A stretch of DNA of 41,987 nucleotides from Alphaproteobacteria bacterium (GTDB taxonomy: Bacteria > Pseudomonadota > Alphaproteobacteria > JAEULF01), in NCBI GenBank assembly GCA_016793965.1, contig JAEULF010000187.1, positions 1-41,987 of the forward strand. Reading direction: 5' to 3'. How positions within the stretch are numbered: the first letter of the stretch is position 1; each line of letters opens with the position of its first letter. Positions 1-41,987 of the stretch are shown piece by piece. Below the pieces are notes generated by a model. That model saw only the letters and a list, made by a program, of their open reading frames with translations. It had not been told where the DNA came from and did no database searches. The position numbers and the translations under genes were made by a program.

Positions 1-83
1 CTGGTGGAAGCGTCACCGCAATGGCTGATCGACGTGGCGACCCGCTACTGACCGTAGATCGGCTCTGTAGATTGACCCCGATC

Positions 84-88
84 TGCGC
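84..88. repeat. Target-site duplication, left copy (TGCGC)
   Basis: The pentanucleotide TGCGC lies immediately outside the left terminus. It is identical to 39803-39807, just outside the right terminus. A 5-bp duplication is the Tn7-family hallmark. Confidence 0.85.
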
Positions 89-115
89 TGTCATTTCCAC
101 GAATAGATGAGAGTG
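89..115 (+). repeat. Left terminal inverted repeat, including the outermost putative TnsB site
   Basis: TGTCATTTCCACGAATAGATGAGAGTG compares with the reverse complement of 39776-39802, TGTCATTTCCACGAATAAATGAGAGTG. There is one mismatch. Confidence 0.9.
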
Positions 116-174
116 GGTCACGGCGGAATTCCGCCAGTCAACCCAGCAGCGGCACCCATTTTCCGATGCGACCG

Positions 175-197
175 ACACATTGAATGGTGAGAGTGGG
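175..197 (+). repeat. Putative internal TnsB-binding site L2
   Basis: ACACATTGAATGGTGAGAGTGGG shares the ACAT-N(8-9)-TGAGAGTG(G/C) pattern with the other end-proximal sites. Confidence 0.55.
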
Positions 198-206
198 TTG
201 CAATCC

Positions 207-229
207 GACATCAAACAGTGAGAGTGGCC
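207..229 (+). repeat. Putative internal TnsB-binding site L3
   Basis: GACATCAAACAGTGAGAGTGGCC has the same pattern and orientation as L1 and L2. Confidence 0.55.
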
Positions 230-249
230 ACGCTCATACCTTTTCTATT

Positions 250-764
250 TCAACAGGATAGCAGATCAAGCGTCGGCGTTTTTGAGCACTGCGCTTTCGG
301 GTGTCGGAAATCGAAATGGAATCGCGCCCCCCCGATCAGCTTGATCCGGTCGACAGCGGCCTGGAGGCTCCTGCCGCCCACCACGGCCGGGACCCGCTCC
401 ATCTGTACATCCATCGCCTCCTCAACTCCATTTGCGCCGCCGACCCAATGGCAGCTTACCGTGATCAACAGACCCACCGAACGACGCGCTTCATCGCCCA
501 CCCGCGCCCATCCTCCACGACGGCCGACCTGACTCCTCAGCCAGGGCACTCGATCCTCAAGCACCGACCCGCAGGCATCGACCTCCAGGCATCGATCGCC
601 AGCGCGTCGATCCTGTCGTACTCCGCGTGCGTGCTGACGTGCGCGACCGGCATGCGCTGTGCCGCGAAATCGACCTCTGTGATGAGGTGGACCCGCCTAC
701 CCTGCTCGAACTTGACGCACCCGCGGCCGAGCCCCGGAGGTCCTGAAGTGGTATTGCTGATCTA
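250..764 (-). pseudogene. Decayed ORF downstream of the XRE gene, interrupted by a 14-bp tandem duplication (product unknown)
   Basis: Two minus-strand frames have coding-like codon structure (G-rich first position, G/C-rich third position). They join into one stop-free frame if one copy of the imperfect tandem repeat at 568-581 / 582-595 is removed. There is no canonical start codon near the 5' end. Confidence 0.3.
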
Positions 765-769
765 ATGCG

Positions 770-1102
770 TCACAGCCCAGCCGGCGTCTTAGGGATTCGC
801 ACGCGCTTGGGCAGGCGCTGGACGTCAAGGAGCAAGCCCTGGTCGTCGCGGCTCTGGTCTAGAATCTCGCCCAGCACGTTGCCGAAACCAAGAACGAAGA
901 AGGTCATGGCGTATGCGCCCATCGCCACGGTCGGACTGCCCTTCTCGATTCGCAGGTAGGTGCTTTTCGCGACACCAAGCCGCTCGGCCATCATCTTCAC
1001 TGTCAGGCTGCGCTTCTTGCGGGCAATGGCAATATCCGCGCCGAGCTTGGACAAGGAGCGCTTCACCTTGTTTGGCAGGATATCTTCGACAGCGGATCGC
1101 AT
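770..1102 (-). CDS. XRE/Cro-family helix-turn-helix transcriptional regulator (HipB-like antitoxin architecture)
   Basis: 110-aa ORF with a typical HTH segment, LTVKMMAERLGVAKSTYLRIEKG. Confidence 0.8.
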   Translation of the reverse strand: MRSAVEDILPNKVKRSLSKLGADIAIARKKRSLTVKMMAERLGVAKSTYLRIEKGSPTVAMGAYAMTFFVLGFGNVLGEILDQSRDDQGLLLDVQRLPKRVRIPKTPAGL

Positions 1103-1285
1103 AAGGGCTCATCCACGATACTTTCTGGGCAGTTATGGTCTCATACATACTCCCGCTATGTCTAGATCACGATACTGGCCGGTCGTGCCCCAGGACGTGG
1201 TGTAGCAGCTGCGCTCTGGCCTGATGCTCTGGCGGTTGGGATCTCCGCCGTCAGGTCGCCACTGCGGGTAGCCTGACGGCGGCAC

Positions 1286-1429
1286 TATCGCCGAGCGGTG
1301 CGAGGTTGCCAGCGGCATGTAGCAGCGCTGCACGGCCCACTCGTCGTTCTGCTCGAGCAAGGGCTCCGCGCCCCCTCTCGTTGCGCAACCGAGCCAAGAC
1401 GGCTCAAATGCACCGGGGGTTCTACCTCG
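1286..1429 (-). pseudogene. Relic of the C-terminus of an IS256-family (mutator-type) transposase
   Basis: The translated segment ...GAEPLLEQNDEWAVQRCYMPLATS carries the conserved IS256 C-terminal signature LLEQNDEWAVQR-RYM. No upstream catalytic domain or inverted repeats were seen. Confidence 0.45.
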
Positions 1430-1590
1430 CCCTGGATGAAAGTTGGGGCTCAGGTCAACCTGGGGCGTCCAGTATCTGGGCGACACGAATGTGGACATAC
1501 TGGCCGTGTTCGCCATTGCTGGCTCAGCAGCCGCTGACAATTGTCGCCGAGAGGTGTTGTTCTGTCTCTACCTGAGTCTGCGCGCCCTGG

Positions 1591-2106
1591 TCACCCCCGC
1601 TCCCGCGCGATCGCGCACGCGGCGTCGCAGAGGGCAATCATGTGCGCGACGTCGCCGGCCGCGCGATGGGTCCGCGGCGCGGCCAGACTGGCGCGCCGGC
1701 GCGCCTCGTCCCATTCGTCGGGATCGAGGCCGCAGGTCCGCGCGAGCATGGTCCTGAGGCAGCCGACCCGCGGGCACAGGCTTGCCACGCCGCCCGCCTC
1801 GAACAGGCGCCAGAGCCAGATATGGTCCACCTCGTGCGCATCGCTGAACAGCGGTACCTTGGCGACGTCGTGCAGCAGGCGGGCGCAGACCTCGCGCGGC
1901 GGCAGGCCCTGCTCGAGCAGCGTGACCCGCCTGATCTTGTGGACCTCCTGGGACGCGGGATCCCAGTCGATCCACTCCGGCTCGGGGCAAACCAGGCAGC
2001 TCGTCGGCGCCCGCTCGCCAATGACGCCCCAGCCGACCTCAATGGGGTAGCTGCGGTCCGGGTGCAGGCTCGACGCCTCGATGTCGATCAGGCCGACGGT
2101 CAGCAT
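1591..2106 (-). CDS. DEDDh-type 3'-5' exonuclease domain protein (DnaQ-like fold)
   Basis: 171-aa ORF with IDIEASSL (Exo I DxE), SDAHEVDHIWL (Exo II-like) and HRAAGDVAHM (H-x4-D Exo III). Confidence 0.65.
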   Translation of the reverse strand: MLTVGLIDIEASSLHPDRSYPIEVGWGVIGERAPTSCLVCPEPEWIDWDPASQEVHKIRRVTLLEQGLPPREVCARLLHDVAKVPLFSDAHEVDHIWLWRLFEAGGVASLCPRVGCLRTMLARTCGLDPDEWDEARRRASLAAPRTHRAAGDVAHMIALCDAACAIARERG

Positions 2107-2280
2107 GGCTGGATCCCTCGTGCCCGGGATGGTCGTTGCTTGCCGGGCGCCCTTTGCGCTCGACCAAGACTCGCGGGAGCCTGGCTACCGGGATTTGGCT
2201 GAGGCTCGTTCGTCATCCCATCGGGGACCATGGCGCTGCTCCGACATTCTCGGCCGGACGTCAGGGCCTATGAACACGAA

Positions 2281-2305
2281 GGCCCCGCACGTTGCCGGCG
2301 GGGCC
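2281..2305 (-). terminator. Possible intrinsic terminator hairpin
   Basis: The 8-bp GC stem GGCCCCGC / GCGGGGCC has a 9-nt loop. On the minus strand it is followed by TTCGTGTTCA, a weak U-tract. It lies downstream of the nuclease remnant. Confidence 0.3.
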
Positions 2306-2574
2306 TGGGGCGTTCAGTCACGTATCGTCACACGCGTGCTCGCTCTCCTGGCCCGCCAGAGCGGGACATGGTGGTGGCGGCAGCGCGTGCGACCTTGTTG
2401 CTCATGGGCCTCGGCTACTCTGCGGCCGGGACTCTGTCAAGCTGTCGATCCGGGAGCGACGGGCGTACAAAGGGCCGACACCATGGCACGATCAGCCGTC
2501 ATCTGCGCTGGCGCTCGGCATCGCCTGCTACAATCGGCCGTCGACAGTACCTGATGCACACCGGTGCCGCGCCC

Positions 2575-2953
2575 CTAACGGAGGCACCAACGCGGCCGCG
2601 GCCCCTTGCCTGAGTAGGGCGGACCGTGGCCGGCAGCGACAATGAACTCCGCCAGGTCGCGCCCGTCGACGAGCACAACGGCAAGCGTGCGGTAGGACTT
2701 GTCAGCTGCAGCTGGCCGGCATGAACACAGCTTTCCCACATTGAGCGCAGACAAGTCGCGGCCGGCCGGTCTCCTTTGCGTCATGAAGAATGGTGCGCAG
2801 CCGCACCACGCGGTCGTGGCGGAAACGACGGATCAAATCGACGGCCCGATGGGTGCGCCCTTGGTTACCTCCTCGATCTCCGGGTCCCCAACCGGGTCGG
2901 CTAGCTCGGTCGGGAGGCAGGTGACGTTGGGCATCTTGCACTTCCCTGGCCAA
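2575..2953 (-). pseudogene. Thermonuclease (staphylococcal-nuclease-like) gene, apparently frameshifted
   Basis: The C-terminal frame reads ...DKSYRTLAVVLVDGRDLAEFIVAAGHGPPYSGKG, matching the SNase-family pattern DRYGR-LA-V-VDGRDL...AG-A-PY. The upstream part (VRLRTILHDAKETGRP..C) is in a different frame, so one frameshift near 2720-2760 is required. Confidence 0.35.
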
Positions 2954-3027
2954 TCAGGGCTCGCCGGCTTGCGTACCGCGCACCTTTTCGTCCAAGCCGT
3001 GCATCGCTCCCATCGACCTCGCGCAAC

Positions 3028-3633
3028 CTAGCGGAACCCGAGTACATGCTTGCGAATCGTGTCGAGATCGTTCCGAACGATGGCCGCATTCAACTCGCGT
3101 CGGCGCAGGTTGCTCGGGTTCGACGCATCCCATGATTCGACTTCGTGCAGCAACCGACCATTCGATCCCAGCAGCGCGTCCGCGTGTTGCACGACGATTC
3201 GATTGGGCACAGCCTCCGGCCGGATCTGCAGGAGCGCCGCCATCGCCTCTGGTTCACGTCCTCGACCCAATCGATCTGCCATGACAGCAAGCGTGATCGC
3301 GGAAGAGCGGCTGATCCCAGCCTTGCAGTGCACCAGCATTGTCGCATCGATGTTCTCGCGCGCGAATGCCACGGCGGACTCCACATCTGCACGGGTCGCC
3401 GTCCGGTAGCCAGGGTGCGGCTCGTCCAGGTCAACGAACCACAGCCTCAGGAGCGGCGGAACTGGCTCGCGGTGGAATGAAAGAATGCCGCGGACGCCGG
3501 GATCGTGGATCGAGATGATTGCGCCGTACCGCCGCTTGATCCGCCGGGCACGAGCAAGCGACGCCACCGAGATCGTACCGCCAGGAGTCATGCTGTCGGG
3601 CGCGGGCATCAATGACGTCACAGGCTTCGACAA
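3028..3633 (-). CDS. Cysteine-dependent protein tyrosine / dual-specificity phosphatase-like protein
   Basis: 201-aa ORF with the P-loop signature HCKAGISRS (C-x5-R-S). Confidence 0.7.
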   Translation of the reverse strand: MSKPVTSLMPAPDSMTPGGTISVASLARARRIKRRYGAIISIHDPGVRGILSFHREPVPPLLRLWFVDLDEPHPGYRTATRADVESAVAFARENIDATMLVHCKAGISRSSAITLAVMADRLGRGREPEAMAALLQIRPEAVPNRIVVQHADALLGSNGRLLHEVESWDASNPSNLRRRELNAAIVRNDLDTIRKHVLGFR

Positions 3634-4180
3634 ATTGACCTCGCCTTGGACGGCCAGCGGGAGACTGCCGCAGGCGAGCGGCGCACCTTGCGACGGCTCT
3701 CAGCACGCCGCGGCGCCATTGCCGGCTCCGTCGGGCGCATGATCCTCGATTCCTCCGTCAGACCCATAGGACCCTCCGCCTGTCGATTGGCTGCGTAAGG
3801 CCCCTCACGGCGTTGTCAGGAGGCGGCGCGATTCAAAGTAGAGCAGCATCCCGCCGAAGTCGCCACCCTCGGAGCCGACGCGCCCGGTCGCCCGGGCGTG
3901 CGCCGGCAGGTCGGCGTTTCGTTGGGGCACGAGGGCCCGCACTTCCGCGCGCTGCGCGCCGATTCTCAGCATGCATTTGCTGCTGTCGGCCCGCGCGGGC
4001 ATCTCCCTTGCCCATGGCCTGTCGAAGGGCGACGCGACGATGGAGCTAGCACGCACGATCGTGGCGGTTGGTTCTGGCCGCGGTCAGCTCCGAAGCCGGC
4101 GCGCGCCACCATCTCGGCAATGGCGCCCGCGCTGATCGTCGGCCCGAACACCTTGGAAAATAGCCAGAGACTGGACACCT

Positions 4181-6436
4181 TCACTCCAGATCGACGGCCC
4201 GCAGGCGCAGCGCGTTGCCAATGACGCTGACTGAGCTCAGAGCCATGGCTGCGGCGGCGATGATCGGCGACAGCAAAAGGCCGAAGATCGGGTAGAGCGC
4301 GCCGGCAGCGATCGGAACGCCGGCGGCGTTGTAGATGAAGGCGAAGAACAGATTCTGCCTGATGTTGCGCATCGTCGCGCGGCTGAGCTGGCGGGCGCGC
4401 ACGATCCCCAACAGGTCGCCCTTGACCAAGGTCACGCCGGCGCTCTCCATCGCCACGTCCGTACCAGTCCCCATGGCGATGCCGACATCGGCGGCTGCGA
4501 GCGCCGGAGCGTCATTCACCCCGTCGCCGGCCATGGCGACGATCCGACCTTCGGCCCGCAGCCGCACCACCGCCCGGCTCTTGTCCTCCGGCAGCACCTC
4601 CGCTTCAAAAGCGTCCAAGCCGAGCTTGGCCGCGACGGCAGCGGCCGTTACGCGGTTGTCGCCGGTCAGCATGACGACGCGCACGCCGGCCGCGCGCAAC
4701 GCTGTCATGGCGGCAGGCGTCGATGGCTTGACCGGGTCGGCGATGCCGATCGAGAGCGCGGGCCGGCCGTCGACGCCGACAAAGATTGCGGTCGCGCCGT
4801 CCTGCCGCACGCGATCAGCGGCCGCGTCGAGCGGCGCCGTGTCGATACCTTGCTCCTTCAGGAAGCGGCTCGATCCGATCGCGACCGCGCGCCCGTCAAC
4901 CCGGCCGGTCACGCCCTTGCCGGTCGTCGACGCAAAGCCGACCGGCTCGCCGAGCGCGAGGCCGCGCGCGCTCGCGGCGCGCACGACGGCCTGCGCCAGC
5001 GGATGCTCGCTGGGCCGGTCGAGGCTGGCGGCGAGCCGCAGCGCCTCGTCCTCGGCGAAACCCGGCCCGGCCGACTGCGAGACCACCTCGGGCTTGCCGG
5101 CGGTGAGGGTACCGGTCTTGTCGACCACCAGCGTATCGACCCGCTCCATCCGCTCCAGCGCCTCCGCGTCGCGGATCAGGACGCCGGACCGGGCGCCCCG
5201 CCCGACGCCGACCATGATCGACATCGGCGTCGCGAGGCCGAGCGCGCAGGGACAGGCGATGATCAGGACCGACACGGCGGCGACGAGTCCGTAGGTCAGC
5301 GCCGGCTCCGGGCCGAACGCGCCCCAGGCGACGAAGGCCAGCGCCGCCACGGCGACGACGGTCGGCACGAACCAGCCGGACACGACGTCCGCCAGGCGCT
5401 GGATCGGCGCTCGGCTGCGCTGCGCCGCAGCGACCAGCTGGACGATCCGCGCCAGCATGGTGTCGCGGCCGACGCGCTCGGCCGTCATGACGAGCGCGCC
5501 CGTCTGGTTGAGCGTGCCGCCGATCAGCTTCTGCCCGGTTTCCTTCGTCACCGGCATCGACTCGCCTGTCACCATCGATTCGTCGAGGGTGCTGCGGCCC
5601 TCGCGGACGATGCCATCGACCGGCACCGACTCGCCCGGCCGCACGCGAAGCCGGTCGCCCACCGCGATCCGGTCGAGCGGCACCTCCTCCTCCCCGCCGT
5701 CCGCCAGGAGGCGGCGTGCCTGCTTGGGCGAGAGGTCGAGCAGCGCCCGGATGGCGCCGCTGGTGCTCTCGCGCGCCCTGAGCTCCAGCACCTGGCCCAG
5801 CAGCACGAGCACCGTGATCACCGCCGCCGCCTCGAAGTAGATGGCAACCATGCCCGAAGGGGCGTGGAACGCCGGCGGAAATGCGCCAGGGGCCGCAGTC
5901 GCCGCCAGGCTGTAGGCCCAGGCAACGCCCGTGCCCATGGCGATCAGCGTGAACATGTTGAGGTTGCGCGTGCGCACCGAGTGGAAGGCCCGCTCGAAGA
6001 ACGGCCAGCCAGCCCAGAGCACGACCGGGGTCGCGAGGACGAGCTGGATCCATGCCGACCACGCGGCTGGAACGAGGCGATGCAGGCCGGTGAGATGGCC
6101 GCCCATCTCCAAGGCCGCGATGGGCAGGGTCAGGCCGAGGGCGATCCAGAAGCGGCGGGACATGTCGGCCAGCTCCGGATTGGGCCCTGCGCCAGCCGCC
6201 ACGATTTCCGGCTCAAGCGCCATGCCGCAGACCGGGCACGAGCCCGGCCCGTCGCGGACGATTTCCGGGTGCATGGGACAAGTCCAGCGCGCGCCGACAG
6301 GCACGGCGGCCAGGTCGATCGGCAGTCGCGCCGCACCATGGCCATGGTCGTGGCCAGCACCGTGCGCGCGGCCACCGGAGATGGAGGGTCCGTGCTCGCC
6401 ATGGCAGCAATCGTGCGTCTGCTCTTGCGCGGTCAT
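4181..6436 (-). CDS. copA: Cu(I)/Ag(I)-translocating P1B-1-type ATPase
   Basis: 751 aa. His-rich N-terminus; CPMHPE...CPVCGM metal-binding module; TGES; CPC-x6-P ([11 protein letters not shown]); DKTGT; YN-x4-P (IYNAAGVP); M-x2-SS (MALSS); GDGVNDAP. Confidence 0.95.
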
Positions 6437-6482
6437 GACATCCTCGCTCCGTGATCGGACTTGCTGCCGGCAGCGGCGGCAG

Positions 6483-6523
6483 ATACCCTATGTGGGTATT
6501 TATCTACACCCCTGGGGGGTATA
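6483..6523. promoter_or_regulatory. Two CsoR-type operator palindromes in the copA/csoR divergent promoter
   Basis: ATACCC-TATGT-GGGTAT (6483-6499) and TACACCCC-T-GGGGGGTATA (6505-6523). These GC-tract inverted repeats are of the TACCCC...GGGGTA kind bound by CsoR-family repressors. Confidence 0.6.
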
Positions 6524-6804
6524 TGGCAAGCATGAGCGAATCGCGACGGAAGACCCGCATCAACCGCCTGAGCCGGCTCGAAGGCCAGGTGCGCGGCGTC
6601 GCCCGCATGGTCGAGGAGGATCGCTATTGCATCGACATCATCACGCAGATCCGCGCGACCCGGGCTGCGCTCGCCCGGGTCGAGGAAGAGATCCTGCGCG
6701 ACCATGTCGAGCACTGCGTGGCGCATGCGATCGCGAGCGGCGACGCCGCCGAGCGGCAGCAGAAGATCGACGAGCTGATGGATGTCGTCTCCCGCGTCCG
6801 CTGA
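6523..6804 (+). CDS. csoR: CsoR/RcnR/FrmR-family metal-sensing repressor
   Basis: The internal ATG at 6523 of ORF 6451..6804 gives a 93-aa protein. It carries the family pattern RLSRLEGQVRGVARMVEEDRYCIDIITQI...HVEHCV (Cys / His / Cys ligand positions). Confidence 0.85.
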   Translation: MASMSESRRKTRINRLSRLEGQVRGVARMVEEDRYCIDIITQIRATRAALARVEEEILRDHVEHCVAHAIASGDAAERQQKIDELMDVVSRVR

Positions 6805-6945
6805 TGCCCGGAGGGCGCGCAAACCGAATCGGCCGATCTCAGGCGTGACGCCAGCACTCAACTCCGCGGCTGACGCCAACGCCGAGAATGAAGCTGCGGC
6901 GGCTTGCGGGCGCGACGCCGCTGCGCGGGCCCGATCGGTCCTCGC

Positions 6946-7611
6946 TCAGGCGCGCCGGGCGGGCGGATCGCCGACCGCCCGGCCGAGCCGCGGCAGGAAC
7001 GCCGGCACTCGAGCGGCATAGCGGTCGTAGGCCTCTCCGAACGCGGCCCGGGCCTCCTGCTCCTCGCGCCGGGCAAGCCGCACGTACATCCACGCAAGCA
7101 TCGGGAACATCGCGAGGGTCAGCAGCGTCGGCCACTGCGCGAGGAAGCCCAGCATGATCAGGATGAAGCCTGCGTACTGCGGGTGGCGCATCCGGGCGTA
7201 GGGCCCTGTCTCGGCAAGTCGGCCCCGGCGCTGCGCCGCGTAGAGGACGCGCCAAGCCGTGGCGATCAGCGTGAATCCGCCGCCGATGAGCAGGAAGCTC
7301 AGCAGATGGAACGGGCCGAAATGCGGGTTCGCCTTCCAGCCGAGCAGCATCTCCGGCAGGTGCCCGGCATCGTGCGTCAGCCAATCGATCCCAGGGAAGC
7401 GGCTCTGCAGCCAGCCTGAGAGCAAGTAGATGGTCAGCGGGAAGCCGTACATCTCGCTGAACAGCGCCACCAGGAATGCGCTGAAGGCGCCGAACGTCCG
7501 CCAGTCGCGCGTCGTAGCCGGCTTGAAGAAGCTGAACGCGAACAGGATGAAGACCGCCGCATTGATGACGGCGAGGCTCCATAGGCCATAGGCCGTCGGA
7601 GTGCTGCTCAT
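6946..7611 (-). CDS. Isoprenylcysteine carboxyl methyltransferase (ICMT/PEMT)-family membrane methyltransferase
   Basis: The internal ATG at 7611 gives a 221-aa polytopic protein with GPYARMRHPQYAGF and a C-terminal EE-E motif region. Its start overlaps the stop of the upstream DUF2933 gene (ATGA). Confidence 0.8.
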   Translation of the reverse strand: MSSTPTAYGLWSLAVINAAVFILFAFSFFKPATTRDWRTFGAFSAFLVALFSEMYGFPLTIYLLSGWLQSRFPGIDWLTHDAGHLPEMLLGWKANPHFGPFHLLSFLLIGGGFTLIATAWRVLYAAQRRGRLAETGPYARMRHPQYAGFILIMLGFLAQWPTLLTLAMFPMLAWMYVRLARREEQEARAAFGEAYDRYAARVPAFLPRLGRAVGDPPARRA

Positions 7612-7874
7612 GGCGCATTCCCCCGGCGGTCGTCGGACTTGCCGCCGCCATGGCCGCCATGGCCGCCATGCATGAACACATGCAATAGCGGGCAGGCCAG
7701 CAGCAGAATCCACGGCAAGTACTGGACGACATGCGCGCGGTGCTCCGTCCACAGGAAGTAGCCGGCGACGCCGAGGAAGGCGACGAGCGCCAGGCCGGCT
7801 GGGCTGAGCAGGAAGCCGCCGCGATGCGGATCCTGCTGCGATCCATGGTCGTGCTGCATCATTCTCTCCTTCAC
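7608..7874 (-). CDS. DUF2933-family small membrane protein (His-Gly rich tail)
   Basis: 88 aa. One TM pair followed by LLLACPLLHVFMHGGHGGHGGG. This partner protein typically accompanies ICMT-like genes in metal islands. Confidence 0.75.
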   Translation of the reverse strand: MKERMMQHDHGSQQDPHRGGFLLSPAGLALVAFLGVAGYFLWTEHRAHVVQYLPWILLLACPLLHVFMHGGHGGHGGGKSDDRRGNAP

Positions 7875-7886
7875 GAGGTCGGGGGA

Positions 7887-8333
7887 TTACACGTTGCGAG
7901 GCTTTGCAGCGAGAAAGGCGACGGCAGGCACAACGACCCATTGCAGCAGCGGCGCCAGCCCGGTGCCGAGCGGGCCGAGCACCGGCATCGCCGCGGCGTA
8001 CGCCCAGTCCTTGCGCACCGTCGTGTTGAGCCATTCGCTATAGACCGTGTACGCCACGCCGATCGCGATCGCCGCCGTCGCAACCCGCCGGTAGCGGAAG
8101 GCTGGCCATTGCGGACTGGCCAGGAGCGCCAGGGCCAGGCTTAGACTGGCGGTCGCGATCGCGATGTCGCCCGCCGTGCAGTGGAGCACCGCCCAAGCGA
8201 GCCTGGGCATCGGCGCCTCTGCCCAGATCGTGTAGAGCGGCAGCTGCAGCGTCTCCCAGGCAAGGTGCCCGGCGGCAGCGGCCGTGAGATAGCGGCGGTA
8301 CGCGCCCAGCCAGCCGGGAGGCGCTGCGGCCAT
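7887..8333 (-). CDS. Hypothetical integral membrane protein (about 4 TM)
   Basis: 148-aa ORF with hydrophobic segments and coding-like GC3. It is co-oriented and tightly spaced with neighbouring metal genes. No family was recognised. Confidence 0.55.
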   Translation of the reverse strand: MAAAPPGWLGAYRRYLTAAAAGHLAWETLQLPLYTIWAEAPMPRLAWAVLHCTAGDIAIATASLSLALALLASPQWPAFRYRRVATAAIAIGVAYTVYSEWLNTTVRKDWAYAAAMPVLGPLGTGLAPLLQWVVVPAVAFLAAKPRNV

Positions 8334-8335
8334 GG

Positions 8336-8860
8336 CTATCCTCCCCTGCCCGCGCCGGCGCCCGCCGGCACCGTGCGGAAGACGGTCACCCGTCCAGCTC
8401 GGTCGAAGGCAAGGACATCGAAGGGCTCGGCCGGCAAGCCCGGACTCTCCATGCCGGGCGAGCCGACGGGCATGCCGGTCACCGACAGTCCGACGATCGG
8501 CAGCCGTTCGCGCAGCATGCGCTTGATGTCGTCGGCCGGCACATGGCCTTCCACGACGTAGCCGCCGACATGAGCAGTGTGGCAGCTCGCCAGCGCATCC
8601 GGCACGCCGGAGTCCCGCTTGACGGTCGCCATGTCATCGCGAGCAAGCACCGAGACATCGAAGCCGGCGGCCGCAAGATGCTCCGCCCAGGCGCCGCAGC
8701 ATCCGCAACCGGGATCCCGGTACACCCTGACGGCCAGCTGGTCTGCGCCGGCGGCTTTCGGTACCCGCCACGTAGCGGCGGCAATTGCGGCCAGGGCGCC
8801 CGCGAGAACGTGCCGTCGCGATCGTGCGACGCCCGAGCGCAGCCGAGCTGCGGCGGTCAC
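8336..8860 (-). CDS. copG: CopG / DUF411 periplasmic metal-binding protein
   Basis: 174 aa. Tat-like signal (SRRHVLAGALA), the CGCC motif (DPGCGCCGAWAEHL) and the conserved VEGHVPADDIKR and MPVGSPGME segments. Confidence 0.85.
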   Translation of the reverse strand: MTAAARLRSGVARSRRHVLAGALAAIAAATWRVPKAAGADQLAVRVYRDPGCGCCGAWAEHLAAAGFDVSVLARDDMATVKRDSGVPDALASCHTAHVGGYVVEGHVPADDIKRMLRERLPIVGLSVTGMPVGSPGMESPGLPAEPFDVLAFDRAGRVTVFRTVPAGAGAGRGG

Positions 8861-9654
8861 TGAATGCCTCCGCGCATCGGCATCGCCGCGCCGCCCATCG
8901 GCACCATGCCCATGCCGCCGCCCATCTGCATCCCGAGATGCGGCGGCAGCAGTTCCTCCGCGGTCCTCCTCTGCAGGTCCGACAGCGCGGGAAGCAGCGA
9001 CGCGACCGCAGTCTTGATCGCGCGCAGGCCGTCAAGGCGAGCGGCGTACCAGGCCTCCTGCAGGTCCAGCTGCTGATCGAGGCTCGCCGCTCTTGGCGCC
9101 TGGCCGGCCGGCATCATGCGCTGGCGCGTCTCGCCCAGGCGTTTCGCGTTAGCGCGCATGGCCTGGGCCAGCCCGTCCCATGCCTTCGCTTGCGCGTCCG
9201 TGACGTTCAGCTCGGCGCGCAGGAACGCGATGCGCCCCTCGATGCGGTCGATCATGCCCGTGCCGGCCATCGAGTCGCCGTACATGCCCATGCCGCCGCC
9301 CATCATCGGCATCATCATCCCCATCATCGGATATCCGCCACCGGGAGCCATGGCGCTGTACATGCCCATGCCGCCGCCCATCATCGGCATCATCATCCCC
9401 ATCATCGGATATCCGCCACCGGGAGCCATGGCGCCGTGCATGCCCATGCCGCCGCCCATCATCGGCATCATCATCCCCATCATCGGATGGCCGCCACCGG
9501 GAGCCATGGCGCCGGGCACCGCGGGCGCATTCTGGGGAGCTGCAGCGGCTGCTGACGGATGGTGCGGGTCCTGCTGGGTCTGCGCTCCGGCGGGGATCGC
9601 AGCCGCGAACGATGCGGCAAGCGCTGCCGCGGCCAATTTCTTCAAGCGTGTCAT
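8857..9654 (-). CDS. Met-rich periplasmic Spy/CpxP-like (LTxxQ-type) protein with triplicated Met/Gly repeat
   Basis: The internal ATG at 9654 is preceded by AGGAGA. Signal peptide MTRLKKLAAAALAASFAAAIPAGA. Three 26-aa repeats AMAPGGG(H/Y)PMMGMMMPMMGGGMGM. The helical C-terminal half carries LNVTDAQ and a second Met-rich tail. The upstream 335 codons of ORF 8857..10659 are not credible. Confidence 0.75.
   Translation of the reverse strand: MTRLKKLAAAALAASFAAAIPAGAQTQQDPHHPSAAAAAPQNAPAVPGAMAPGGGHPMMGMMMPMMGGGMGMHGAMAPGGGYPMMGMMMPMMGGGMGMYSAMAPGGGYPMMGMMMPMMGGGMGMYGDSMAGTGMIDRIEGRIAFLRAELNVTDAQAKAWDGLAQAMRANAKRLGETRQRMMPAGQAPRAASLDQQLDLQEAWYAARLDGLRAIKTAVASLLPALSDLQRRTAEELLPPHLGMQMGGGMGMVPMGGAAMPMRGGIQ
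9277..9514. repeat. Three tandem 78-bp in-frame repeats inside the Met-rich protein gene
   Basis: Period 78 bp: tacatgccca at 9281 and 9359, tgcatgccca at 9437. Units are nearly identical at the nucleotide level. Confidence 0.9.
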
Positions 9655-9769
9655 GACGATTCTCCTCTTGTTCGAGATGCATTTCCGGCCGGCTTGCCAG
9701 CGCGCTCGCGCGCGGCCTGTTGGATCTGACTCCCGTCCATGGCCGCACGAGCGCACGGGAACCTGCGCG

Positions 9770-10126
9770 TCACCGCAGCAGGCGGCCGGCGACCGCCCCG
9801 CCCCAGCGATGAGACGTGGACTTCGGGGGAGGAAATGGTGGAGCGTCGGCACAGGTCGCGAAAGTTCTCTCGGCCGGTGCCAAGAATTGCGCGCAGGTGC
9901 CAGCGGATGCACAGCCCGCTTCACCTTGCCCGTGCAACGTTCCGTCGGGGTGCCTGTCGCATCCGCCCTGCTCGCCGGCAAGGTCCGGCGGGTATGCATC
10001 CATCGCCACCTTGCCGTGCGCGCCATGGATCGCAGTACCGAGCAGGAGCGAGGCGCAAAGGACCACGCGCAGCCACCACGCCGCACGTGACGCTTTCGAC
10101 TGACCGCATGCATCCGAACGATCCAT
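9770..10126 (-). CDS. Hypothetical small secreted Cys/His-containing protein
   Basis: 118-aa ORF with the SD-like GAGGAAG upstream and a signal-peptide-like N-terminus (AAWWLRVVLCASLLLGTAIHG). It has several Cys and His residues. No family was recognised. Confidence 0.35.
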   Translation of the reverse strand: MDRSDACGQSKASRAAWWLRVVLCASLLLGTAIHGAHGKVAMDAYPPDLAGEQGGCDRHPDGTLHGQGEAGCASAGTCAQFLAPAERTFATCADAPPFPPPKSTSHRWGGAVAGRLLR

Positions 10127-10264
10127 GGCTTCCTCGATACGTCTCGCCGCGGCTCGGCACCATGATCCACCTCAAGTCGGGCCAGATCCGCCGATGCCGG
10201 CTCGCTCGACCGGTCGATGCCAAGCGAGATGAGCGCCGGGTCTGCCCGCAACCCGACCATCGGG

Positions 10265-10705
10265 TTACTCGCGCGAGAGCGACCGCTGTCGCTCGCGAAC
10301 GGTGACCGACCATCGCGACCTGATGAACTCCAGGGCCGAACGGATCTCGCCGTCCGAAAGGACGTCGCCGAATGCTGGCATGTCGGACGCGTAGCCTGCG
10401 GGAGCGAAGTGCCGAACGCCGTACTTGGTGATCTCGAAGAGCTGCCGGTCCGAATGATGCCAGGTGTGGCCTGTCTCGTCGTGCGGCGGAGCGGGCAGCT
10501 TCCCGTCAGGTTTGCGCCGGCGCCAGTCAGCCTGTCCCTCAAGGTTTGCCCCGTGGCAGGACGCGCAGTGCCCGTCGTAAATGACGCGTCCGAGCGTCGC
10601 GTCCGCGTGATCTGGCGCCCGACGCAAATGCCACGCCAGCCAGAGACTGGCGACAACACCGACCGCGACCGCCGCCAAGCCGCCGATCAGAGGCACCTTT
10701 CGCAT
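10265..10705 (-). CDS. Membrane-anchored mono-haem c-type cytochrome
   Basis: Internal ATG (aa 226 of ORF 10265..11380) gives 146 aa. N-terminal TM anchor, then the haem-binding motif CASCH. Confidence 0.75.
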   Translation of the reverse strand: MRKVPLIGGLAAVAVGVVASLWLAWHLRRAPDHADATLGRVIYDGHCASCHGANLEGQADWRRRKPDGKLPAPPHDETGHTWHHSDRQLFEITKYGVRHFAPAGYASDMPAFGDVLSDGEIRSALEFIRSRWSVTVRERQRSLSRE

Positions 10706-10824
10706 GATGACGCATGCTCCCTGCGGCGCTGGAGGAAGCCGGCGCACTTCTCGTCGCGCATGAGCGGCAAGAGTGGCACCCGTCGATTTCGCGGGATTTG
10801 CCGCTCTGTAAAAAAGTATTGCAG

Positions 10825-12180
10825 CTATCCGCGCGCATGCCGCCGCGGCAGCGTGACGATTGCTTGCAGGCCGCCGTCGTCTCGATTCCGGAGCGTGACG
10901 TCGCCGCCATGGTTGCGCAGGATCGTCCGCGCGACCGTCAGGCCAAGCCCGGTCCCGGCTGGATGGCTGCCGCGCGATTCGTCCAGCCGATAGAAGGGCT
11001 GGAACACCGCTTCCAGCTTGTCTTCGGGAATGCCCGGTCCTTCGTCGTCGATCAGTATGCGCACCTGATCGCCCTGCTCGTCGAGCCGAACGCGCACGGT
11101 GCGTCCGTACCGAACGGCGTTGTCCATGAGGTTCGAGAGGGCGCGCTTTAGCGCAAGATGCCGTCCCAAAGCCGGCTCGACGGGCGCGATATCGAGGGAG
11201 ACGGCATGCCCGGCATCGACATGATCGGACTCGAGCGTCTCCAGGATCGCAGCCATGTCGACCAGCCTCTCCGGCTCGGAGTCCATCCCTTCGCGCAGGT
11301 AGCCGAGAGTCCCGTCGATCATCGCCTGCATCTCGTCCAGGTCGACGGTGATCATGCGCCGGAGCTCGTCGCTCTCGCACAGCTCGGCTCGGAAGCGGAG
11401 CCGGTTGATCGGCGTCTTGAGATCGTGGGAGATCGCCGCCAGCGTCTCCGTGCGGTCCTTGACGAGCTTCCTCACCCGCTCCTGCATCTCGTTGAACGCC
11501 CGCGCGGCGTCGCGGATCTCGACCGGGCCGTCCTCCGACAGGGCCGGGCTTTCGACATTCGATCCGAGTCGTCTAGCGGCCTGCGCAAGCTGAGCGAGCG
11601 GCGCAGTGATCAAGCGCACGAGGATGAGCGCCACGACGAGTATGCCGACGGCCATGGCCGTGGCGGAAGCGAACATGCCATGGTCCTGGACCGATCCCGG
11701 TCCCACCAGCGCCGCGCTGAAGTTGACCCAGCTGCCGTCCTCGATCTGGATCGATGCCAGGAGCAGATGCGGCGAAGTCGGCGACGCGGAACCGTCGACG
11801 CCGGGCTCGTCCGCAAAGCCGAGCCTCAAGCGGCCGCGATCCACGAGGTCCAGAGCCAGCTCGCGGATCCGCGCGCGCATCTTTTCGGCCTCGTCGCCCT
11901 CGCGGCCGCTCCGCTGCACCAGGCTGTGCGGGCTCCAATGCGCCTCGACGCTCGCGCTCGACAGGGCATGCGCGATCTTGTCGCGATCGGCTACCTGCCT
12001 CTCGCCAACCGCCCTGGCGATGGACACCAGCCGCTCGGCAAGCTGGGCCTCGCGCGTGCTGCCTATCAGCCTGCCGACGCCGACCTCGTAGATCCAGATG
12101 CTGCACAGGTGCATCAGGCTGAGACCGAGGAGCAGGATCCAGATCGTGCGCCCGGCGAGCGTCCGCGGCAGTAGCTTCAT
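10825..12180 (-). CDS. Two-component sensor histidine kinase (HAMP-HisKA-HATPase)
   Basis: 451 aa. Two TM segments, H-box AAISHDLKTPINRL, N-box LSNLMDNAVRY, G-boxes DDEGPGIP and GTGLGLTV. Confidence 0.9.
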   Translation of the reverse strand: MKLLPRTLAGRTIWILLLGLSLMHLCSIWIYEVGVGRLIGSTREAQLAERLVSIARAVGERQVADRDKIAHALSSASVEAHWSPHSLVQRSGREGDEAEKMRARIRELALDLVDRGRLRLGFADEPGVDGSASPTSPHLLLASIQIEDGSWVNFSAALVGPGSVQDHGMFASATAMAVGILVVALILVRLITAPLAQLAQAARRLGSNVESPALSEDGPVEIRDAARAFNEMQERVRKLVKDRTETLAAISHDLKTPINRLRFRAELCESDELRRMITVDLDEMQAMIDGTLGYLREGMDSEPERLVDMAAILETLESDHVDAGHAVSLDIAPVEPALGRHLALKRALSNLMDNAVRYGRTVRVRLDEQGDQVRILIDDEGPGIPEDKLEAVFQPFYRLDESRGSHPAGTGLGLTVARTILRNHGGDVTLRNRDDGGLQAIVTLPRRHARG

Positions 12181-12959
12181 GTCAGGCGCGCGACGCTCGG
12201 AACGAAGACGTAGCCGGCTCCCCGCACCGTTTTGATCAGCGCGCCGGCATCCCGGTGATGGCTCATCTTCCGCCTGAGCCTACTGACATGCACGTCGATG
12301 CTGCGATCGAGAGCCGAGGCCGTGCGATTGCGAGCAAGATCGAGCAGCTGGTCGCGCGACAAGACCCTTTGGGGGTGCTCGACGAACGCCAGGAGAAGCT
12401 CGAATTCCGCCCCGCTCAGGTCGATGATCACGCCGTCCGGCGACGTCAGCTCCCGTCGCCGCGTGTCCAATCTCCACCCGGCGAACCCGACGACGGACGT
12501 CGACTTGGGCAGCGCCTGCTGCGGCGCCGTCGCCGCGCGCCTGAGCACGGCACGGATGCGCGCGAGCAGCTCTCGCGGGCTGATGGGCTTGGCGAGGTAG
12601 TCGTCGGCGCCGATCTCCAGCCCGACGACCCGATCGGCTTCCTCGCCCTTGGCGGTCACCATGATGATCGGCACCGTCGACTTGCTGCGGACGTCGCGGC
12701 AGATGTCCAGCCCAGAGCGGCCAGGCAACATGATGTCGAGAATGATCAGGTCCACGGTGGAGCGCTCGAGCGTCTCCTGCAGTTCGCGGTACGTCGGCGC
12801 CCCGGTGACGCGATAGCCGTTCTGGCGCAGGAATTTCACGACCAACTGCTGCGTCTCGGAGTCGTCGTCGACCACGACGATATGCGCTTCCGGGTCGAGC
12901 GTCGGAATCGGTCCGCCACGTCCGTCCGTCGTCTCCGGTTCGTCGCTCACGACTGCCAT
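12177..12959 (-). CDS. OmpR/PhoB-family response regulator
   Basis: Internal ATG at 12959 gives 260 aa. Receiver domain (VVVDDD...ILDIMLPG...KP) plus winged-helix output (IDVHVSRLRRK...TVRGAGY). Its stop overlaps the kinase start. Confidence 0.9.
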   Translation of the reverse strand: MAVVSDEPETTDGRGGPIPTLDPEAHIVVVDDDSETQQLVVKFLRQNGYRVTGAPTYRELQETLERSTVDLIILDIMLPGRSGLDICRDVRSKSTVPIIMVTAKGEEADRVVGLEIGADDYLAKPISPRELLARIRAVLRRAATAPQQALPKSTSVVGFAGWRLDTRRRELTSPDGVIIDLSGAEFELLLAFVEHPQRVLSRDQLLDLARNRTASALDRSIDVHVSRLRRKMSHHRDAGALIKTVRGAGYVFVPSVARLT

Positions 12960-13133
12960 CGCCTTCGGCCTGACGTTCCAGAACACTCGATCAATGCCAG
13001 CGCTCCGCCGGCGCAATCTCGGCGTCGCGAGCGACTGCCGCATTCGACGACGGCATGACGTCCCTACTGAACATCCGGCGCGCCGCTGCACGCCAGCTGA
13101 GTCCAGTCAGCGGATTCCCGTGGCGACGCTGGA

Positions 13134-13463
13134 CTAGTTCGCCGGCTCGAACTTCCGCACGACGTACTGACCGTCGATCCGCTCCGGCTGGAAGCGGATC
13201 TTCTGGCCGACCTGCATGCGATCGAGCATAGCAGGCTCGGCCGCCCGGAAGACCATGGTCATCGCCGGCATGTCCAGTTGCGGGATCGGCGCATGCCGCA
13301 ACGTGACCTTGCCTTGATCCTTGTCGATCCGTCGCACCTCGGCGTCGACCATGGCTCCCGCCGGCTGCGCCGGTGGCGCCGCCGTCTGGGCCGAGCTGCG
13401 ATCGGCTACCAGCACGAGACCCGCCAGCACGATTCCGGCCGCAGCAAGCGCTCTGATCTTCAT
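13134..13463 (-). CDS. cusF: CusF-like periplasmic Cu(I)/Ag(I)-binding protein
   Basis: Internal ATG at 13463 gives 109 aa. Signal peptide, then the conserved core GKVTLRHAPIPQLDMPAMTMVF. Confidence 0.8.
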   Translation of the reverse strand: MKIRALAAAGIVLAGLVLVADRSSAQTAAPPAQPAGAMVDAEVRRIDKDQGKVTLRHAPIPQLDMPAMTMVFRAAEPAMLDRMQVGQKIRFQPERIDGQYVVRKFEPAN

Positions 13464-13491
13464 GTTGATGCCTCCCTGATCGGCGCCCGGA

Positions 13492-13983
13492 TCACGGGCG
13501 AACACGCAGCTGGCCGACCATGCCGGCGTCGTAGTGACCCGGCACGAGGCAGGCGAACGTGACCGGGCCGGCCGACGTGAACTGCCAGACAAGCTCGCCT
13601 ACCAGGCCGGGATGCACGGTCACCGCATTCTCGTCCTCGTGCTCCATGTCCGGGAACTTGAGCATGACGTCCGCATGCTCCTTGATCTCCTTCTCGGTCC
13701 CCAGCACCATCTCGTGCTTGATCGTACCGATGTTGCGAACGACGAACCGGACGGTCTCGCCCTTCCTGACGTCGATCCGGTCAGGCACGAAGCGCATGTC
13801 GTCGTTCATCGTCACGGTCACGATCCGCTTGACCAGTTTCGGATCGCCGGGCTTGCCTACCGGCGCACCGTGCGGCGCGCCGGAATGACCGGGTCCCGCT
13901 TGGGCCGGCGCCATCGCCATCCCGATCGCAGCAGCAGCTGCCGTCGCAATCGCGGTAAATCGTACAGAACGCTTCGGCATCAT
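13492..13983 (-). CDS. Cupredoxin (plastocyanin/azurin-like blue-copper) periplasmic protein
   Basis: Internal ATG at 13983 gives 163 aa. Signal peptide, then the type-1 copper ligand pattern ...IKHEMV... and ACLVPGHYDAGM (C-x2-PGH-x4-M). Confidence 0.8.
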   Translation of the reverse strand: MMPKRSVRFTAIATAAAAAIGMAMAPAQAGPGHSGAPHGAPVGKPGDPKLVKRIVTVTMNDDMRFVPDRIDVRKGETVRFVVRNIGTIKHEMVLGTEKEIKEHADVMLKFPDMEHEDENAVTVHPGLVGELVWQFTSAGPVTFACLVPGHYDAGMVGQLRVRP

Positions 13984-14042
13984 CGGCTCCCGTTGTCGCT
14001 GGTGAACTGCACTCGCTGGTGAACCAAGTAGCGCTGCCCGGC

Positions 14043-15389
14043 CTAGCCTCTGCTGGCCAAGCTGCCCGTCCACTCATAGGCCACCGTGCCCGGCGGATGG
14101 CTGTACCAGCCTGGGTCGGTGAAATCGCCGGGCGCAATCCCGTCGCGCACTTTGACGACAGTGAACATGCCGCCCATCTCCAGCGGCCCGAACGGTCCCT
14201 GCCCCGTCATCATGGGCAGCGTGTTTTCGGGGATCGGCATTTCCATCTCCTGCATGTCCGACATCCCGCGCTCACCCATGACCATGTAGTCCGGCATCAG
14301 CTCGACCAGGCGCTTGGCCACGCCGCGATGGTCCACGCCGATCATGGTCGGCACGTCATGGCCCATTGGGTTCATCGTGTGGTGCGACTTGTGGCAATGG
14401 AATGCCCAGTCGCCCGGCTCGTTCGCGACGAACTCGATGCACCGCATGGCGCCGACCGGAATGTCGACAGTCACCTCCGGCCACTGCGCCGCGCGCGGCA
14501 CCCAGCCACCGTCCGTCCCCGACACGACGAAGTCGTAGCCGTGCAGGTGGATAGGATGGTTCGTCATCGTCAGGTTGCCCATGCGGATCCGCACGCGGTC
14601 GCCGCGCCGCACGACCAAATGGTCGATGCCCGGGAATGCGCGGCTGTTCCAGGTCCACAGGTTGAAATCCGTCATCGTCGCCACTGTCGGCGTCCTGGCG
14701 CCGGGCTTGATGTCGTAGGCGTTCACCAGGAAGACGAAGTCCCGATCGACCCGGTTCTGCCGCTGGTCGGCGGGATGAACGACGAGGAAGCCCATCATGC
14801 CCATGGCCATCTGGACCATCTCGTCAGCGTGCGGGTGGTACATGAACGTACCGCTCTTCCGCATCTCGAACTCGTAGACGAACGTCTTGCCGACCGGGAT
14901 TTGCGGTTGGGTCAGGCCGCCGACCCCGTCCATGCCGCAGGGAAGCAGGATGCCGTGCCAGTGGACCGAAGTGTGCTCGGGCAGTTTGTTCGTCACGAAG
15001 ATGCGGACCCGGTCGCCCTCGACGCACTCGATGGTCGGGCCGGGACTCTGGCCGTTGTAGCCCCAAAGGTGCGCCTTCATTCCGGTCGCAACCTCGCGCG
15101 TGACCGGCTCGGCGACCAGGTGGAACTCTTTCCAGCCGTCCCGCATGCGCCAGGGCAACGATCCGCCGTTGAGCGTGACGACGGGATTGTAGGGCCTGCC
15201 ATCCACGGGCATGAGCAGGGGCTGCGTCTTGGCAGAAGACTGCACTGGCGCTTCCGGCAGCGTCGCCGCGCCGGCGCGGCTGACCATCCCGGCGCCAAGC
15301 AATGCGCCCGCCGTTGCCGTCGTCAGAAACTCCCGCCGCGTCACCATCGATCGGTCCCCGCTGCTCGTTGCTGCCGTGAATTCCGTCAA
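14043..15389 (-). CDS. Multicopper oxidase (CopA/PcoA-like), Tat-exported
   Basis: 448 aa. Twin-arginine motif TRREFL. Copper-centre motifs VHWHG, HPHADE, HPIHLHG and FHCHKSHH. Met-rich C-terminal segment. The true start could be the MVTRREFL Met at 15347. Confidence 0.9.
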   Translation of the reverse strand: MTEFTAATSSGDRSMVTRREFLTTATAGALLGAGMVSRAGAATLPEAPVQSSAKTQPLLMPVDGRPYNPVVTLNGGSLPWRMRDGWKEFHLVAEPVTREVATGMKAHLWGYNGQSPGPTIECVEGDRVRIFVTNKLPEHTSVHWHGILLPCGMDGVGGLTQPQIPVGKTFVYEFEMRKSGTFMYHPHADEMVQMAMGMMGFLVVHPADQRQNRVDRDFVFLVNAYDIKPGARTPTVATMTDFNLWTWNSRAFPGIDHLVVRRGDRVRIRMGNLTMTNHPIHLHGYDFVVSGTDGGWVPRAAQWPEVTVDIPVGAMRCIEFVANEPGDWAFHCHKSHHTMNPMGHDVPTMIGVDHRGVAKRLVELMPDYMVMGERGMSDMQEMEMPIPENTLPMMTGQGPFGPLEMGGMFTVVKVRDGIAPGDFTDPGWYSHPPGTVAYEWTGSLASRG

Positions 15390-16831
15390 TGCGCCTTGCC
15401 GCCGCTCGCCGGGACGGCGACCGACATTCCGTCGTCGGCTTCGGCGTCGGCGCCGGCGACGAGGGCCAATCGAAGCTCTGCTTCGGCGACCCAGAAGCCG
15501 CGCATCGCTTCGATCGCGGCTAGGACGCTGGCGACTTGCTCCCTGCTGTCCGACAACAGATCGAACACGCTGACGAGCATGCCGTTGTATCGAAGCAGCA
15601 TCTCATCGGAGATCTGCTTGCGTGCCGGGACCACCTTGTCGCGGTAGTGGCGCGCCACGTCGTATGCCGTGCGGTAGGCCAGGTAGGCCTCGCGCGCCTC
15701 CGAGCGTGCGTCGATTGCCAGCTCCGAGAACCTGTCCGCCTTGCGCATCAGGGAACGCGCCTTCATCTCCGTCCGCGCGAACGCGCGATCGAACAACGGG
15801 ACCCGCACGGCGCGCACGCGCGCCGGGCTGACGATCTCGCCCCTCTCGGTCAGGTAGTCGAACTCATCGATCTCGATGTAGCGCGGCTGCCCTTGCGCCA
15901 GGACCTGCGTCAGCTCGCTGCCTTCCTGATCGATGTCCTTAACCTTCGCGACGATCTCCAGCCGGTGCGCGTGCAGGTCGAGGCGCTGCCTAAGCGCCTC
16001 TCCCTCTACATCGGCGATCTCAAGCGGTCTCGTCGGCAGGTCCAGCAGGCGGTCCGGCAGCGCGAACCCGGCATCGCTCCCCCATAGGCCGAGCAGGCGC
16101 ACCAACCGCTCGCGCGCGGCGACCGCGTTCTGGCGGGCTCGGGCAAGCTGGGCAAAGACCTCGCCGGAGAATGCGTCCTCCCGCAACTCGCTCAGGCGCG
16201 GCAAGTTGCCGATACGGACCATCCTGCGCGTCAGCTCCGCCGACGACTCCGCTGCCGCGCCGACTTGCTCGAAGTACCGAACCGTCTGCTGCGCTGCCAC
16301 CGCCGCGGCATAAGTCTTCCGCACCCGAGCGGCCAGGCGATAGGCCGCCGCCGCCCCGGTGAGCCTAGCGGCCATCGCCTCGCGCAGGCCCGGCTCGCTC
16401 GCGGCGGCGCCGCGCTTGCTGCCGAACGCGGCAACGACAAACGATCTCTCCACGTCGCCAGGCGACTGATCCGTGGAGCGGCTCGCGTTCACTGCGGCGA
16501 CGATCTCGGCCTCACCCAGTCCGGTCTCGAAGTAGAGGGATTGGATGCGCCGGTTCCCAAGTAGCACGACGCGAACGGCATCTTCCATCGCCAGAGGTCT
16601 GACGAGAAGCTCGCGCAACGTGGACTGCAGCAGGCTGCGCTCTCCCGCTGCCGCCGGCGACGGCGCTCCCACGATCGCCGCCTGCGCCAATTGGAGCGGT
16701 GCCGCGGCGTCAGCGACTGCGGTCACCGCGCTCGCACCAATCCCGGCAACTGCGAGAGCAAAGGCGAGTCCGATCGGACAAGACGGGCTGCGATCGTTCA
16801 TGGAACTCCTCCGAGCATGGCCTTGTCTCAC
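15386..16831 (-). CDS. TolC-family outer-membrane efflux protein
   Basis: 481 aa. Signal peptide, then long Ala/Arg/Glu-rich coiled-coil repeats typical of outer-membrane factors. Its stop overlaps the oxidase start. Alternative start at 16801 (MNDRSP). Confidence 0.8.
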   Translation of the reverse strand: MRQGHARRSSMNDRSPSCPIGLAFALAVAGIGASAVTAVADAAAPLQLAQAAIVGAPSPAAAGERSLLQSTLRELLVRPLAMEDAVRVVLLGNRRIQSLYFETGLGEAEIVAAVNASRSTDQSPGDVERSFVVAAFGSKRGAAASEPGLREAMAARLTGAAAAYRLAARVRKTYAAAVAAQQTVRYFEQVGAAAESSAELTRRMVRIGNLPRLSELREDAFSGEVFAQLARARQNAVAARERLVRLLGLWGSDAGFALPDRLLDLPTRPLEIADVEGEALRQRLDLHAHRLEIVAKVKDIDQEGSELTQVLAQGQPRYIEIDEFDYLTERGEIVSPARVRAVRVPLFDRAFARTEMKARSLMRKADRFSELAIDARSEAREAYLAYRTAYDVARHYRDKVVPARKQISDEMLLRYNGMLVSVFDLLSDSREQVASVLAAIEAMRGFWVAEAELRLALVAGADAEADDGMSVAVPASGGKAH

Positions 16832-17166
16832 TTCGTCCCCGATGCCGGCGAGGTGTGACCGGCATGGCCATAGCCCGACGGGGCCGCGGTTCCGCCATCG
16901 CGCAACTGTCCGGCATGACCACCGACCTTGCGCGCTTCGTCATTGGCGTCCGCCCAGGATTCGATCGCTCGCTGGTTCGACCATGTGCCGGCATCGAACG
17001 GGCTTCGGTAGTCAACCGCCGGCGCTCTTGCCGACGACGTCGCTGGGCCGAGGACTTCCGACGGATTGACTATCGTCTGGGCGTGCGAAACGCCGGCGCC
17101 GACAACGGCGACAAGCCACGTGGCTATCGCCAGCACCCGCAAGGTCACGAGCGTCAGTCTGATCAT
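16828..17166 (-). CDS. Small secreted His-containing protein, first gene of the TolC/oxidase operon
   Basis: 112 aa. Clear signal peptide (LVTLRVLAIATWLVAVVGAGVSHA) and the motifs GGHAG and GYGHAGH. Overlaps the TolC-family start. Confidence 0.55.
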   Translation of the reverse strand: MIRLTLVTLRVLAIATWLVAVVGAGVSHAQTIVNPSEVLGPATSSARAPAVDYRSPFDAGTWSNQRAIESWADANDEARKVGGHAGQLRDGGTAAPSGYGHAGHTSPASGTK

Positions 17167-17628
17167 GGACTCACCCGATTGGCGCGCTCGGCACGCAGAT
17201 GCGACGACCGCCCGTTCGCTTCGGCACCCAATGGGCGCGGTAGTTGCCGGCTGAGCGCTGGAACCACAGCCCGGAGGTTGACGGTGCGGCCTGTCGCCTT
17301 CCGCACTGTGTCGGTGCGAACGCTGGACCTTCTGGATTTGCTCAATGGGATATGACCTCCCGCGCCATTCCGGCAGAGTTGCTTTCGACCATGTCGCCAG
17401 AATGTCGGAGGTGTAAAATAGTGTGTCCGCGTGCCGCCCGGCGCTGCCGAACCGGGAGGAGTCATCGGCCAGCCAGGCTTGATCGCACGCAGGGCTGATG
17501 CCGCCGGATCAGCGTAGGTCAAGGCGCACGCCGCCGCGCTCATCCCTGTGCGGAGCCCGCTCTGGCTTGAACACGGACATGCGATCCAGCATGTTGCGCA
17601 ACGTTATTCCGTTTCCTAGGGCACCAGC

Positions 17629-17958
17629 ATGGCTCGATCGACTCCCGACACCCTCCTCACGGCCGAAGAACGCGCGTCCGAGCTCGCGGACCTTTTCCGC
17701 CTGCTCGGCGATGCCAGTCGGCTTCGCATCGTGCTGGCCTGCCTCGACGGGCCGATCTCGGTGACAGAGATCGCCGAAAGGCTCGGGTTGAGCGCTTCGT
17801 TGGTTTCGCATCACCTGCGCCTGTTGCGGGCCGCGCGCATCGTCAGGTCGCAACGCAGCGGCAAGAGCATCCTCTACGAGGGTGCCGACGATCACGTTCG
17901 TTGCGTGATCGCGGACATGGCGGAGCACATGCGCGAGCCGGCTGACGACGAGGTCTGA
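17629..17958 (+). CDS. ArsR/SmtB-family metal-responsive transcriptional repressor
   Basis: 109 aa with LFRLLGDASRLRIVLACL...ISVTEIAERLGLSASLVSHHLRLLRAARIV (winged HTH with alpha-3 Cys and alpha-5 His/Asp region). Confidence 0.9.
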   Translation: MARSTPDTLLTAEERASELADLFRLLGDASRLRIVLACLDGPISVTEIAERLGLSASLVSHHLRLLRAARIVRSQRSGKSILYEGADDHVRCVIADMAEHMREPADDEV

Positions 17959-18189
17959 ACGCGGTTGTCCTGCAAGAGCTCATCGATTCGATCAGCGCTA
18001 CGCAACGAGCGCTGTTCGACACCGAGGTTCGGCCTCCGGGCCGGGCAACCGCCCGCCTGCACTCGCTACAACATATGTACAGCCTTTCAAATATTGCATA
18101 GCATGCAGGCCTTCCGTCGACGGCCGTGATCGCGACTGCCCAATGCGGCTGCCGACCAACCTCGATGAACCGACGTTGCGGCGGAGGCC

Positions 18190-18744
18190 ATGCGCTCGAG
18201 CATCGAAGCCCTGGCATCGCTTCTCGACGGCGCGGTGCGGCGCATCGGCGTCGCCTTCGCGATCGTCCTGTTGCCAATCTTGATCGCGGTCACCGTCTTC
18301 GACGTCGTCGGCCGGCAATTCGGCAATGTCGGGTCGAGCCGCCTGCAGGAACTCGAATGGTACCTGTTCTTCGGCCTCATCTTCATGACCTTCGGCTGGA
18401 CCTATGTCGGCGACGGTCATGTGCGCATCGACATACTGCGCGCGCGCCTGTCGCCGCGCGCCCAGGCTTGGACCGAGGCGCTGGGCTGCGCCGTGCTGCT
18501 CGTGCCGGCATGCGCCATGATCGTCGTCTACGGCGCCGAATCTGCGATCCTCTCATTCGAGCAGGGCGAACGCTCGCGGGCCGCGCTCGGCCTGCCGTAC
18601 CGATGGATCGTCAAGTCCCTAGTCCCGGCCGGCATGGGCCTTCTCTTGCTAGCGGGGCTTGCGGCCTTCCTGCGCGCCTTGCTTGAGCTGTCGCGCCCAG
18701 CGGCAAAGCGCGACGCGAGGCCGGCTGGGCCGAAGTTGGGATGA
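18190..18744 (+). CDS. dctQ: TRAP transporter small permease (DctQ family)
   Basis: 184 aa, four TM segments, and the conserved pattern LEWYLFFGLIFMTFGWTY...HVRIDIL. Confidence 0.8.
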   Translation: MRSSIEALASLLDGAVRRIGVAFAIVLLPILIAVTVFDVVGRQFGNVGSSRLQELEWYLFFGLIFMTFGWTYVGDGHVRIDILRARLSPRAQAWTEALGCAVLLVPACAMIVVYGAESAILSFEQGERSRAALGLPYRWIVKSLVPAGMGLLLLAGLAAFLRALLELSRPAAKRDARPAGPKLG

Positions 18745-20123
18745 GCGCCGCCGTGGACGTCGTCAGCTTGCTGCCGATCGCGATGCTGGTCGCCCTCGTC
18801 GCGCTGCTCTTCAGCGGCTTCCCGGTAGCGTTCGTGCTGATCGGCGTCGGATCGAGCTTCGCGTTCCTCGGCATCGCGCTCTCGGCTTTCAGTCCGGCGC
18901 AGTTCGCGATCTTCCCGCTGCGGATCATCGGCACGGTGGCGGAGAACAACATCTTTGCTGCAGTTCCCATGCTCGTGTTCATGGGCGTCGGGCTTGAGCG
19001 CAGCGGCATCGGCCAGGAGATGTTCGCCTGCATGCGCATCCTGCTGCGCAGGGTCCCCGGCGGCCTGCTGGTCTCCGTCGTGCTGGTCGGCTTGGTGTTC
19101 GCGCCGACGACCGGCATGGTCGGCGCTTCGGTCGGCCTCCTGACGGCGCTCGCCCTGCCGATCATGCTGGCTGAGCGGTACGATCCGGCACTCGCTGCCG
19201 GGACGGTCGCCGCATCGGGCACGATCGGCATCGTGATGCCACCGGCCGTGATGCTCTTCTTCCTGGCAGACTTGTTCGGCGCAAACGTGGCCGCGATCTT
19301 CCTCGGCGCTCTCGTCCCCGTCGGGCTGCTGTCGGTCCTGTTCGTCGCGTATGTTGCGGCACGAGCCGTGCTGGACCCGGTCGGGGTGCCGCGGCCCAAG
19401 GCCGATGGCACGACGCTCAGCTGGTCGGAGCTCGCCGCGCTGTCGGCGCGCAGCCTCGTCCTGCCGGGCCTGGTGCTGGCGCTCCTGTTCGCCTCGATCA
19501 TCGCGGGCTGGGCCACGCCGGTGGAATCGTCGAGCGTCGCCGCAGCAGCCACAGTCCTGGTGATGGCCCTCAACCGCTCCCTGTCGGTGGCCGCCGTCAA
19601 GGACGTCATCTTGAAGACGGCCCGCATCACGGCGATGGTCTTCGCCATCGTGGTCGGCGCCACCGTGTTCTCGTTCTGCTTCCGTCTGTACGGCGGGGAC
19701 GACCTCATCGTCGCGTTGCTGCGCGACCTCGGCGTCGGCGACCTGGCGCTGCTGGCCGCCGTGATGGCCGTCGTCTTCTTCCTCGGCTTCTTCCTCGATT
19801 GGATCGAGATCGTCTTCGTGAGCTTGCCCATCATGATGCCGGTTCTCGGCAAGCTCGATCTTTCCGCCTATGTCGCCCAACCAGGCTTCGCCACCACCTG
19901 GATAGCCATCCTGCTCGCATTGAACCTGCAGACGTCGTTCCTGACCCCGCCATTCGGCTTCGCGCTGTTCTTCGTCAAGGGCTCGGCACCCTCCAGCCTG
20001 GGGATGGGAGAGATCTATCGCGGCGTCCTGCCGTTCATCGCGATCGAGCTGCTGGTGATCGGGGCCGTCGCCCTCTTCCCGGCGCTCGTCACCTGGCTGC
20101 CCGCTCGCTATGTCCAACTCTGA
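18741..20123 (+). CDS. dctM: TRAP transporter large permease (DctM family)
   Basis: 460-aa polytopic protein. Its start overlaps the dctQ stop. DctM-like segments GIVMPPAVMLFF and PPFGFALFFVKG. Confidence 0.85.
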   Translation: MSAAVDVVSLLPIAMLVALVALLFSGFPVAFVLIGVGSSFAFLGIALSAFSPAQFAIFPLRIIGTVAENNIFAAVPMLVFMGVGLERSGIGQEMFACMRILLRRVPGGLLVSVVLVGLVFAPTTGMVGASVGLLTALALPIMLAERYDPALAAGTVAASGTIGIVMPPAVMLFFLADLFGANVAAIFLGALVPVGLLSVLFVAYVAARAVLDPVGVPRPKADGTTLSWSELAALSARSLVLPGLVLALLFASIIAGWATPVESSSVAAAATVLVMALNRSLSVAAVKDVILKTARITAMVFAIVVGATVFSFCFRLYGGDDLIVALLRDLGVGDLALLAAVMAVVFFLGFFLDWIEIVFVSLPIMMPVLGKLDLSAYVAQPGFATTWIAILLALNLQTSFLTPPFGFALFFVKGSAPSSLGMGEIYRGVLPFIAIELLVIGAVALFPALVTWLPARYVQL

Positions 20124-20209
20124 CTCCTTCGCACCGCGCAGCGTGGAATCGGCCGGGGACCGGAGGGCAACCTAAGCGCCGTCCGCGGCCACGCCGCCGG
20201 GGTCGTTGC

Positions 20210-20241
20210 AGTAACACTTGAACACCCATTCAATCGTTACT
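20210..20241. promoter_or_regulatory. 15-2-15 imperfect inverted repeat, candidate ArsR/SmtB operator upstream of the Zn/Cd/Pb ATPase
   Basis: AGTAACACTTGAACA-CC-CATTCAATCGTTACT, with 11/15 arm complementarity. The core TTGAACA..ATTCAA resembles the 12-2-12 TGAACA-type SmtB/CzrA/CadC operators. It lies 33 bp upstream of the ATG at 20274. Confidence 0.5.
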
Positions 20242-20273
20242 AGATTGCTGGTCACACAAGAACGGAGCGTCCC

Positions 20274-22700
20274 ATGGCCGTGCTCGCCATCTCGGACATT
20301 CTGCCGTCGGCAATCGACTGCGGCGCATGCCGCGAGCGACTTTCCGACGGTGCTCGGGGCCTCATCGGATCGGCAGACCTCGATCGCGGGCGCCTCGATG
20401 TGGCGGACGACGCCGACACGATCGCCGCCTTGCGCCGGCTGGGAGCGCAAATCGAGTCGGATTTCGAGCATGTTGCTTGGACCGTCGAGGGCATGGACTG
20501 CACCTCCTGCGCGCAGAAGATCGAGCGAGCCGTCGGCAAGGTCGATGGCGTCACCGCGGCGAACGTCGCATTCGCTGCGCAGCGGCTGACCGTCGAGTTC
20601 CCGGCCGGTCGAGCATTGCCCGAACTGGCGGAGCGCGTCGTCGTCGGACTCGGCTATCGCCTTACGCGACGCGCTGTCGGCTCGTCGCCGGCCGGCGACG
20701 TTTCGCCGCAACCCGACGGCGCCGATGAAGCCGGCCATGTCGCCGCAGCGGCGCGCGCGCTGCCGCGTAGCCGGGACCCGGTCGAAGCCCTCCCCGCGGA
20801 GCCGGCAGCGAGAGCCCGAGATCCGATCTCGCTCGCCGCATCGGTCTTCCGCGACCGCCGTTCGGCAGCGACGGTCGCTGCCGGCATCCTCCTGGTCGCC
20901 GCCTGGAGCATGGACCTGGCCGGCCTCGACGCCGCGTCGTGGCTCTACTCCGCCGCGGCTGCGATCGCCGTCGTGCCCATCGCGCACAAGGCCTGGCGAG
21001 CCGCACGCCTGGGCTCGCCTTTCTCCATCGAGCTTCTGGTGACGATCGCCGCGGCCGGCGCGGTAGCGATCGATGCTCTTGCCGAGGCGGCGCTCGTCGC
21101 ATTCCTGTTCAACATCGGCGAGATGCTGGAGGGCGTCGCGGCCGCCAAGGCGCGATCCAGCATCCGGGCGCTTGCCGATCTCGTGCCCAGCACCGCACTG
21201 CTCGTCGAAGGCGCGGACGTCCGCGAGGTCGCTGCGGCCTCCCTGGCGCCCGGGGACGTGATCGAGGTGCGGCCGGGCGGCCGCATTCCCGCGGACGGCG
21301 CCGTCATTGCCGGCGCGGCCGCCGTGGACATGTCCCCGGTCACCGGTGAGTCCGTCCCCGTCACCGTCGACGTCGGGCAGAACGTGTTGGCGGGCACCGT
21401 CAGCACCGATGGCGCCTTGCGCATCCGAGTCGAGCGCCCGGCCAGCGACAACACGATCGCCCGGATCATCCGCTTGGTCGAGGAAGCAGAGAGCGCCAGG
21501 GCACCCACGGCGCGGTTCATCGATCGGTTCAGCCGATGGTACACCCCCGCCGTCATTCTCCTCAGCGCGATCGTGACCGTTGCGCCACCCCTGCTTCTCG
21601 CAGCGGACTGGTCGACCTGGATCTATCGCGGCCTGGCCATGCTCCTGATTGCCTGCCCCTGCGCGCTGGTCATCTCCGTACCGGCTTCGATAACCGCAGC
21701 CTTGGCTTCCGGGGCGCGCCGCGGCCTGCTGTTCAAGGGCGGCGCTGCGCTGGAAGCGATCGGAAAGGTCAGGTCCGTCGCATTCGACAAGACAGGCACG
21801 CTGACGACCGGCAAGCCGACAGTCGCGCGGGTCGAGGCCATCGGCACCGATGTCGAGCGGATGCTGAGCGTCGCCGCCGCGGTCGAATCGGGCTCCGACC
21901 ATCCGCTTGCGACGGCGATCCGGAACGCAGCCGCGGAACGAGGCGTCAACGCCGTGGCGGCAACCGATCACCGGGCCATTCCCGGCATGGCTGCGACGGC
22001 CGTGATCGCCGGGGAAACGGCGGCGGTCGGTTCGCCGCGCTATCTCTTGCAACTGGGCCTGGTCGATGCACTCGCGCGCACGCATCTCGATCGCGCGCGT
22101 GCCCAGGGCCAGACCATCGTCGGGGTCACGCTCGGTGCCGAGCTGCTCGGCGTGATCGCCTTTGCAGACGAGTTGCGCCCGGACGCACGCGCGGCGGTTT
22201 CGGACCTGAAGGCGCTCGGACTGCGCCCGGTCATTCTCACCGGTGACAGCACAGCAGCGGCAGCCCGAATCGCGGATGCGCTGCGCATCGAAGCGAGGGC
22301 CGAGCTGCTCCCCGCCGCAAAACTGGATCACGTCGCGTCGATGCGCTCCAGCGGAGGCGTTGCGATGGTCGGCGACGGCATCAACGACGCGCCGGCGCTC
22401 GCGCGGGCGGATGTGGGGATCGCCATGGGGCGCGGGACGGACATCGCGCTGGAAACCGCCGACGCTGCCCTGCTGCGTGATCGCCTGACCGGCGTCGCGG
22501 AGATGGTGCGCCTGTCCCGCGCCGCGCTCGCCAACGTCCGTCAGAACGTAGCATTGGCGATCGGGCTAAAGGGCGCCTTCCTGCTGACGACCGCCTTCGG
22601 CGTGACCGGCCTTTGGTTGGCTATCCTGGCTGATACCGGCGCGACGGTGATCGTCACGCTCAACGCGCTGCGCCTGCTTCGCTTCTCCGCGAAGCAGTAG
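20274..22700 (+). CDS. zntA: Zn(II)/Cd(II)/Pb(II)-translocating P1B-2-type ATPase
   Basis: 808 aa. HMA domain GMDCTSC; TGES; CPC-x4-S-x-P (ACPCALVISVP); DKTGT; N-x7-K (NVALAIGLK); D-x-G (LADTG); GDGINDAP. Confidence 0.92.
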   Translation: MAVLAISDILPSAIDCGACRERLSDGARGLIGSADLDRGRLDVADDADTIAALRRLGAQIESDFEHVAWTVEGMDCTSCAQKIERAVGKVDGVTAANVAFAAQRLTVEFPAGRALPELAERVVVGLGYRLTRRAVGSSPAGDVSPQPDGADEAGHVAAAARALPRSRDPVEALPAEPAARARDPISLAASVFRDRRSAATVAAGILLVAAWSMDLAGLDAASWLYSAAAAIAVVPIAHKAWRAARLGSPFSIELLVTIAAAGAVAIDALAEAALVAFLFNIGEMLEGVAAAKARSSIRALADLVPSTALLVEGADVREVAAASLAPGDVIEVRPGGRIPADGAVIAGAAAVDMSPVTGESVPVTVDVGQNVLAGTVSTDGALRIRVERPASDNTIARIIRLVEEAESARAPTARFIDRFSRWYTPAVILLSAIVTVAPPLLLAADWSTWIYRGLAMLLIACPCALVISVPASITAALASGARRGLLFKGGAALEAIGKVRSVAFDKTGTLTTGKPTVARVEAIGTDVERMLSVAAAVESGSDHPLATAIRNAAAERGVNAVAATDHRAIPGMAATAVIAGETAAVGSPRYLLQLGLVDALARTHLDRARAQGQTIVGVTLGAELLGVIAFADELRPDARAAVSDLKALGLRPVILTGDSTAAAARIADALRIEARAELLPAAKLDHVASMRSSGGVAMVGDGINDAPALARADVGIAMGRGTDIALETADAALLRDRLTGVAEMVRLSRAALANVRQNVALAIGLKGAFLLTTAFGVTGLWLAILADTGATVIVTLNALRLLRFSAKQ

Positions 22701-22706
22701 ACCGCG

Positions 22707-23273
22707 ATGCGCGCGTCCTTCCTCGGCATGGCGATCGCCGCCGCGATTCTGGCAGCGGACCAGGTGACCAAGCTCGCCATGATCGAATGGCTCGCGGACC
22801 ACGGTCGCTCGGTTGAGGTGCTGGGCTTCCTCAACCTGCGGCTCGGCTACAACAAGGGCATCAGCTTCGGCTTGCTGAGGGACCTCCTGGGCGAGCGGCC
22901 ATGGCTCGTGATCGTCATCAATGCGGCGATCGTCTCGGTTCTCCTTGCCTGGATGCTGCGCGCGGAACGCCGCAGCGAAGTGGCGGCCCTGGGATCGATC
23001 GTCGGCGGGGCGCTCGGCAACGTGACCGATCGGGTGCGCCAGGGGTCGGTGACTGACTTCATCGACCTGCACGCCTATGGCTGGCACTGGCCGAGCTTCA
23101 ACCTCGCCGATAGCGCGATCGTCGTCGGCGCGTTCGGCCTGGTCATCTCGTCCTTGATGGCCGGCAGCGCGCCGGACGCTACTGGCAGTCCGGATCGCAG
23201 CAACCGACGGAATCGCGGCAACGCGGGCTCCCTAGGCTCGGAATCGACCAAGACCCTTGAGGCAGATCGATGA
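22707..23273 (+). CDS. lspA: Lipoprotein signal peptidase II
   Basis: 188 aa. Four TM segments and conserved catalytic-Asp motifs (GNVTDR, VTDFIDL, FNLADSAI). Confidence 0.88.
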   Translation: MRASFLGMAIAAAILAADQVTKLAMIEWLADHGRSVEVLGFLNLRLGYNKGISFGLLRDLLGERPWLVIVINAAIVSVLLAWMLRAERRSEVAALGSIVGGALGNVTDRVRQGSVTDFIDLHAYGWHWPSFNLADSAIVVGAFGLVISSLMAGSAPDATGSPDRSNRRNRGNAGSLGSESTKTLEADR

Positions 23274-23881
23274 CCATCATCGCGCGGCGACGCCTGCTTG
23301 CCCTGTCCGCCTTCGCGCTGACAACGGCCTACCCGTTCCTTGCACGAAGCCAGGCGCCCCAGGCGTTCGAGATCGGCATCGGCAGCGCAAGCGCTCCGCT
23401 TACCGTGGTCAAGTACCATTCCCTGTCGTGCGGCGTATGCCAACGCTTCGCCGTCGAGGTGATGCCCCGAATCAAGGCTGACTACGTCGAGAAGGGCCTG
23501 CTGCGCTTCGTCTACAGGGATTTCCCGCTGGACCGCGTGGCGCTCGATGCACACGCCCTCGCCCGATGCGCGGGACCGGAGCGGGCGGCGGCGTTCATAG
23601 CGGTGCTCTACCGCGAGAAGGAATCTTGGGCGCACGCAAGCGACCCACTGCCTGTCCTGGAGAGCGTCGGGCTCGTCGGCGGTGTGTCGAGGCAGATGTT
23701 CGCCAAGTGCCGCTCCGACGAGACGCTCGTCAATGCGATCCTGCAGCAGCGCCTCGACGCGGCGCGCGTTCATAGCGTCGACAGCACCCCCACCTTCGTC
23801 ATCGGCGACAAGGTCCACGTGGGCTTCTTGTCCTACGAAGAGTTCGCCAAGGCCGTCGATGCGAAGCTCCCTCGCCGCTAG
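23270..23881 (+). CDS. DsbA-family thiol:disulfide oxidoreductase (thioredoxin fold)
   Basis: 203 aa. Tat/Sec-like signal, active site CGVC (HSLSCGVCQRF), and the C-terminal TPTFVIG motif. Confidence 0.8.
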   Translation: MTIIARRRLLALSAFALTTAYPFLARSQAPQAFEIGIGSASAPLTVVKYHSLSCGVCQRFAVEVMPRIKADYVEKGLLRFVYRDFPLDRVALDAHALARCAGPERAAAFIAVLYREKESWAHASDPLPVLESVGLVGGVSRQMFAKCRSDETLVNAILQQRLDAARVHSVDSTPTFVIGDKVHVGFLSYEEFAKAVDAKLPRR

Positions 23882-23955
23882 CGGGCGAGTGGACGCGCCG
23901 AAGCAGGGCCCGAACCGGGCGCGCCGCTAGGACGTGATCTCAGACGAGAGACAGC

Positions 23956-24564
23956 ATGCTGCTGAGGACGATCCGCCATGTCGCTTGGGCATTCGCCGCG
24001 ATCGGGACGCTTTGGCTTGCTCTCGCCTTCGTCTATCGCGCGCAGGTCCCCTCGCAACAGACGATCCCGGCCAACCTTGGGCGCATCGGCGGTCCCTTCG
24101 TGATGATCGACCACCGCGGCCGCGCCTTCACCGATCGCGATCTCGCCGGCCGCCCCGCGATGCTCTTCTTCGGCTTCACGCACTGTCCCGACGTCTGCCC
24201 GAGCGCGCTGGCGTCCATGACCGAGCAGCTTGCGGCGCTCGGCGAGCGCGGGAACGAGATCCTCCCCGTCTTCGTCAGCGTCGACCCGGAGCGCGACACG
24301 CCTGAGCTGCTGCGGGACTACCTCGCGGGCTTCGATCCGCGGATCGTCGGCCTGACCGGCTCGTCGCAGCAGGTCGCGGACATGGCACGCGCTTACAAGG
24401 CCTACTATCGGAAGGTGCAGCTGAAGGACGGCCACTACGTCATGGACCATACTGCCGGAGTCCTGCTGGTCGATCGTCGCGGCAATTTCAGAGGCACGCT
24501 CGACCCTCACGAGCCGCTTGCTACGCGAATCGAGAAGCTGAGGGCGCTCGCAGGTACCGGGTGA
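23956..24564 (+). CDS. SCO1/SenC-family copper chaperone
   Basis: 202 aa. N-terminal TM anchor, the CxxxC motif FGFTHCPDVCP and a downstream conserved His (VMDHTAG). Confidence 0.88.
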   Translation: MLLRTIRHVAWAFAAIGTLWLALAFVYRAQVPSQQTIPANLGRIGGPFVMIDHRGRAFTDRDLAGRPAMLFFGFTHCPDVCPSALASMTEQLAALGERGNEILPVFVSVDPERDTPELLRDYLAGFDPRIVGLTGSSQQVADMARAYKAYYRKVQLKDGHYVMDHTAGVLLVDRRGNFRGTLDPHEPLATRIEKLRALAGTG

Positions 24565-24588
24565 GCACCGCGCGAACGGGAGGGATTC

Positions 24589-26034
24589 ATGGCCAGCTCG
24601 CTGCGGCCCGAAGGGCCAGAGCCAATCGCTAGGCGCCGCCTCCTGATCGGCGGCGCAGGGTTGGCGCTTGCCGCCGCTGCATCGCCCGTCGGGGTCGCGG
24701 CTCAAGGCTCGGCGCGCGCACTGAAAGCCGCGGTCGGCCGGGTCCCGATGGTAGGCGACGGCCGACCTGAGACTGCTGTCTGGTGCTACGACGGCGCCGT
24801 GCCGGGACCGGAGCTTCGCTTCAAGCAGGGAGACCGGGTCAGGATCGAGGTCGAGAACGACCTCGATGACGACACGACCGTGCATTGGCACGGCCTTCGC
24901 GTCCCGAACGCGATGGACGGCGTGCCCCACTTGACGCAGCTGCCGATCCGGCCGGGCGGGCGCTTCGTCTACGAGTTCGATGCGCTCGATGCCGGGACCT
25001 TCTGGTACCACCCGCATCATCGAAGCTTCGCGCAGATCGGCCGGGGGCTGGCGGGCGCCTTGGTGGTCGAGGAGCGCATGGCGCCGCCGGTCGACCGCGA
25101 CGTGACCTGGGTGCTGTCGGACTGGCGTCTCGGGCCGGATGCGCAGCATGTCGAGGATTTCGGGGACATGCACGATGTCAGCCATGCCGGCCGCCTCGGC
25201 AACACGGTGACGGTCAACGGCCGGGTGTCCGAGGAGTTTGCGGTCCGCGCCGGCGAGCGGCTCCGGCTGCGGCTCGTGAACGCAGCCAATGCGCGCATCT
25301 TCGGGCTGCGCTTCGGCGGGCATGCGCCGCACGTTGTCGCGATCGACGGCCAGCCGGTCGAGCCTCATCGCCCCGACGGAGGCGTCATCGTCGTCGCTCC
25401 CGGCATGCGGACGGACCTGATCGTCGACCTGGGAGGGAATCCGGGGACGCGGCATCCTGTCCTCGATGCGTTCGACAGGAGGCGCGACCCGTATCGCGTG
25501 GTCGATCTCGCCTACTCGCACGACCTGTCTTTGCGCGACCGACCGCCGGGCCCGGTCGCGCCTTTGCCGGCCAACCCTCTGGCGGAGCCGACTCTAGCCG
25601 GCGCCGAGCGGCATGAGATCGTCCTCGGGGGAGGCATGATGGGCCGCCGAAACCATGGGATGGTGCGCGGCCAGCGCATGGACATGCGCCAGATGATGCA
25701 CAACGGCTTGGCCTGGACGATCAACGGCGTCGCTGCTGTCGGGCACATGCACGAGCCGATGCTTTCGCTCCGGCTCGGCCAAGCGTACGTGCTGGCGATG
25801 CGCAACGACACCGCCTGGCATCACCCCATGCACCTGCACGGCCACGCCTTCCGGGTTCTCGCTCGCAACGGCAAGGCTGCACCGCGGCGCGAATGGCAGG
25901 ACACAGTCCTCATCGGACCCGGGGAGACCGCCGACGTGGCTTTCGTCGCCGACAACCCGGGGAACTGGATGTTCCACTGCCATATCCTCGAGCATCAGCT
26001 CGGCGGCATGATGGGCGTCGTGCGGGTCGCCTGA
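24589..26034 (+). CDS. Multicopper oxidase (second copy, distinct lineage), Tat-exported
   Basis: 481 aa. RRRLLIGGAGLALAAAA signal. Motifs VHWHGL, WYHPHH, HPMHLHGH and HCHILEHQLGGMM. Confidence 0.9.
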   Translation: MASSLRPEGPEPIARRRLLIGGAGLALAAAASPVGVAAQGSARALKAAVGRVPMVGDGRPETAVWCYDGAVPGPELRFKQGDRVRIEVENDLDDDTTVHWHGLRVPNAMDGVPHLTQLPIRPGGRFVYEFDALDAGTFWYHPHHRSFAQIGRGLAGALVVEERMAPPVDRDVTWVLSDWRLGPDAQHVEDFGDMHDVSHAGRLGNTVTVNGRVSEEFAVRAGERLRLRLVNAANARIFGLRFGGHAPHVVAIDGQPVEPHRPDGGVIVVAPGMRTDLIVDLGGNPGTRHPVLDAFDRRRDPYRVVDLAYSHDLSLRDRPPGPVAPLPANPLAEPTLAGAERHEIVLGGGMMGRRNHGMVRGQRMDMRQMMHNGLAWTINGVAAVGHMHEPMLSLRLGQAYVLAMRNDTAWHHPMHLHGHAFRVLARNGKAAPRREWQDTVLIGPGETADVAFVADNPGNWMFHCHILEHQLGGMMGVVRVA

Positions 26035-26044
26035 GGAGGCCGCA

Positions 26045-26404
26045 ATGGACAGGTCCAAGCGCACCGAGTTGCCGCTCGGCGCCGATGCCGCCGAGTGTCT
26101 CCCGATCCTGGCCCGATCGATGCGCGGATCGATCGCCAGAGCGACGCGCGCCGCGTCGGACGCTTGGCGCATCGCCACCTACCTTCTTGTAGCGCTGGCC
26201 GTGGTCGCCGGGCATCGAGCGATGGCGCCGATTGAGCATGGGAGCTGGGAAGCGGTCACGGCCGCCGGCCTATCGGCGACGCTGCTTGTCGCGGCCGGCG
26301 TTGCCTCGGGACTGATCTTGAGGAGGCGCTTCCTTGCGGGCAGGCTGAGCCGGATCGAGGGAGACCACGCGGACATCGTCAGCCAGCTTCGCGACCAAGC
26401 GTGA
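26045..26404 (+). CDS. Hypothetical small membrane protein (two TM segments)
   Basis: 119-aa ORF with a strong SD (GAGGAGG) 5 nt upstream and high GC3. It lies immediately downstream of the oxidase. Confidence 0.5.
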   Translation: MDRSKRTELPLGADAAECLPILARSMRGSIARATRAASDAWRIATYLLVALAVVAGHRAMAPIEHGSWEAVTAAGLSATLLVAAGVASGLILRRRFLAGRLSRIEGDHADIVSQLRDQA

Positions 26405-26433
26405 GACCCGGCCGCCGGCCGGCGCTTCACGAC

Positions 26434-26571
26434 GATGCCGGATCCGAGGCAATGCAGTCCTGCAAGGAGCCAGGCGTCAACCGAGCCGAAGATGGCTATC
26501 GCGACCGGCGTGCTTGCGCTGAACATTGCCGCCGCGGCGAGAGCATTCAGTGCCCCGAACGACAGCTTCCC
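26434..26571 (-). pseudogene. N-terminal fragment of a DMT/EamA-family transporter gene
   Basis: The translated segment KLSFGALNALAAAAMFSASTPVAIAIFGSVDAWLLAGLHCLGSGI matches the first TM pair of EamA transporters. The frame then degenerates into non-protein-like sequence. Confidence 0.3.
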
Positions 26572-26711
26572 TTCCACCCGGCCCACCTCCCACCGACGCT
26601 CAACTGCGATCGAGCGCCATTGCGACGACGGGGGCAGCACGCAGCGCAACTCCAAGGCGAGTGGCATGTCCCAGCGCCTCGTCTGCCCAGGACGCAGCGC
26701 ATTCCTGCGCG

Positions 26712-27386
26712 TCAGCGGCGAAGCCACTCGCGCGCGCGCCGGCCACCTTCCTGCCGGCTCGACTGCGGCAAGCGCCCGTAGAGCGCCAGCAGATCCTGTT
26801 CGATGTCGCCGTCGTCGAGCGCCTCGGCGAGAAGCAGCCATTTGAGGGCCTCGATCAGGTCCTCGTCGGTCCGCGATTCCTCGGCGAGCAGCGAGCCGAT
26901 CGTGTGCATCGCTTCCGGCACGCCTTCCCGCGCGGCTTGGGTCAGCAGGACTACGGCCTTGTCGCGGTCGCGCGCGACTCCGAGCCCGTCGTCGTACATG
27001 GCCCCAAGGTTGAATGCCGCCGGCCCATGCCCGCGGTGCGCCGCCGCCTCAAACCATCGGGCAGCCTCCGCATAGTCCCGGTCGGCACCCGTGCCCTGAT
27101 AGTAGGCGACCGCCAGATCGTACATGGCAGGCAGGTATGACTGAGCCGCCGCCCGCTTGAGCCAGCGAACGCCTTCCTCCGGGTCGCTCTCGCGCGCGGA
27201 GCTTTCGACCAGCCGCATCCCGAACTTGTGCTGAGCGGCTGCGTCGCCGGCCTCCGCCGCTGCGCGCAGCGTCGCCATCTCTTCGGAGCTCGCCCGCTGC
27301 GGCACCAGATCGCCGGCGTGGACCGCGCCAAGCGATGCGGGTGCCACGACGAGAAAGGCAGTGATCGCGACCTGGGCAGGCGTCAT
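26712..27386 (-). CDS. Sel1-repeat (TPR-like) secreted protein
   Basis: 224 aa. Signal peptide, then repeated Sel1 units (AAAQHKFGMRL..., AMYDLAVAYYQGTGADRDYAEAARWFEAAA, AAFNLGAMYDDGLGVARDRDKAVVLLTQAA). Confidence 0.85.
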   Translation of the reverse strand: MTPAQVAITAFLVVAPASLGAVHAGDLVPQRASSEEMATLRAAAEAGDAAAQHKFGMRLVESSARESDPEEGVRWLKRAAAQSYLPAMYDLAVAYYQGTGADRDYAEAARWFEAAAHRGHGPAAFNLGAMYDDGLGVARDRDKAVVLLTQAAREGVPEAMHTIGSLLAEESRTDEDLIEALKWLLLAEALDDGDIEQDLLALYGRLPQSSRQEGGRRAREWLRR

Positions 27387-27851
27387 TTCCGCGCTCCCTT
27401 GCTCTAGTCCGGCCGCGCATCACCTGTTCGCGATACTAAGCGAAGTAGGATCGGCGCGGTAGGTGCGCGGGCGGCGGTAGCTCGCCAGCCCGAGGTCAAG
27501 GAATCGTATCATCCGCTTTGCACCTAGCGGTTCCCAATCGAACAGAGCCATTGCAACTGCCATCGGTCCCACGCCGACGCCGCCTCCCGTTCAGTCGGCT
27601 GCAAGATCTGGCCCCTTGGCCAATGATTGCCTCTCCATGATCAACCGGAAGCGTGCCCGCGCTGCCGTTCCTCCTGAGGAAATCACCCCAACCGGCGGAA
27701 GGAGCGCCATTGCCGGTGCGCGCGGGAGGAGGCCAGCCGCGGTCGGACGCAAGGCCAATCGCAGCCTCGGATCCGAGGCCGCGCAGGAGTGCAGTGCGCA
27801 CCACACCACGCTCAGGAGCAGCTTTGGAACGTCAGTCCTCTCGGTCGGCAG

Positions 27852-30800
27852 CTATCCGCCTCGCGGGCTTGCCAGCCGCGCATGCGACCGAGCCAGCTCC
27901 GCACCCTTGACCAGAGCGTAGATCGCCGGGATCACCGCAAGCGTCAGCAGGGTCGAGCTGACCATGCCGCCGATCATCGGCACGGCGATGCGCTGCATCA
28001 CCTCGGAGCCCGTGCCGGTGCTCCAGAGGATGGGCAGCAAGCCGGCCATGATGGCGGTGACCGTCATCATCTTCGGCCGCACGCGCTCGACCGCTCCCTC
28101 CATGATCGCGGCGTCGAGGTCGGCCTGGCCGGGCGCGTGGCCAGCCGCGGCGCAGCGCACCTGCGCGTCGCGCCAGGCGTGGTCGAGATAGACCAGCATG
28201 ACGACGCCGGTCTCGGCGGCGACGCCGGCCAGCGCGATGAAGCCGACTGCAACCGCCACGCTCATGTTGAACCCCAGCCAATCCATCAGCCAGAGGCCGC
28301 CGACCAAGGCGAAGGGCAGCGACAGCATGACGATCAGTGTCTCCGGCAAGCGGCGGAAATTGAGGTAGAGCAGCACGAGGACGATCAGCAGCGTGACGGG
28401 CACGACGACGGCGAGCCTCGCTTTGGCGCGCTCCAGGGATTCGAATTGCCCGGACCACTCGACATAGGTGCCGGACGGGAGCGCGACCTGCGCCGCGACG
28501 GCGCGCCGCGCCTCCTCGACGTAGCCGCCGAGGTCGCGGCCGCGCAAATCGACGAATATGTAGACGGCGAGCCGGGCGTTCTCCGTCCGGATCGTGGCCG
28601 GCCCCTGAGCCAGCCGCACGGACGCGAGCTGGCCCAGCGGGATCATGGCGCCGCCGGGCGCGTCGACGAGCACCTGCGTGGCGATCGCCTGCGGATCGGA
28701 GCGCAGGTCGCGCGGGTAGCGGACGTTGACCGTGAAGCGCTCGCGTCCTTCGACTGTGGTGGTGACGGCCTCGCCGCCGATGGCGCCGCGCACCGCCTCC
28801 TGGAAAGCCTCGATCGTGACGCCGAGGCGCGCCAAGGCCGGGCGATCCGGCTCGATGTCCAAGTAGTAGCCGCCGATCACGCGCTCGGCGAATGCGCTGG
28901 ATGTGCCTGGGACGGTCCGGACCGCGGCCTCCACTGCACGCGCCAGGCGCTCCATTTCCGCCAGGTCGCGGCCGTACAGCTTGATGCCGACCGGCGTGCG
29001 GATGCCGGTCGCCAGCATGTCGGTGCGCGCCTTGATCGGCATGGTCCAGGCGTTGCTGACGCCGGGAAGTCGCAGCGCAGCGTCCATCTCGCCGATCAGC
29101 GTGTCGATGGTCATGCCCCGGCGCCACTCGCCCGCAGGCTTCAGGTTGATTACGGTCTCGAACATCTCCGTCGGCGCGGGATCGGTCGCCGTGGCGGCGC
29201 GTCCGGCCTTGCCGTAGACCGAGGCGACTTCCGGGAACGACTTGATGATCTTGCCTTGAGTCTGCAGGAGCTCCGCCGCCTTGGTGACCGACAGCCCAGG
29301 CAGCGTCACTGGCATGTAGAGCAGGGTTCCCTCGTTCAGAGTCGGCATGAACTCCGTCCCGAGGCGCTGAAGCGGGACGAGCGCGCCCGCCAGCACTGCG
29401 ACCGCCAGGAGGATCGTCGCGATCTTGGCGCGCAGCACGAGAGTGATGACCGGGCGGTAGAGCCAGATGAGCGCACGGTTCAAGGGATTGCGCCGCTCCG
29501 GCAGGATGCGTCCGCGCACGAGCAGCAGCATGAGCACCGGCACGAGCGTGACCGAGAGCAGCGCGGCGCCTGCCATGGCGAAGCTCTTGGTGAAGGCCAG
29601 CGGCTTGAACATCCGGCCTTCCTGCGACTCCAGGGCGAAGATCGGCAGGAACGATACCGTGATGATCAGCAGGCTGAAGAACAGCGCCGGACCGACCTCG
29701 CAGGCCGCCTTGACCAGGACCTTGGCCCGCGGCTCGCCCGGCGCCGCGCGCTCCAGCCGCTTGTGCGCGTTCTCGACCATGACGATCGCGGCGTCGACCA
29801 TGGCGCCCATGGCGATGGCGATGCCGCCGAGGCTCATGATGTTGGACGACATGCCGAGCGCGTCCATCAGCAGGATCGCGCCGAGGACGCCCACCGGCAG
29901 CATCAGGATCGCAACCAGCGCGCTGCGCAGGTGAAGCAGGAAGACGACGCAGACGAGCGCCACGACCAGGCTCTCTTCGACCAGCGTCGCCGCCAGCGTG
30001 GCGACGGCGCGGCCGATCAGCTCCGACCGGTCGTAGACCGCCTCGATCGCGACGCCCTCGGGCAGGCTCGAGGCGATCTCCGCCAGGCGCGCGCGCGCGC
30101 CCTTGATGACATCGAGCGCGTTCTGTCCGAAGCGCTGCAGGACGATGCCGCCGGCCGCCTCGCCCTCGCCGTTCAGCTCAGCGATGCCGCGCCGCTCGTC
30201 CGGCCCGACCTCGACCCGCGCCACGTCGCGCAGCAGCACCGGCGCGCCGCGCTCCGCCTTGAGCACAATCTGCTCGATGTCGGCGATGCCGCGCAGATAG
30301 CCGCGGCCGCGCACGACGAACTCGGTCTCCGCCAGCTCGACGACACGCCCGCCGACGTCCGTGTTGCTAGCACGGATCGCCTGCGTCACGCGGCCGAACG
30401 GGATGCCGTAGGCCTGCAGCCGGCGCGGATCGACCACCACCTGGTACTGCTTGACGAAGCCGCCGATGCTGGCGACCTCGGCGACGCCCTCGGACTTGGC
30501 CAGCGCATAGCGGACGTGCCAATCCTGGATCGTGCGCAGCTCCGCCAGCGACCGCTGCGCGCCGGTCACGACGTACTGGTACACCCAGCCGACGCCGGTG
30601 GCGTCGGGGCCGAGCGCCGGCACGGCCCCCGCCGGCAAGCGGCGCGCGGCGACGTTCAGGTACTCCAGCACGCGCGAGCGCGCCCAGTAGATGTCGGTGC
30701 CGTCGGCGAAGATGACGTAGACGAAGCTGACGCCGAAGAATGAGAAGCCGCGCACGACCTTCGACTTCGGCACGGAGAGCAAGGCCGTCGCCAGCGGGTA

Positions 30801-30998
30801 GGTGACTTGGTCCTCGACCACCTGCGGCGCCTGGCCCGGGAACTCCGTGTAGACGATCACCTGGACGTCGGAGAGGTCGGGGATGGCGTCGAGCGGTATG
30901 CGGGTCACGGCGAGAGCGCCGGCACCGACGACGAAGGCGGTCGCCAGCAGGACGAGGAAGCGGTTGGCAGCCGACCAGCGGATCAGGGCGGCGATCAT
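27852..30998 (-). CDS. cusA: CusA/CzcA-family heavy-metal efflux RND transporter
   Basis: 1048 aa with 12-TM RND architecture and an HME-RND type N-terminus (MIAALIRWSAANRFLVLLATAFV...). Its start overlaps the adaptor gene stop. Confidence 0.93.
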   Translation of the reverse strand: MIAALIRWSAANRFLVLLATAFVVGAGALAVTRIPLDAIPDLSDVQVIVYTEFPGQAPQVVEDQVTYPLATALLSVPKSKVVRGFSFFGVSFVYVIFADGTDIYWARSRVLEYLNVAARRLPAGAVPALGPDATGVGWVYQYVVTGAQRSLAELRTIQDWHVRYALAKSEGVAEVASIGGFVKQYQVVVDPRRLQAYGIPFGRVTQAIRASNTDVGGRVVELAETEFVVRGRGYLRGIADIEQIVLKAERGAPVLLRDVARVEVGPDERRGIAELNGEGEAAGGIVLQRFGQNALDVIKGARARLAEIASSLPEGVAIEAVYDRSELIGRAVATLAATLVEESLVVALVCVVFLLHLRSALVAILMLPVGVLGAILLMDALGMSSNIMSLGGIAIAMGAMVDAAIVMVENAHKRLERAAPGEPRAKVLVKAACEVGPALFFSLLIITVSFLPIFALESQEGRMFKPLAFTKSFAMAGAALLSVTLVPVLMLLLVRGRILPERRNPLNRALIWLYRPVITLVLRAKIATILLAVAVLAGALVPLQRLGTEFMPTLNEGTLLYMPVTLPGLSVTKAAELLQTQGKIIKSFPEVASVYGKAGRAATATDPAPTEMFETVINLKPAGEWRRGMTIDTLIGEMDAALRLPGVSNAWTMPIKARTDMLATGIRTPVGIKLYGRDLAEMERLARAVEAAVRTVPGTSSAFAERVIGGYYLDIEPDRPALARLGVTIEAFQEAVRGAIGGEAVTTTVEGRERFTVNVRYPRDLRSDPQAIATQVLVDAPGGAMIPLGQLASVRLAQGPATIRTENARLAVYIFVDLRGRDLGGYVEEARRAVAAQVALPSGTYVEWSGQFESLERAKARLAVVVPVTLLIVLVLLYLNFRRLPETLIVMLSLPFALVGGLWLMDWLGFNMSVAVAVGFIALAGVAAETGVVMLVYLDHAWRDAQVRCAAAGHAPGQADLDAAIMEGAVERVRPKMMTVTAIMAGLLPILWSTGTGSEVMQRIAVPMIGGMVSSTLLTLAVIPAIYALVKGAELARSHARLASPRGG

Positions 30999-32458
30999 GG
31001 GCGCCGCTCCGCTCGCGCTGGGTCGTGCCCGGCCTTGTCCTGCGGCGCGCCGGCGACGAAGCTGCCGAGCGCTGCTTTCAGGTTGCTCTCGGCGTCGATA
31101 AGGAAGGTGGCGCTGACGACGACGCTCTCGCCCTCGGCGACGCCGTCCAGGATCTCGACATGCTCGGCCGAACGCGCGCCGAGCGCGACCGCACGCGGCT
31201 CGAAGCGTCCCTCGCCGCGCTCGACCAGGACGGCCTGGCGCGTGCCGCTGTCGAGCACGGCCGACACCGGCACGGTCACGCCGCCCTTGCCGACAGGCGC
31301 GGACAGGGCGACGGTCGCGAACATGTCGAGCTTCAGCTGGCCTTCAGGATTCGCGACCTCGATGCGCAGCCGCCCGGTGCGCGTGGCCGGGTCGATGTCG
31401 GGATAGACGAAGCCGACGCGCCCGTCGAAAGTCCGGCCCGGATAGGCGGCGACCTGCACCTGCGCGCTTTGGCCCGCGGCCACGATGCCTAGGTCCTGCT
31501 CGAAGACGTCGGCGACGACCCAGACATGAGCGAGGTCGACGATGCGATAGAGCGGTTCGCCCGGGGCAAAGCGCATGCCGAGCACCGCCATCTTCTCGAT
31601 CACCGTGCCCTCGCGCAGCGCCCGCAACACGACGACGCCGGCCGCCGCGTCGTCGCGCAGCACCTCGCGCGCCTGCTCGTCCGAAAGGCCGAGCAACTTG
31701 AGGCGCGCGATCGCGCTGGCGGCGGCGCCGGGCGTCTGCGCGGCGGCGCCGCTGCGGCTGGCGAGGCCGAGTTGGGCGAGCGCCCTGGTCACGTCCGGGC
31801 TGTAGACCTCCATCAGGGTCTCGCCGCGCCGGACCGCCTGCCCGGTCGTGCCGACCGCCAGGCGCTCGATCCAGCCCTCGAAGCGCGTGGTGACGACCAG
31901 CTCGCGGCGCTCGTCGATCCGCACTGTCCCTGTCGCCCGGATCGTCCGCGCGAGCGCGCGCCGCGCCGCCGTCTCGGTGCGCACGCCCAGGCGCTGCACC
32001 TTGTCCAAGCTGACCCTGACCTCCCCGGCGCCCTCCGGCTCGTCGCCTTCGTACACGGCGATATAGTCCATCCCCATCCAGTCCTTCTTCGGGACCGGTG
32101 ACGTGTCCGGCAGGCCCATCGGGTTGCGGTAGTAGAGGATGCGACGCTGCCCGGCCCCGCTTCCTGATGCCGCTGCCTGGCGCGTCTTTGCGTCGGCGGC
32201 ACCCGTGCTCGCCTCTTCGCTCTCGTGGACCGGAATGTAAGGACGACCATCCTCCGCACGCGCTGGATCGGCGGCGTAGAGAGGCAAGCCGTCGGGATGC
32301 CGGTAGTAGATGATCGGCCCAGCGGGCACCGCCGCAGGCGCGGAGGGCCCCATGGTCGCGCGCGGCGGTTGGCCAGCGCCGGAGCGTCCGAGGAGATAGC
32401 CTCCGCCGGCAGCGGCCAGCAACGCGGCCGGGACCAGCCACCAGGCCAGCCGGCTCAT
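30995..32458 (-). CDS. cusB: CusB-like periplasmic adaptor (membrane fusion protein)
   Basis: Internal ATG at 32458 (MSRLAWWLVPAALL). N-terminal metal-binding-type motifs YYRHPDGLP and YYRNPMGLPDTSPVPKKDWMGMDY. HlyD/beta-barrel segments follow. Confidence 0.88.
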   Translation of the reverse strand: MSRLAWWLVPAALLAAAGGGYLLGRSGAGQPPRATMGPSAPAAVPAGPIIYYRHPDGLPLYAADPARAEDGRPYIPVHESEEASTGAADAKTRQAAASGSGAGQRRILYYRNPMGLPDTSPVPKKDWMGMDYIAVYEGDEPEGAGEVRVSLDKVQRLGVRTETAARRALARTIRATGTVRIDERRELVVTTRFEGWIERLAVGTTGQAVRRGETLMEVYSPDVTRALAQLGLASRSGAAAQTPGAAASAIARLKLLGLSDEQAREVLRDDAAAGVVVLRALREGTVIEKMAVLGMRFAPGEPLYRIVDLAHVWVVADVFEQDLGIVAAGQSAQVQVAAYPGRTFDGRVGFVYPDIDPATRTGRLRIEVANPEGQLKLDMFATVALSAPVGKGGVTVPVSAVLDSGTRQAVLVERGEGRFEPRAVALGARSAEHVEILDGVAEGESVVVSATFLIDAESNLKAALGSFVAGAPQDKAGHDPARAERRP

Positions 32459-32862
32459 TGCTGGCCCCTGAAGACGATCTCGCTCCGGACCGTCCCGGTC
32501 TCGCCTTGCACCTTGGCGCCGAGCGAAAGCCGCCATTTGCCGTCCATCGTCAGCTTGGCCTTGAAGCGGTAGGTGCCAGGCTCGCTCGACGGGAGCTGCT
32601 CCACCGGCACCGTCATGGCCGCCATGTCGTCCGGCGCCATGTCCAGGCGCCTGGCGAAGATCACGGCGTCGGGCACAGGCGAGCCATCTGCCTTGCGCAC
32701 GAGTTGCACGACCAGGACGATGCCGCCGCCGGCTGGGCTTTCGCTGCCGACCAGCTTGAACTCGAAGTCCTTGATGTCAGCGCCGGCCGGTCGAAGGCAT
32801 GTCGCGGACAGCAAGATGACGAAGGCCGCACCGATGGCGGCCGCGAACTTGTTCACCGACAT
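32455..32862 (-). CDS. FixH/YtkA-like periplasmic protein
   Basis: 135 aa. Signal anchor, then a beta-rich domain ending in GTYRFKAKLTMDGKWRLSLGAKVQGE. Its stop overlaps the cusB start. Confidence 0.6.
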   Translation of the reverse strand: MSVNKFAAAIGAAFVILLSATCLRPAGADIKDFEFKLVGSESPAGGGIVLVVQLVRKADGSPVPDAVIFARRLDMAPDDMAAMTVPVEQLPSSEPGTYRFKAKLTMDGKWRLSLGAKVQGETGTVRSEIVFRGQQ

Positions 32863-33016
32863 AACTGCTGCTCCTAGAATCCCGGGCGCGTCGCCATGCT
32901 TCCGATGTGCGACGGCAGGAGAGAGCTGCGCCCGGCTTGCGGGCGCCGCACGATCTCAAGCTGCATGGCGTGCGATGTCACGCCGATGCATGCCGGCGAA
33001 GTCCGCCGGACGCGGC

Positions 33017-33367
33017 TTAGGCTCGCGGAGGTCGAGGCGGCGGCGCTGGCCCGAGGCCGCCGTCGAGCTTGTCCGATGCCAATCGGACAAGCCCCGCGGG
33101 CGTCGTCGGCCCATGCAACGAGGCAACGTCAGACCGGGCAGCATCAGCGCATTTGACGAAGCAGATCGCCTTGAAGGCGCAGGACTGCTTGCACGGCGCT
33201 TTCTGCTCGTCGGCGCAGCACTCCATCCCCTGCACAGTGTTGCCAGCACAGGGCGCCGGCAGCGTTGACGGCGCCGTTCTCGCACCCGCATACGGGGCGA
33301 GGCAGAGCGCAGCGACCACGCAGCATGCAAGCAGGCGGGAACGGGTCATCTGTCGCAGCATCGTCAT
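33017..33367 (-). CDS. Small secreted Cys-rich protein preceding the cus operon
   Basis: 116 aa. Signal peptide (LLACCVVAALCLAPYAGA) and a cluster of 8 Cys in about 40 aa (PCAGNTVQGMECCADEQKAPCKQSCAFKAICFVKC). No family was recognised. Confidence 0.5.
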   Translation of the reverse strand: MTMLRQMTRSRLLACCVVAALCLAPYAGARTAPSTLPAPCAGNTVQGMECCADEQKAPCKQSCAFKAICFVKCADAARSDVASLHGPTTPAGLVRLASDKLDGGLGPAPPPRPPRA

Positions 33368-33624
33368 TTCGTCGCATGATCCGGCGGGCGCCGCAAGCGC
33401 TGGGCATGCGCTGGAAGCCGGTGTCGCGGAGCGCAGCCGGCCTCGTCCTCTGCTTGGTCATCGTGCTCGGCGCTTGCACAGCGCTCGCCCTGGTCGCGCT
33501 GCCGGCCTTTCTGCTGCGCTGCGCGGTCGCTGGCGCCGGGAGGCCGGTTCAGGCGGCAAGCGCTGTCGACATCGCCGCGACGGGGGGGGCGCGGGCCTCG
33601 CCGGCGTCTGGCAGCATCGTCACC

Positions 33625-33842
33625 ATGCCGCTCCCGCTGCCGCTTGGCGCCCTGCAAGCCCTCGGCGCCGCCTTGGCCTTCGGGCTGAGCACGCCGGTCG
33701 CCACGTCCACGACGAGCACCACGCTCACGCGCACGGCGCTGAGAATCCTCCCGGCGAGCCGCACGCGCATTGGCACGAGCACGGGCGCCACCTGCATCGG
33801 CACCAGCACTTCCCCGACCTGCATCACCGCCACGGGCACTGA
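33625..33842 (+). pseudogene. Rearranged DMT/EamA transporter remnant with a His-rich tail
   Basis: One frame gives MPLPLPLGALQALGAALAFGLSTPVA (EamA N-terminus). A second frame continues HDEHHAHAHGAENPPGEPHAHWHEHGRHLHRHQHFPDLHHRHGH and stops at 33842. The two parts are out of frame, which implies an internal deletion. Confidence 0.3.
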
Positions 33843-33865
33843 CGCGCCGGCCCGGGGGCCGGACG

Positions 33866-34123
33866 TCAGAGGAACTTCGCGATCTCATCGTTCAAGAGCC
33901 GCGCGCAAACTTCGGCCGGAGGCAGCCCCTCCGCGAGCAGGACCGACCGGGACAGGCCATGCACTTCCTGCTCAGATGGATCCCAATCGACCCATTCCGG
34001 CTCCGGGCAGACCAGTCAGCTTTGCGGGCCGGACCGCCCGACGACAGCCCGTCCGGCCTCGATCAAGTAGCCGCAGTCAGGCTCCAGGCTCGATGCCTCG
34101 ATGTCAACGCTGGCGGTGCTCAT
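33866..34123 (-). pseudogene. Truncated, frameshifted paralogue of the DEDDh exonuclease gene at 1591-2106
   Basis: MSTASVDIEASSLEPDCGYLIEAG..stop, then in another frame LVCPEPEWVDWDPSEQEVHGLSRSVLLAEGLPPAEVCARLL. This is colinear with residues 1-85 of the intact copy (IDIEASSL...LVCPEPEWIDWDPASQEVH...LPPREVCARLL). The Exo II/III half is missing. Confidence 0.7.
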
Positions 34124-34233
34124 GGTGACTTCTGGGCGGCGCTTGATCATGGAGATGTAAGAATGCTCACTTCGCGGCGCGACCGCGAAGCGCGCGGCGA
34201 GAAGTCGGGCCTCCGGCACGGTTCCCGGCATCC

Positions 34234-35148
34234 CTATCCGATTCCAGCACGACGTCGGCTCGGTGGCGTCCATGGAACATACCTCGCGTACTCTTCGCTG
34301 AGCTTGGCGACCCCCTCGATGCGGGCGCGATACGCGATCGCGCGCAGGCGCTTGACCACTTCGCCGGTCAGCCCTTCCGTCTCGGCATGCAGCCGCTGGA
34401 TGAAGTTCGGACTCTCGAAGAGCTCGCTGTCCTCCGGGAACCACGTCATCCAGACGCACCCGGCGAACCGAGCGAAGCTCTCGTTCGGCTCCCAGAGCGG
34501 CATCTCGAGGACGTCGAAGCGGTTGCCGAGCTGTTGGTCGGTCTGGAGGGCCCGCGTCGCCTCGCGCAGGCCGAAGACGACGACCGGTATCTGGGTCTCG
34601 TTGATCAGGTCCTTGAGGACTCCGAGGAAAGCGGTCTGAGCGCCGGCCGAGCCGGTCAGCATTTGGTGGAACTCGTCGATCAGGATGAGCCTGGTGCCGG
34701 TTCGGCGGAGGAGGTGCACGAGCTGGTTCTGGAGCGCGGTTGCGTCACGCGAGCTCACCGGCTGCGCACCAAGCTCCTCGATCATTCGGAGCAGCATCAG
34801 CCGGCGATCCGAGCCCGGAGGAGCGAAGAACCTGATGACCGGTATGACCGCCATCTCGCCGTCGCCTGGGCCGACGCTCGCTTCCTGCACGGCCTTGAAG
34901 CGCATAGCGATCTGCGTCTTGCCGTGGTTGGTCGGCGCCTCGATCATGAGGCAGGCAGGCCGGGAGACGATCGGGCTGTTCGCCAGCCGTCGCATGCGTG
35001 CAAAGGCTCGCTCCGCGGCGCTGTACGGCACCCAGAACTCCGCATCGATCGATGGATCGAAGATGCCTGCGCCCGGCGTCAGCGGCAGCTCCAGAGACGG
35101 AGGTGGCATCGTGGTTGATTGCTTGGCCGCCCTGATGCGATCAGCCAT
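34234..35148 (-). CDS. tnsC: TnsC/TniB-like AAA+ ATPase (short form)
   Basis: Internal ATG at 35148 shares one base with the tnsB stop (TGATG) and gives 304 aa. Walker A-like EAPTNHGKT and Walker B LILIDEFH. Confidence 0.85.
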   Translation of the reverse strand: MADRIRAAKQSTTMPPPSLELPLTPGAGIFDPSIDAEFWVPYSAAERAFARMRRLANSPIVSRPACLMIEAPTNHGKTQIAMRFKAVQEASVGPGDGEMAVIPVIRFFAPPGSDRRLMLLRMIEELGAQPVSSRDATALQNQLVHLLRRTGTRLILIDEFHQMLTGSAGAQTAFLGVLKDLINETQIPVVVFGLREATRALQTDQQLGNRFDVLEMPLWEPNESFARFAGCVWMTWFPEDSELFESPNFIQRLHAETEGLTGEVVKRLRAIAYRARIEGVAKLSEEYARYVPWTPPSRRRAGIG

Positions 35149-36968
35149 CACCACACCTCCGGCTTGACGGGTGCTTTGAAGTCGATCTTCCACCGCTTCT
35201 CGGTCGCCGGGTCGCTCGGCGCGGCAGTCGCGCCAGCGGCAGGCTTGAACGGAACGACGTTCTCGGCGCCGGCAGGTGCGGCCAAGCCGGCGTCATGCTC
35301 GTCGGGCGGTCGTGCGACAGCGGCGGCCAGGCGCTCTTTGTGATCGCGACGGCGTTCCTGCTCGCGCCTGGCCTTGCGCGTGTGCTGGCGCGCCTGCTCG
35401 ACGGTGGCCAGCATCCGCTCGCGCGCCATCAGGATCTGCTCGCCGGTATCGTCCGGCAGCTTGTGCTCCTTCGCGAAACGCTGGGCAGCCTTCCATTCCC
35501 ACAGGCTGATCGACGGCCGGCCCAGATGAACCCAGTCGACGTCGAGATAGGTGCCCATCTTGTTGTCGAGGAAGTAGATCCGGCTGATGTCTCGGGGATC
35601 GCGCCGCACCGTGAATTGCTCGGTTCTCCGGCCCTTCTTGGCGCCGATCAACGGCCGCAGCGCGTGCGCGTGGTAGCGGATCTTGTCCCACTCGACCCCG
35701 TGCCGCTGCACCGAGCGCTTGGCGAGAGGCAGGAAGGTGATCCGCAAATGACGTTCGTCGAACGCTGCCCGCGTGGCGCCGGTGCCAAGCTTGCCGTCGC
35801 CCCCTTCGATCCCCTTCGTCCAGCGCGCGAGCGGGCTCGTGCCGATTCCGTTATGCAGGCGACGGTGGTAGACGTTGACCACCCACTCCGTGAAGTAGCG
35901 CTCGAGTTCGCGCAAGGTCATGCATGCCGTCGCATCGGGATCGTTCTCTCCGCGCTCGGCGACATTGGAAAACGTGGCCCCCGGGATCTCCCGCAAGCAT
36001 CCGTTGATCGTGCCGATGAGCCGCTCGATGTGCCCGCCGTACTTGGGAGCCTTGACGGGCCGGTAGTCGAGCTCGATGCCGAACTCGACGCAGGCGTCCT
36101 GCAGCGCCATTCCGTGGAACTCGCGGGCATTGTCGCAGTGGATCACCGCCGGGAGGCCCGACACCGGCCATTCGCCCTCGACGCCGACTCGCAGCAGCCA
36201 GGGACCCTTCGGCAGGAACGCCTGCTGCAGGCAGAGCCCGACGGTCAACGCGCTCGGATCGTCGAGCGATATGCAATAGCCGGCGATGACGCGGCTGTAG
36301 ACGTCGATCGCAACGGTGAGCGACGGCCGGCCGATCGGCTTGCGGTCCTGCTCGGAGACAAGAATGACGTCGAGCTTGGTGTGGTCGATCTGCACGAGGT
36401 CGAAGGGATGATCGGCGCCGGGAATCGAGCCGATGACCGGTTCGTGCTTGTCGCTCGCTGCCTTCGCGCCGTGCCGACGCCTGACGAGCATCTCGCGGTC
36501 GACCGCCCGGATGCGGTTGCGGATGGTGTTGGCGTGCGGCTTAGGCAGGTGGGCCTTGCGGCAGTAGCGGTAGACCTCTTCGATCGTCCGTGCCTTCTTG
36601 GGCCGCGCCTTGGTCAGGTGGAAGCTCTCGATGACGATCTTGATCGCGGCCTCGACGCGCGGATCGAGGCGCGCTCCGGCCTTGCGACCGCGCGGCTTCG
36701 GGGCGAGGGCGACCCGGCTTCCACCGCCGCGGAGGCGCCCCAGCCAGCGATAGATGGTCGCGACGGAGACCCCGTGTTGGCGCGCGGTCGCTGAGGCCAC
36801 GGCCTGCGTGACCTTGGGGAGCTTCATGAGCGGCGCGATCGCCGCCAAGCGCCGTTCGGCGGCGGCGCGCGCACGCGGCGAGAACGCCTCGAACGGCCGC
36901 TTGCCCGTCTTGTCGGCGGCCTGCGCCGGCGCCAACGCCGGTCTTGCTTGACGTCGCCTAGATCCCAT
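35148..36968 (-). CDS. tnsB: TnsB-type DDE (retroviral-integrase fold) transposase
   Basis: 606 aa. N-terminal HTH (VSVATIYRWL). DDE triad contexts VQIDHTKLDV, IHCDNAREFH and GHIERLIGT. SD GGAGAA upstream. Confidence 0.92.
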   Translation of the reverse strand: MGSRRRQARPALAPAQAADKTGKRPFEAFSPRARAAAERRLAAIAPLMKLPKVTQAVASATARQHGVSVATIYRWLGRLRGGGSRVALAPKPRGRKAGARLDPRVEAAIKIVIESFHLTKARPKKARTIEEVYRYCRKAHLPKPHANTIRNRIRAVDREMLVRRRHGAKAASDKHEPVIGSIPGADHPFDLVQIDHTKLDVILVSEQDRKPIGRPSLTVAIDVYSRVIAGYCISLDDPSALTVGLCLQQAFLPKGPWLLRVGVEGEWPVSGLPAVIHCDNAREFHGMALQDACVEFGIELDYRPVKAPKYGGHIERLIGTINGCLREIPGATFSNVAERGENDPDATACMTLRELERYFTEWVVNVYHRRLHNGIGTSPLARWTKGIEGGDGKLGTGATRAAFDERHLRITFLPLAKRSVQRHGVEWDKIRYHAHALRPLIGAKKGRRTEQFTVRRDPRDISRIYFLDNKMGTYLDVDWVHLGRPSISLWEWKAAQRFAKEHKLPDDTGEQILMARERMLATVEQARQHTRKARREQERRRDHKERLAAAVARPPDEHDAGLAAPAGAENVVPFKPAAGATAAPSDPATEKRWKIDFKAPVKPEVW

Positions 36969-37620
36969 GGGGAGTTCTCCCGGTTCGCAACGAGATGAGC
37001 GCGTCCGGCGTCAATGGCTGGTCGAGATCGGCAGCCAAGAGCCCCCGCGCGAGCGCGGTCCAGAGGTCCGGCGTTGCCGCCAACCGATCCGACGTATCGG
37101 GCCAGGCCGCGCGCAGCAGATCGTCCACCGCCATGCCAGGTGCCGGCTGCGCCAGCGCCAGGATCCGCGCCGCACGCCCAGGATCGAGCTGGCGCCAGCG
37201 GAAGCGGTGCAGCCAGCGCGCGTTCTCCAAGCGCGGTGTGCGGATCTCGCGGCAGGAAACGACCCGGAAGATCGCGCCGATTGAGCGTGCGTGATCTTGC
37301 GCCGCGGCAATCGCCGCCGCTCTCTCCCGGCACCATTTGGCAAGGCGTGCCTCGGGCTTGACCTCGACGAGCTCGGGGGATCGGTCCCCGGCCACCCACG
37401 TGGTCAGGAAGTCCGGCACGTAGCTCCTGCGGCGGCCCCCATCGTCATGCCATTCAATCCGGCAGGGCTGCGCCTCGATCGAACGCAGCATCGGATCGAG
37501 CAGGGTCAGGAGGACGAAGTCGCGCTCGAGAGTGGATTCGACGGCGATCGCCGTGCCTGGACGGACGACAATGCGGGCGGACACGGATCCGCGAGATGGC
37601 GTGACGCGCCGCACACTCAT
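36958..37620 (-). CDS. tnsA: TnsA-type endonuclease (restriction-enzyme fold)
   Basis: 220 aa. Catalytic E/D/K context ESTLERDF...YVPDFL...LVEVKP. Overlaps tniQ upstream and tnsB downstream. Confidence 0.85.
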   Translation of the reverse strand: MSVRRVTPSRGSVSARIVVRPGTAIAVESTLERDFVLLTLLDPMLRSIEAQPCRIEWHDDGGRRRSYVPDFLTTWVAGDRSPELVEVKPEARLAKWCRERAAAIAAAQDHARSIGAIFRVVSCREIRTPRLENARWLHRFRWRQLDPGRAARILALAQPAPGMAVDDLLRAAWPDTSDRLAATPDLWTALARGLLAADLDQPLTPDALISLRTGRTPHGI

Positions 37621-38996
37621 GTATGCCTACGACTCCTGTCTGTGATCGTTTCTTGTTCTCCAGTACCGTTAATGACACTTTTTGGCGAAATCGTGGCATC
37701 GAGCAGGGCGGACCTGAGCGCGCGGTCGACCCAGACGCCCAGGTTCATCCCAGCCCGATGCGCAGCGGTGCGGGCGGCGGCGCGCACCTCCGGCGCGACC
37801 CCCTGGAGCTTCCAATGCCGGTGGGTTCCCCAAGCGATCGCAGTCCGCGCCGGTGCCGTCAGGTGTCCCCGACCGTCCAGGCTGCGACCGACGAGTGTGC
37901 GGAGAGCCGCGAGCGTGGGGCGGATGCCGGCGGCTTCCAAATGCGCTCGTGCCGCGACGACCTCGCCGTCGTCGGTCACCGTCTCCGCGTCGAACAGGTT
38001 CCATCGGATCGCGTGGTGCAGGGCATAGGGCAGGCGCCGGCCGTGCTTGTCGATCAGGCCGGCATGGACACCGACCTGCCTGCAGGCGCCGACGAACCGC
38101 CTCGGCCAATCGGTCATCATCCAGCTCGCAAGCTCCAGCAGCGACGCGCGCCCCGACGGCTCCAGCGCCCTGAAGTCGCGGATCGGCGGCAGGCGATCGA
38201 TGGCGTGCGTCGCGCATTGCGCGACATCTGCCAGATGGGTGCGGAGCGGGCGCGCTTGCGGCCCGACGCAGAACAGGCGGACCAGCCGCTCGAGGATCTC
38301 GAACCAGGCGAGCGACAGGATCGGTCCGTGGCCATCGAGCATCGACCAGAGGTCGCTCGCGTTGCAGAGCATCCGCGACTGCAGTTCGATGACCTGGCGC
38401 GATGCGCGCTCCGGACGGACCGAGCGCAAGTCGTCGCCGCAACGGGCGCAGTCGACGAACAAGCGCTTCGTCCCCCGTCGCATCGGAAGGAGCTGGAACC
38501 CGCAGCTCGGGCAGCGGTTGATCAGGTGGACCGCGTGGTCCGCACATGCCGTCACGAAACTGAGCCGCCAGGAGAGTCGAAGATGCGGTGTGCGATCCTC
38601 ATCGAGGCAATGCCGGCAGACCTGCTGACCGAAGCCGCCCTCGGAGTTGGATGCGGCTCCGGACGGCGGAAGCCAACCAAGCTTTGTGCGGCCGTCATCC
38701 CTCTCGAAGACCGTGCCCGCCCACCGGGCGAAGGTCGCGTTGCGCAGGTCCGGCGCTGCTCGCCCGGTCTTGGCCGCGAGGCGCTCGATCAGCGCTCCCG
38801 GCGCTGCGCGGTCGAGGTCGTAGAGGCCAAGGTGATGCCTCGGGAACAGCGCCCGCATTAGCTCCTGCGGCAAGAGGCCGTTCATCTCGGCGACACGCGC
38901 GAACCAGGAACTGAAGCTCTCGTCTTGCTGCAGCATCGGGCGGCCAGGCCAGAGGCGCTCCGGTTGGTGCTCCGCGCGCAATCCGGGTACTCTCAT
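37617..38996 (-). CDS. tniQ: TniQ/TnsD-family target-selection protein with a C-terminal ribbon-helix-helix-like tail
   Basis: Internal ATG at 38996 (MRVPGLRAE...). TniQ N-terminal signature PGRPMLQQDESFSSWFARVAEMNGL. Zinc-finger-like CRHC...C..H....CPSCG. The first 89 codons of ORF 37617..39263 run through the divergent promoter and are not credible. Confidence 0.85.
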   Translation of the reverse strand: MRVPGLRAEHQPERLWPGRPMLQQDESFSSWFARVAEMNGLLPQELMRALFPRHHLGLYDLDRAAPGALIERLAAKTGRAAPDLRNATFARWAGTVFERDDGRTKLGWLPPSGAASNSEGGFGQQVCRHCLDEDRTPHLRLSWRLSFVTACADHAVHLINRCPSCGFQLLPMRRGTKRLFVDCARCGDDLRSVRPERASRQVIELQSRMLCNASDLWSMLDGHGPILSLAWFEILERLVRLFCVGPQARPLRTHLADVAQCATHAIDRLPPIRDFRALEPSGRASLLELASWMMTDWPRRFVGACRQVGVHAGLIDKHGRRLPYALHHAIRWNLFDAETVTDDGEVVAARAHLEAAGIRPTLAALRTLVGRSLDGRGHLTAPARTAIAWGTHRHWKLQGVAPEVRAAARTAAHRAGMNLGVWVDRALRSALLDATISPKSVINGTGEQETITDRSRRHT

Positions 38997-39054
38997 GGGG
39001 ATGTATACACATAAAACCGGCAAGATTGCCGGCGCGGCATATGTGCAGCAGTCC

Positions 39055-39294
39055 ATGAAGAGATCCCTAACGCCCGATGTCTGCCGCGCAGCCCGCAGCC
39101 TCCTCGGCTGGTCGCGGGAGACGCTGGCCGAGAGATCCAGCGTCGCCGAACGCACGATCATCGACTTCGAGCGGGAGGCCCGGCGACCGCTGCCGCGCAC
39201 GCTCAGGGATCTGGAAGAAGCGATCGCGGCCGCAGGCGTCGATCTGATCGTCGACGGAGGCAAGACAGTGGGCTTGCGCTGGCGGCCAGGTTGA
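39055..39294 (+). CDS. Small HTH (XRE/Cro-like) regulator divergent from the tniQ-tnsABC operon
   Basis: From the internal ATG at 39055 it is 79 aa. The HTH segment is CRAARSLLGWSRETLAERSSVAERTIIDFERE. An earlier start at 38995 is possible. Confidence 0.65.
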   Translation: MKRSLTPDVCRAARSLLGWSRETLAERSSVAERTIIDFEREARRPLPRTLRDLEEAIAAAGVDLIVDGGKTVGLRWRPG

Positions 39295-39590
39295 AGCGCG
39301 CGAGCTCAATGGCGCGACGAACTGCCAAGACAGCGACGCGCTTGACCAGTCCACGCGGATGCACGCAACTGCTGCACGAACGCCCGCGGAGAGGGCTGGG
39401 TGCAGGTAGCGCCCGCGCTCCGCACCTGACCGTCCTGCGAGCAATCGATCCTCGAAGGGCGATCTTCGAAACCGAGCGCGTACGGCTCGAGGCGACGGCG
39501 ACTGGACGCACGCGTTCTGCGATCTCGTGGCAGCCGTCACATTGCCGCCAGCGTCGGGCTGATCATCAGCGAACGACCGACCGATGTCCT

Positions 39591-39613
39591 CACATCAAAA
39601 TCTGAGAGTCGCG
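39591..39613 (+). repeat. Extra TnsB-site-like sequence in left-end orientation inside the right end
   Basis: CACATCAAAATCTGAGAGTCGCG closely resembles site L3 (GACATCAAACAGTGAGAGTGGCC). It points outward, opposite to sites R1 and R2. Confidence 0.4.
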
Positions 39614-39752
39614 CAACCGGCTGATTCAGCGCCAGCATCTGCGGTTCGGGCGGTGCAATCTGCTCGCAGCAATTGATGGCAAGTGACTCATCTGCAATCG
39701 GAATTCGTCGCGACTCGGAGGACCGCCGAGTCGGCCCTTGAGAATCCTGGGC

Positions 39753-39775
39753 CCGCACTCTCAATCTGAGATGTG
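39753..39775 (-). repeat. Putative TnsB-binding site R2
   Basis: The reverse complement CACATCTCAGATTGAGAGTGCGG fits the shared pattern and directly abuts the terminal site. Confidence 0.55.
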
Positions 39776-39802
39776 CACTCTCATTTATTCGTGGAAATGA
39801 CA
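39776..39802 (-). repeat. Right terminal inverted repeat, including the outermost putative TnsB site
   Basis: The reverse complement TGTCATTTCCACGAATAAATGAGAGTG matches 89-115 at 26/27 positions. Confidence 0.9.
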
Positions 39803-39807
39803 TGCGC
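39803..39807. repeat. Target-site duplication, right copy (TGCGC)
   Basis: Identical pentanucleotide to 84-88, immediately outside the right terminus. Confidence 0.85.
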
Positions 39808-39836
39808 CCAACGGTGATCCCGGCAGCCCGGTGTCG

Positions 39837-39910
39837 TGGTTGGGGGACTAGGATTCGAACCTAGACTGGCGGAGTCAGAGTCCGCTGTCCTACCGTTAGA
39901 CGATCCCCCA
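39837..39910 (-). tRNA. tRNA-Gln (anticodon CUG), CCA encoded
   Basis: Manually folded 74-nt cloverleaf. Acceptor TGGGGGA/TCCCCCA (U1-A72), D arm GTCT-AACGGTA-GGAC, anticodon arm GCGGA-CTCTGAC-TCCGC, variable CAGT, T arm CTAGG-TTCGAAT-CCTAG, then A-CCA. Confidence 0.9.
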
Positions 39911-40025
39911 GCAGCCCCGCACAGCATGGCCGGGGCGACGGAGCCGGGACTATGGTGACGCGTCCGGCTGTCGTCAAGTCTAGGCGGACAGCCTTGAAGC
40001 AGGGTTAAGCGCCATGTTCTGGCGC

Positions 40026-41063
40026 TCAGGCTGCTCGCGCGCGGCGTGCCTTCTCGCCCATGGCGCATGCCGTCAGGAAAGCTTGCACGCTGGCCTCGAC
40101 ATTGGCCTTGCCCTGCCCAGCGATGTCATACGCCGTGCCGTGCGCCGGCGTGCAGATCGGGACCGGCAGGCCGCCGAGGACCGTGACGCCCCTCTCGAAG
40201 CCCATGAGCTTCATAGCGATCTGGCCCTGGTCGTGGAACATGGTCAGCACCGCGTCGAATTGCCCGGCCTTGGCCCGCAGGAAAACGGTATCGGCGGGGA
40301 ACGGTCCCTCGACCGCGACGCCCCGCGCCCGTCCCTCTGCCGCGACCGGTGCTAGGACGTCGATCTCCTCACGCCCGAAATTGCCGCCGTCGCCGGCATG
40401 CGGATTGAGGGCCGCCATGGCGATCCGCGGCGGGTCGAAGCCGGCCATGCGCATCGCTTGGTCGGCCAGGACCAGGGAGCCCAGCACGCTCTCGCGCGTC
40501 AGCAGGCTCGCCACCTTGGCCAGCGGCACATGGGAGGTGACGCGCGCGTTCCATAGGGAGCCGAGAACGTTGAACTCGCTTGCCGGCCCATGGAATCCCA
40601 AGACGTCAGCCGCGAAATGGATCTCGTCCTCATACGGATTGCCGGCGAGCTTGAGCGCGGCCTTGTTGAACGGCGTGAATAGCACCGCGTCGACTCGCCC
40701 GGCCTTGGCGAGCTCGAGCGCCAGGCGGAAGTTGCTCATGGCGAAACTGCCTCCGGCTGCCGATGCCTCACCCAGCTTGATCGATGCCGGGTCGCAATGG
40801 CCGAGGTCGAGCATCACCGGGCGGCCCGGCCCGAGATTGGCCTCGGCCGCCTGGCGCACCACGGGCAGGTCTAGCGTGACCTTGGCCGCTGACTCGCCCG
40901 CAGCAAGGATCCGTCTGTCGCCGATGACGAGGATCGCGGCCCCGCCCACGACGTCCTGACGCGCCAGAAGCTTGGCAGCCAACTCGGGGCTGATGCCGCA
41001 GGGGTCGCCCATGGCCATGGCGATCCGGACCGGTGCATCGGCGCGGTCGTTGCGTGCCGTCAT
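40026..41063 (-). CDS. PdxA-family NAD-dependent 4-hydroxythreonine-4-phosphate dehydrogenase-like enzyme
   Basis: Family motifs IAMAMGDPCGISPE, HAGDGG, FHDQG and TPAHGTAYDIAGQG. The start was chosen at the ATG 7-8 nt after GGGAGG (41063); 41069 or 41126 are also possible. Confidence 0.85.
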   Translation of the reverse strand: MTARNDRADAPVRIAMAMGDPCGISPELAAKLLARQDVVGGAAILVIGDRRILAAGESAAKVTLDLPVVRQAAEANLGPGRPVMLDLGHCDPASIKLGEASAAGGSFAMSNFRLALELAKAGRVDAVLFTPFNKAALKLAGNPYEDEIHFAADVLGFHGPASEFNVLGSLWNARVTSHVPLAKVASLLTRESVLGSLVLADQAMRMAGFDPPRIAMAALNPHAGDGGNFGREEIDVLAPVAAEGRARGVAVEGPFPADTVFLRAKAGQFDAVLTMFHDQGQIAMKLMGFERGVTVLGGLPVPICTPAHGTAYDIAGQGKANVEASVQAFLTACAMGEKARRARAA

Positions 41064-41270
41064 CTTCATCCTCCCGCAAGCCGCCAGCCAGGCGTGCAAG
41101 CTCGACCATGATTCTGAATGTTGCATTCAATCTGAGACACGATAATCTTTCCCTCAAGCAAAGAATCCGACGTCGCGGGCGAGACACCCCTCGCTAGCGG
41201 CGCCGGTGGTCGCTTGTCCCCTTTCTGGGGGCAAGAGGCTCGGAAAAGCGCTAAGGGAGGAGATAAAGCC

Positions 41271-41987
41271 GTGAGGAAGCTTGCCGCAGCCGCGGCGGCG
41301 CTGGTCGCCGCCATCGCGTTCGCCGGAACCGCGGACGCGCAGAAAACCCTGCGATACGCCCATGTCGGCGCAGAGGGCGAGGGCCAGACCCGCTTCGCTC
41401 TCGAGGTCGCCAAGCGCGTCAAGGACAAGACCGCCGGACGCATCGAGATCCGCGTCTTCCCGAACTCGCAGCTCGGCAACATCAGCGAGATGATCGACGG
41501 CGTCCGGATCGGGTCGATCGCCATGGGCCACCACGACTTCGCTTCGTTGGACCGCATCGTGGCGGACGTCTCCGTGTTCAACGCGCCCTTCATCTACCGC
41601 GACCCCGGCCATGCCATGCGCGCCACCGCCGAGAGGACCTCGCCGGTCATGCAGGAGATCAACAAGCAGCTGGTCGAGAAGGGCAGCATGCGGATCGTCG
41701 GCAACTTCTACCGCGGCGCCCGCCAGCTCTCGGCGAAATTCGCGGTGAAGTCGCCGGCCGACCTCAAGGGCCAGAAGATCCGCGGCGTGCCGCTGAAGCT
41801 CTGGAACACGATGATCTCCGGCATGGGCGCCATCCCGACGCCGGTGGAGATCGCCGAGATCATCCCGGCGCTGCAGACGGGCCTCGTCGTCGGCCAGGAG
41901 AACCCGCTCAACAACATCATCGCGCGCAAGATGTACGAGGTGCAGTCGCACGTCATGATGACGAGCCACATGGAGAGCGTCCTCTGC
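41271..41987 (+). CDS. TRAP transporter substrate-binding protein (DctP family), 5' partial, runs off the window
   Basis: GTG start preceded by AAGGGAGGAG. Signal peptide VRKLAAAAAALVAAIAFAGTADA, then a stop-free frame to the window end with DctP-like segments (RVFPNSQLGN, FNAPFIYRD, GQENPLNNI). It is absent from the ORF track because no stop lies in the window. Confidence 0.8.
   Translation, partial: MRKLAAAAAALVAAIAFAGTADAQKTLRYAHVGAEGEGQTRFALEVAKRVKDKTAGRIEIRVFPNSQLGNISEMIDGVRIGSIAMGHHDFASLDRIVADVSVFNAPFIYRDPGHAMRATAERTSPVMQEINKQLVEKGSMRIVGNFYRGARQLSAKFAVKSPADLKGQKIRGVPLKLWNTMISGMGAIPTPVEIAEIIPALQTGLVVGQENPLNNIIARKMYEVQSHVMMTSHMESVLC

Follow-up and report, generated by a model that had tools for sequence, protein, structure and literature searches.

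The window, that is the whole stretch of 41,987 nucleotides analysed here, carries four transposition genes, copper/silver and Zn/Cd-type resistance genes and a tRNA gene, and contains a pair of matching termini. The left terminus at positions 89-115, read directly, is TGTCATTTCCACGAATAGATGAGAGTG, and the reverse complement of positions 39776-39802 is TGTCATTTCCACGAATAAATGAGAGTG, identical to it at 26 of 27 positions. The two delimit a region of 39,714 bp (39.7 kb), positions 89-39802. The features of the ends are as follows.

84-88, no strand: left copy of the target-site duplication, TGCGC, identical to 39803-39807
89-115, plus strand: tns-distal terminus (Tn7 'left end' type), starting with 5'-TGT, a 26/27 inverted repeat with 39776-39802
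96-115, plus strand: 20-mer L1, inside the left terminus (position-weight-matrix score 28.5 bits)
176-195, plus strand: 20-mer L2, CACATTGAATGGTGAGAGTG, putative TnsB-binding site (motif and matrix scan)
207-226, plus strand: 20-mer L3, GACATCAAACAGTGAGAGTG, putative TnsB-binding site (motif and matrix scan)
39591-39610, plus strand: sixth end-type 20-mer, CACATCAAAATCTGAGAGTC, inverted relative to R1 and R2 (matrix, 20.4 bits)
39756-39775, minus strand: 20-mer R2, abutting R1 (motif and matrix scan)
39776-39802, minus strand: tns-proximal terminus (Tn7 'right end' type), the plus strand ending in ACA-3', containing R1 (inverted repeat, matrix)
39803-39807, no strand: right copy of the target-site duplication, TGCGC (direct reading)

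Termini and repeated end sequences

The original prediction was that TGT...ACA termini and a 5-bp duplication mark the exact ends of a single mobile unit, and both features were recovered at the predicted positions. With up to 3 mismatches allowed, the 27-bp terminus occurs exactly twice in the window and in none of 100 dinucleotide-preserving shuffles. The proposed search for further copies found none in the window, and in the representative genomes neither the terminus nor the exact junction gave a match. TGCGC lies immediately outside both termini as a perfect duplication; from the base composition of the window we estimate the probability of such a 5-nt match by chance at approximately 0.002.

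The motif TGAGAGTG occurs five times against 1.04 expected, a number reached in no shuffle, and all five copies face inward and lie within 140 nt of the termini. The repeated 20-mers are arranged asymmetrically, with three spaced copies (starting at 96, 176 and 207) at the tns-distal end and two abutting copies (39756-39795) at the tns end. The ends of Tn7 have the same layout, with three spaced sites at the far end and two abutting sites at the tns end, and the 20-mers are probably TnsB-binding sites. A matrix built from these five sites gave CACATCAAAATCTGAGAGTC, approximately 190 nt from the right end, as the sole additional match in the whole window. The right end has only two clear 20-mers, where relatives show three.

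Transposition genes

As predicted, genes for TnsA, TnsB, a TnsC-like protein and TniQ lie just inside one end. Pfam searches place tniQ-tnsA-tnsB-tnsC on the minus strand at 34234-38996, directly inside the right-hand terminus, and the genes are read inward from the tns-proximal end. Neighbouring frames overlap by a few bases according to the ORF coordinates, and the four genes therefore form one operon.

34234-35193, minus strand: tnsC, TniB-type AAA+ regulator, likely start codon at 35148 (Pfam TniB, E 2.2e-46)
35148-36968, minus strand: tnsB, DDE transposase (Pfam Mu-transpos_C and rve)
36958-37620, minus strand: tnsA, endonuclease subunit (Pfam Tn7_TnsA-like_N, E 5.2e-11, above cut-off)
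37617-38996, minus strand: tniQ, TnsD-like target selector of approximately 459 aa (Pfam TniQ, E 3.4e-25)
38995-39294, plus strand: small XRE-type helix-turn-helix gene between the right end and tniQ, diverging from tniQ (HTH_3, E 7.4e-6)

In brief, TnsC is a short, TniB-like protein of 319 aa with a Walker A (GKT) and a Walker B (LIDE) motif, and its nearest solved structure is VchTnsC of Tn6677 (4.5e-14). TnsB matches Mu-transpos_C (6.3e-13) and, at 28.5 bits and under the 32.6-bit cut-off, rve; its motifs IDHT, CDNAREF and HIER align to solved TnsB structures. Its best match in the Protein Data Bank is TnsB of Tn6677 (4.3e-44), against 4.7e-17 for TnsB of Tn7. TnsA contains the E/D/K motifs STLE, VPDF and EVKP in the expected order, which we take to correspond to E63, D114 and K132 of Tn7 TnsA. 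The NCBIfam model TnsA_like scored 86.5 bits, under its cut-off of 110, and a comparison of the TnsA sequence with solved structures gave no match. A 548-codon open frame was considered as tniQ and rejected, the gene having approximately 459 codons. The XRE-type gene next to tniQ is a possible element-encoded regulator.

Metal resistance cargo

The approximately 34 kb between the ends consist of cargo with copper/silver and Zn/Cd-type resistance genes. Domain and NCBIfam matches bear out the metal resistance predicted for the island.

770-1102, minus strand: small XRE-type helix-turn-helix gene near the left end, cargo or regulator (Pfam HTH_3, E 5.5e-7)
4181-6436, minus strand: CopA-type copper-exporting P-type ATPase (Pfam E1-E2_ATPase and HMBD; NCBIfam TIGR01511, 587.9 bits, cut-off 397)
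10825-13091, minus strand: two-component system, histidine kinase (10825-12180) and OmpR-type response regulator (12177-13091) (domain search)
13134-16831, minus strand: CusF-like protein, cupredoxin, multicopper oxidase and outer-membrane efflux protein (domain search)
20274-26034, plus strand: ZntA-like heavy-metal P-type ATPase, signal peptidase II, DsbA-like thioredoxin, SCO1/SenC and a second multicopper oxidase (domain search, NCBIfam)
27852-32536, minus strand: CusA/CzcA-family RND pump (27852-30998; NCBIfam TIGR00914, 1196 bits, cut-off 701) and CusB-type membrane-fusion protein (30995-32536) (domain search)

The presumed tRNA attachment site and related elements

A tRNA gene lies just outside the right end, its 3' CCA end facing the element.

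39837-39910, minus strand: intact tRNA-Gln(CTG) gene, the presumed attachment site (ARAGORN; Rfam tRNA, 63.7 bits)

Between the CCA and the tns-proximal end there are 34 nt, made up of 29 nt and the 5-bp duplication. It should be noted that this site was absent from the original prediction and gives independent support to the Tn7-like reading.

Relatives found through TniQ have the identical gene order and a tRNA gene in the same position and orientation, and their hosts are almost all Rhodospirillales. In 17 of 27 related loci tniQ is preceded by a tRNA gene on the same strand, for Gln, Phe, Ser or Met, an 18th has a 3' fragment of tRNA-Gln, and in 15 of the tRNA-bearing loci a TGT terminus follows 27-39 nt after the CCA. 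Insertion is thus orientation-specific and at a set distance from a conserved site both here and in the relatives. A complete relative of 13.5 kb in Azospirillum brasilense sits 30 nt past a tRNA-Gln(TTG) gene and has the 5-bp duplication ACTTC on both sides; by our own count its two ends agree at approximately 17 of 28 positions, compared with 26 of 27 here. Published tRNA-targeting TnsD proteins insert 29-33 nt beyond the tRNA (PMC9881144, PMC10293859).

The target selector TniQ

TniQ consists of a zinc-binding TniQ core, whose Cys/His ligands are invariant in the family alignment, a variable helical middle and a C-terminal tail. A structure model (pLDDT 83.5) has its best fold matches among TnsD and TniQ chains, including TnsD in the TnsD-TnsC-DNA complex (8v32) and the TniQs of CAST systems. 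The tail, encoded at approximately 37690-37820, is probably a ribbon-helix-helix; we found no description of such a tail on a selector of this kind in the literature. The nearest relatives of TniQ share only 36-41% identity with it, and the target was therefore deduced from position alone.

The TniQ subclades partly track tRNA identity. The Phe, Gln-ctg and Ser elements each group together, whereas Gln-ttg elements are scattered and the Gln-ctg TniQ of the window falls outside the Gln-ctg clade. TniQ proteins that are 70% identical occur at tRNA-Gln and at tRNA-Ser. We speculate, while holding the idea to be rather doubtful, that the selectors of this mostly Rhodospirillales clade read tRNA genes in two parts, using the tail and the helical segment jointly. 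The near-invariant ribbon-helix-helix tail may dock on a feature common to all tRNA genes, which may be e.g. the T-loop box with its palindromic TTCGAA core, and the fast-evolving helical segment, at approximately aligned positions 270-360, may set the choice of tRNA. This would explain the occurrence of such similar proteins at different tRNA genes and, if true, would mean that the selector is a protein guide with a natural capacity for re-targeting.

Proposed mode of insertion and alternative explanations

All the Tn7-family features looked for (ends, duplication, 20-mer arrays and tns motifs) were found, which supports the Tn7-like reading. We suggest that positions 89-39802 are very probably one intact cut-and-paste Tn7-family transposon, inserted beside tRNA-Gln(CTG) by way of TniQ. 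By analogy with the Tn7 and tRNA-targeting TnsD systems already studied, the 459-aa TnsD-like TniQ would recognise a tRNA gene by its 3' part, in this case that of tRNA-Gln(CTG), and recruit the AAA+ protein TnsC, which would activate a TnsA and TnsB transposase bound to the 20-mers in both ends. Insertion would then occur in a single orientation approximately 29-34 bp downstream of the CCA end, leaving the tRNA intact and duplicating 5 bp (TGCGC), and everything between the ends would move as cargo. From the same analogy we infer that the element may still be mobile.

It is unlikely, if conceivable, that the Tn7-like structure has become a fossil, fixed in place and no longer mobile, its function having decayed in ways that escape inspection of the sequence. 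In its favour, there is a single copy, and the TniQ cluster has one member on one contig. Junction and terminus searches of representative genomes and a search of metagenomes with the junction 20-mer revealed neither a second copy nor an empty site, the collections searched containing no close relative that reaches the site. The right end has its two clear 20-mers and one inverted site only. Eight metagenome matches to the junction 20-mer were rejected as empty sites, since their unrelated contexts mark them as chance matches. However, the four tns frames are intact and overlapping with their catalytic motifs kept, and the termini match at 26 of 27 positions next to a perfect duplication, all of which argues for a recent insertion.

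That the termini derive from two different adjacent elements, or that the TGCGC match is coincidental, so that 89-39802 is not one unit, we regard as very improbable. Tn7-like elements are known to insert in tandem at one and the same attachment site, and a chance 5-nt match has a probability of roughly 0.002. The window nevertheless contains a single set of tns genes, and the matrix scan shows no internal terminus-like site except the one 20-mer 190 nt from the right end. The two termini are also more alike than those of the A. brasilense relative.

Another alternative would be a classical genomic island at a tRNA gene, with a tyrosine integrase as its mobility enzyme and the tns genes as passengers; many integrase-driven islands do adjoin tRNA genes. 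This explanation we can practically dismiss: none of the scanned reading frames contains an integrase domain, the 3' 25-mer of the tRNA occurs once in the window (3 mismatches allowed) and not at the far boundary, and the element starts 34 nt beyond the tRNA without overlap and has inverted TGT/ACA ends with a 5-bp duplication. A Tn5053/Tn402-type element, with TniA, TniB, TniQ and a resolvase and with res sites as targets, is just as implausible. In its favour, TniB is the Pfam match of TnsC and the selector carries no annotation other than TniQ. Against it, a tnsA gene with the E/D/K motifs occurs in translational coupling with tnsB, the scanned reading frames contain no resolvase, and the target is a tRNA gene and not a res site.

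Comparison with known Tn7-like systems

Tn7 uses the TnsABC+D pathway to insert at attTn7 downstream of glmS. The transposon described here resembles Tn7 in its heteromeric transposase of TnsA and TnsB, its AAA+ regulator TnsC and its TniQ-domain selector. The two also share TGT/ACA ends, a 5-bp duplication and asymmetric site arrays with abutting tns-proximal sites. In both, the tns-proximal end faces the target gene, and insertion spares a conserved gene, landing a few tens of bp beyond its 3' end. It differs in having neither TnsE nor a second selector, in having tniQ first in the operon and not after tnsC, in its short TnsC, in a TnsB much closer to that of Tn6677, and in targeting a tRNA gene instead of glmS.

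Tn6677, a type I-F3 CAST of the short-TnsC branch, provides the nearest solved homologues of TnsB and TnsC. In contrast to Tn6677, the present element lacks Cascade genes and a CRISPR array, its TniQ is larger and has its own putative DNA-binding tail, and the target would be chosen by protein and not by RNA. Pseudomonas syringae reportedly harbors a large Tn7-like element for copper hyperresistance, which is similar in size class and copper-resistance cargo; the present element is set apart by its host, core-gene lineage and attachment site. Heavy-metal detoxification genes are an abundant cargo of Tn7-like elements (PMC8649781 and its reference 40).

Insertion approximately 30 bp downstream of a tRNA gene is shared with the cyanobacterial elements, i.e. 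PmcCAST (type I-B2), McCAST and CyCAST (type I-D) and their non-CRISPR relatives. The cyanobacterial tRNA-targeting TnsD elements insert at distances of 29 ± 1 bp and 30-33 nt (PMC9881144, PMC10293859), compared with 29-34 nt here and 27-39 nt in the relatives. A large TniQ-domain protein directing insertion at tRNA genes is likewise found in the PmcCAST/McCAST clade, and TniQ presumably has that role here. In the cyanobacterial clade TnsA and TnsB form one fused protein, usually accompanied by a second TniQ, a CRISPR module or both (PMC9881144), whereas here TnsA (36958-37620) and TnsB (35148-36968) are encoded by separate frames, TniQ is single, CRISPR is lacking and the host clade is a different one (Rhodospirillales). 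The tail of the selector, which looks like a ribbon-helix-helix, is a further difference.

Implications

Both the choice of tRNA genes by a protein guide and a cargo of metal-resistance genes have precedents among Tn7-like elements, and the element is therefore a clearly delimited representative of a type already known. What appeared to be a chromosomal copper and metal island becomes a single mobile unit with boundaries at base-pair level and a predictable landing site, which helps in tracking the spread of metal resistance among alphaproteobacteria of soil and water. The four genes, the two short ends and a single tRNA target would make up the minimal parts list for transposition. The wider family represents compact, CRISPR-free targeting of tRNA genes outside the cyanobacteria, and its selector offers a possible means of studying changes in target choice by protein guides.

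Element boundaries and end repeats

The element is a Tn7-like transposon of 39,714 bp (89-39802), and every testable defining feature of such a transposon was found. The left terminus (89-115) reads TGTCATTTCCACGAATAGATGAGAGTG, and the reverse complement of 39776-39802 differs from it at a single base. Allowing up to three mismatches, the terminal 27-mer is found at these two sites only in the window, and it gave 0 matches in 100 shuffles. The pentanucleotide TGCGC lies immediately outside each terminus (84-88 and 39803-39807). The chance of this 5-nt match, estimated from the composition of the window (G+C approximately 66%), is about 0.002. The ends are those described in the original prediction. 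The contig starts just 88 bp outside the left end, and this flank (1-88) resembles the final 16 codons of a convergently transcribed gene (...LVEASPQWLIDVATRY, then a stop).

The octamer TGAGAGTG has five copies in 42 kb against 1.04 expected, and none of the shuffles gave five. Each copy is inward-facing, located at most 140 nt from a terminus, and forms the 3' portion of a longer 20-mer repeat. A weight matrix built from the five end 20-mers, run across the entire window, gave the following sites.

96-115, 176-195 and 207-226: spaced 20-mers, left end
39756-39775 and 39776-39795: abutting 20-mers, right (tns-proximal) end
39591-39610, plus strand: sixth 20-mer, 190 nt inward of the right end and the sole further match in the 42 kb

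In Tn7, the left end carries spaced sites and the right end packed sites. The element is like Tn7 in this respect, with spaced repeats at one end and packed repeats at the tns end, and we suggest that the end 20-mers are putative TnsB-binding sites. The sixth 20-mer is oriented opposite to the two right-terminal sites and may have a role in regulation or be a remnant.

Transposition operon

The presence of TniQ, TnsA, TnsB and TnsC genes just inside one end, as originally predicted, is borne out by four Pfam assignments. In order from the right end inward, the four minus-strand genes are:

37617-39263, minus strand: TniQ (open frame), Pfam TniQ
36958-37620, minus strand: TnsA, Pfam Tn7_TnsA-like_N
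35148-36968, minus strand: TnsB, Pfam Mu-transpos_C, with weaker, sub-threshold rve and HTH matches
34234-35193, minus strand: TnsC, Pfam TniB

Adjacent frames share a few bases, and tniQ-tnsA-tnsB-tnsC therefore form one coupled operon. Homologues of tniQ begin approximately 90 codons inside the long open frame. Judging by the conserved N-terminus (LWPGRP...ESFSSWF), the gene likely starts at 38996 and encodes a product of 459 aa.

In brief, tnsB encodes the DDE transposase, and its DDE-bearing motifs IDHT, CDNAREF and HIER are all found. Among solved TnsB structures the best match is Tn6677 (4.3e-44), with Tn7 TnsB at 4.7e-17. The TnsA motifs STLE, VPDF and EVKP are found in the expected order; we take these to correspond to E63, D114 and K132 of Tn7 TnsA. 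TnsA gave no sequence match among solved structures and scores under the NCBIfam cut-off, and is therefore divergent. TnsC has a Walker A (GKT) and a Walker B (LIDE) motif and is nearest to the short TnsC of Tn6677. TnsB and TnsC thus both fall closest to the Tn6677-type branch.

Two small XRE-type helix-turn-helix genes are located near the ends.

770-1102, minus strand: near the left end
38995-39294, plus strand: near the right end, transcribed away from tniQ

The right-end gene may encode a regulator of the transposition operon.

Probable tRNA attachment site

ARAGORN calls an intact minus-strand tRNA-Gln(CTG) gene, positions 39837-39910 (Rfam 63.7 bits), a putative attachment site that is absent from the original prediction. 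Its 3' CCA end is directed at the right terminus, 34 nt away, a distance made up of 29 nt and the 5-bp duplication. The Rfam search gave no other RNA feature. The tRNA 3' sequence has no second copy elsewhere in the window, and none of the scanned frames gave an integrase domain; an integrase-type tRNA island of the usual kind is therefore ruled out.

Measured insertion distances for cyanobacterial tRNA-targeting TnsD are 29 +/- 1 bp and 30-33 nt (PMC9881144, PMC10293859), and the tRNA distance of the element agrees with these values. By analogy, TniQ would recruit TnsC after binding the tRNA gene in its 3' part, and both strands would be cut by end-bound TnsA and TnsB. The element would then be joined approximately 30 bp downstream of the tRNA with its right end nearest to it, resulting in the 5-bp duplication. 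It should be noted that the element may work like the cyanobacterial elements without belonging to them: it encodes TnsA and TnsB as separate proteins, has one TniQ and lacks a CRISPR module.

Relatives of the TniQ and their loci

Relatives of the TniQ are few, share 36-43% identity and come mostly from Azospirillum, Rhodocista, Magnetospirillum and other Rhodospirillales. The C-terminal half, searched against 1.84 billion proteins, matched only approximately 100 cluster representatives. In the first loci examined, a same-orientation tRNA (Phe, Gln(TTG) or Ser(CGA)) is located just upstream and the tniQ-tnsA-tnsB-tnsC order is kept, except in two Azospirillum rugosum loci (L003, L004) that are truncated after tnsA. 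There, an IS66-family element (TnpA, TnpB, DDE transposase) interrupts the tns operon, and the A. rugosum copy is therefore probably dead.

A wider scan gave 27 loci, of which 17 carry a tRNA gene (Gln-TTG, Gln-CTG, Phe, Ser or Met) on the same strand as tniQ and upstream of it. In 15 of the tRNA-linked loci, a TGTC terminus and repeated 20-mers are found 27-39 nt beyond the CCA. One further locus, L099 (approximately 4570-4608), has only a 3' fragment of tRNA-Gln(CTG), with no ARAGORN gene call, and the right end lies behind it, suggesting that the attachment site was rearranged or duplicated. A complete relative is found on a 2-Mb replicon of A. brasilense, with its right end 35 nt beyond tRNA-Gln(TTG), its left end 13.5 kb from the right end and ACTTC flanking both. 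Its left-end repeats are spaced and its right-end repeats abut. These independent insertions are far stronger support for the boundaries in the window than the 5-nt match is by itself.

In some relatives (L097, L098, L104, L107, L108, L110), the tRNA is located 1.5-3.6 kb from tniQ. Tandem elements were rejected here, as the gap has no internal ends and is filled by extra genes, which in L097 and L108, the two that were scanned, encode radical SAM, alpha/beta hydrolase, peptidoglycan-binding and helix-turn-helix proteins. Cargo can therefore flank the tns operon on both sides. An HTH_3 gene is also found directly upstream of tniQ in L097 (4550-4867).

In a neighbour-joining tree of TniQ, subclades track tRNA identity in part: Phe, Gln-CTG and Ser elements cluster and Gln-TTG elements are dispersed. 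The TniQ of the window is a lone deep branch and not in the Gln-CTG clade.

TniQ target selector

An AlphaFold model of TniQ, made from 33 sequences, has a mean pLDDT of 83.5 and a pTM of 0.71. Among solved structures the model is closest to the Tn7 TnsD-TnsC-DNA complex and to CAST TniQ proteins, and the Cys/His zinc ligands are invariant. The most conserved stretch of the C-terminal part, and among the best conserved of the whole protein, is the tail, the last approximately 45 structured residues (RYWKLDGVSPEVKAAAR.AAHR.GE.VG.WLD).

37690-37820 (approximate), minus strand: TniQ tail, residues ~373-415 of the 439-aa form

The tail is predicted to start with an extended segment and continue as two helices. 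Nearly all matches to its model are ribbon-helix-helix proteins (Rv0298, MazE-mt10, TacA2, VapB, Arc, AmrZ, CopG-like), with an rmsd of 0.6-1.7 A across 31-41 residues and non-significant Foldseek E-values of at least 1. Pfam matches are weak and sub-threshold (E 0.16-0.004) and of the same class. Free-standing proteins of 70-150 aa elsewhere share 45-56% identity with the tail. As both sequence and fold evidence are sub-threshold, we call the tail only a probable ribbon-helix-helix DNA-binding domain. The term "ribbon-helix-helix" is absent from the main survey of Tn7 target selectors.

TniQ proteins that are approximately 70% identical are found at different tRNAs (L002 against L103 and L093; Gln-TTG against Ser-CGA and Ser-GGA). 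Between Gln- and Ser-sited proteins, identity is lowest, 37-43%, at aligned positions ~270-360. We speculate from this alignment that these positions are a candidate, fast-changing specificity segment.

Empty site and mobility

The exact junction 24-mer of the empty site had no match in representative genomes. The junction 20-mer gave eight metagenome matches, which we reject as empty sites; these are chance matches of a GC-rich word, since each covers only 20-25 nt in unrelated contexts with no tRNA close by. The left flank is too short for tracing in other genomes. Synteny via the flanking PdxA-like gene was also rejected: the top representative genomes reach only 69% identity and lack synteny, with no neighbouring tRNA-Gln and no left-flank match. 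A 99% identical PdxA in run SRR17347209 is on a contig of 1,681 bp that ends 14 bp past the gene, short of the site. Exact look-ups of the PdxA and TnsB of the window gave no match, and no other copy of the terminus was found in representative genomes. With neither an empty site nor another terminus copy, mobility is therefore not observed, and we infer it from the intact structure of the element.

Cargo and comparison with known elements

Domain and family matches (Pfam, NCBIfam) to the reading frames of the element gave the following cargo.

RND efflux: CusA/CzcA pump and CusB
YtkA-like protein and CusF-like protein
Cupredoxin and two multicopper oxidases
Outer-membrane efflux protein
P-type ATPases: one CopA-type, one ZntA-like
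Histidine kinase and response regulator pair
SCO1/SenC, DsbA-like protein, signal peptidase II and ArsR-type regulator
TRAP DctQ/DctM, DUF411 and LTXXQ protein

No second transposase was seen among the scanned genes of the element. TRAP genes occur twice, as DctQ/DctM in the element (18190-20123, plus strand) and as a putative DctP, assigned by eye, in the chromosomal flank (41272-41987, plus strand). The two sets may be unrelated copies.

We found no literature linking Tn7-like elements with these alphaproteobacterial hosts. Both heavy-metal cargo and the use of tRNA genes as "safe sites" for downstream insertion have already been described for Tn7-like elements (PMC8649781). The element is ordinary in kind, and useful as annotation.

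Follow-up and report, generated by a model that had tools for sequence, protein, structure and literature searches.

The region between positions 34,234 and 39,294 of the 41,987-nucleotide stretch of alphaproteobacterial DNA analysed here (the window) very probably represents the transposition module of a Tn7-like transposon, 39.7 kb long and apparently intact (89-39802), with a single, tightly packed operon tniQ-tnsA-tnsB-tnsC and a tRNA-directed mechanism. The selector-first gene order was common to about 33 loci and, as judged from the sequences compared, appears to be conserved in a small lineage made up mainly of Rhodospirillales, in which it is paired with one TniQ subfamily. The tRNA attachment logic and the link between gene order and TniQ subfamily were absent from the original prediction for this DNA, and are added here. 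The features of the window are the following, with the strand in brackets.

84-88 (no strand): left copy of the target-site duplication, TGCGC, read directly and equal to 39803-39807
89-226 (+): left transposon end, containing TGAGAGTG in each of three direct repeats (89-115, 176-195 and 207-226)
227-34233 (no strand): cargo, an island of genes for resistance to copper and heavy metals (Pfam scans)
34234-35148 (-): tnsC, TniB-type AAA+ regulator, 304 aa (TniB PF05621, E=2e-46; AAA_22)
35148-36968 (-): tnsB, DDE transposase, 606 aa (Mu-transpos_C PF09299, E=6e-13; rve; HTH_28)
36958-37620 (-): tnsA-like endonuclease subunit, 220 aa (PF08722, TnsA-like N-terminal, E=5e-11)
37617-38996 (-): tniQ, target selector, 459 aa, first gene of the operon (Pfam PF06527, E=3e-25)
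38997-39054 (no strand): divergent intergenic region of 58 bp, candidate operator with a palindrome and an outer inverted repeat
39055-39294 (+): Cro/CI-type HTH_3 gene, 79 aa (P0010), accessory, possible regulator (PF01381, E=7e-6)
39584-39610 (+): internal TnsB-site-like sequence TGTCCTCACATCAAAATCTGAGAGTC in opposite orientation (PWM score 20.5, against at most 10.7 elsewhere in the window)
39756-39802 (-): right, operon-proximal end, with terminal TGTCATTTCCACGAATAAATGAGAGTG and a second TGAGAGTG repeat, candidate TnsB-binding sites (PWM scan)
39803-39807 (no strand): right copy of the target-site duplication, TGCGC, a perfect match to the left copy
39837-39910 (-): tRNA-Gln(CTG), presumed attachment-site determinant (ARAGORN)

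The element is bounded by 27-nt terminal inverted repeats (TGT...ACA), of which the right-end copy is complementary to 89-115 at 26 of the 27 positions (96%). These termini, the internal repeats and the 5-bp duplication place the element among Tn7-like transposons in the broad sense. In the window, TGAGAGTG occurred five times, each time at the element ends, when 1.04 occurrences were expected by chance. The right end is separated by 34 bp from the 3′ end of tRNA-Gln(CTG), a position in keeping with the way Tn7-like elements insert, in one orientation and a constant distance downstream from a conserved host gene. A metagenome junction search for the empty site gave chance matches only. Within the right end, the sequence TGTCCTCACATCAAAATCTGAGAGTC resembles a left-end terminus.

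The operon is located on the minus strand from 38996 to 34234 and reads inward from the right transposon end. Profile searches bore out the predicted identities and positions of all four genes, including the TniQ-like nature of the first ORF, for which the PF06527 match covered the full-length profile (2-142). The TniQ zinc-finger Cys/His columns are invariant, and the start at 38996 is supported since the automated 439-aa call begins downstream of the codons for the homolog-conserved WPGRP motif; homolog alignments beginning at residues 4-16 also fit this start. The tnsA product scored 86.5 bits against NCBIfam TnsA_like_Actin, under the cut-off of 110, and showed no match to PF08721, the C-terminal TnsA domain. 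Residues E32, D70 and K88 aligned with E63, D114 and K132 of Tn7 TnsA, and thus the PD-(D/E)xK site is kept. For TnsB, the rve match (28.5 bits) fell slightly under the cut-off, and D195, D279 and E315 aligned with D273, D361 and E396 of Tn7 TnsB. The TnsA E/D/K and TnsB D/D/E residues were conserved in the window and in seven relatives, and would imply cut-and-paste chemistry. In the TnsC translation, Walker A (NHGKT) and Walker B (LILIDEF) motifs were seen, and third-position GC content (GC3) was coding-like in all four genes.

Direct reading of the sequence confirmed that every junction overlaps, by 4, 11 and 1 nt for tniQ/tnsA, tnsA/tnsB and tnsB/tnsC, respectively. The tniQ stop TGA and the tnsA start ATG are combined in ATGA at 37620-37617; the tnsB ATG at 36968, which is the sole candidate start within 200 nt of the tnsA stop, precedes the tnsA stop TAG (36960-36958); and in TGATG at 35150-35146 the base 35148 is common to stop and start. 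The start of tnsC is ambiguous between the ATG at 35148 and an alternative GTG at 35193, with four in-frame candidates (-46, -7, -4 and -1), all of which overlap tnsB. The four genes are presumably co-transcribed and translationally coupled. As to the overlaps on which the coupling had originally been argued, tight packing was general in the clade, but the tniQ-tnsA overlap itself was not conserved, as the gap varied from -4 to about +73 nt.

The cargo genes encode two P-type ATPases, two multicopper oxidases, CusABF-like RND efflux, OEP (outer-membrane efflux protein), a CopRS-like two-component system, SCO1, a DsbA-like protein, DUF411 and ArsR. Domain scans covered every coding-like ORF of at least 300 aa and most smaller ORFs in the window, and among these ORFs no cas, TnsE or resolvase/recombinase domains were found. 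The window contained no CRISPR-like array, the sole tandem repeat being a 78-bp coding repeat, and no TnsF-like ORF; by HMM search it had one TniQ ORF and no second TniQ. The claim of a single selector with neither tnsE nor CRISPR was thus upheld, and the element is set apart from CRISPR-associated transposons (I-F3, I-B, I-D, V-K), which are recognised by cas effectors and an array. A pseudogene fragment was present immediately 3′ of tnsC.

When gene order was tabulated across the clade, tniQ-tnsA-tnsB-tnsC was found at about 33 independent loci in different genera, nearly all in Alphaproteobacteria and mostly in Rhodospirillales. These comprised L006/L007, L008, L155, L156 and the complete members of L010-L037; in this last series a few contigs run only as far as tnsA or tnsB. 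The C-terminal TniQ motif HWKLQGVAPEVRAAARTAAHRAGMNLGVWVDRALRSAL, with the pattern G-R-Y-W-K-L-D-G-V...W-(L/V)-D, was specific to the clade and conserved in all 31 clade TniQs compared. By contrast, canonical order was met in every sampled TniQ relative without the motif. The window TniQ contains the motif and aligned to clade members through residue 431 with 31-43% identity, so that the window combines full-length TniQ similarity with the clade gene order and tRNA adjacency. Among the related loci with an upstream tRNA gene, the TGT(C/T) element end was situated 26-39 bp after the tRNA in 24 of 25. In neighbour-joining trees the tniQ-first group was not firmly recovered, with support of 0-3% for TnsB and 62.5% for TnsC when L033 was left out. 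L033 has a second tniQ after tnsC, and in several clade loci kilobases of DNA separate the tRNA from tniQ.

The canonical order of Tn7, Tn6022 and Tn6230 types, tnsA-tnsB-tnsC followed by the selector or selectors, is not that of the window. The order had been called non-canonical, and this holds against Tn7, Tn6022, Tn402/Tn5053 and the closest relatives outside Alphaproteobacteria, which are all (A)BC-Q; the order is not, however, peculiar to this element, being repeated at the clade loci. A short TniB-like TnsC together with TnsA had also been taken as an anomaly, which did not hold: in Tn6022/AbaR-type elements TnsA (tniC) likewise stands alongside a TniB-type TnsC of about 300 aa, and the closest solved TnsB and TnsC structures are from Tn6677 (type I-F3 CAST; TnsB E=4e-44, VchTnsC E=4e-14), where TnsA is also present. 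Tn6022 (tnsA/tniC, tnsB/tniA, tnsC/tniB, tniQ/tniD, tnsF/tniE) follows the same logic of heteromeric TnsA/TnsB, TnsC and TniQ, and its TnsB is 37.7% identical to that of the window over 79% of the length. Its order is, however, tnsA-B-C-tniQ-tnsF, with the second factor TnsF (TniE) and a target inside comM, whereas the window has tniQ first and then tnsA, no TnsF, and a tRNA-gene target. In Tn6677, tniQ heads the cas8-cas7-cas6 operon and acts together with Cascade and a CRISPR array, both of them absent from the window.

Tn402/Tn5053 (tniA-tniB-tniQ-tniR) shares a TniA core about 41% identical to the window TnsB, the TniB family PF05621, and a TniQ N-terminal domain about 30% identical to that of the window. 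These elements, being without TnsA and having the TniR resolvase, transpose replicatively and hunt res sites; their selector is last, whereas in the window the selector is first, TnsA keeps its active site, and the scanned ORFs gave no resolvase domain. Tn7 resembles the window in its TGT...ACA ends with repeated TnsB sites, 5-bp duplication, right end facing the attachment gene and, to judge from the conserved residues, TnsA/TnsB cut-and-paste chemistry, but its TnsB is no more than a distant relative (E=5e-17), its TnsC is long (555 aa), it has a second selector, TnsE, its selectors are last, and its target is glmS. Protein-guided TnsD-type tRNA targeting, known at about 29-33 bp downstream of the tRNA and in one orientation from type I-B2 and I-D CASTs and the cyanobacterial TnsAB-fusion TnsD (PMC9881144, PMC10293859), comes close to the 34 bp of the window and the 26-39 bp of the clade. 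Those TnsDs, however, have long multi-HTH C-terminal regions and are placed after tnsC, usually with a second TniQ and cas, whereas the lone 459-aa TniQ of the window has a short, unrelated C-terminal motif and leads the operon.

On the basis of these comparisons, the following course of transposition may be proposed. TniQ, a zinc-finger selector with a clade-specific C-terminal module, would recognise the tRNA gene, here tRNA-Gln(CTG), and recruit the short TniB-type AAA+ TnsC, which in turn would activate the heteromeric TnsA/TnsB transposase; we infer both the contact of TniQ with the tRNA gene and the subsequent recruitment steps. TnsB, the DDE enzyme, would bind the TGAGAGTG-containing repeats at both ends and perform the 3′ cuts and strand transfer, with the 5′ cuts made by TnsA as a PD-ExK nuclease. 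Insertion would be by cut-and-paste, always in the orientation that brings the right end nearest the tRNA and at a constant spacing downstream of the tRNA 3′ end (34 bp in the window, 26-39 bp in the clade), and would generate the 5-bp duplication.

It was considered whether the leading TniQ-family protein is something other than an attachment-site selector, e.g. a regulator or adaptor acting via an RHH-like C-terminus, with the tRNA adjacency due to another factor or to general tRNA features. In favour of this, the C-terminal motif, where conservation of the protein is highest, does not change with the tRNA target; the type of the adjoining tRNA does not follow the TniQ tree, TniQs of 82% identity being found at tRNA-Gln and at tRNA-Ser sites; and a weak antitoxin/RHH-type likeness was detected (PF07704 in 4 of 19 sequences, best E=0.004; VapB30 E~1). 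The AlphaFold model of TniQ was poor (pLDDT 59.7). The zinc-finger core is nevertheless intact, no other candidate selector was found in the element, and the fixed 26-39 bp offset with its single orientation fits characterised TnsD-type tRNA targeting, which makes a non-selector role quite unlikely. The tniQ-first appearance could also stem from nested or tandem elements or from misassembly, so that tniQ and tnsABC would be of different elements, and the kilobases between tRNA and tniQ at several loci, the left-end-like site within the right end and the second tniQ of L033 point in this direction. Such an artefact is effectively refuted because the order is conserved across independent loci, in different genera and with TniQs only 31-43% identical to that of the window; moreover, the tniQ stop overlaps the tnsA start, and all 39.7 kb lie between a single matched pair of ends with a single 5-bp duplication.

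A further alternative to a functional tRNA-directed transposon is a fixed, no longer mobile relic, the operon architecture of which would have no present function. The search for an empty site was fruitless, this particular element has no close relative in databases (best TniQ identity 43%), and a pseudogene fragment directly follows tnsC. We regard a relic as unlikely, as against these points the four ORFs are intact with their catalytic residues and coding-like GC3, the inverted repeats match at all but one position, and the target duplication is perfect.

No published description of the selector-first order in these alphaproteobacterial elements was found. Tentatively, and as a rather doubtful proposal, they could constitute an undescribed, largely Rhodospirillales-restricted Tn7-like family with a compact, selector-led single operon of four genes, in which a new C-terminal module of the selector, possibly ribbon-helix-helix, either recognises a feature common to several tRNA genes or, from its promoter-proximal position, autoregulates the operon. 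If this were true, either role of the module could explain both the presence of nearly identical selectors at tRNA-Gln and tRNA-Ser sites and the strict tie of selector-first order to the TniQ subfamily.

The small HTH gene predicted to be divergent from tniQ was recovered as such, and a role of its HTH_3 product as a transposition repressor, which would bind the palindrome and silence the tniQ-tnsABC operon along with its own gene, is possible, though we lean against it. The two start codons are just 58 bp apart, and the idea is kept plausible by a 16-bp palindrome (CCGGCAA-GA-TTGCCGG, 39017-39032) and an outer inverted repeat (CACATA/TATGTG, 39008-39013 and 39040-39045), both centred no more than 1 nt from the point midway between the HTH and tniQ start codons. 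On the other hand, no match to the sigma-70 consensus was found upstream of tniQ in 38997-39054, and the gene adjoins tniQ in only two of the about 33 elements. The second of these is L021, where the HTH homolog is 57% identical and the palindrome is not conserved; the HTH-tniQ pair has nonetheless been kept there despite 7 kb of cargo between the pair and the transposon end. One of the two database relatives of the HTH gene adjoins a gene with the phage-type Pfam domain Sipho_Gp157 and not a transposon gene.

The four consecutive ORFs at 38996–34234 on the minus strand had coding-like composition (GC3 0.80–0.86), and Pfam profile searches identified them, in order of transcription, as follows.

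tniQ, minus strand, 459 aa: PF06527 (E=3e-25), with the profile matched over its full length
tnsA-like, minus strand, 220 aa: PF08722 N-terminal nuclease domain (E=5e-11)
tnsB, minus strand, 606 aa: Mu-transpos_C (E=6e-13), rve, and N-terminal HTH domains
tnsC, minus strand, 304 aa: TniB PF05621 (E=2e-46), and AAA_22

The four genes named in the original prediction, including the first ORF as TniQ, were thus confirmed, and base-by-base reading bore out its three overlapping junctions: ATGA at 37620–37617 (tniQ-tnsA), an overlap of 11 nt between the tnsB ATG at 36968 and the tnsA TAG at 36960–36958, and TGATG at 35150–35146 (tnsB-tnsC). The predicted single selector without tnsE or CRISPR was also recovered, as only one TniQ ORF was present in the window, domain scans returned no cas, TnsE or resolvase domain in any scanned ORF, and no CRISPR-like array was found in the window.

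The true tniQ start is probably at 38996, because codons for WPGRP, a motif conserved among homologs, lie upstream of the automated call (P0001, 439 aa, starting MLQQDESF), which is probably 20 codons short (38937–38996). The tnsB start was the sole candidate within 200 nt, and tnsC had four in-frame candidate codons, each overlapping tnsB. The window TnsA matched the NCBIfam model "TnsA-like heteromeric transposase endonuclease subunit" at a sub-threshold level. In computed alignments, TnsA E32/D70/K88 and TnsB D195/D279/E315 fell on the catalytic residues of Tn7 (TnsA E63/D114/K132, TnsB D273/D361/E396), indicating intact catalytic residues, and Walker A and Walker B motifs were present in the TnsC translation.

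A 27-nt terminal inverted repeat, TGTCATTTCCACGAATAGATGAGAGTG, was located at 89–115 and 39776–39802, the two copies agreeing at 26 of 27 positions. On their outer sides stands a perfect direct repeat of 5 bp, TGCGC (84–88 and 39803–39807), and the two kinds of repeat together define an element of 39,714 bp. The octamer TGAGAGTG occurred in five copies in the window (1.04 expected by chance). The left end has three of them in direct orientation and the right end has two in inverted orientation, which is the usual pattern of repeated, here putative, TnsB-binding sites. Judged from its sequence, the element is a complete and apparently functional Tn7-like transposon. A sixth TnsB-site-like sequence was found at 39584–39610 on the plus strand (PWM score 20.5, elsewhere ≤10.7), in opposite orientation to the right-end sites and preceded by TGTC. 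It resembles a left-end terminus set about 190 bp inward of the right end. A mini-element of 219 bp would run from it to the true right end, and no target duplication matching such a unit was seen.

The gene order was tabulated across relatives by a TniQ-profile scan with one genome per species, which gave 50 loci annotated by tblastn and ARAGORN. The order tniQ-tnsA-tnsB-tnsC was present in every locus with enough sequence among L010–L040, which are all from Alphaproteobacteria (Azospirillum, Magnetospirillum, Paramagnetospirillum, Phaeospirillum, Ferrovibrio, Rhodocista and Oleispirillum among the genera, and many Rhodospirillales MAGs) and have TniQ proteins 35–43% identical to that of the window. 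The same order was found in an Azospirillum brasilense replicon (L008), in the metagenome contigs L006 and L007, and in L155 and L156, the most divergent full-length TniQ relatives (31–32% identity), which came from an exhaustive TniQ search of 1.84 billion representatives. This search returned 2,754 matches at E≤1e-3, 88 at E≤1e-30, and about 35 aligning through residue 431; the TniQ subfamily is thus small. The canonical order was observed in every sampled relative whose TniQ is without the C-terminal part: tnsA-B-C-tniQ in the Halomonas/Vreelandella-type loci (L041–L059) and in Pseudomonas plasmid elements, tnsA-B-C-tniQ-tnsF in Tn6022, tniA-B-Q-R in Tn402, and (A)BC-Q in four metagenomic loci. 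The lineage concerned is a small alphaproteobacterial one, set apart by a TniQ subfamily whose C-terminal module is distinctive, and the selector-first operon is its conserved signature. An origin of the order as a nested-element artefact was rejected because the order is conserved over many loci and stop and start codons overlap.

Compact operons are the rule in the clade. Between tnsB and tnsC the junction was mostly −1, −4 or −7, and the tniQ-tnsA gap varied from −4 to about +73 nt, so the ATGA overlap is particular to the window element and a few others. The operon is not always flush with the right end, since kilobases of cargo separate the tRNA-proximal end from tniQ in several relatives (L021 at 1355–8600, L025, L027, L030–L032); in L021 this cargo comprised five minus-strand ORFs of 201–918 aa. 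In one locus, L033 (8944–15314), two selectors flank the core as tniQ1-tnsA-tnsB-tnsC-tniQ2, where the tniQ2 product is up to 581 aa long with an N-terminus 31% identical to the window TniQ, and about 155 bp past tniQ2 there is a tRNA-Gln gene on the opposite strand. The TnsB of L033 grouped apart from other tniQ-first elements in the neighbour-joining tree, and the locus may be intermediate in evolution or have arisen by recombination. Four loci from Burkholderiales MAGs (L001–L004) had TnsB relatives at 35–39% identity in the order tnsA-tnsB-tnsC, and the clade TniQ HMM detected no TniQ in the 8 kb to either side of them.

In sequence comparisons, TnsB was 37.7% identical to Tn6022 TniA over 79% of its length and about 41% identical to Tn402 TniA over the core, and it matched the solved TnsB of Tn6677 (I-F3) at E=4e-44, ShCAST TnsB at E=3e-29 and Tn7 TnsB at E=5e-17. 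TnsC matched VchTnsC at E=4e-14. The TnsB and TnsC comparisons therefore place the element in the TniB-type branch of Tn7-like transposons. TnsB and TnsC were each placed in a bootstrapped neighbour-joining tree with Tn7, Tn402, Tn6022, Halomonas-type and Burkholderiales relatives as references. The window was nearest to other tniQ-first elements by distance; support for their monophyly was 0–3% for TnsB and 62.5% for TnsC when L033 was left out, and the backbone did not resolve. While the genes, order and junctions of the original prediction stood, its interpretation held only in part. The order is indeed non-canonical, but it is no one-off, being conserved in the alphaproteobacterial loci. 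The combination of a short TnsC with TnsA, which had been regarded as anomalous, is ordinary in the TniB-type branch, where Tn6022 and I-F3 elements likewise pair a TnsC of about 300 aa with TnsA.

The C-terminal motif, at about residues 375–420, was the most conserved part of TniQ, with the consensus GRYWKLDGVSPEVKAAARxAAHRAGExVGPWLDxLLRxxL. Its strand-helix-helix pattern, together with weak matches to VapB/Rv0623-type antitoxin families, suggests a possible ribbon-helix-helix module; these matches were sub-threshold both in Pfam (PF07704, best E=0.004, 4 of 19 sequences) and in a PDB-profile search (VapB30, E about 1). An AlphaFold2 model of TniQ from a 9-sequence alignment (pLDDT 59.7, below 50 at the C-terminus) was too poor for fold search.

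The right end of the element lies 34 bp from the 3′-end of a tRNA-Gln(CTG) gene (39837–39910). Among 25 related loci with a same-strand upstream tRNA gene, 24 had a TGT(C/T) element end 26–39 bp after the tRNA 3′-end, most often of tRNA-Gln (CTG or TTG), and also of tRNA-Ser, tRNA-Phe and tRNA-Met. This geometry matches that of characterised TnsD-directed tRNA targeting, determined experimentally at 29±1 and 30–33 bp downstream (PMC9881144, PMC10293859), and for this reason we infer that the leading TniQ would act as the tRNA-site selector, directing the element to the region downstream of tRNA-Gln. The flanking host gene at 40026–41126 (minus strand) is pdxA-like, with a best match of only 69% identity (Rhodospirillaceae MAG, Tagaea sp. 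MAG), so the host is an alphaproteobacterium for which the collection contains no close genome at species level. A search for an empty site with a 20-mer across the reconstructed junction matched three metagenome contigs, which were rejected as chance matches, having neither a tRNA gene nor flank similarity, and by synteny the best pdxA-like relatives (≤69%; Rhodospirillaceae MAG, Tagaea) had no adjacent tRNA-Gln.

The proposed role of TniQ as selector is complicated by the C-terminal motif, which is the same whatever the target tRNA, and by the likeness of two loci at different sites: L015, at a tRNA-Gln site, and L023, at a tRNA-Ser site, have TniQ proteins with 82% identity, whereas those of L015 and L020, both at Gln sites, are 76% identical. 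Specificity may have relaxed towards a feature common to the target tRNAs, all of which have a T-arm resembling GGTTCGA(A/T)TCC; alternatively, TniQ may be retargeted by a few residues in other parts of the protein. L015 and L023 share one end sequence family at tRNA-Gln(CTG) and tRNA-Ser(GGA), respectively, in different genomes. The TniQ tree does not track which type of tRNA an element adjoins, as noted in these two and also in L010, L011, L012, L017, L022 and L024.

The small gene predicted to diverge from tniQ was confirmed by Pfam as encoding an HTH_3 protein, called at 79 aa. A 16-bp palindrome, CCGGCAAGATTGCCGG, at 39017–39032, with an outer repeat CACATA/TATGTG, is centred, as is the repeat, within 1 nt of the midpoint of the two start codons; this operator-like geometry suggests a candidate operator, and the HTH protein may plausibly act as a repressor. 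No sigma-70 consensus was found upstream of tniQ. An HTH homolog divergent beside tniQ was found only in L021 (57% identity), where 7 kb of cargo lies between the pair and the transposon end and the palindrome is not conserved. The protein database held two relatives, one neighbouring a phage-type Sipho_Gp157 gene and the other a DUF4096 gene. The HTH gene does not belong to the family's core.

In the accessible parts of the open full-text literature (subscription journals being outside the scope), no description was found of a natural tniQ-first Tn7-like operon or of a tRNA-Gln-targeting Tn7-like family, nor, in the open full texts, of these elements in Azospirillum, Magnetospirillum or Rhodospirillales. 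The Tn7-like surveys covered were Benler 2021, Faure 2023, Hsieh and Peters 2022, an Acinetobacter baumannii study of 2024, and an archaeal preprint of 2025. Surveys take tnsA-B-C-selector synteny as the norm, and a 2025 preprint states explicitly that "the same synteny" is retained in archaea as in bacteria. The tables of large surveys almost certainly hold members of the clade, and the lack of a description is no proof of novelty.

The finding is incremental, as the parts and chemistry are those of known Tn7-like elements, and its main value is twofold: it offers a lead on how selectors evolve and are regulated, and the element is a compact, CRISPR-free system for integration at tRNA sites. 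A selector in the promoter-proximal position is a natural experiment on selector dosage and expression order in targeted transposition, and its move coincides with the new C-terminal module. Related selectors at Gln, Ser, Phe and Met tRNA genes offer a tractable system for how TniQ-type proteins gain or relax specificity, and the four-gene, single-operon core, native to Alphaproteobacteria (Azospirillum, Magnetospirillum), could become a site-specific integration tool there.

The window also shows a selector-first element carrying a 34-kb copper and metal resistance island, for which Pfam scans gave the following features.

227–34233: cargo of about 34 kb, copper and heavy-metal resistance island
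Metal pumps and oxidases: two P-type ATPases and two multicopper oxidases
Efflux: CusA-, CusB- and CusF-like components, and an outer-membrane factor
Other: CopRS-like two-component system, SCO1/SenC, DsbA-like, LspA, DUF411, ArsR, and a TRAP transporter DctQM pair

Three near-identical 78-bp tandem repeats (9276–9514) lie within an ORF at 8857–10659 (minus strand) and encode a Met/His/Gly-rich stretch; the protein, which has an LTXXQ domain, probably binds metal in the periplasm. Near the left end, at 770–1102 (minus strand), lies another HTH_3 gene, of the Xre type. Also near the left end, at 1591–2106 (minus strand), is a 171-aa ORF with no Pfam match, whose N-terminal DIEASS motif may be exonuclease-like. 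Its truncated paralog at 33887–34126 (minus strand), directly downstream of tnsC, is 60% identical over 80 aa and has an in-frame stop. Weak homologs (about 30% identity) directly follow tnsC in L020 and L023, and for some members of the clade this may be a fifth, accessory gene.

What the first reader, a model, noticed from the sequence alone, without database searches (positions are those of the whole stretch)
39803..39910. Orientation-specific insertion 29 bp downstream of tRNA-Gln(CUG): a candidate dedicated attachment site
The duplicated pentamer ends at 39807 and the 3' CCA of the tRNA is at 39837, so 29 bp separate them. The tns-proximal (right) end faces the tRNA. This mirrors Tn7, whose right end faces glmS when TnsD directs insertion downstream of a conserved gene. 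tRNA 3' flanks are known attachment sites for some Tn7-like lineages. The recognised sequence would be the conserved tRNA gene, while insertion occurs in the harmless spacer.
Basis: partly seen in the sequence, partly recalled or inferred. Interest (0 to 1): 0.6.

Follow-up and report, generated by a model that had tools for sequence, protein, structure and literature searches.

The report
Tn7-like transposon docked behind tRNA-Gln
A 39.7-kb metal-resistance transposon of the Tn7 family sits 29 bp behind a glutamine tRNA gene, and some 40 related elements sit in the same way behind tRNA genes, so the tRNA gene is very probably its dedicated docking site; this way of targeting is already known for other Tn7 relatives.

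Summary
tRNA-Gln(CUG) lies at 39837-39910 on the minus strand, with its CCA encoded. The transposon runs from 89 to 39802, with TGT...ACA ends whose 25-nt inverted termini match 24/25. It is flanked by a 5-bp duplication, TGCGC, at 84-88 and 39803-39807. Exactly 29 bp separate the duplication from the CCA. The tniQ-tnsA-tnsB-tnsC end faces the tRNA.

I examined 27 genome loci with a TniQ 31-43% identical to this one. In 17, the tniQ-proximal TGT terminus lies 27-39 nt after the 3' end of a same-strand tRNA gene. Seven are unresolved, and none was shown to sit at a non-tRNA site. Another 19 of 37 metagenome loci and an Azospirillum brasilense replicon show the same arrangement. The targets are Gln(CUG), Gln(UUG), Ser, Phe and Met, and they cluster on the TniQ tree. 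At Gln(CUG) sites the tRNA gene is 97-100% identical, while the spacers are unrelated.

TnsD-directed insertion about 29-33 bp after tRNA genes has been shown experimentally for cyanobacterial CASTs, so this is a new member of a known kind. Binding by this TniQ is inferred.

The parts
84..88 (.). left copy of the 5-bp target-site duplication, TGCGC
   Evidence: Directly abuts the left terminus and is identical to 39803-39807.
89..240 (+). left end of the transposon: TGT terminus plus three spaced TnsB-type sites with core TGAGAGTG at 108, 188 and 219
   Evidence: nhmmer with the family end model
34234..35193 (-). tnsC/tniB, AAA+ regulator
   Evidence: Pfam TniB PF05621, E 2e-46
35148..36968 (-). 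tnsB, DDE transposase
   Evidence: Pfam Mu-transpos_C, rve and HTH domains
36958..37620 (-). tnsA, endonuclease
   Evidence: Pfam Tn7_TnsA-like_N PF08722, E 5e-11
37617..38936 (-). tniQ (TnsD-like target selector, 439 aa); the first gene inward from the tRNA-proximal end
   Evidence: Pfam TniQ PF06527, E 3e-25. The called protein is P0001. The AF2 model has pLDDT 84.7. The best structural matches are TniQ and TnsD chains at Z 13-14.
39716..39802 (-). right (tns-proximal) end: TGT terminus plus two close TnsB-type sites at 39776-39783 and 39756-39763
39803..39807 (.). right copy of the 5-bp target-site duplication, TGCGC
39808..39836 (.). 29-bp spacer between the duplication and the tRNA 3' end; not conserved among sites
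39837..39910 (-). tRNA-Gln(CUG) gene, intact with CCA encoded; the proposed recognition determinant of the attachment site
   Evidence: It is 97-100% identical to the tRNA-Gln(CUG) genes next to related elements.

Best explanation
The window holds a complete 39,714-bp Tn7-like transposon (89-39802) carrying metal-resistance cargo. It was inserted by cut-and-paste TnsA/TnsB transposition into a dedicated attachment site downstream of tRNA-Gln(CUG).

Proposed mechanism: the element's single TnsD-like TniQ binds the tRNA gene DNA, most likely its 3' part (T-arm and acceptor strand) plus the first bases of the spacer. It then recruits TnsC, which positions TnsAB so that the tns-proximal end is joined about 30 bp beyond the CCA, in one orientation. 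The tRNA stays intact and a 5-bp duplication is made.

Shown here: the anatomy of the element, the duplication, the distance and the orientation; the same arrangement in about 40 related elements; and the clustering of target tRNA identity on the TniQ tree.

Inferred: These rest on analogy with Tn7 TnsD/attTn7 and with the tested tRNA-targeting TnsD proteins of PmcCAST, McCAST and CyCAST.
For: 1. Bona fide Tn7-type insertion: the 25-nt inverted termini match 24/25, a 5-bp TSD flanks them, TnsB-site repeats occur only in the ends, and tniQ, tnsA, tnsB and tnsC are present.

2. Family survey of 27 genome loci with full-length TniQ, 31-43% identical. Twenty-six have the tniQ-tnsA-tnsB-tnsC order; in L027 tniQ is convergent with tnsABC. 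Seventeen have the tniQ-proximal TGT terminus 27-39 nt after the CCA of a same-strand tRNA. L008 keeps only the 3' 45 nt of the tRNA. L028 is at 28 nt once a 3159-bp insert with TIRs and its own TSD is removed. L010 and L026 are at about 65-67 nt with extra DNA between.

3. A further 19 of 37 metagenome loci show the same arrangement, three of them repeating genome loci. So does Azospirillum brasilense NZ_CP059450.1, 35 nt after tRNA-Gln(UUG).

4. At the six genome-set Gln(CUG) sites compared (window, L008, L009, L017, L019, L028) the tRNA gene is 97-100% identical while the spacers are unrelated, with aligned score per length of 0.24-0.45.

5. Target identity (GlnC, GlnU, Ser, Phe, Met) needs 7 changes on the TniQ tree, against 8-13 in 500 label shuffles; none of the shuffles reached 7 or fewer.

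6. The TniQ model matches TniQ/TnsD folds at Z 13-14. The top Foldseek hit is 8v32_J, a TnsD-TnsC-DNA complex. Weaker matches suggest a wHTH-like module (317-366) and an RHH-like module (373-422).

7. Published experiments show that TnsD alone with TnsABC directs insertion 29 +/- 1 bp after tRNA-Leu (McCAST, PMC9881144) and 30-33 nt after tRNA-Leu (CyCAST, PMC10293859).

8. There is no CRISPR array or other RNA family in the window.
Against: This TniQ is a lone long branch. No relative exceeds about 43% identity among some 15 billion proteins, so repeated use of the site by its own lineage is untested. No closely related genome was available for an empty-site comparison; relatives share only the class.

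The spacer of 34 nt to the terminus is 3-7 nt longer than in most other Gln(CUG) elements (27-31 nt; L087 also has 34). Spacing also varies by up to 5 nt between sister TniQs (L014 at 32, L022 at 27). The molecular ruler is therefore looser than in Tn7, or the spacers have changed since insertion.

Seven genome loci remain unresolved because no end was found in the sequence available.

A related solo R-type terminus in the same genome (C426) is not next to a tRNA.

Elements in related hosts may share a site by descent, so the loci are not all independent events.
Confidence: 0.8

Rival explanations
1. The tRNA flank is chosen, but not because TniQ reads the tRNA-Gln(CUG) sequence. The family would recognise a generic property of tRNA genes, such as the universal T-arm box GGTTCGAATCC, a transcription-linked DNA structure or a host factor bound there. 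Which tRNA is occupied would then reflect inheritance within host lineages rather than selector specificity.
For: All target tRNAs share the GGTTCGA(A/T)TCC box at a fixed distance from the CCA. The most conserved TniQ parts, the N-terminal domain and the RHH-like tail, do not vary with the target. The window TniQ shows no greater similarity in any domain to the other Gln(CUG)-associated TniQs than to the rest. Host factors are known to assist TnsD and TniQ (PMC12372198).
Against: Only 6 of the 40-odd tRNA species are used, and target identity clusters on the TniQ tree: 7 changes against 8-13 in shuffles. Two elements in one MAG (L020, L028) carry different TniQ clades. In the tested systems, TnsD alone gives tRNA-specific homing in E. 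coli (PMC9881144, PMC10293859).
Confidence: 0.12
2. Chance or untargeted insertion: the element landed near the tRNA by accident, for example through a non-specific or replication-directed pathway.
For: Only one copy of this exact element is available. A related solo end in the same genome (C426) is not at a tRNA.
Against: With roughly 50 tRNA genes in about 4.3 Mb, a 13-bp interval in one orientation behind any of them makes up roughly 1e-4 of possible insertions (my estimate). Yet about 40 related elements show this arrangement.
Confidence: 0.03
3. Homing by another machinery: guide-RNA-directed insertion as in type V-K CASTs, or a tyrosine/serine integrase acting on the tRNA gene.
For: tRNA genes are classic targets of both (PMC11406308).
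Against: The window has no CRISPR array and no RNA family other than the tRNA. The genes at the tRNA-proximal end are tniQ, tnsA, tnsB and tnsC. There is no duplicated tRNA 3' segment at the far end. The junctions are TGT/ACA termini with a 5-bp duplication, which is the mark of TnsAB transposition and not of site-specific recombination.
Confidence: 0.02

Closest known systems
tRNA-targeting TnsD pathways of cyanobacterial Tn7-like elements: PmcCAST I-B2 (Tn7744, tRNA-Val), McCAST I-D (Tn7575, tRNA-Leu) and CyCAST I-D (Tn7745, tRNA-Leu)
   Same: A TniQ-family selector with extra C-terminal domains, together with TnsC and TnsA/B, inserts the element about 29-33 bp after the 3' end of a tRNA gene and leaves the tRNA intact. 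Different clades use different tRNAs (PMC9881144, PMC10293859, PMC11406308). The top Foldseek hit for the TniQ model is 8v32_J, a TnsD-TnsC-DNA complex. I take this to be the PmcCAST entry of Wang et al. (PMC12585508); that identification is not verified.
   Different: In this element TnsA and TnsB are separate proteins, whereas that clade has a TnsAB fusion. tniQ is the first gene of the operon rather than the last. There is only one TniQ and no CRISPR-Cas. The hosts are Alphaproteobacteria (Rhodospirillales and marine relatives). The targets are Gln, Ser, Phe and Met tRNAs. The C-terminus carries an RHH-like tail. Sequence similarity to solved TnsD/TniQ is limited to the N-terminal zinc-finger region (E 0.002-0.06).
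Tn7 (TnsABC+D at attTn7 downstream of glmS)
   Same: TGT...ACA ends, a 5-bp duplication, several TnsB sites per end, and the tns-proximal right end facing the recognised gene. The insertion lies in the spacer beyond a conserved gene. With the Tn7 footprint of +23 to +58 (from my own knowledge of Tn7, not checked here), the equivalent stretch here would cover the last 27 nt of the tRNA gene plus 9 bp of spacer.
   Different: The target is a tRNA gene rather than a protein-coding gene. There is no tnsE and no second pathway gene. The gene order is tniQ-tnsA-tnsB-tnsC. TnsC is the short TniB type (319 aa).
Type V-K CAST homing to tRNA genes
   Same: The same class of safe site, downstream of diverse tRNA genes, and frequent switching between tRNAs.
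   Different: V-K elements use a truncated crRNA with Cas12k and lack TnsA. Here there is no CRISPR-Cas, TnsA is present, and the selector is a protein.

Membership tests
Tn7-like transposon (TnsA/TnsB/TnsC/TniQ core) | DDE transposase TnsB, endonuclease TnsA, AAA+ TnsC/TniB and a TniQ-family selector are encoded together | tested here: met
   Pfam hits PF09299 with rve, PF08722, PF05621 and PF06527 on four adjacent minus-strand genes
Tn7-like transposon (TnsA/TnsB/TnsC/TniQ core) | TGT...ACA termini with several TnsB-binding repeats in each end and a 5-bp target-site duplication | tested here: met
TnsD-type fixed attachment-site pathway | Related elements are inserted at one distance and in one orientation downstream of a conserved gene, which stays intact | tested here: met
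TnsD-type fixed attachment-site pathway | The selector carries DNA-binding domains beyond the TniQ zinc-finger core | tested here: inconclusive
   The AF2 model shows helical domains, a wHTH-like module (317-366, Z about 4) and an RHH-like tail (373-422, Z 4.6-4.8 to TacA2, Rv0298 and MazE-mt10). These matches are short and weak.
TnsD-type fixed attachment-site pathway | The selector binds the att DNA and is required for site-specific insertion | not testable with these tools
   This needs EMSA or footprinting and a transposition assay.
Cyanobacterial tRNA-targeting TnsAB-fusion clade (PmcCAST/McCAST relatives) | TnsA and TnsB fused in one polypeptide | tested here: not met
   tnsA (36958-37620) and tnsB (35148-36968) are separate ORFs. 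The element works like that clade but is not a member of it.
CRISPR-associated transposon (CAST) | cas genes and a CRISPR array or homing spacer inside the element | tested here: not met
   No CRISPR-like array was found by Tandem Repeats Finder and no Rfam family other than tRNA. Cas proteins were not searched for exhaustively.

The most novel reading that the evidence does not exclude
The family may use a two-part reader. A family-invariant module (the RHH-like tail WKLDGVSPE..., perhaps with the N-terminal domain) would anchor on the universal T-arm box of any tRNA gene. The fast-evolving central helical and wHTH-like region (about 246-366) would read the acceptor and T-stem bases that tell tRNAs apart. 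This would explain at least seven target switches among six tRNAs within one transposon family, and it would make the selector easy to retarget.
Probability: 0.15. Interest if true: 0.6.

Novelty: new member of a known kind. Interest (0 to 1): 0.4.

Why it matters
The finding places a large copper and heavy-metal resistance island in a defined, reusable chromosomal docking site. It also shows that an alphaproteobacterial Tn7-like family uses tRNA genes as safe sites and has switched among Gln, Ser, Phe and Met tRNAs. I found no paper pairing 'Tn7-like' with 'tRNA-Gln' in the library searched. This extends a principle established in cyanobacterial CASTs to a different lineage with another operon layout. 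It also offers natural protein-guided insertion systems for Rhodospirillales such as Azospirillum and Magnetospirillum. It does not reveal a new mechanism.

Tried and rejected
1. Empty-site comparison for the window. The 40 nearest genomes are only of the same class and share nothing but the tRNA, so no unoccupied site could be aligned.

2. Closer relatives of this TniQ. None exceeds about 43% identity in either protein search or in the metagenome scan.

3. Left ends of L009 and L024, sought through the inverted 19-nt terminus with up to 3 mismatches. None was found, so duplications in those relatives were not verified.

4. The idea that the L009 element had inserted into a resident 3.1-kb TIR element. 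The rest of that element was not found in the L009 genome, so the shared 22-nt spacer stays unexplained.

5. Logan contigs of four runs laid on 39300-40600. The contigs are short and break at the tRNA. One 115-nt contig of run X8 crosses the junction (39751-39865, 0 differences). No contig gave evidence of an empty site or of another flank.

6. Ends of L005, L015, L018, L020, L023, L025 and L027. None was found with the end model, even after extending five of them by up to 20 kb. A tRNA-Ala 10.6 kb from the L025 tniQ has no end beside it.

7. Per-domain identity as a way to locate the specificity domain. It gave only a weak trend: the wHTH-like and second helical regions drop most between elements with different targets.

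8. Integrase and CRISPR explanations were rejected; see the rival explanations.

Full report
**Observation.**
ARAGORN finds one tRNA in the window, tRNA-Gln with anticodon CTG, at 39837-39910 on the minus strand. Rfam confirms it at 63.7 bits. The gene ends ...TCCCCCAACCA, so the CCA is encoded and its last base is 39837. The terminus TGTCATTTCCACGAATAAATGAGAG occurs at 39778-39802 (minus) and, with one mismatch, at 89-113 (plus), and nowhere else; none is expected by chance. TGCGC flanks both termini, at 84-88 and 39803-39807. The repeat core TGAGAGTG occurs five times, all within the two ends: three spaced copies on the left and two close copies on the right.

**What the element is.**
Reading inward from the tRNA-proximal end on the minus strand, the genes are:
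- tniQ (37617-38936, PF06527)
- tnsA (36958-37620, PF08722)
- tnsB (35148-36968, Mu-transposase C, rve and HTH domains)
- tnsC/tniB (34234-35193, PF05621)

Further in lie RND/HlyD-type efflux genes and more metal-resistance cargo. The chromosomal neighbours are a PdxA-family gene beyond the tRNA and, on contig C148, a Usp-family gene; C148 overlaps window 1-141. The window holds no CRISPR-like array and no other Rfam family.

The TniQ has no close relative. The best hits among about 15 billion proteins are 40-43% identical, from Azospirillum, Rhodocista and uncultured Rhodospirillales.

A profile scan of one genome per species returned 27 loci with a full-length homologue. Twenty-six have the order tniQ-tnsA-tnsB-tnsC; L027 has tniQ convergent with tnsABC.

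In 14 loci ARAGORN finds a tRNA on the same strand just upstream of tniQ, and a TGTCG-type terminus with TnsB-like repeats starts 27-39 nt after the CCA:

| Target tRNA | Locus (spacer in nt) |
|---|---|
| Ser | L002 (27), L012 (28) |
| Phe | L003 (39), L007 (28), L024 (33) |
| Met | L004 (30) |
| Gln(UUG) | L006 (32), L013 (33), L014 (32), L016 (29), L022 (27) |
| Gln(CUG) | L009 (29), L017 (30), L019 (29) |

Fetching more upstream DNA added L011 and L021 (both Gln(UUG), 35 nt) and L010 (Gln(UUG), 67 nt, with a second degenerate end-like stretch in between). L026 has tRNA-Ser with a hairpin in between and a candidate terminus at about 65 nt.

L008 has only the last 45 nt of tRNA-Gln(CUG), followed 27 nt later by the terminus.

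L028 at first looked like an exception, since its terminus has no tRNA beside it. However, an intact tRNA-Gln(CUG) lies 3.2 kb upstream. The intervening 3159 bp carry perfect 24-nt inverted termini and an 8-bp direct duplication, AACACTTC. Removing them puts the terminus 28 nt after the CCA.

Seven loci stay unresolved: two lie at contig edges and in five no end was found. None was shown to lie at a non-tRNA site.

The metagenome scan gave 37 further loci, of which 19 show the same arrangement. Among them is L074, where tniQ is inverted but still next to the tRNA-proximal end, 31 nt after tRNA-Ser. L088 and L089 repeat L014, and L090 repeats L017. Two Azospirillum brasilense 2-Mb replicons carry a homologue. 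In the one examined, NZ_CP059450.1, the terminus lies 35 nt after tRNA-Gln(UUG).

With roughly 50 tRNA genes in a genome of about 4 Mb, a 13-bp interval in one orientation behind any of them makes up about 1e-4 of possible insertions (my estimate). Chance is therefore excluded for the family.

**What is recognised.**
At the six genome-set Gln(CUG) sites compared (window, L008, L009, L017, L019, L028) the tRNA genes are 97-100% identical; the window's is identical to L009's. The spacers are unrelated. The only sequence shared by the sites is the tRNA gene, so this is the recognition determinant left standing.

The target tRNA identity clusters on a maximum-likelihood TniQ tree. It needs seven changes, against 8-13 in 500 label shuffles, none of which reached 7 or fewer. 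Relatives in related hosts are not independent events, so this is a weak statistic.

The window's TniQ is a long, isolated branch outside the main clade. It shares its target with two other, separately placed groups (L008/L009, and L017/L019/L028).

Its spacer of 34 nt is at the long end of the range. Among the Gln(CUG) elements only L087 also has 34; the others have 27-31. Sister TniQs can differ by 5 nt (L014 and L022). The ruler is therefore looser than the +/-1 bp reported for McCAST, or the spacers have changed since insertion.

**The selector.**
An AlphaFold2 model built on 29 homologues has a mean pLDDT of 84.7.
- Residues 1 to about 316-370 superpose on TniQ and TnsD chains at Z 13-14. 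The top Foldseek hit is 8v32_J, a TnsD-TnsC-DNA complex.
- Residues 317-366 weakly resemble the winged-helix domain of DtxR/IdeR (Z about 4).
- Residues 373-422 resemble ribbon-helix-helix antitoxins (Z 4.6-4.8, 25-27% identity).

The last two matches are short and only suggestive. The RHH-like tail and the N-terminal domain are the most conserved parts of the family. The 246-366 region drops most between elements with different targets. That is a weak hint that specificity lies there.

**Mechanism proposed.**
TniQ binds the 3' part of the tRNA-Gln(CUG) gene and recruits TnsC. TnsA and TnsB then join the right end about 30 bp beyond the CCA, producing the TGCGC duplication and leaving the tRNA intact.
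- Shown: the anatomy, the orientation, the distance, the family-wide recurrence, and the absence of any alternative machinery.
- Inferred by analogy: TniQ binding, the region it contacts, and the role of TnsC.
- Taking the Tn7 TnsD footprint as +23 to +58 (from my own knowledge of Tn7, not checked here) and mapping it from the centre of the duplication (39805) gives 39828-39863. That stretch is 9 bp of spacer plus the last 27 nt of the tRNA gene.
- L008 is compatible with the 3' 45 nt being sufficient, but the order of events there is unknown.

**Comparison with what is known.**
Protein-directed tRNA homing is established. TnsD with TnsABC inserts McCAST 29 +/- 1 bp after tRNA-Leu (PMC9881144) and CyCAST 30-33 nt after tRNA-Leu (PMC10293859). 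PmcCAST uses a tRNA gene as its att site (PMC11406308); the cloned target in PMC10293859 was tRNA-Val. Reviews call tRNA targeting a recurring feature of Tn7-like elements (PMC11406308; bioRxiv 10.1101/2025.07.27.667033; PMC8649781).

The present element works like these but is not a member of their clade. TnsA and TnsB are separate, tniQ comes first, there is a single selector and no CRISPR-Cas, and the hosts are Alphaproteobacteria. No paper in the searchable library combines 'Tn7-like' with 'tRNA-Gln'.

**Verdict.**
This is a new member of a known kind, of moderate interest (0.4). The confidence of 0.8 rests on comparative evidence alone.

Noticed in passing
own genome, contig C386 9090-9125 (locus L045 about 1485-1520): An R-type terminus (read leftwards from 9101) and an L-type terminus (read rightwards from 9113) lie 11 bp apart. 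The L-type terminus is 80% identical to window 81-238. This looks like two related Tn7-like elements in tandem. No second set of tns genes is present in the 75%-complete assembly.
   Followed up: partly
own genome, contig C426 about 6820-6860 (locus L047): A solo R-type terminus (TGTCATTTCCACGAGTCGATGAGACTG...) lies 109 bp from a SelO gene, with no tRNA beside it. Its outer flank shares CCGATCTGC with the window's left flank (window 75-86). It may be a relic end and remains unexplained.
   Followed up: partly
L008 5564-5635 (Paramagnetospirillum kuznetsovii): Only the 3' 45 nt of tRNA-Gln(CUG), from the anticodon loop to the CCA, precede the element, with low-GC DNA upstream. This is the pattern left by an integrase-type island that split the tRNA. 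No intact copy lies within 20 kb upstream.
   Followed up: partly
L056 16805-19963 (same MAG as L028): A 3159-bp insert with perfect 24-nt inverted termini (CGGCATTATGTAGCAAGCTCACCA) and an 8-bp duplication, AACACTTC, which includes the last A of the CCA. It sits between tRNA-Gln(CUG) and the Tn7-like right end. Twenty-two nt of the same terminus make up the spacer of L009, although the rest of the insert is not in that genome.
   Followed up: partly
L027, L073, L074, L083, L101: Variants of the family in which tniQ is inverted relative to tnsA-tnsB-tnsC. In L074 the tniQ-proximal end is still 31 nt after tRNA-Ser(GGA).
   Followed up: partly
L020 10782-11426 and 12469-12543: A second, partial tniQ-like reading frame follows tnsC. 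A tRNA-Gln(UUG) on the opposite strand lies 1 kb further on, with no recognisable element end beside it.
   Followed up: no
window 1-141 and 41847-41987: Both contig ends overlap other contigs of the assembly by exactly 141 bp (C148:1-141 and C267:18574-18714), which marks assembly-graph branch points. The left one spans the flank and the first 53 bp of the element.
   Followed up: partly
window 38937-39715: About 780 bp lie between the right-end repeats and the tniQ start. They hold an ORF of 157 aa (39067-39540) with no Pfam family and no counterpart in the related loci.
   Followed up: partly
window 9276-9514: A tandem repeat of 78 bp x 3.1 copies (96% matches) inside a cargo gene.
   Followed up: no
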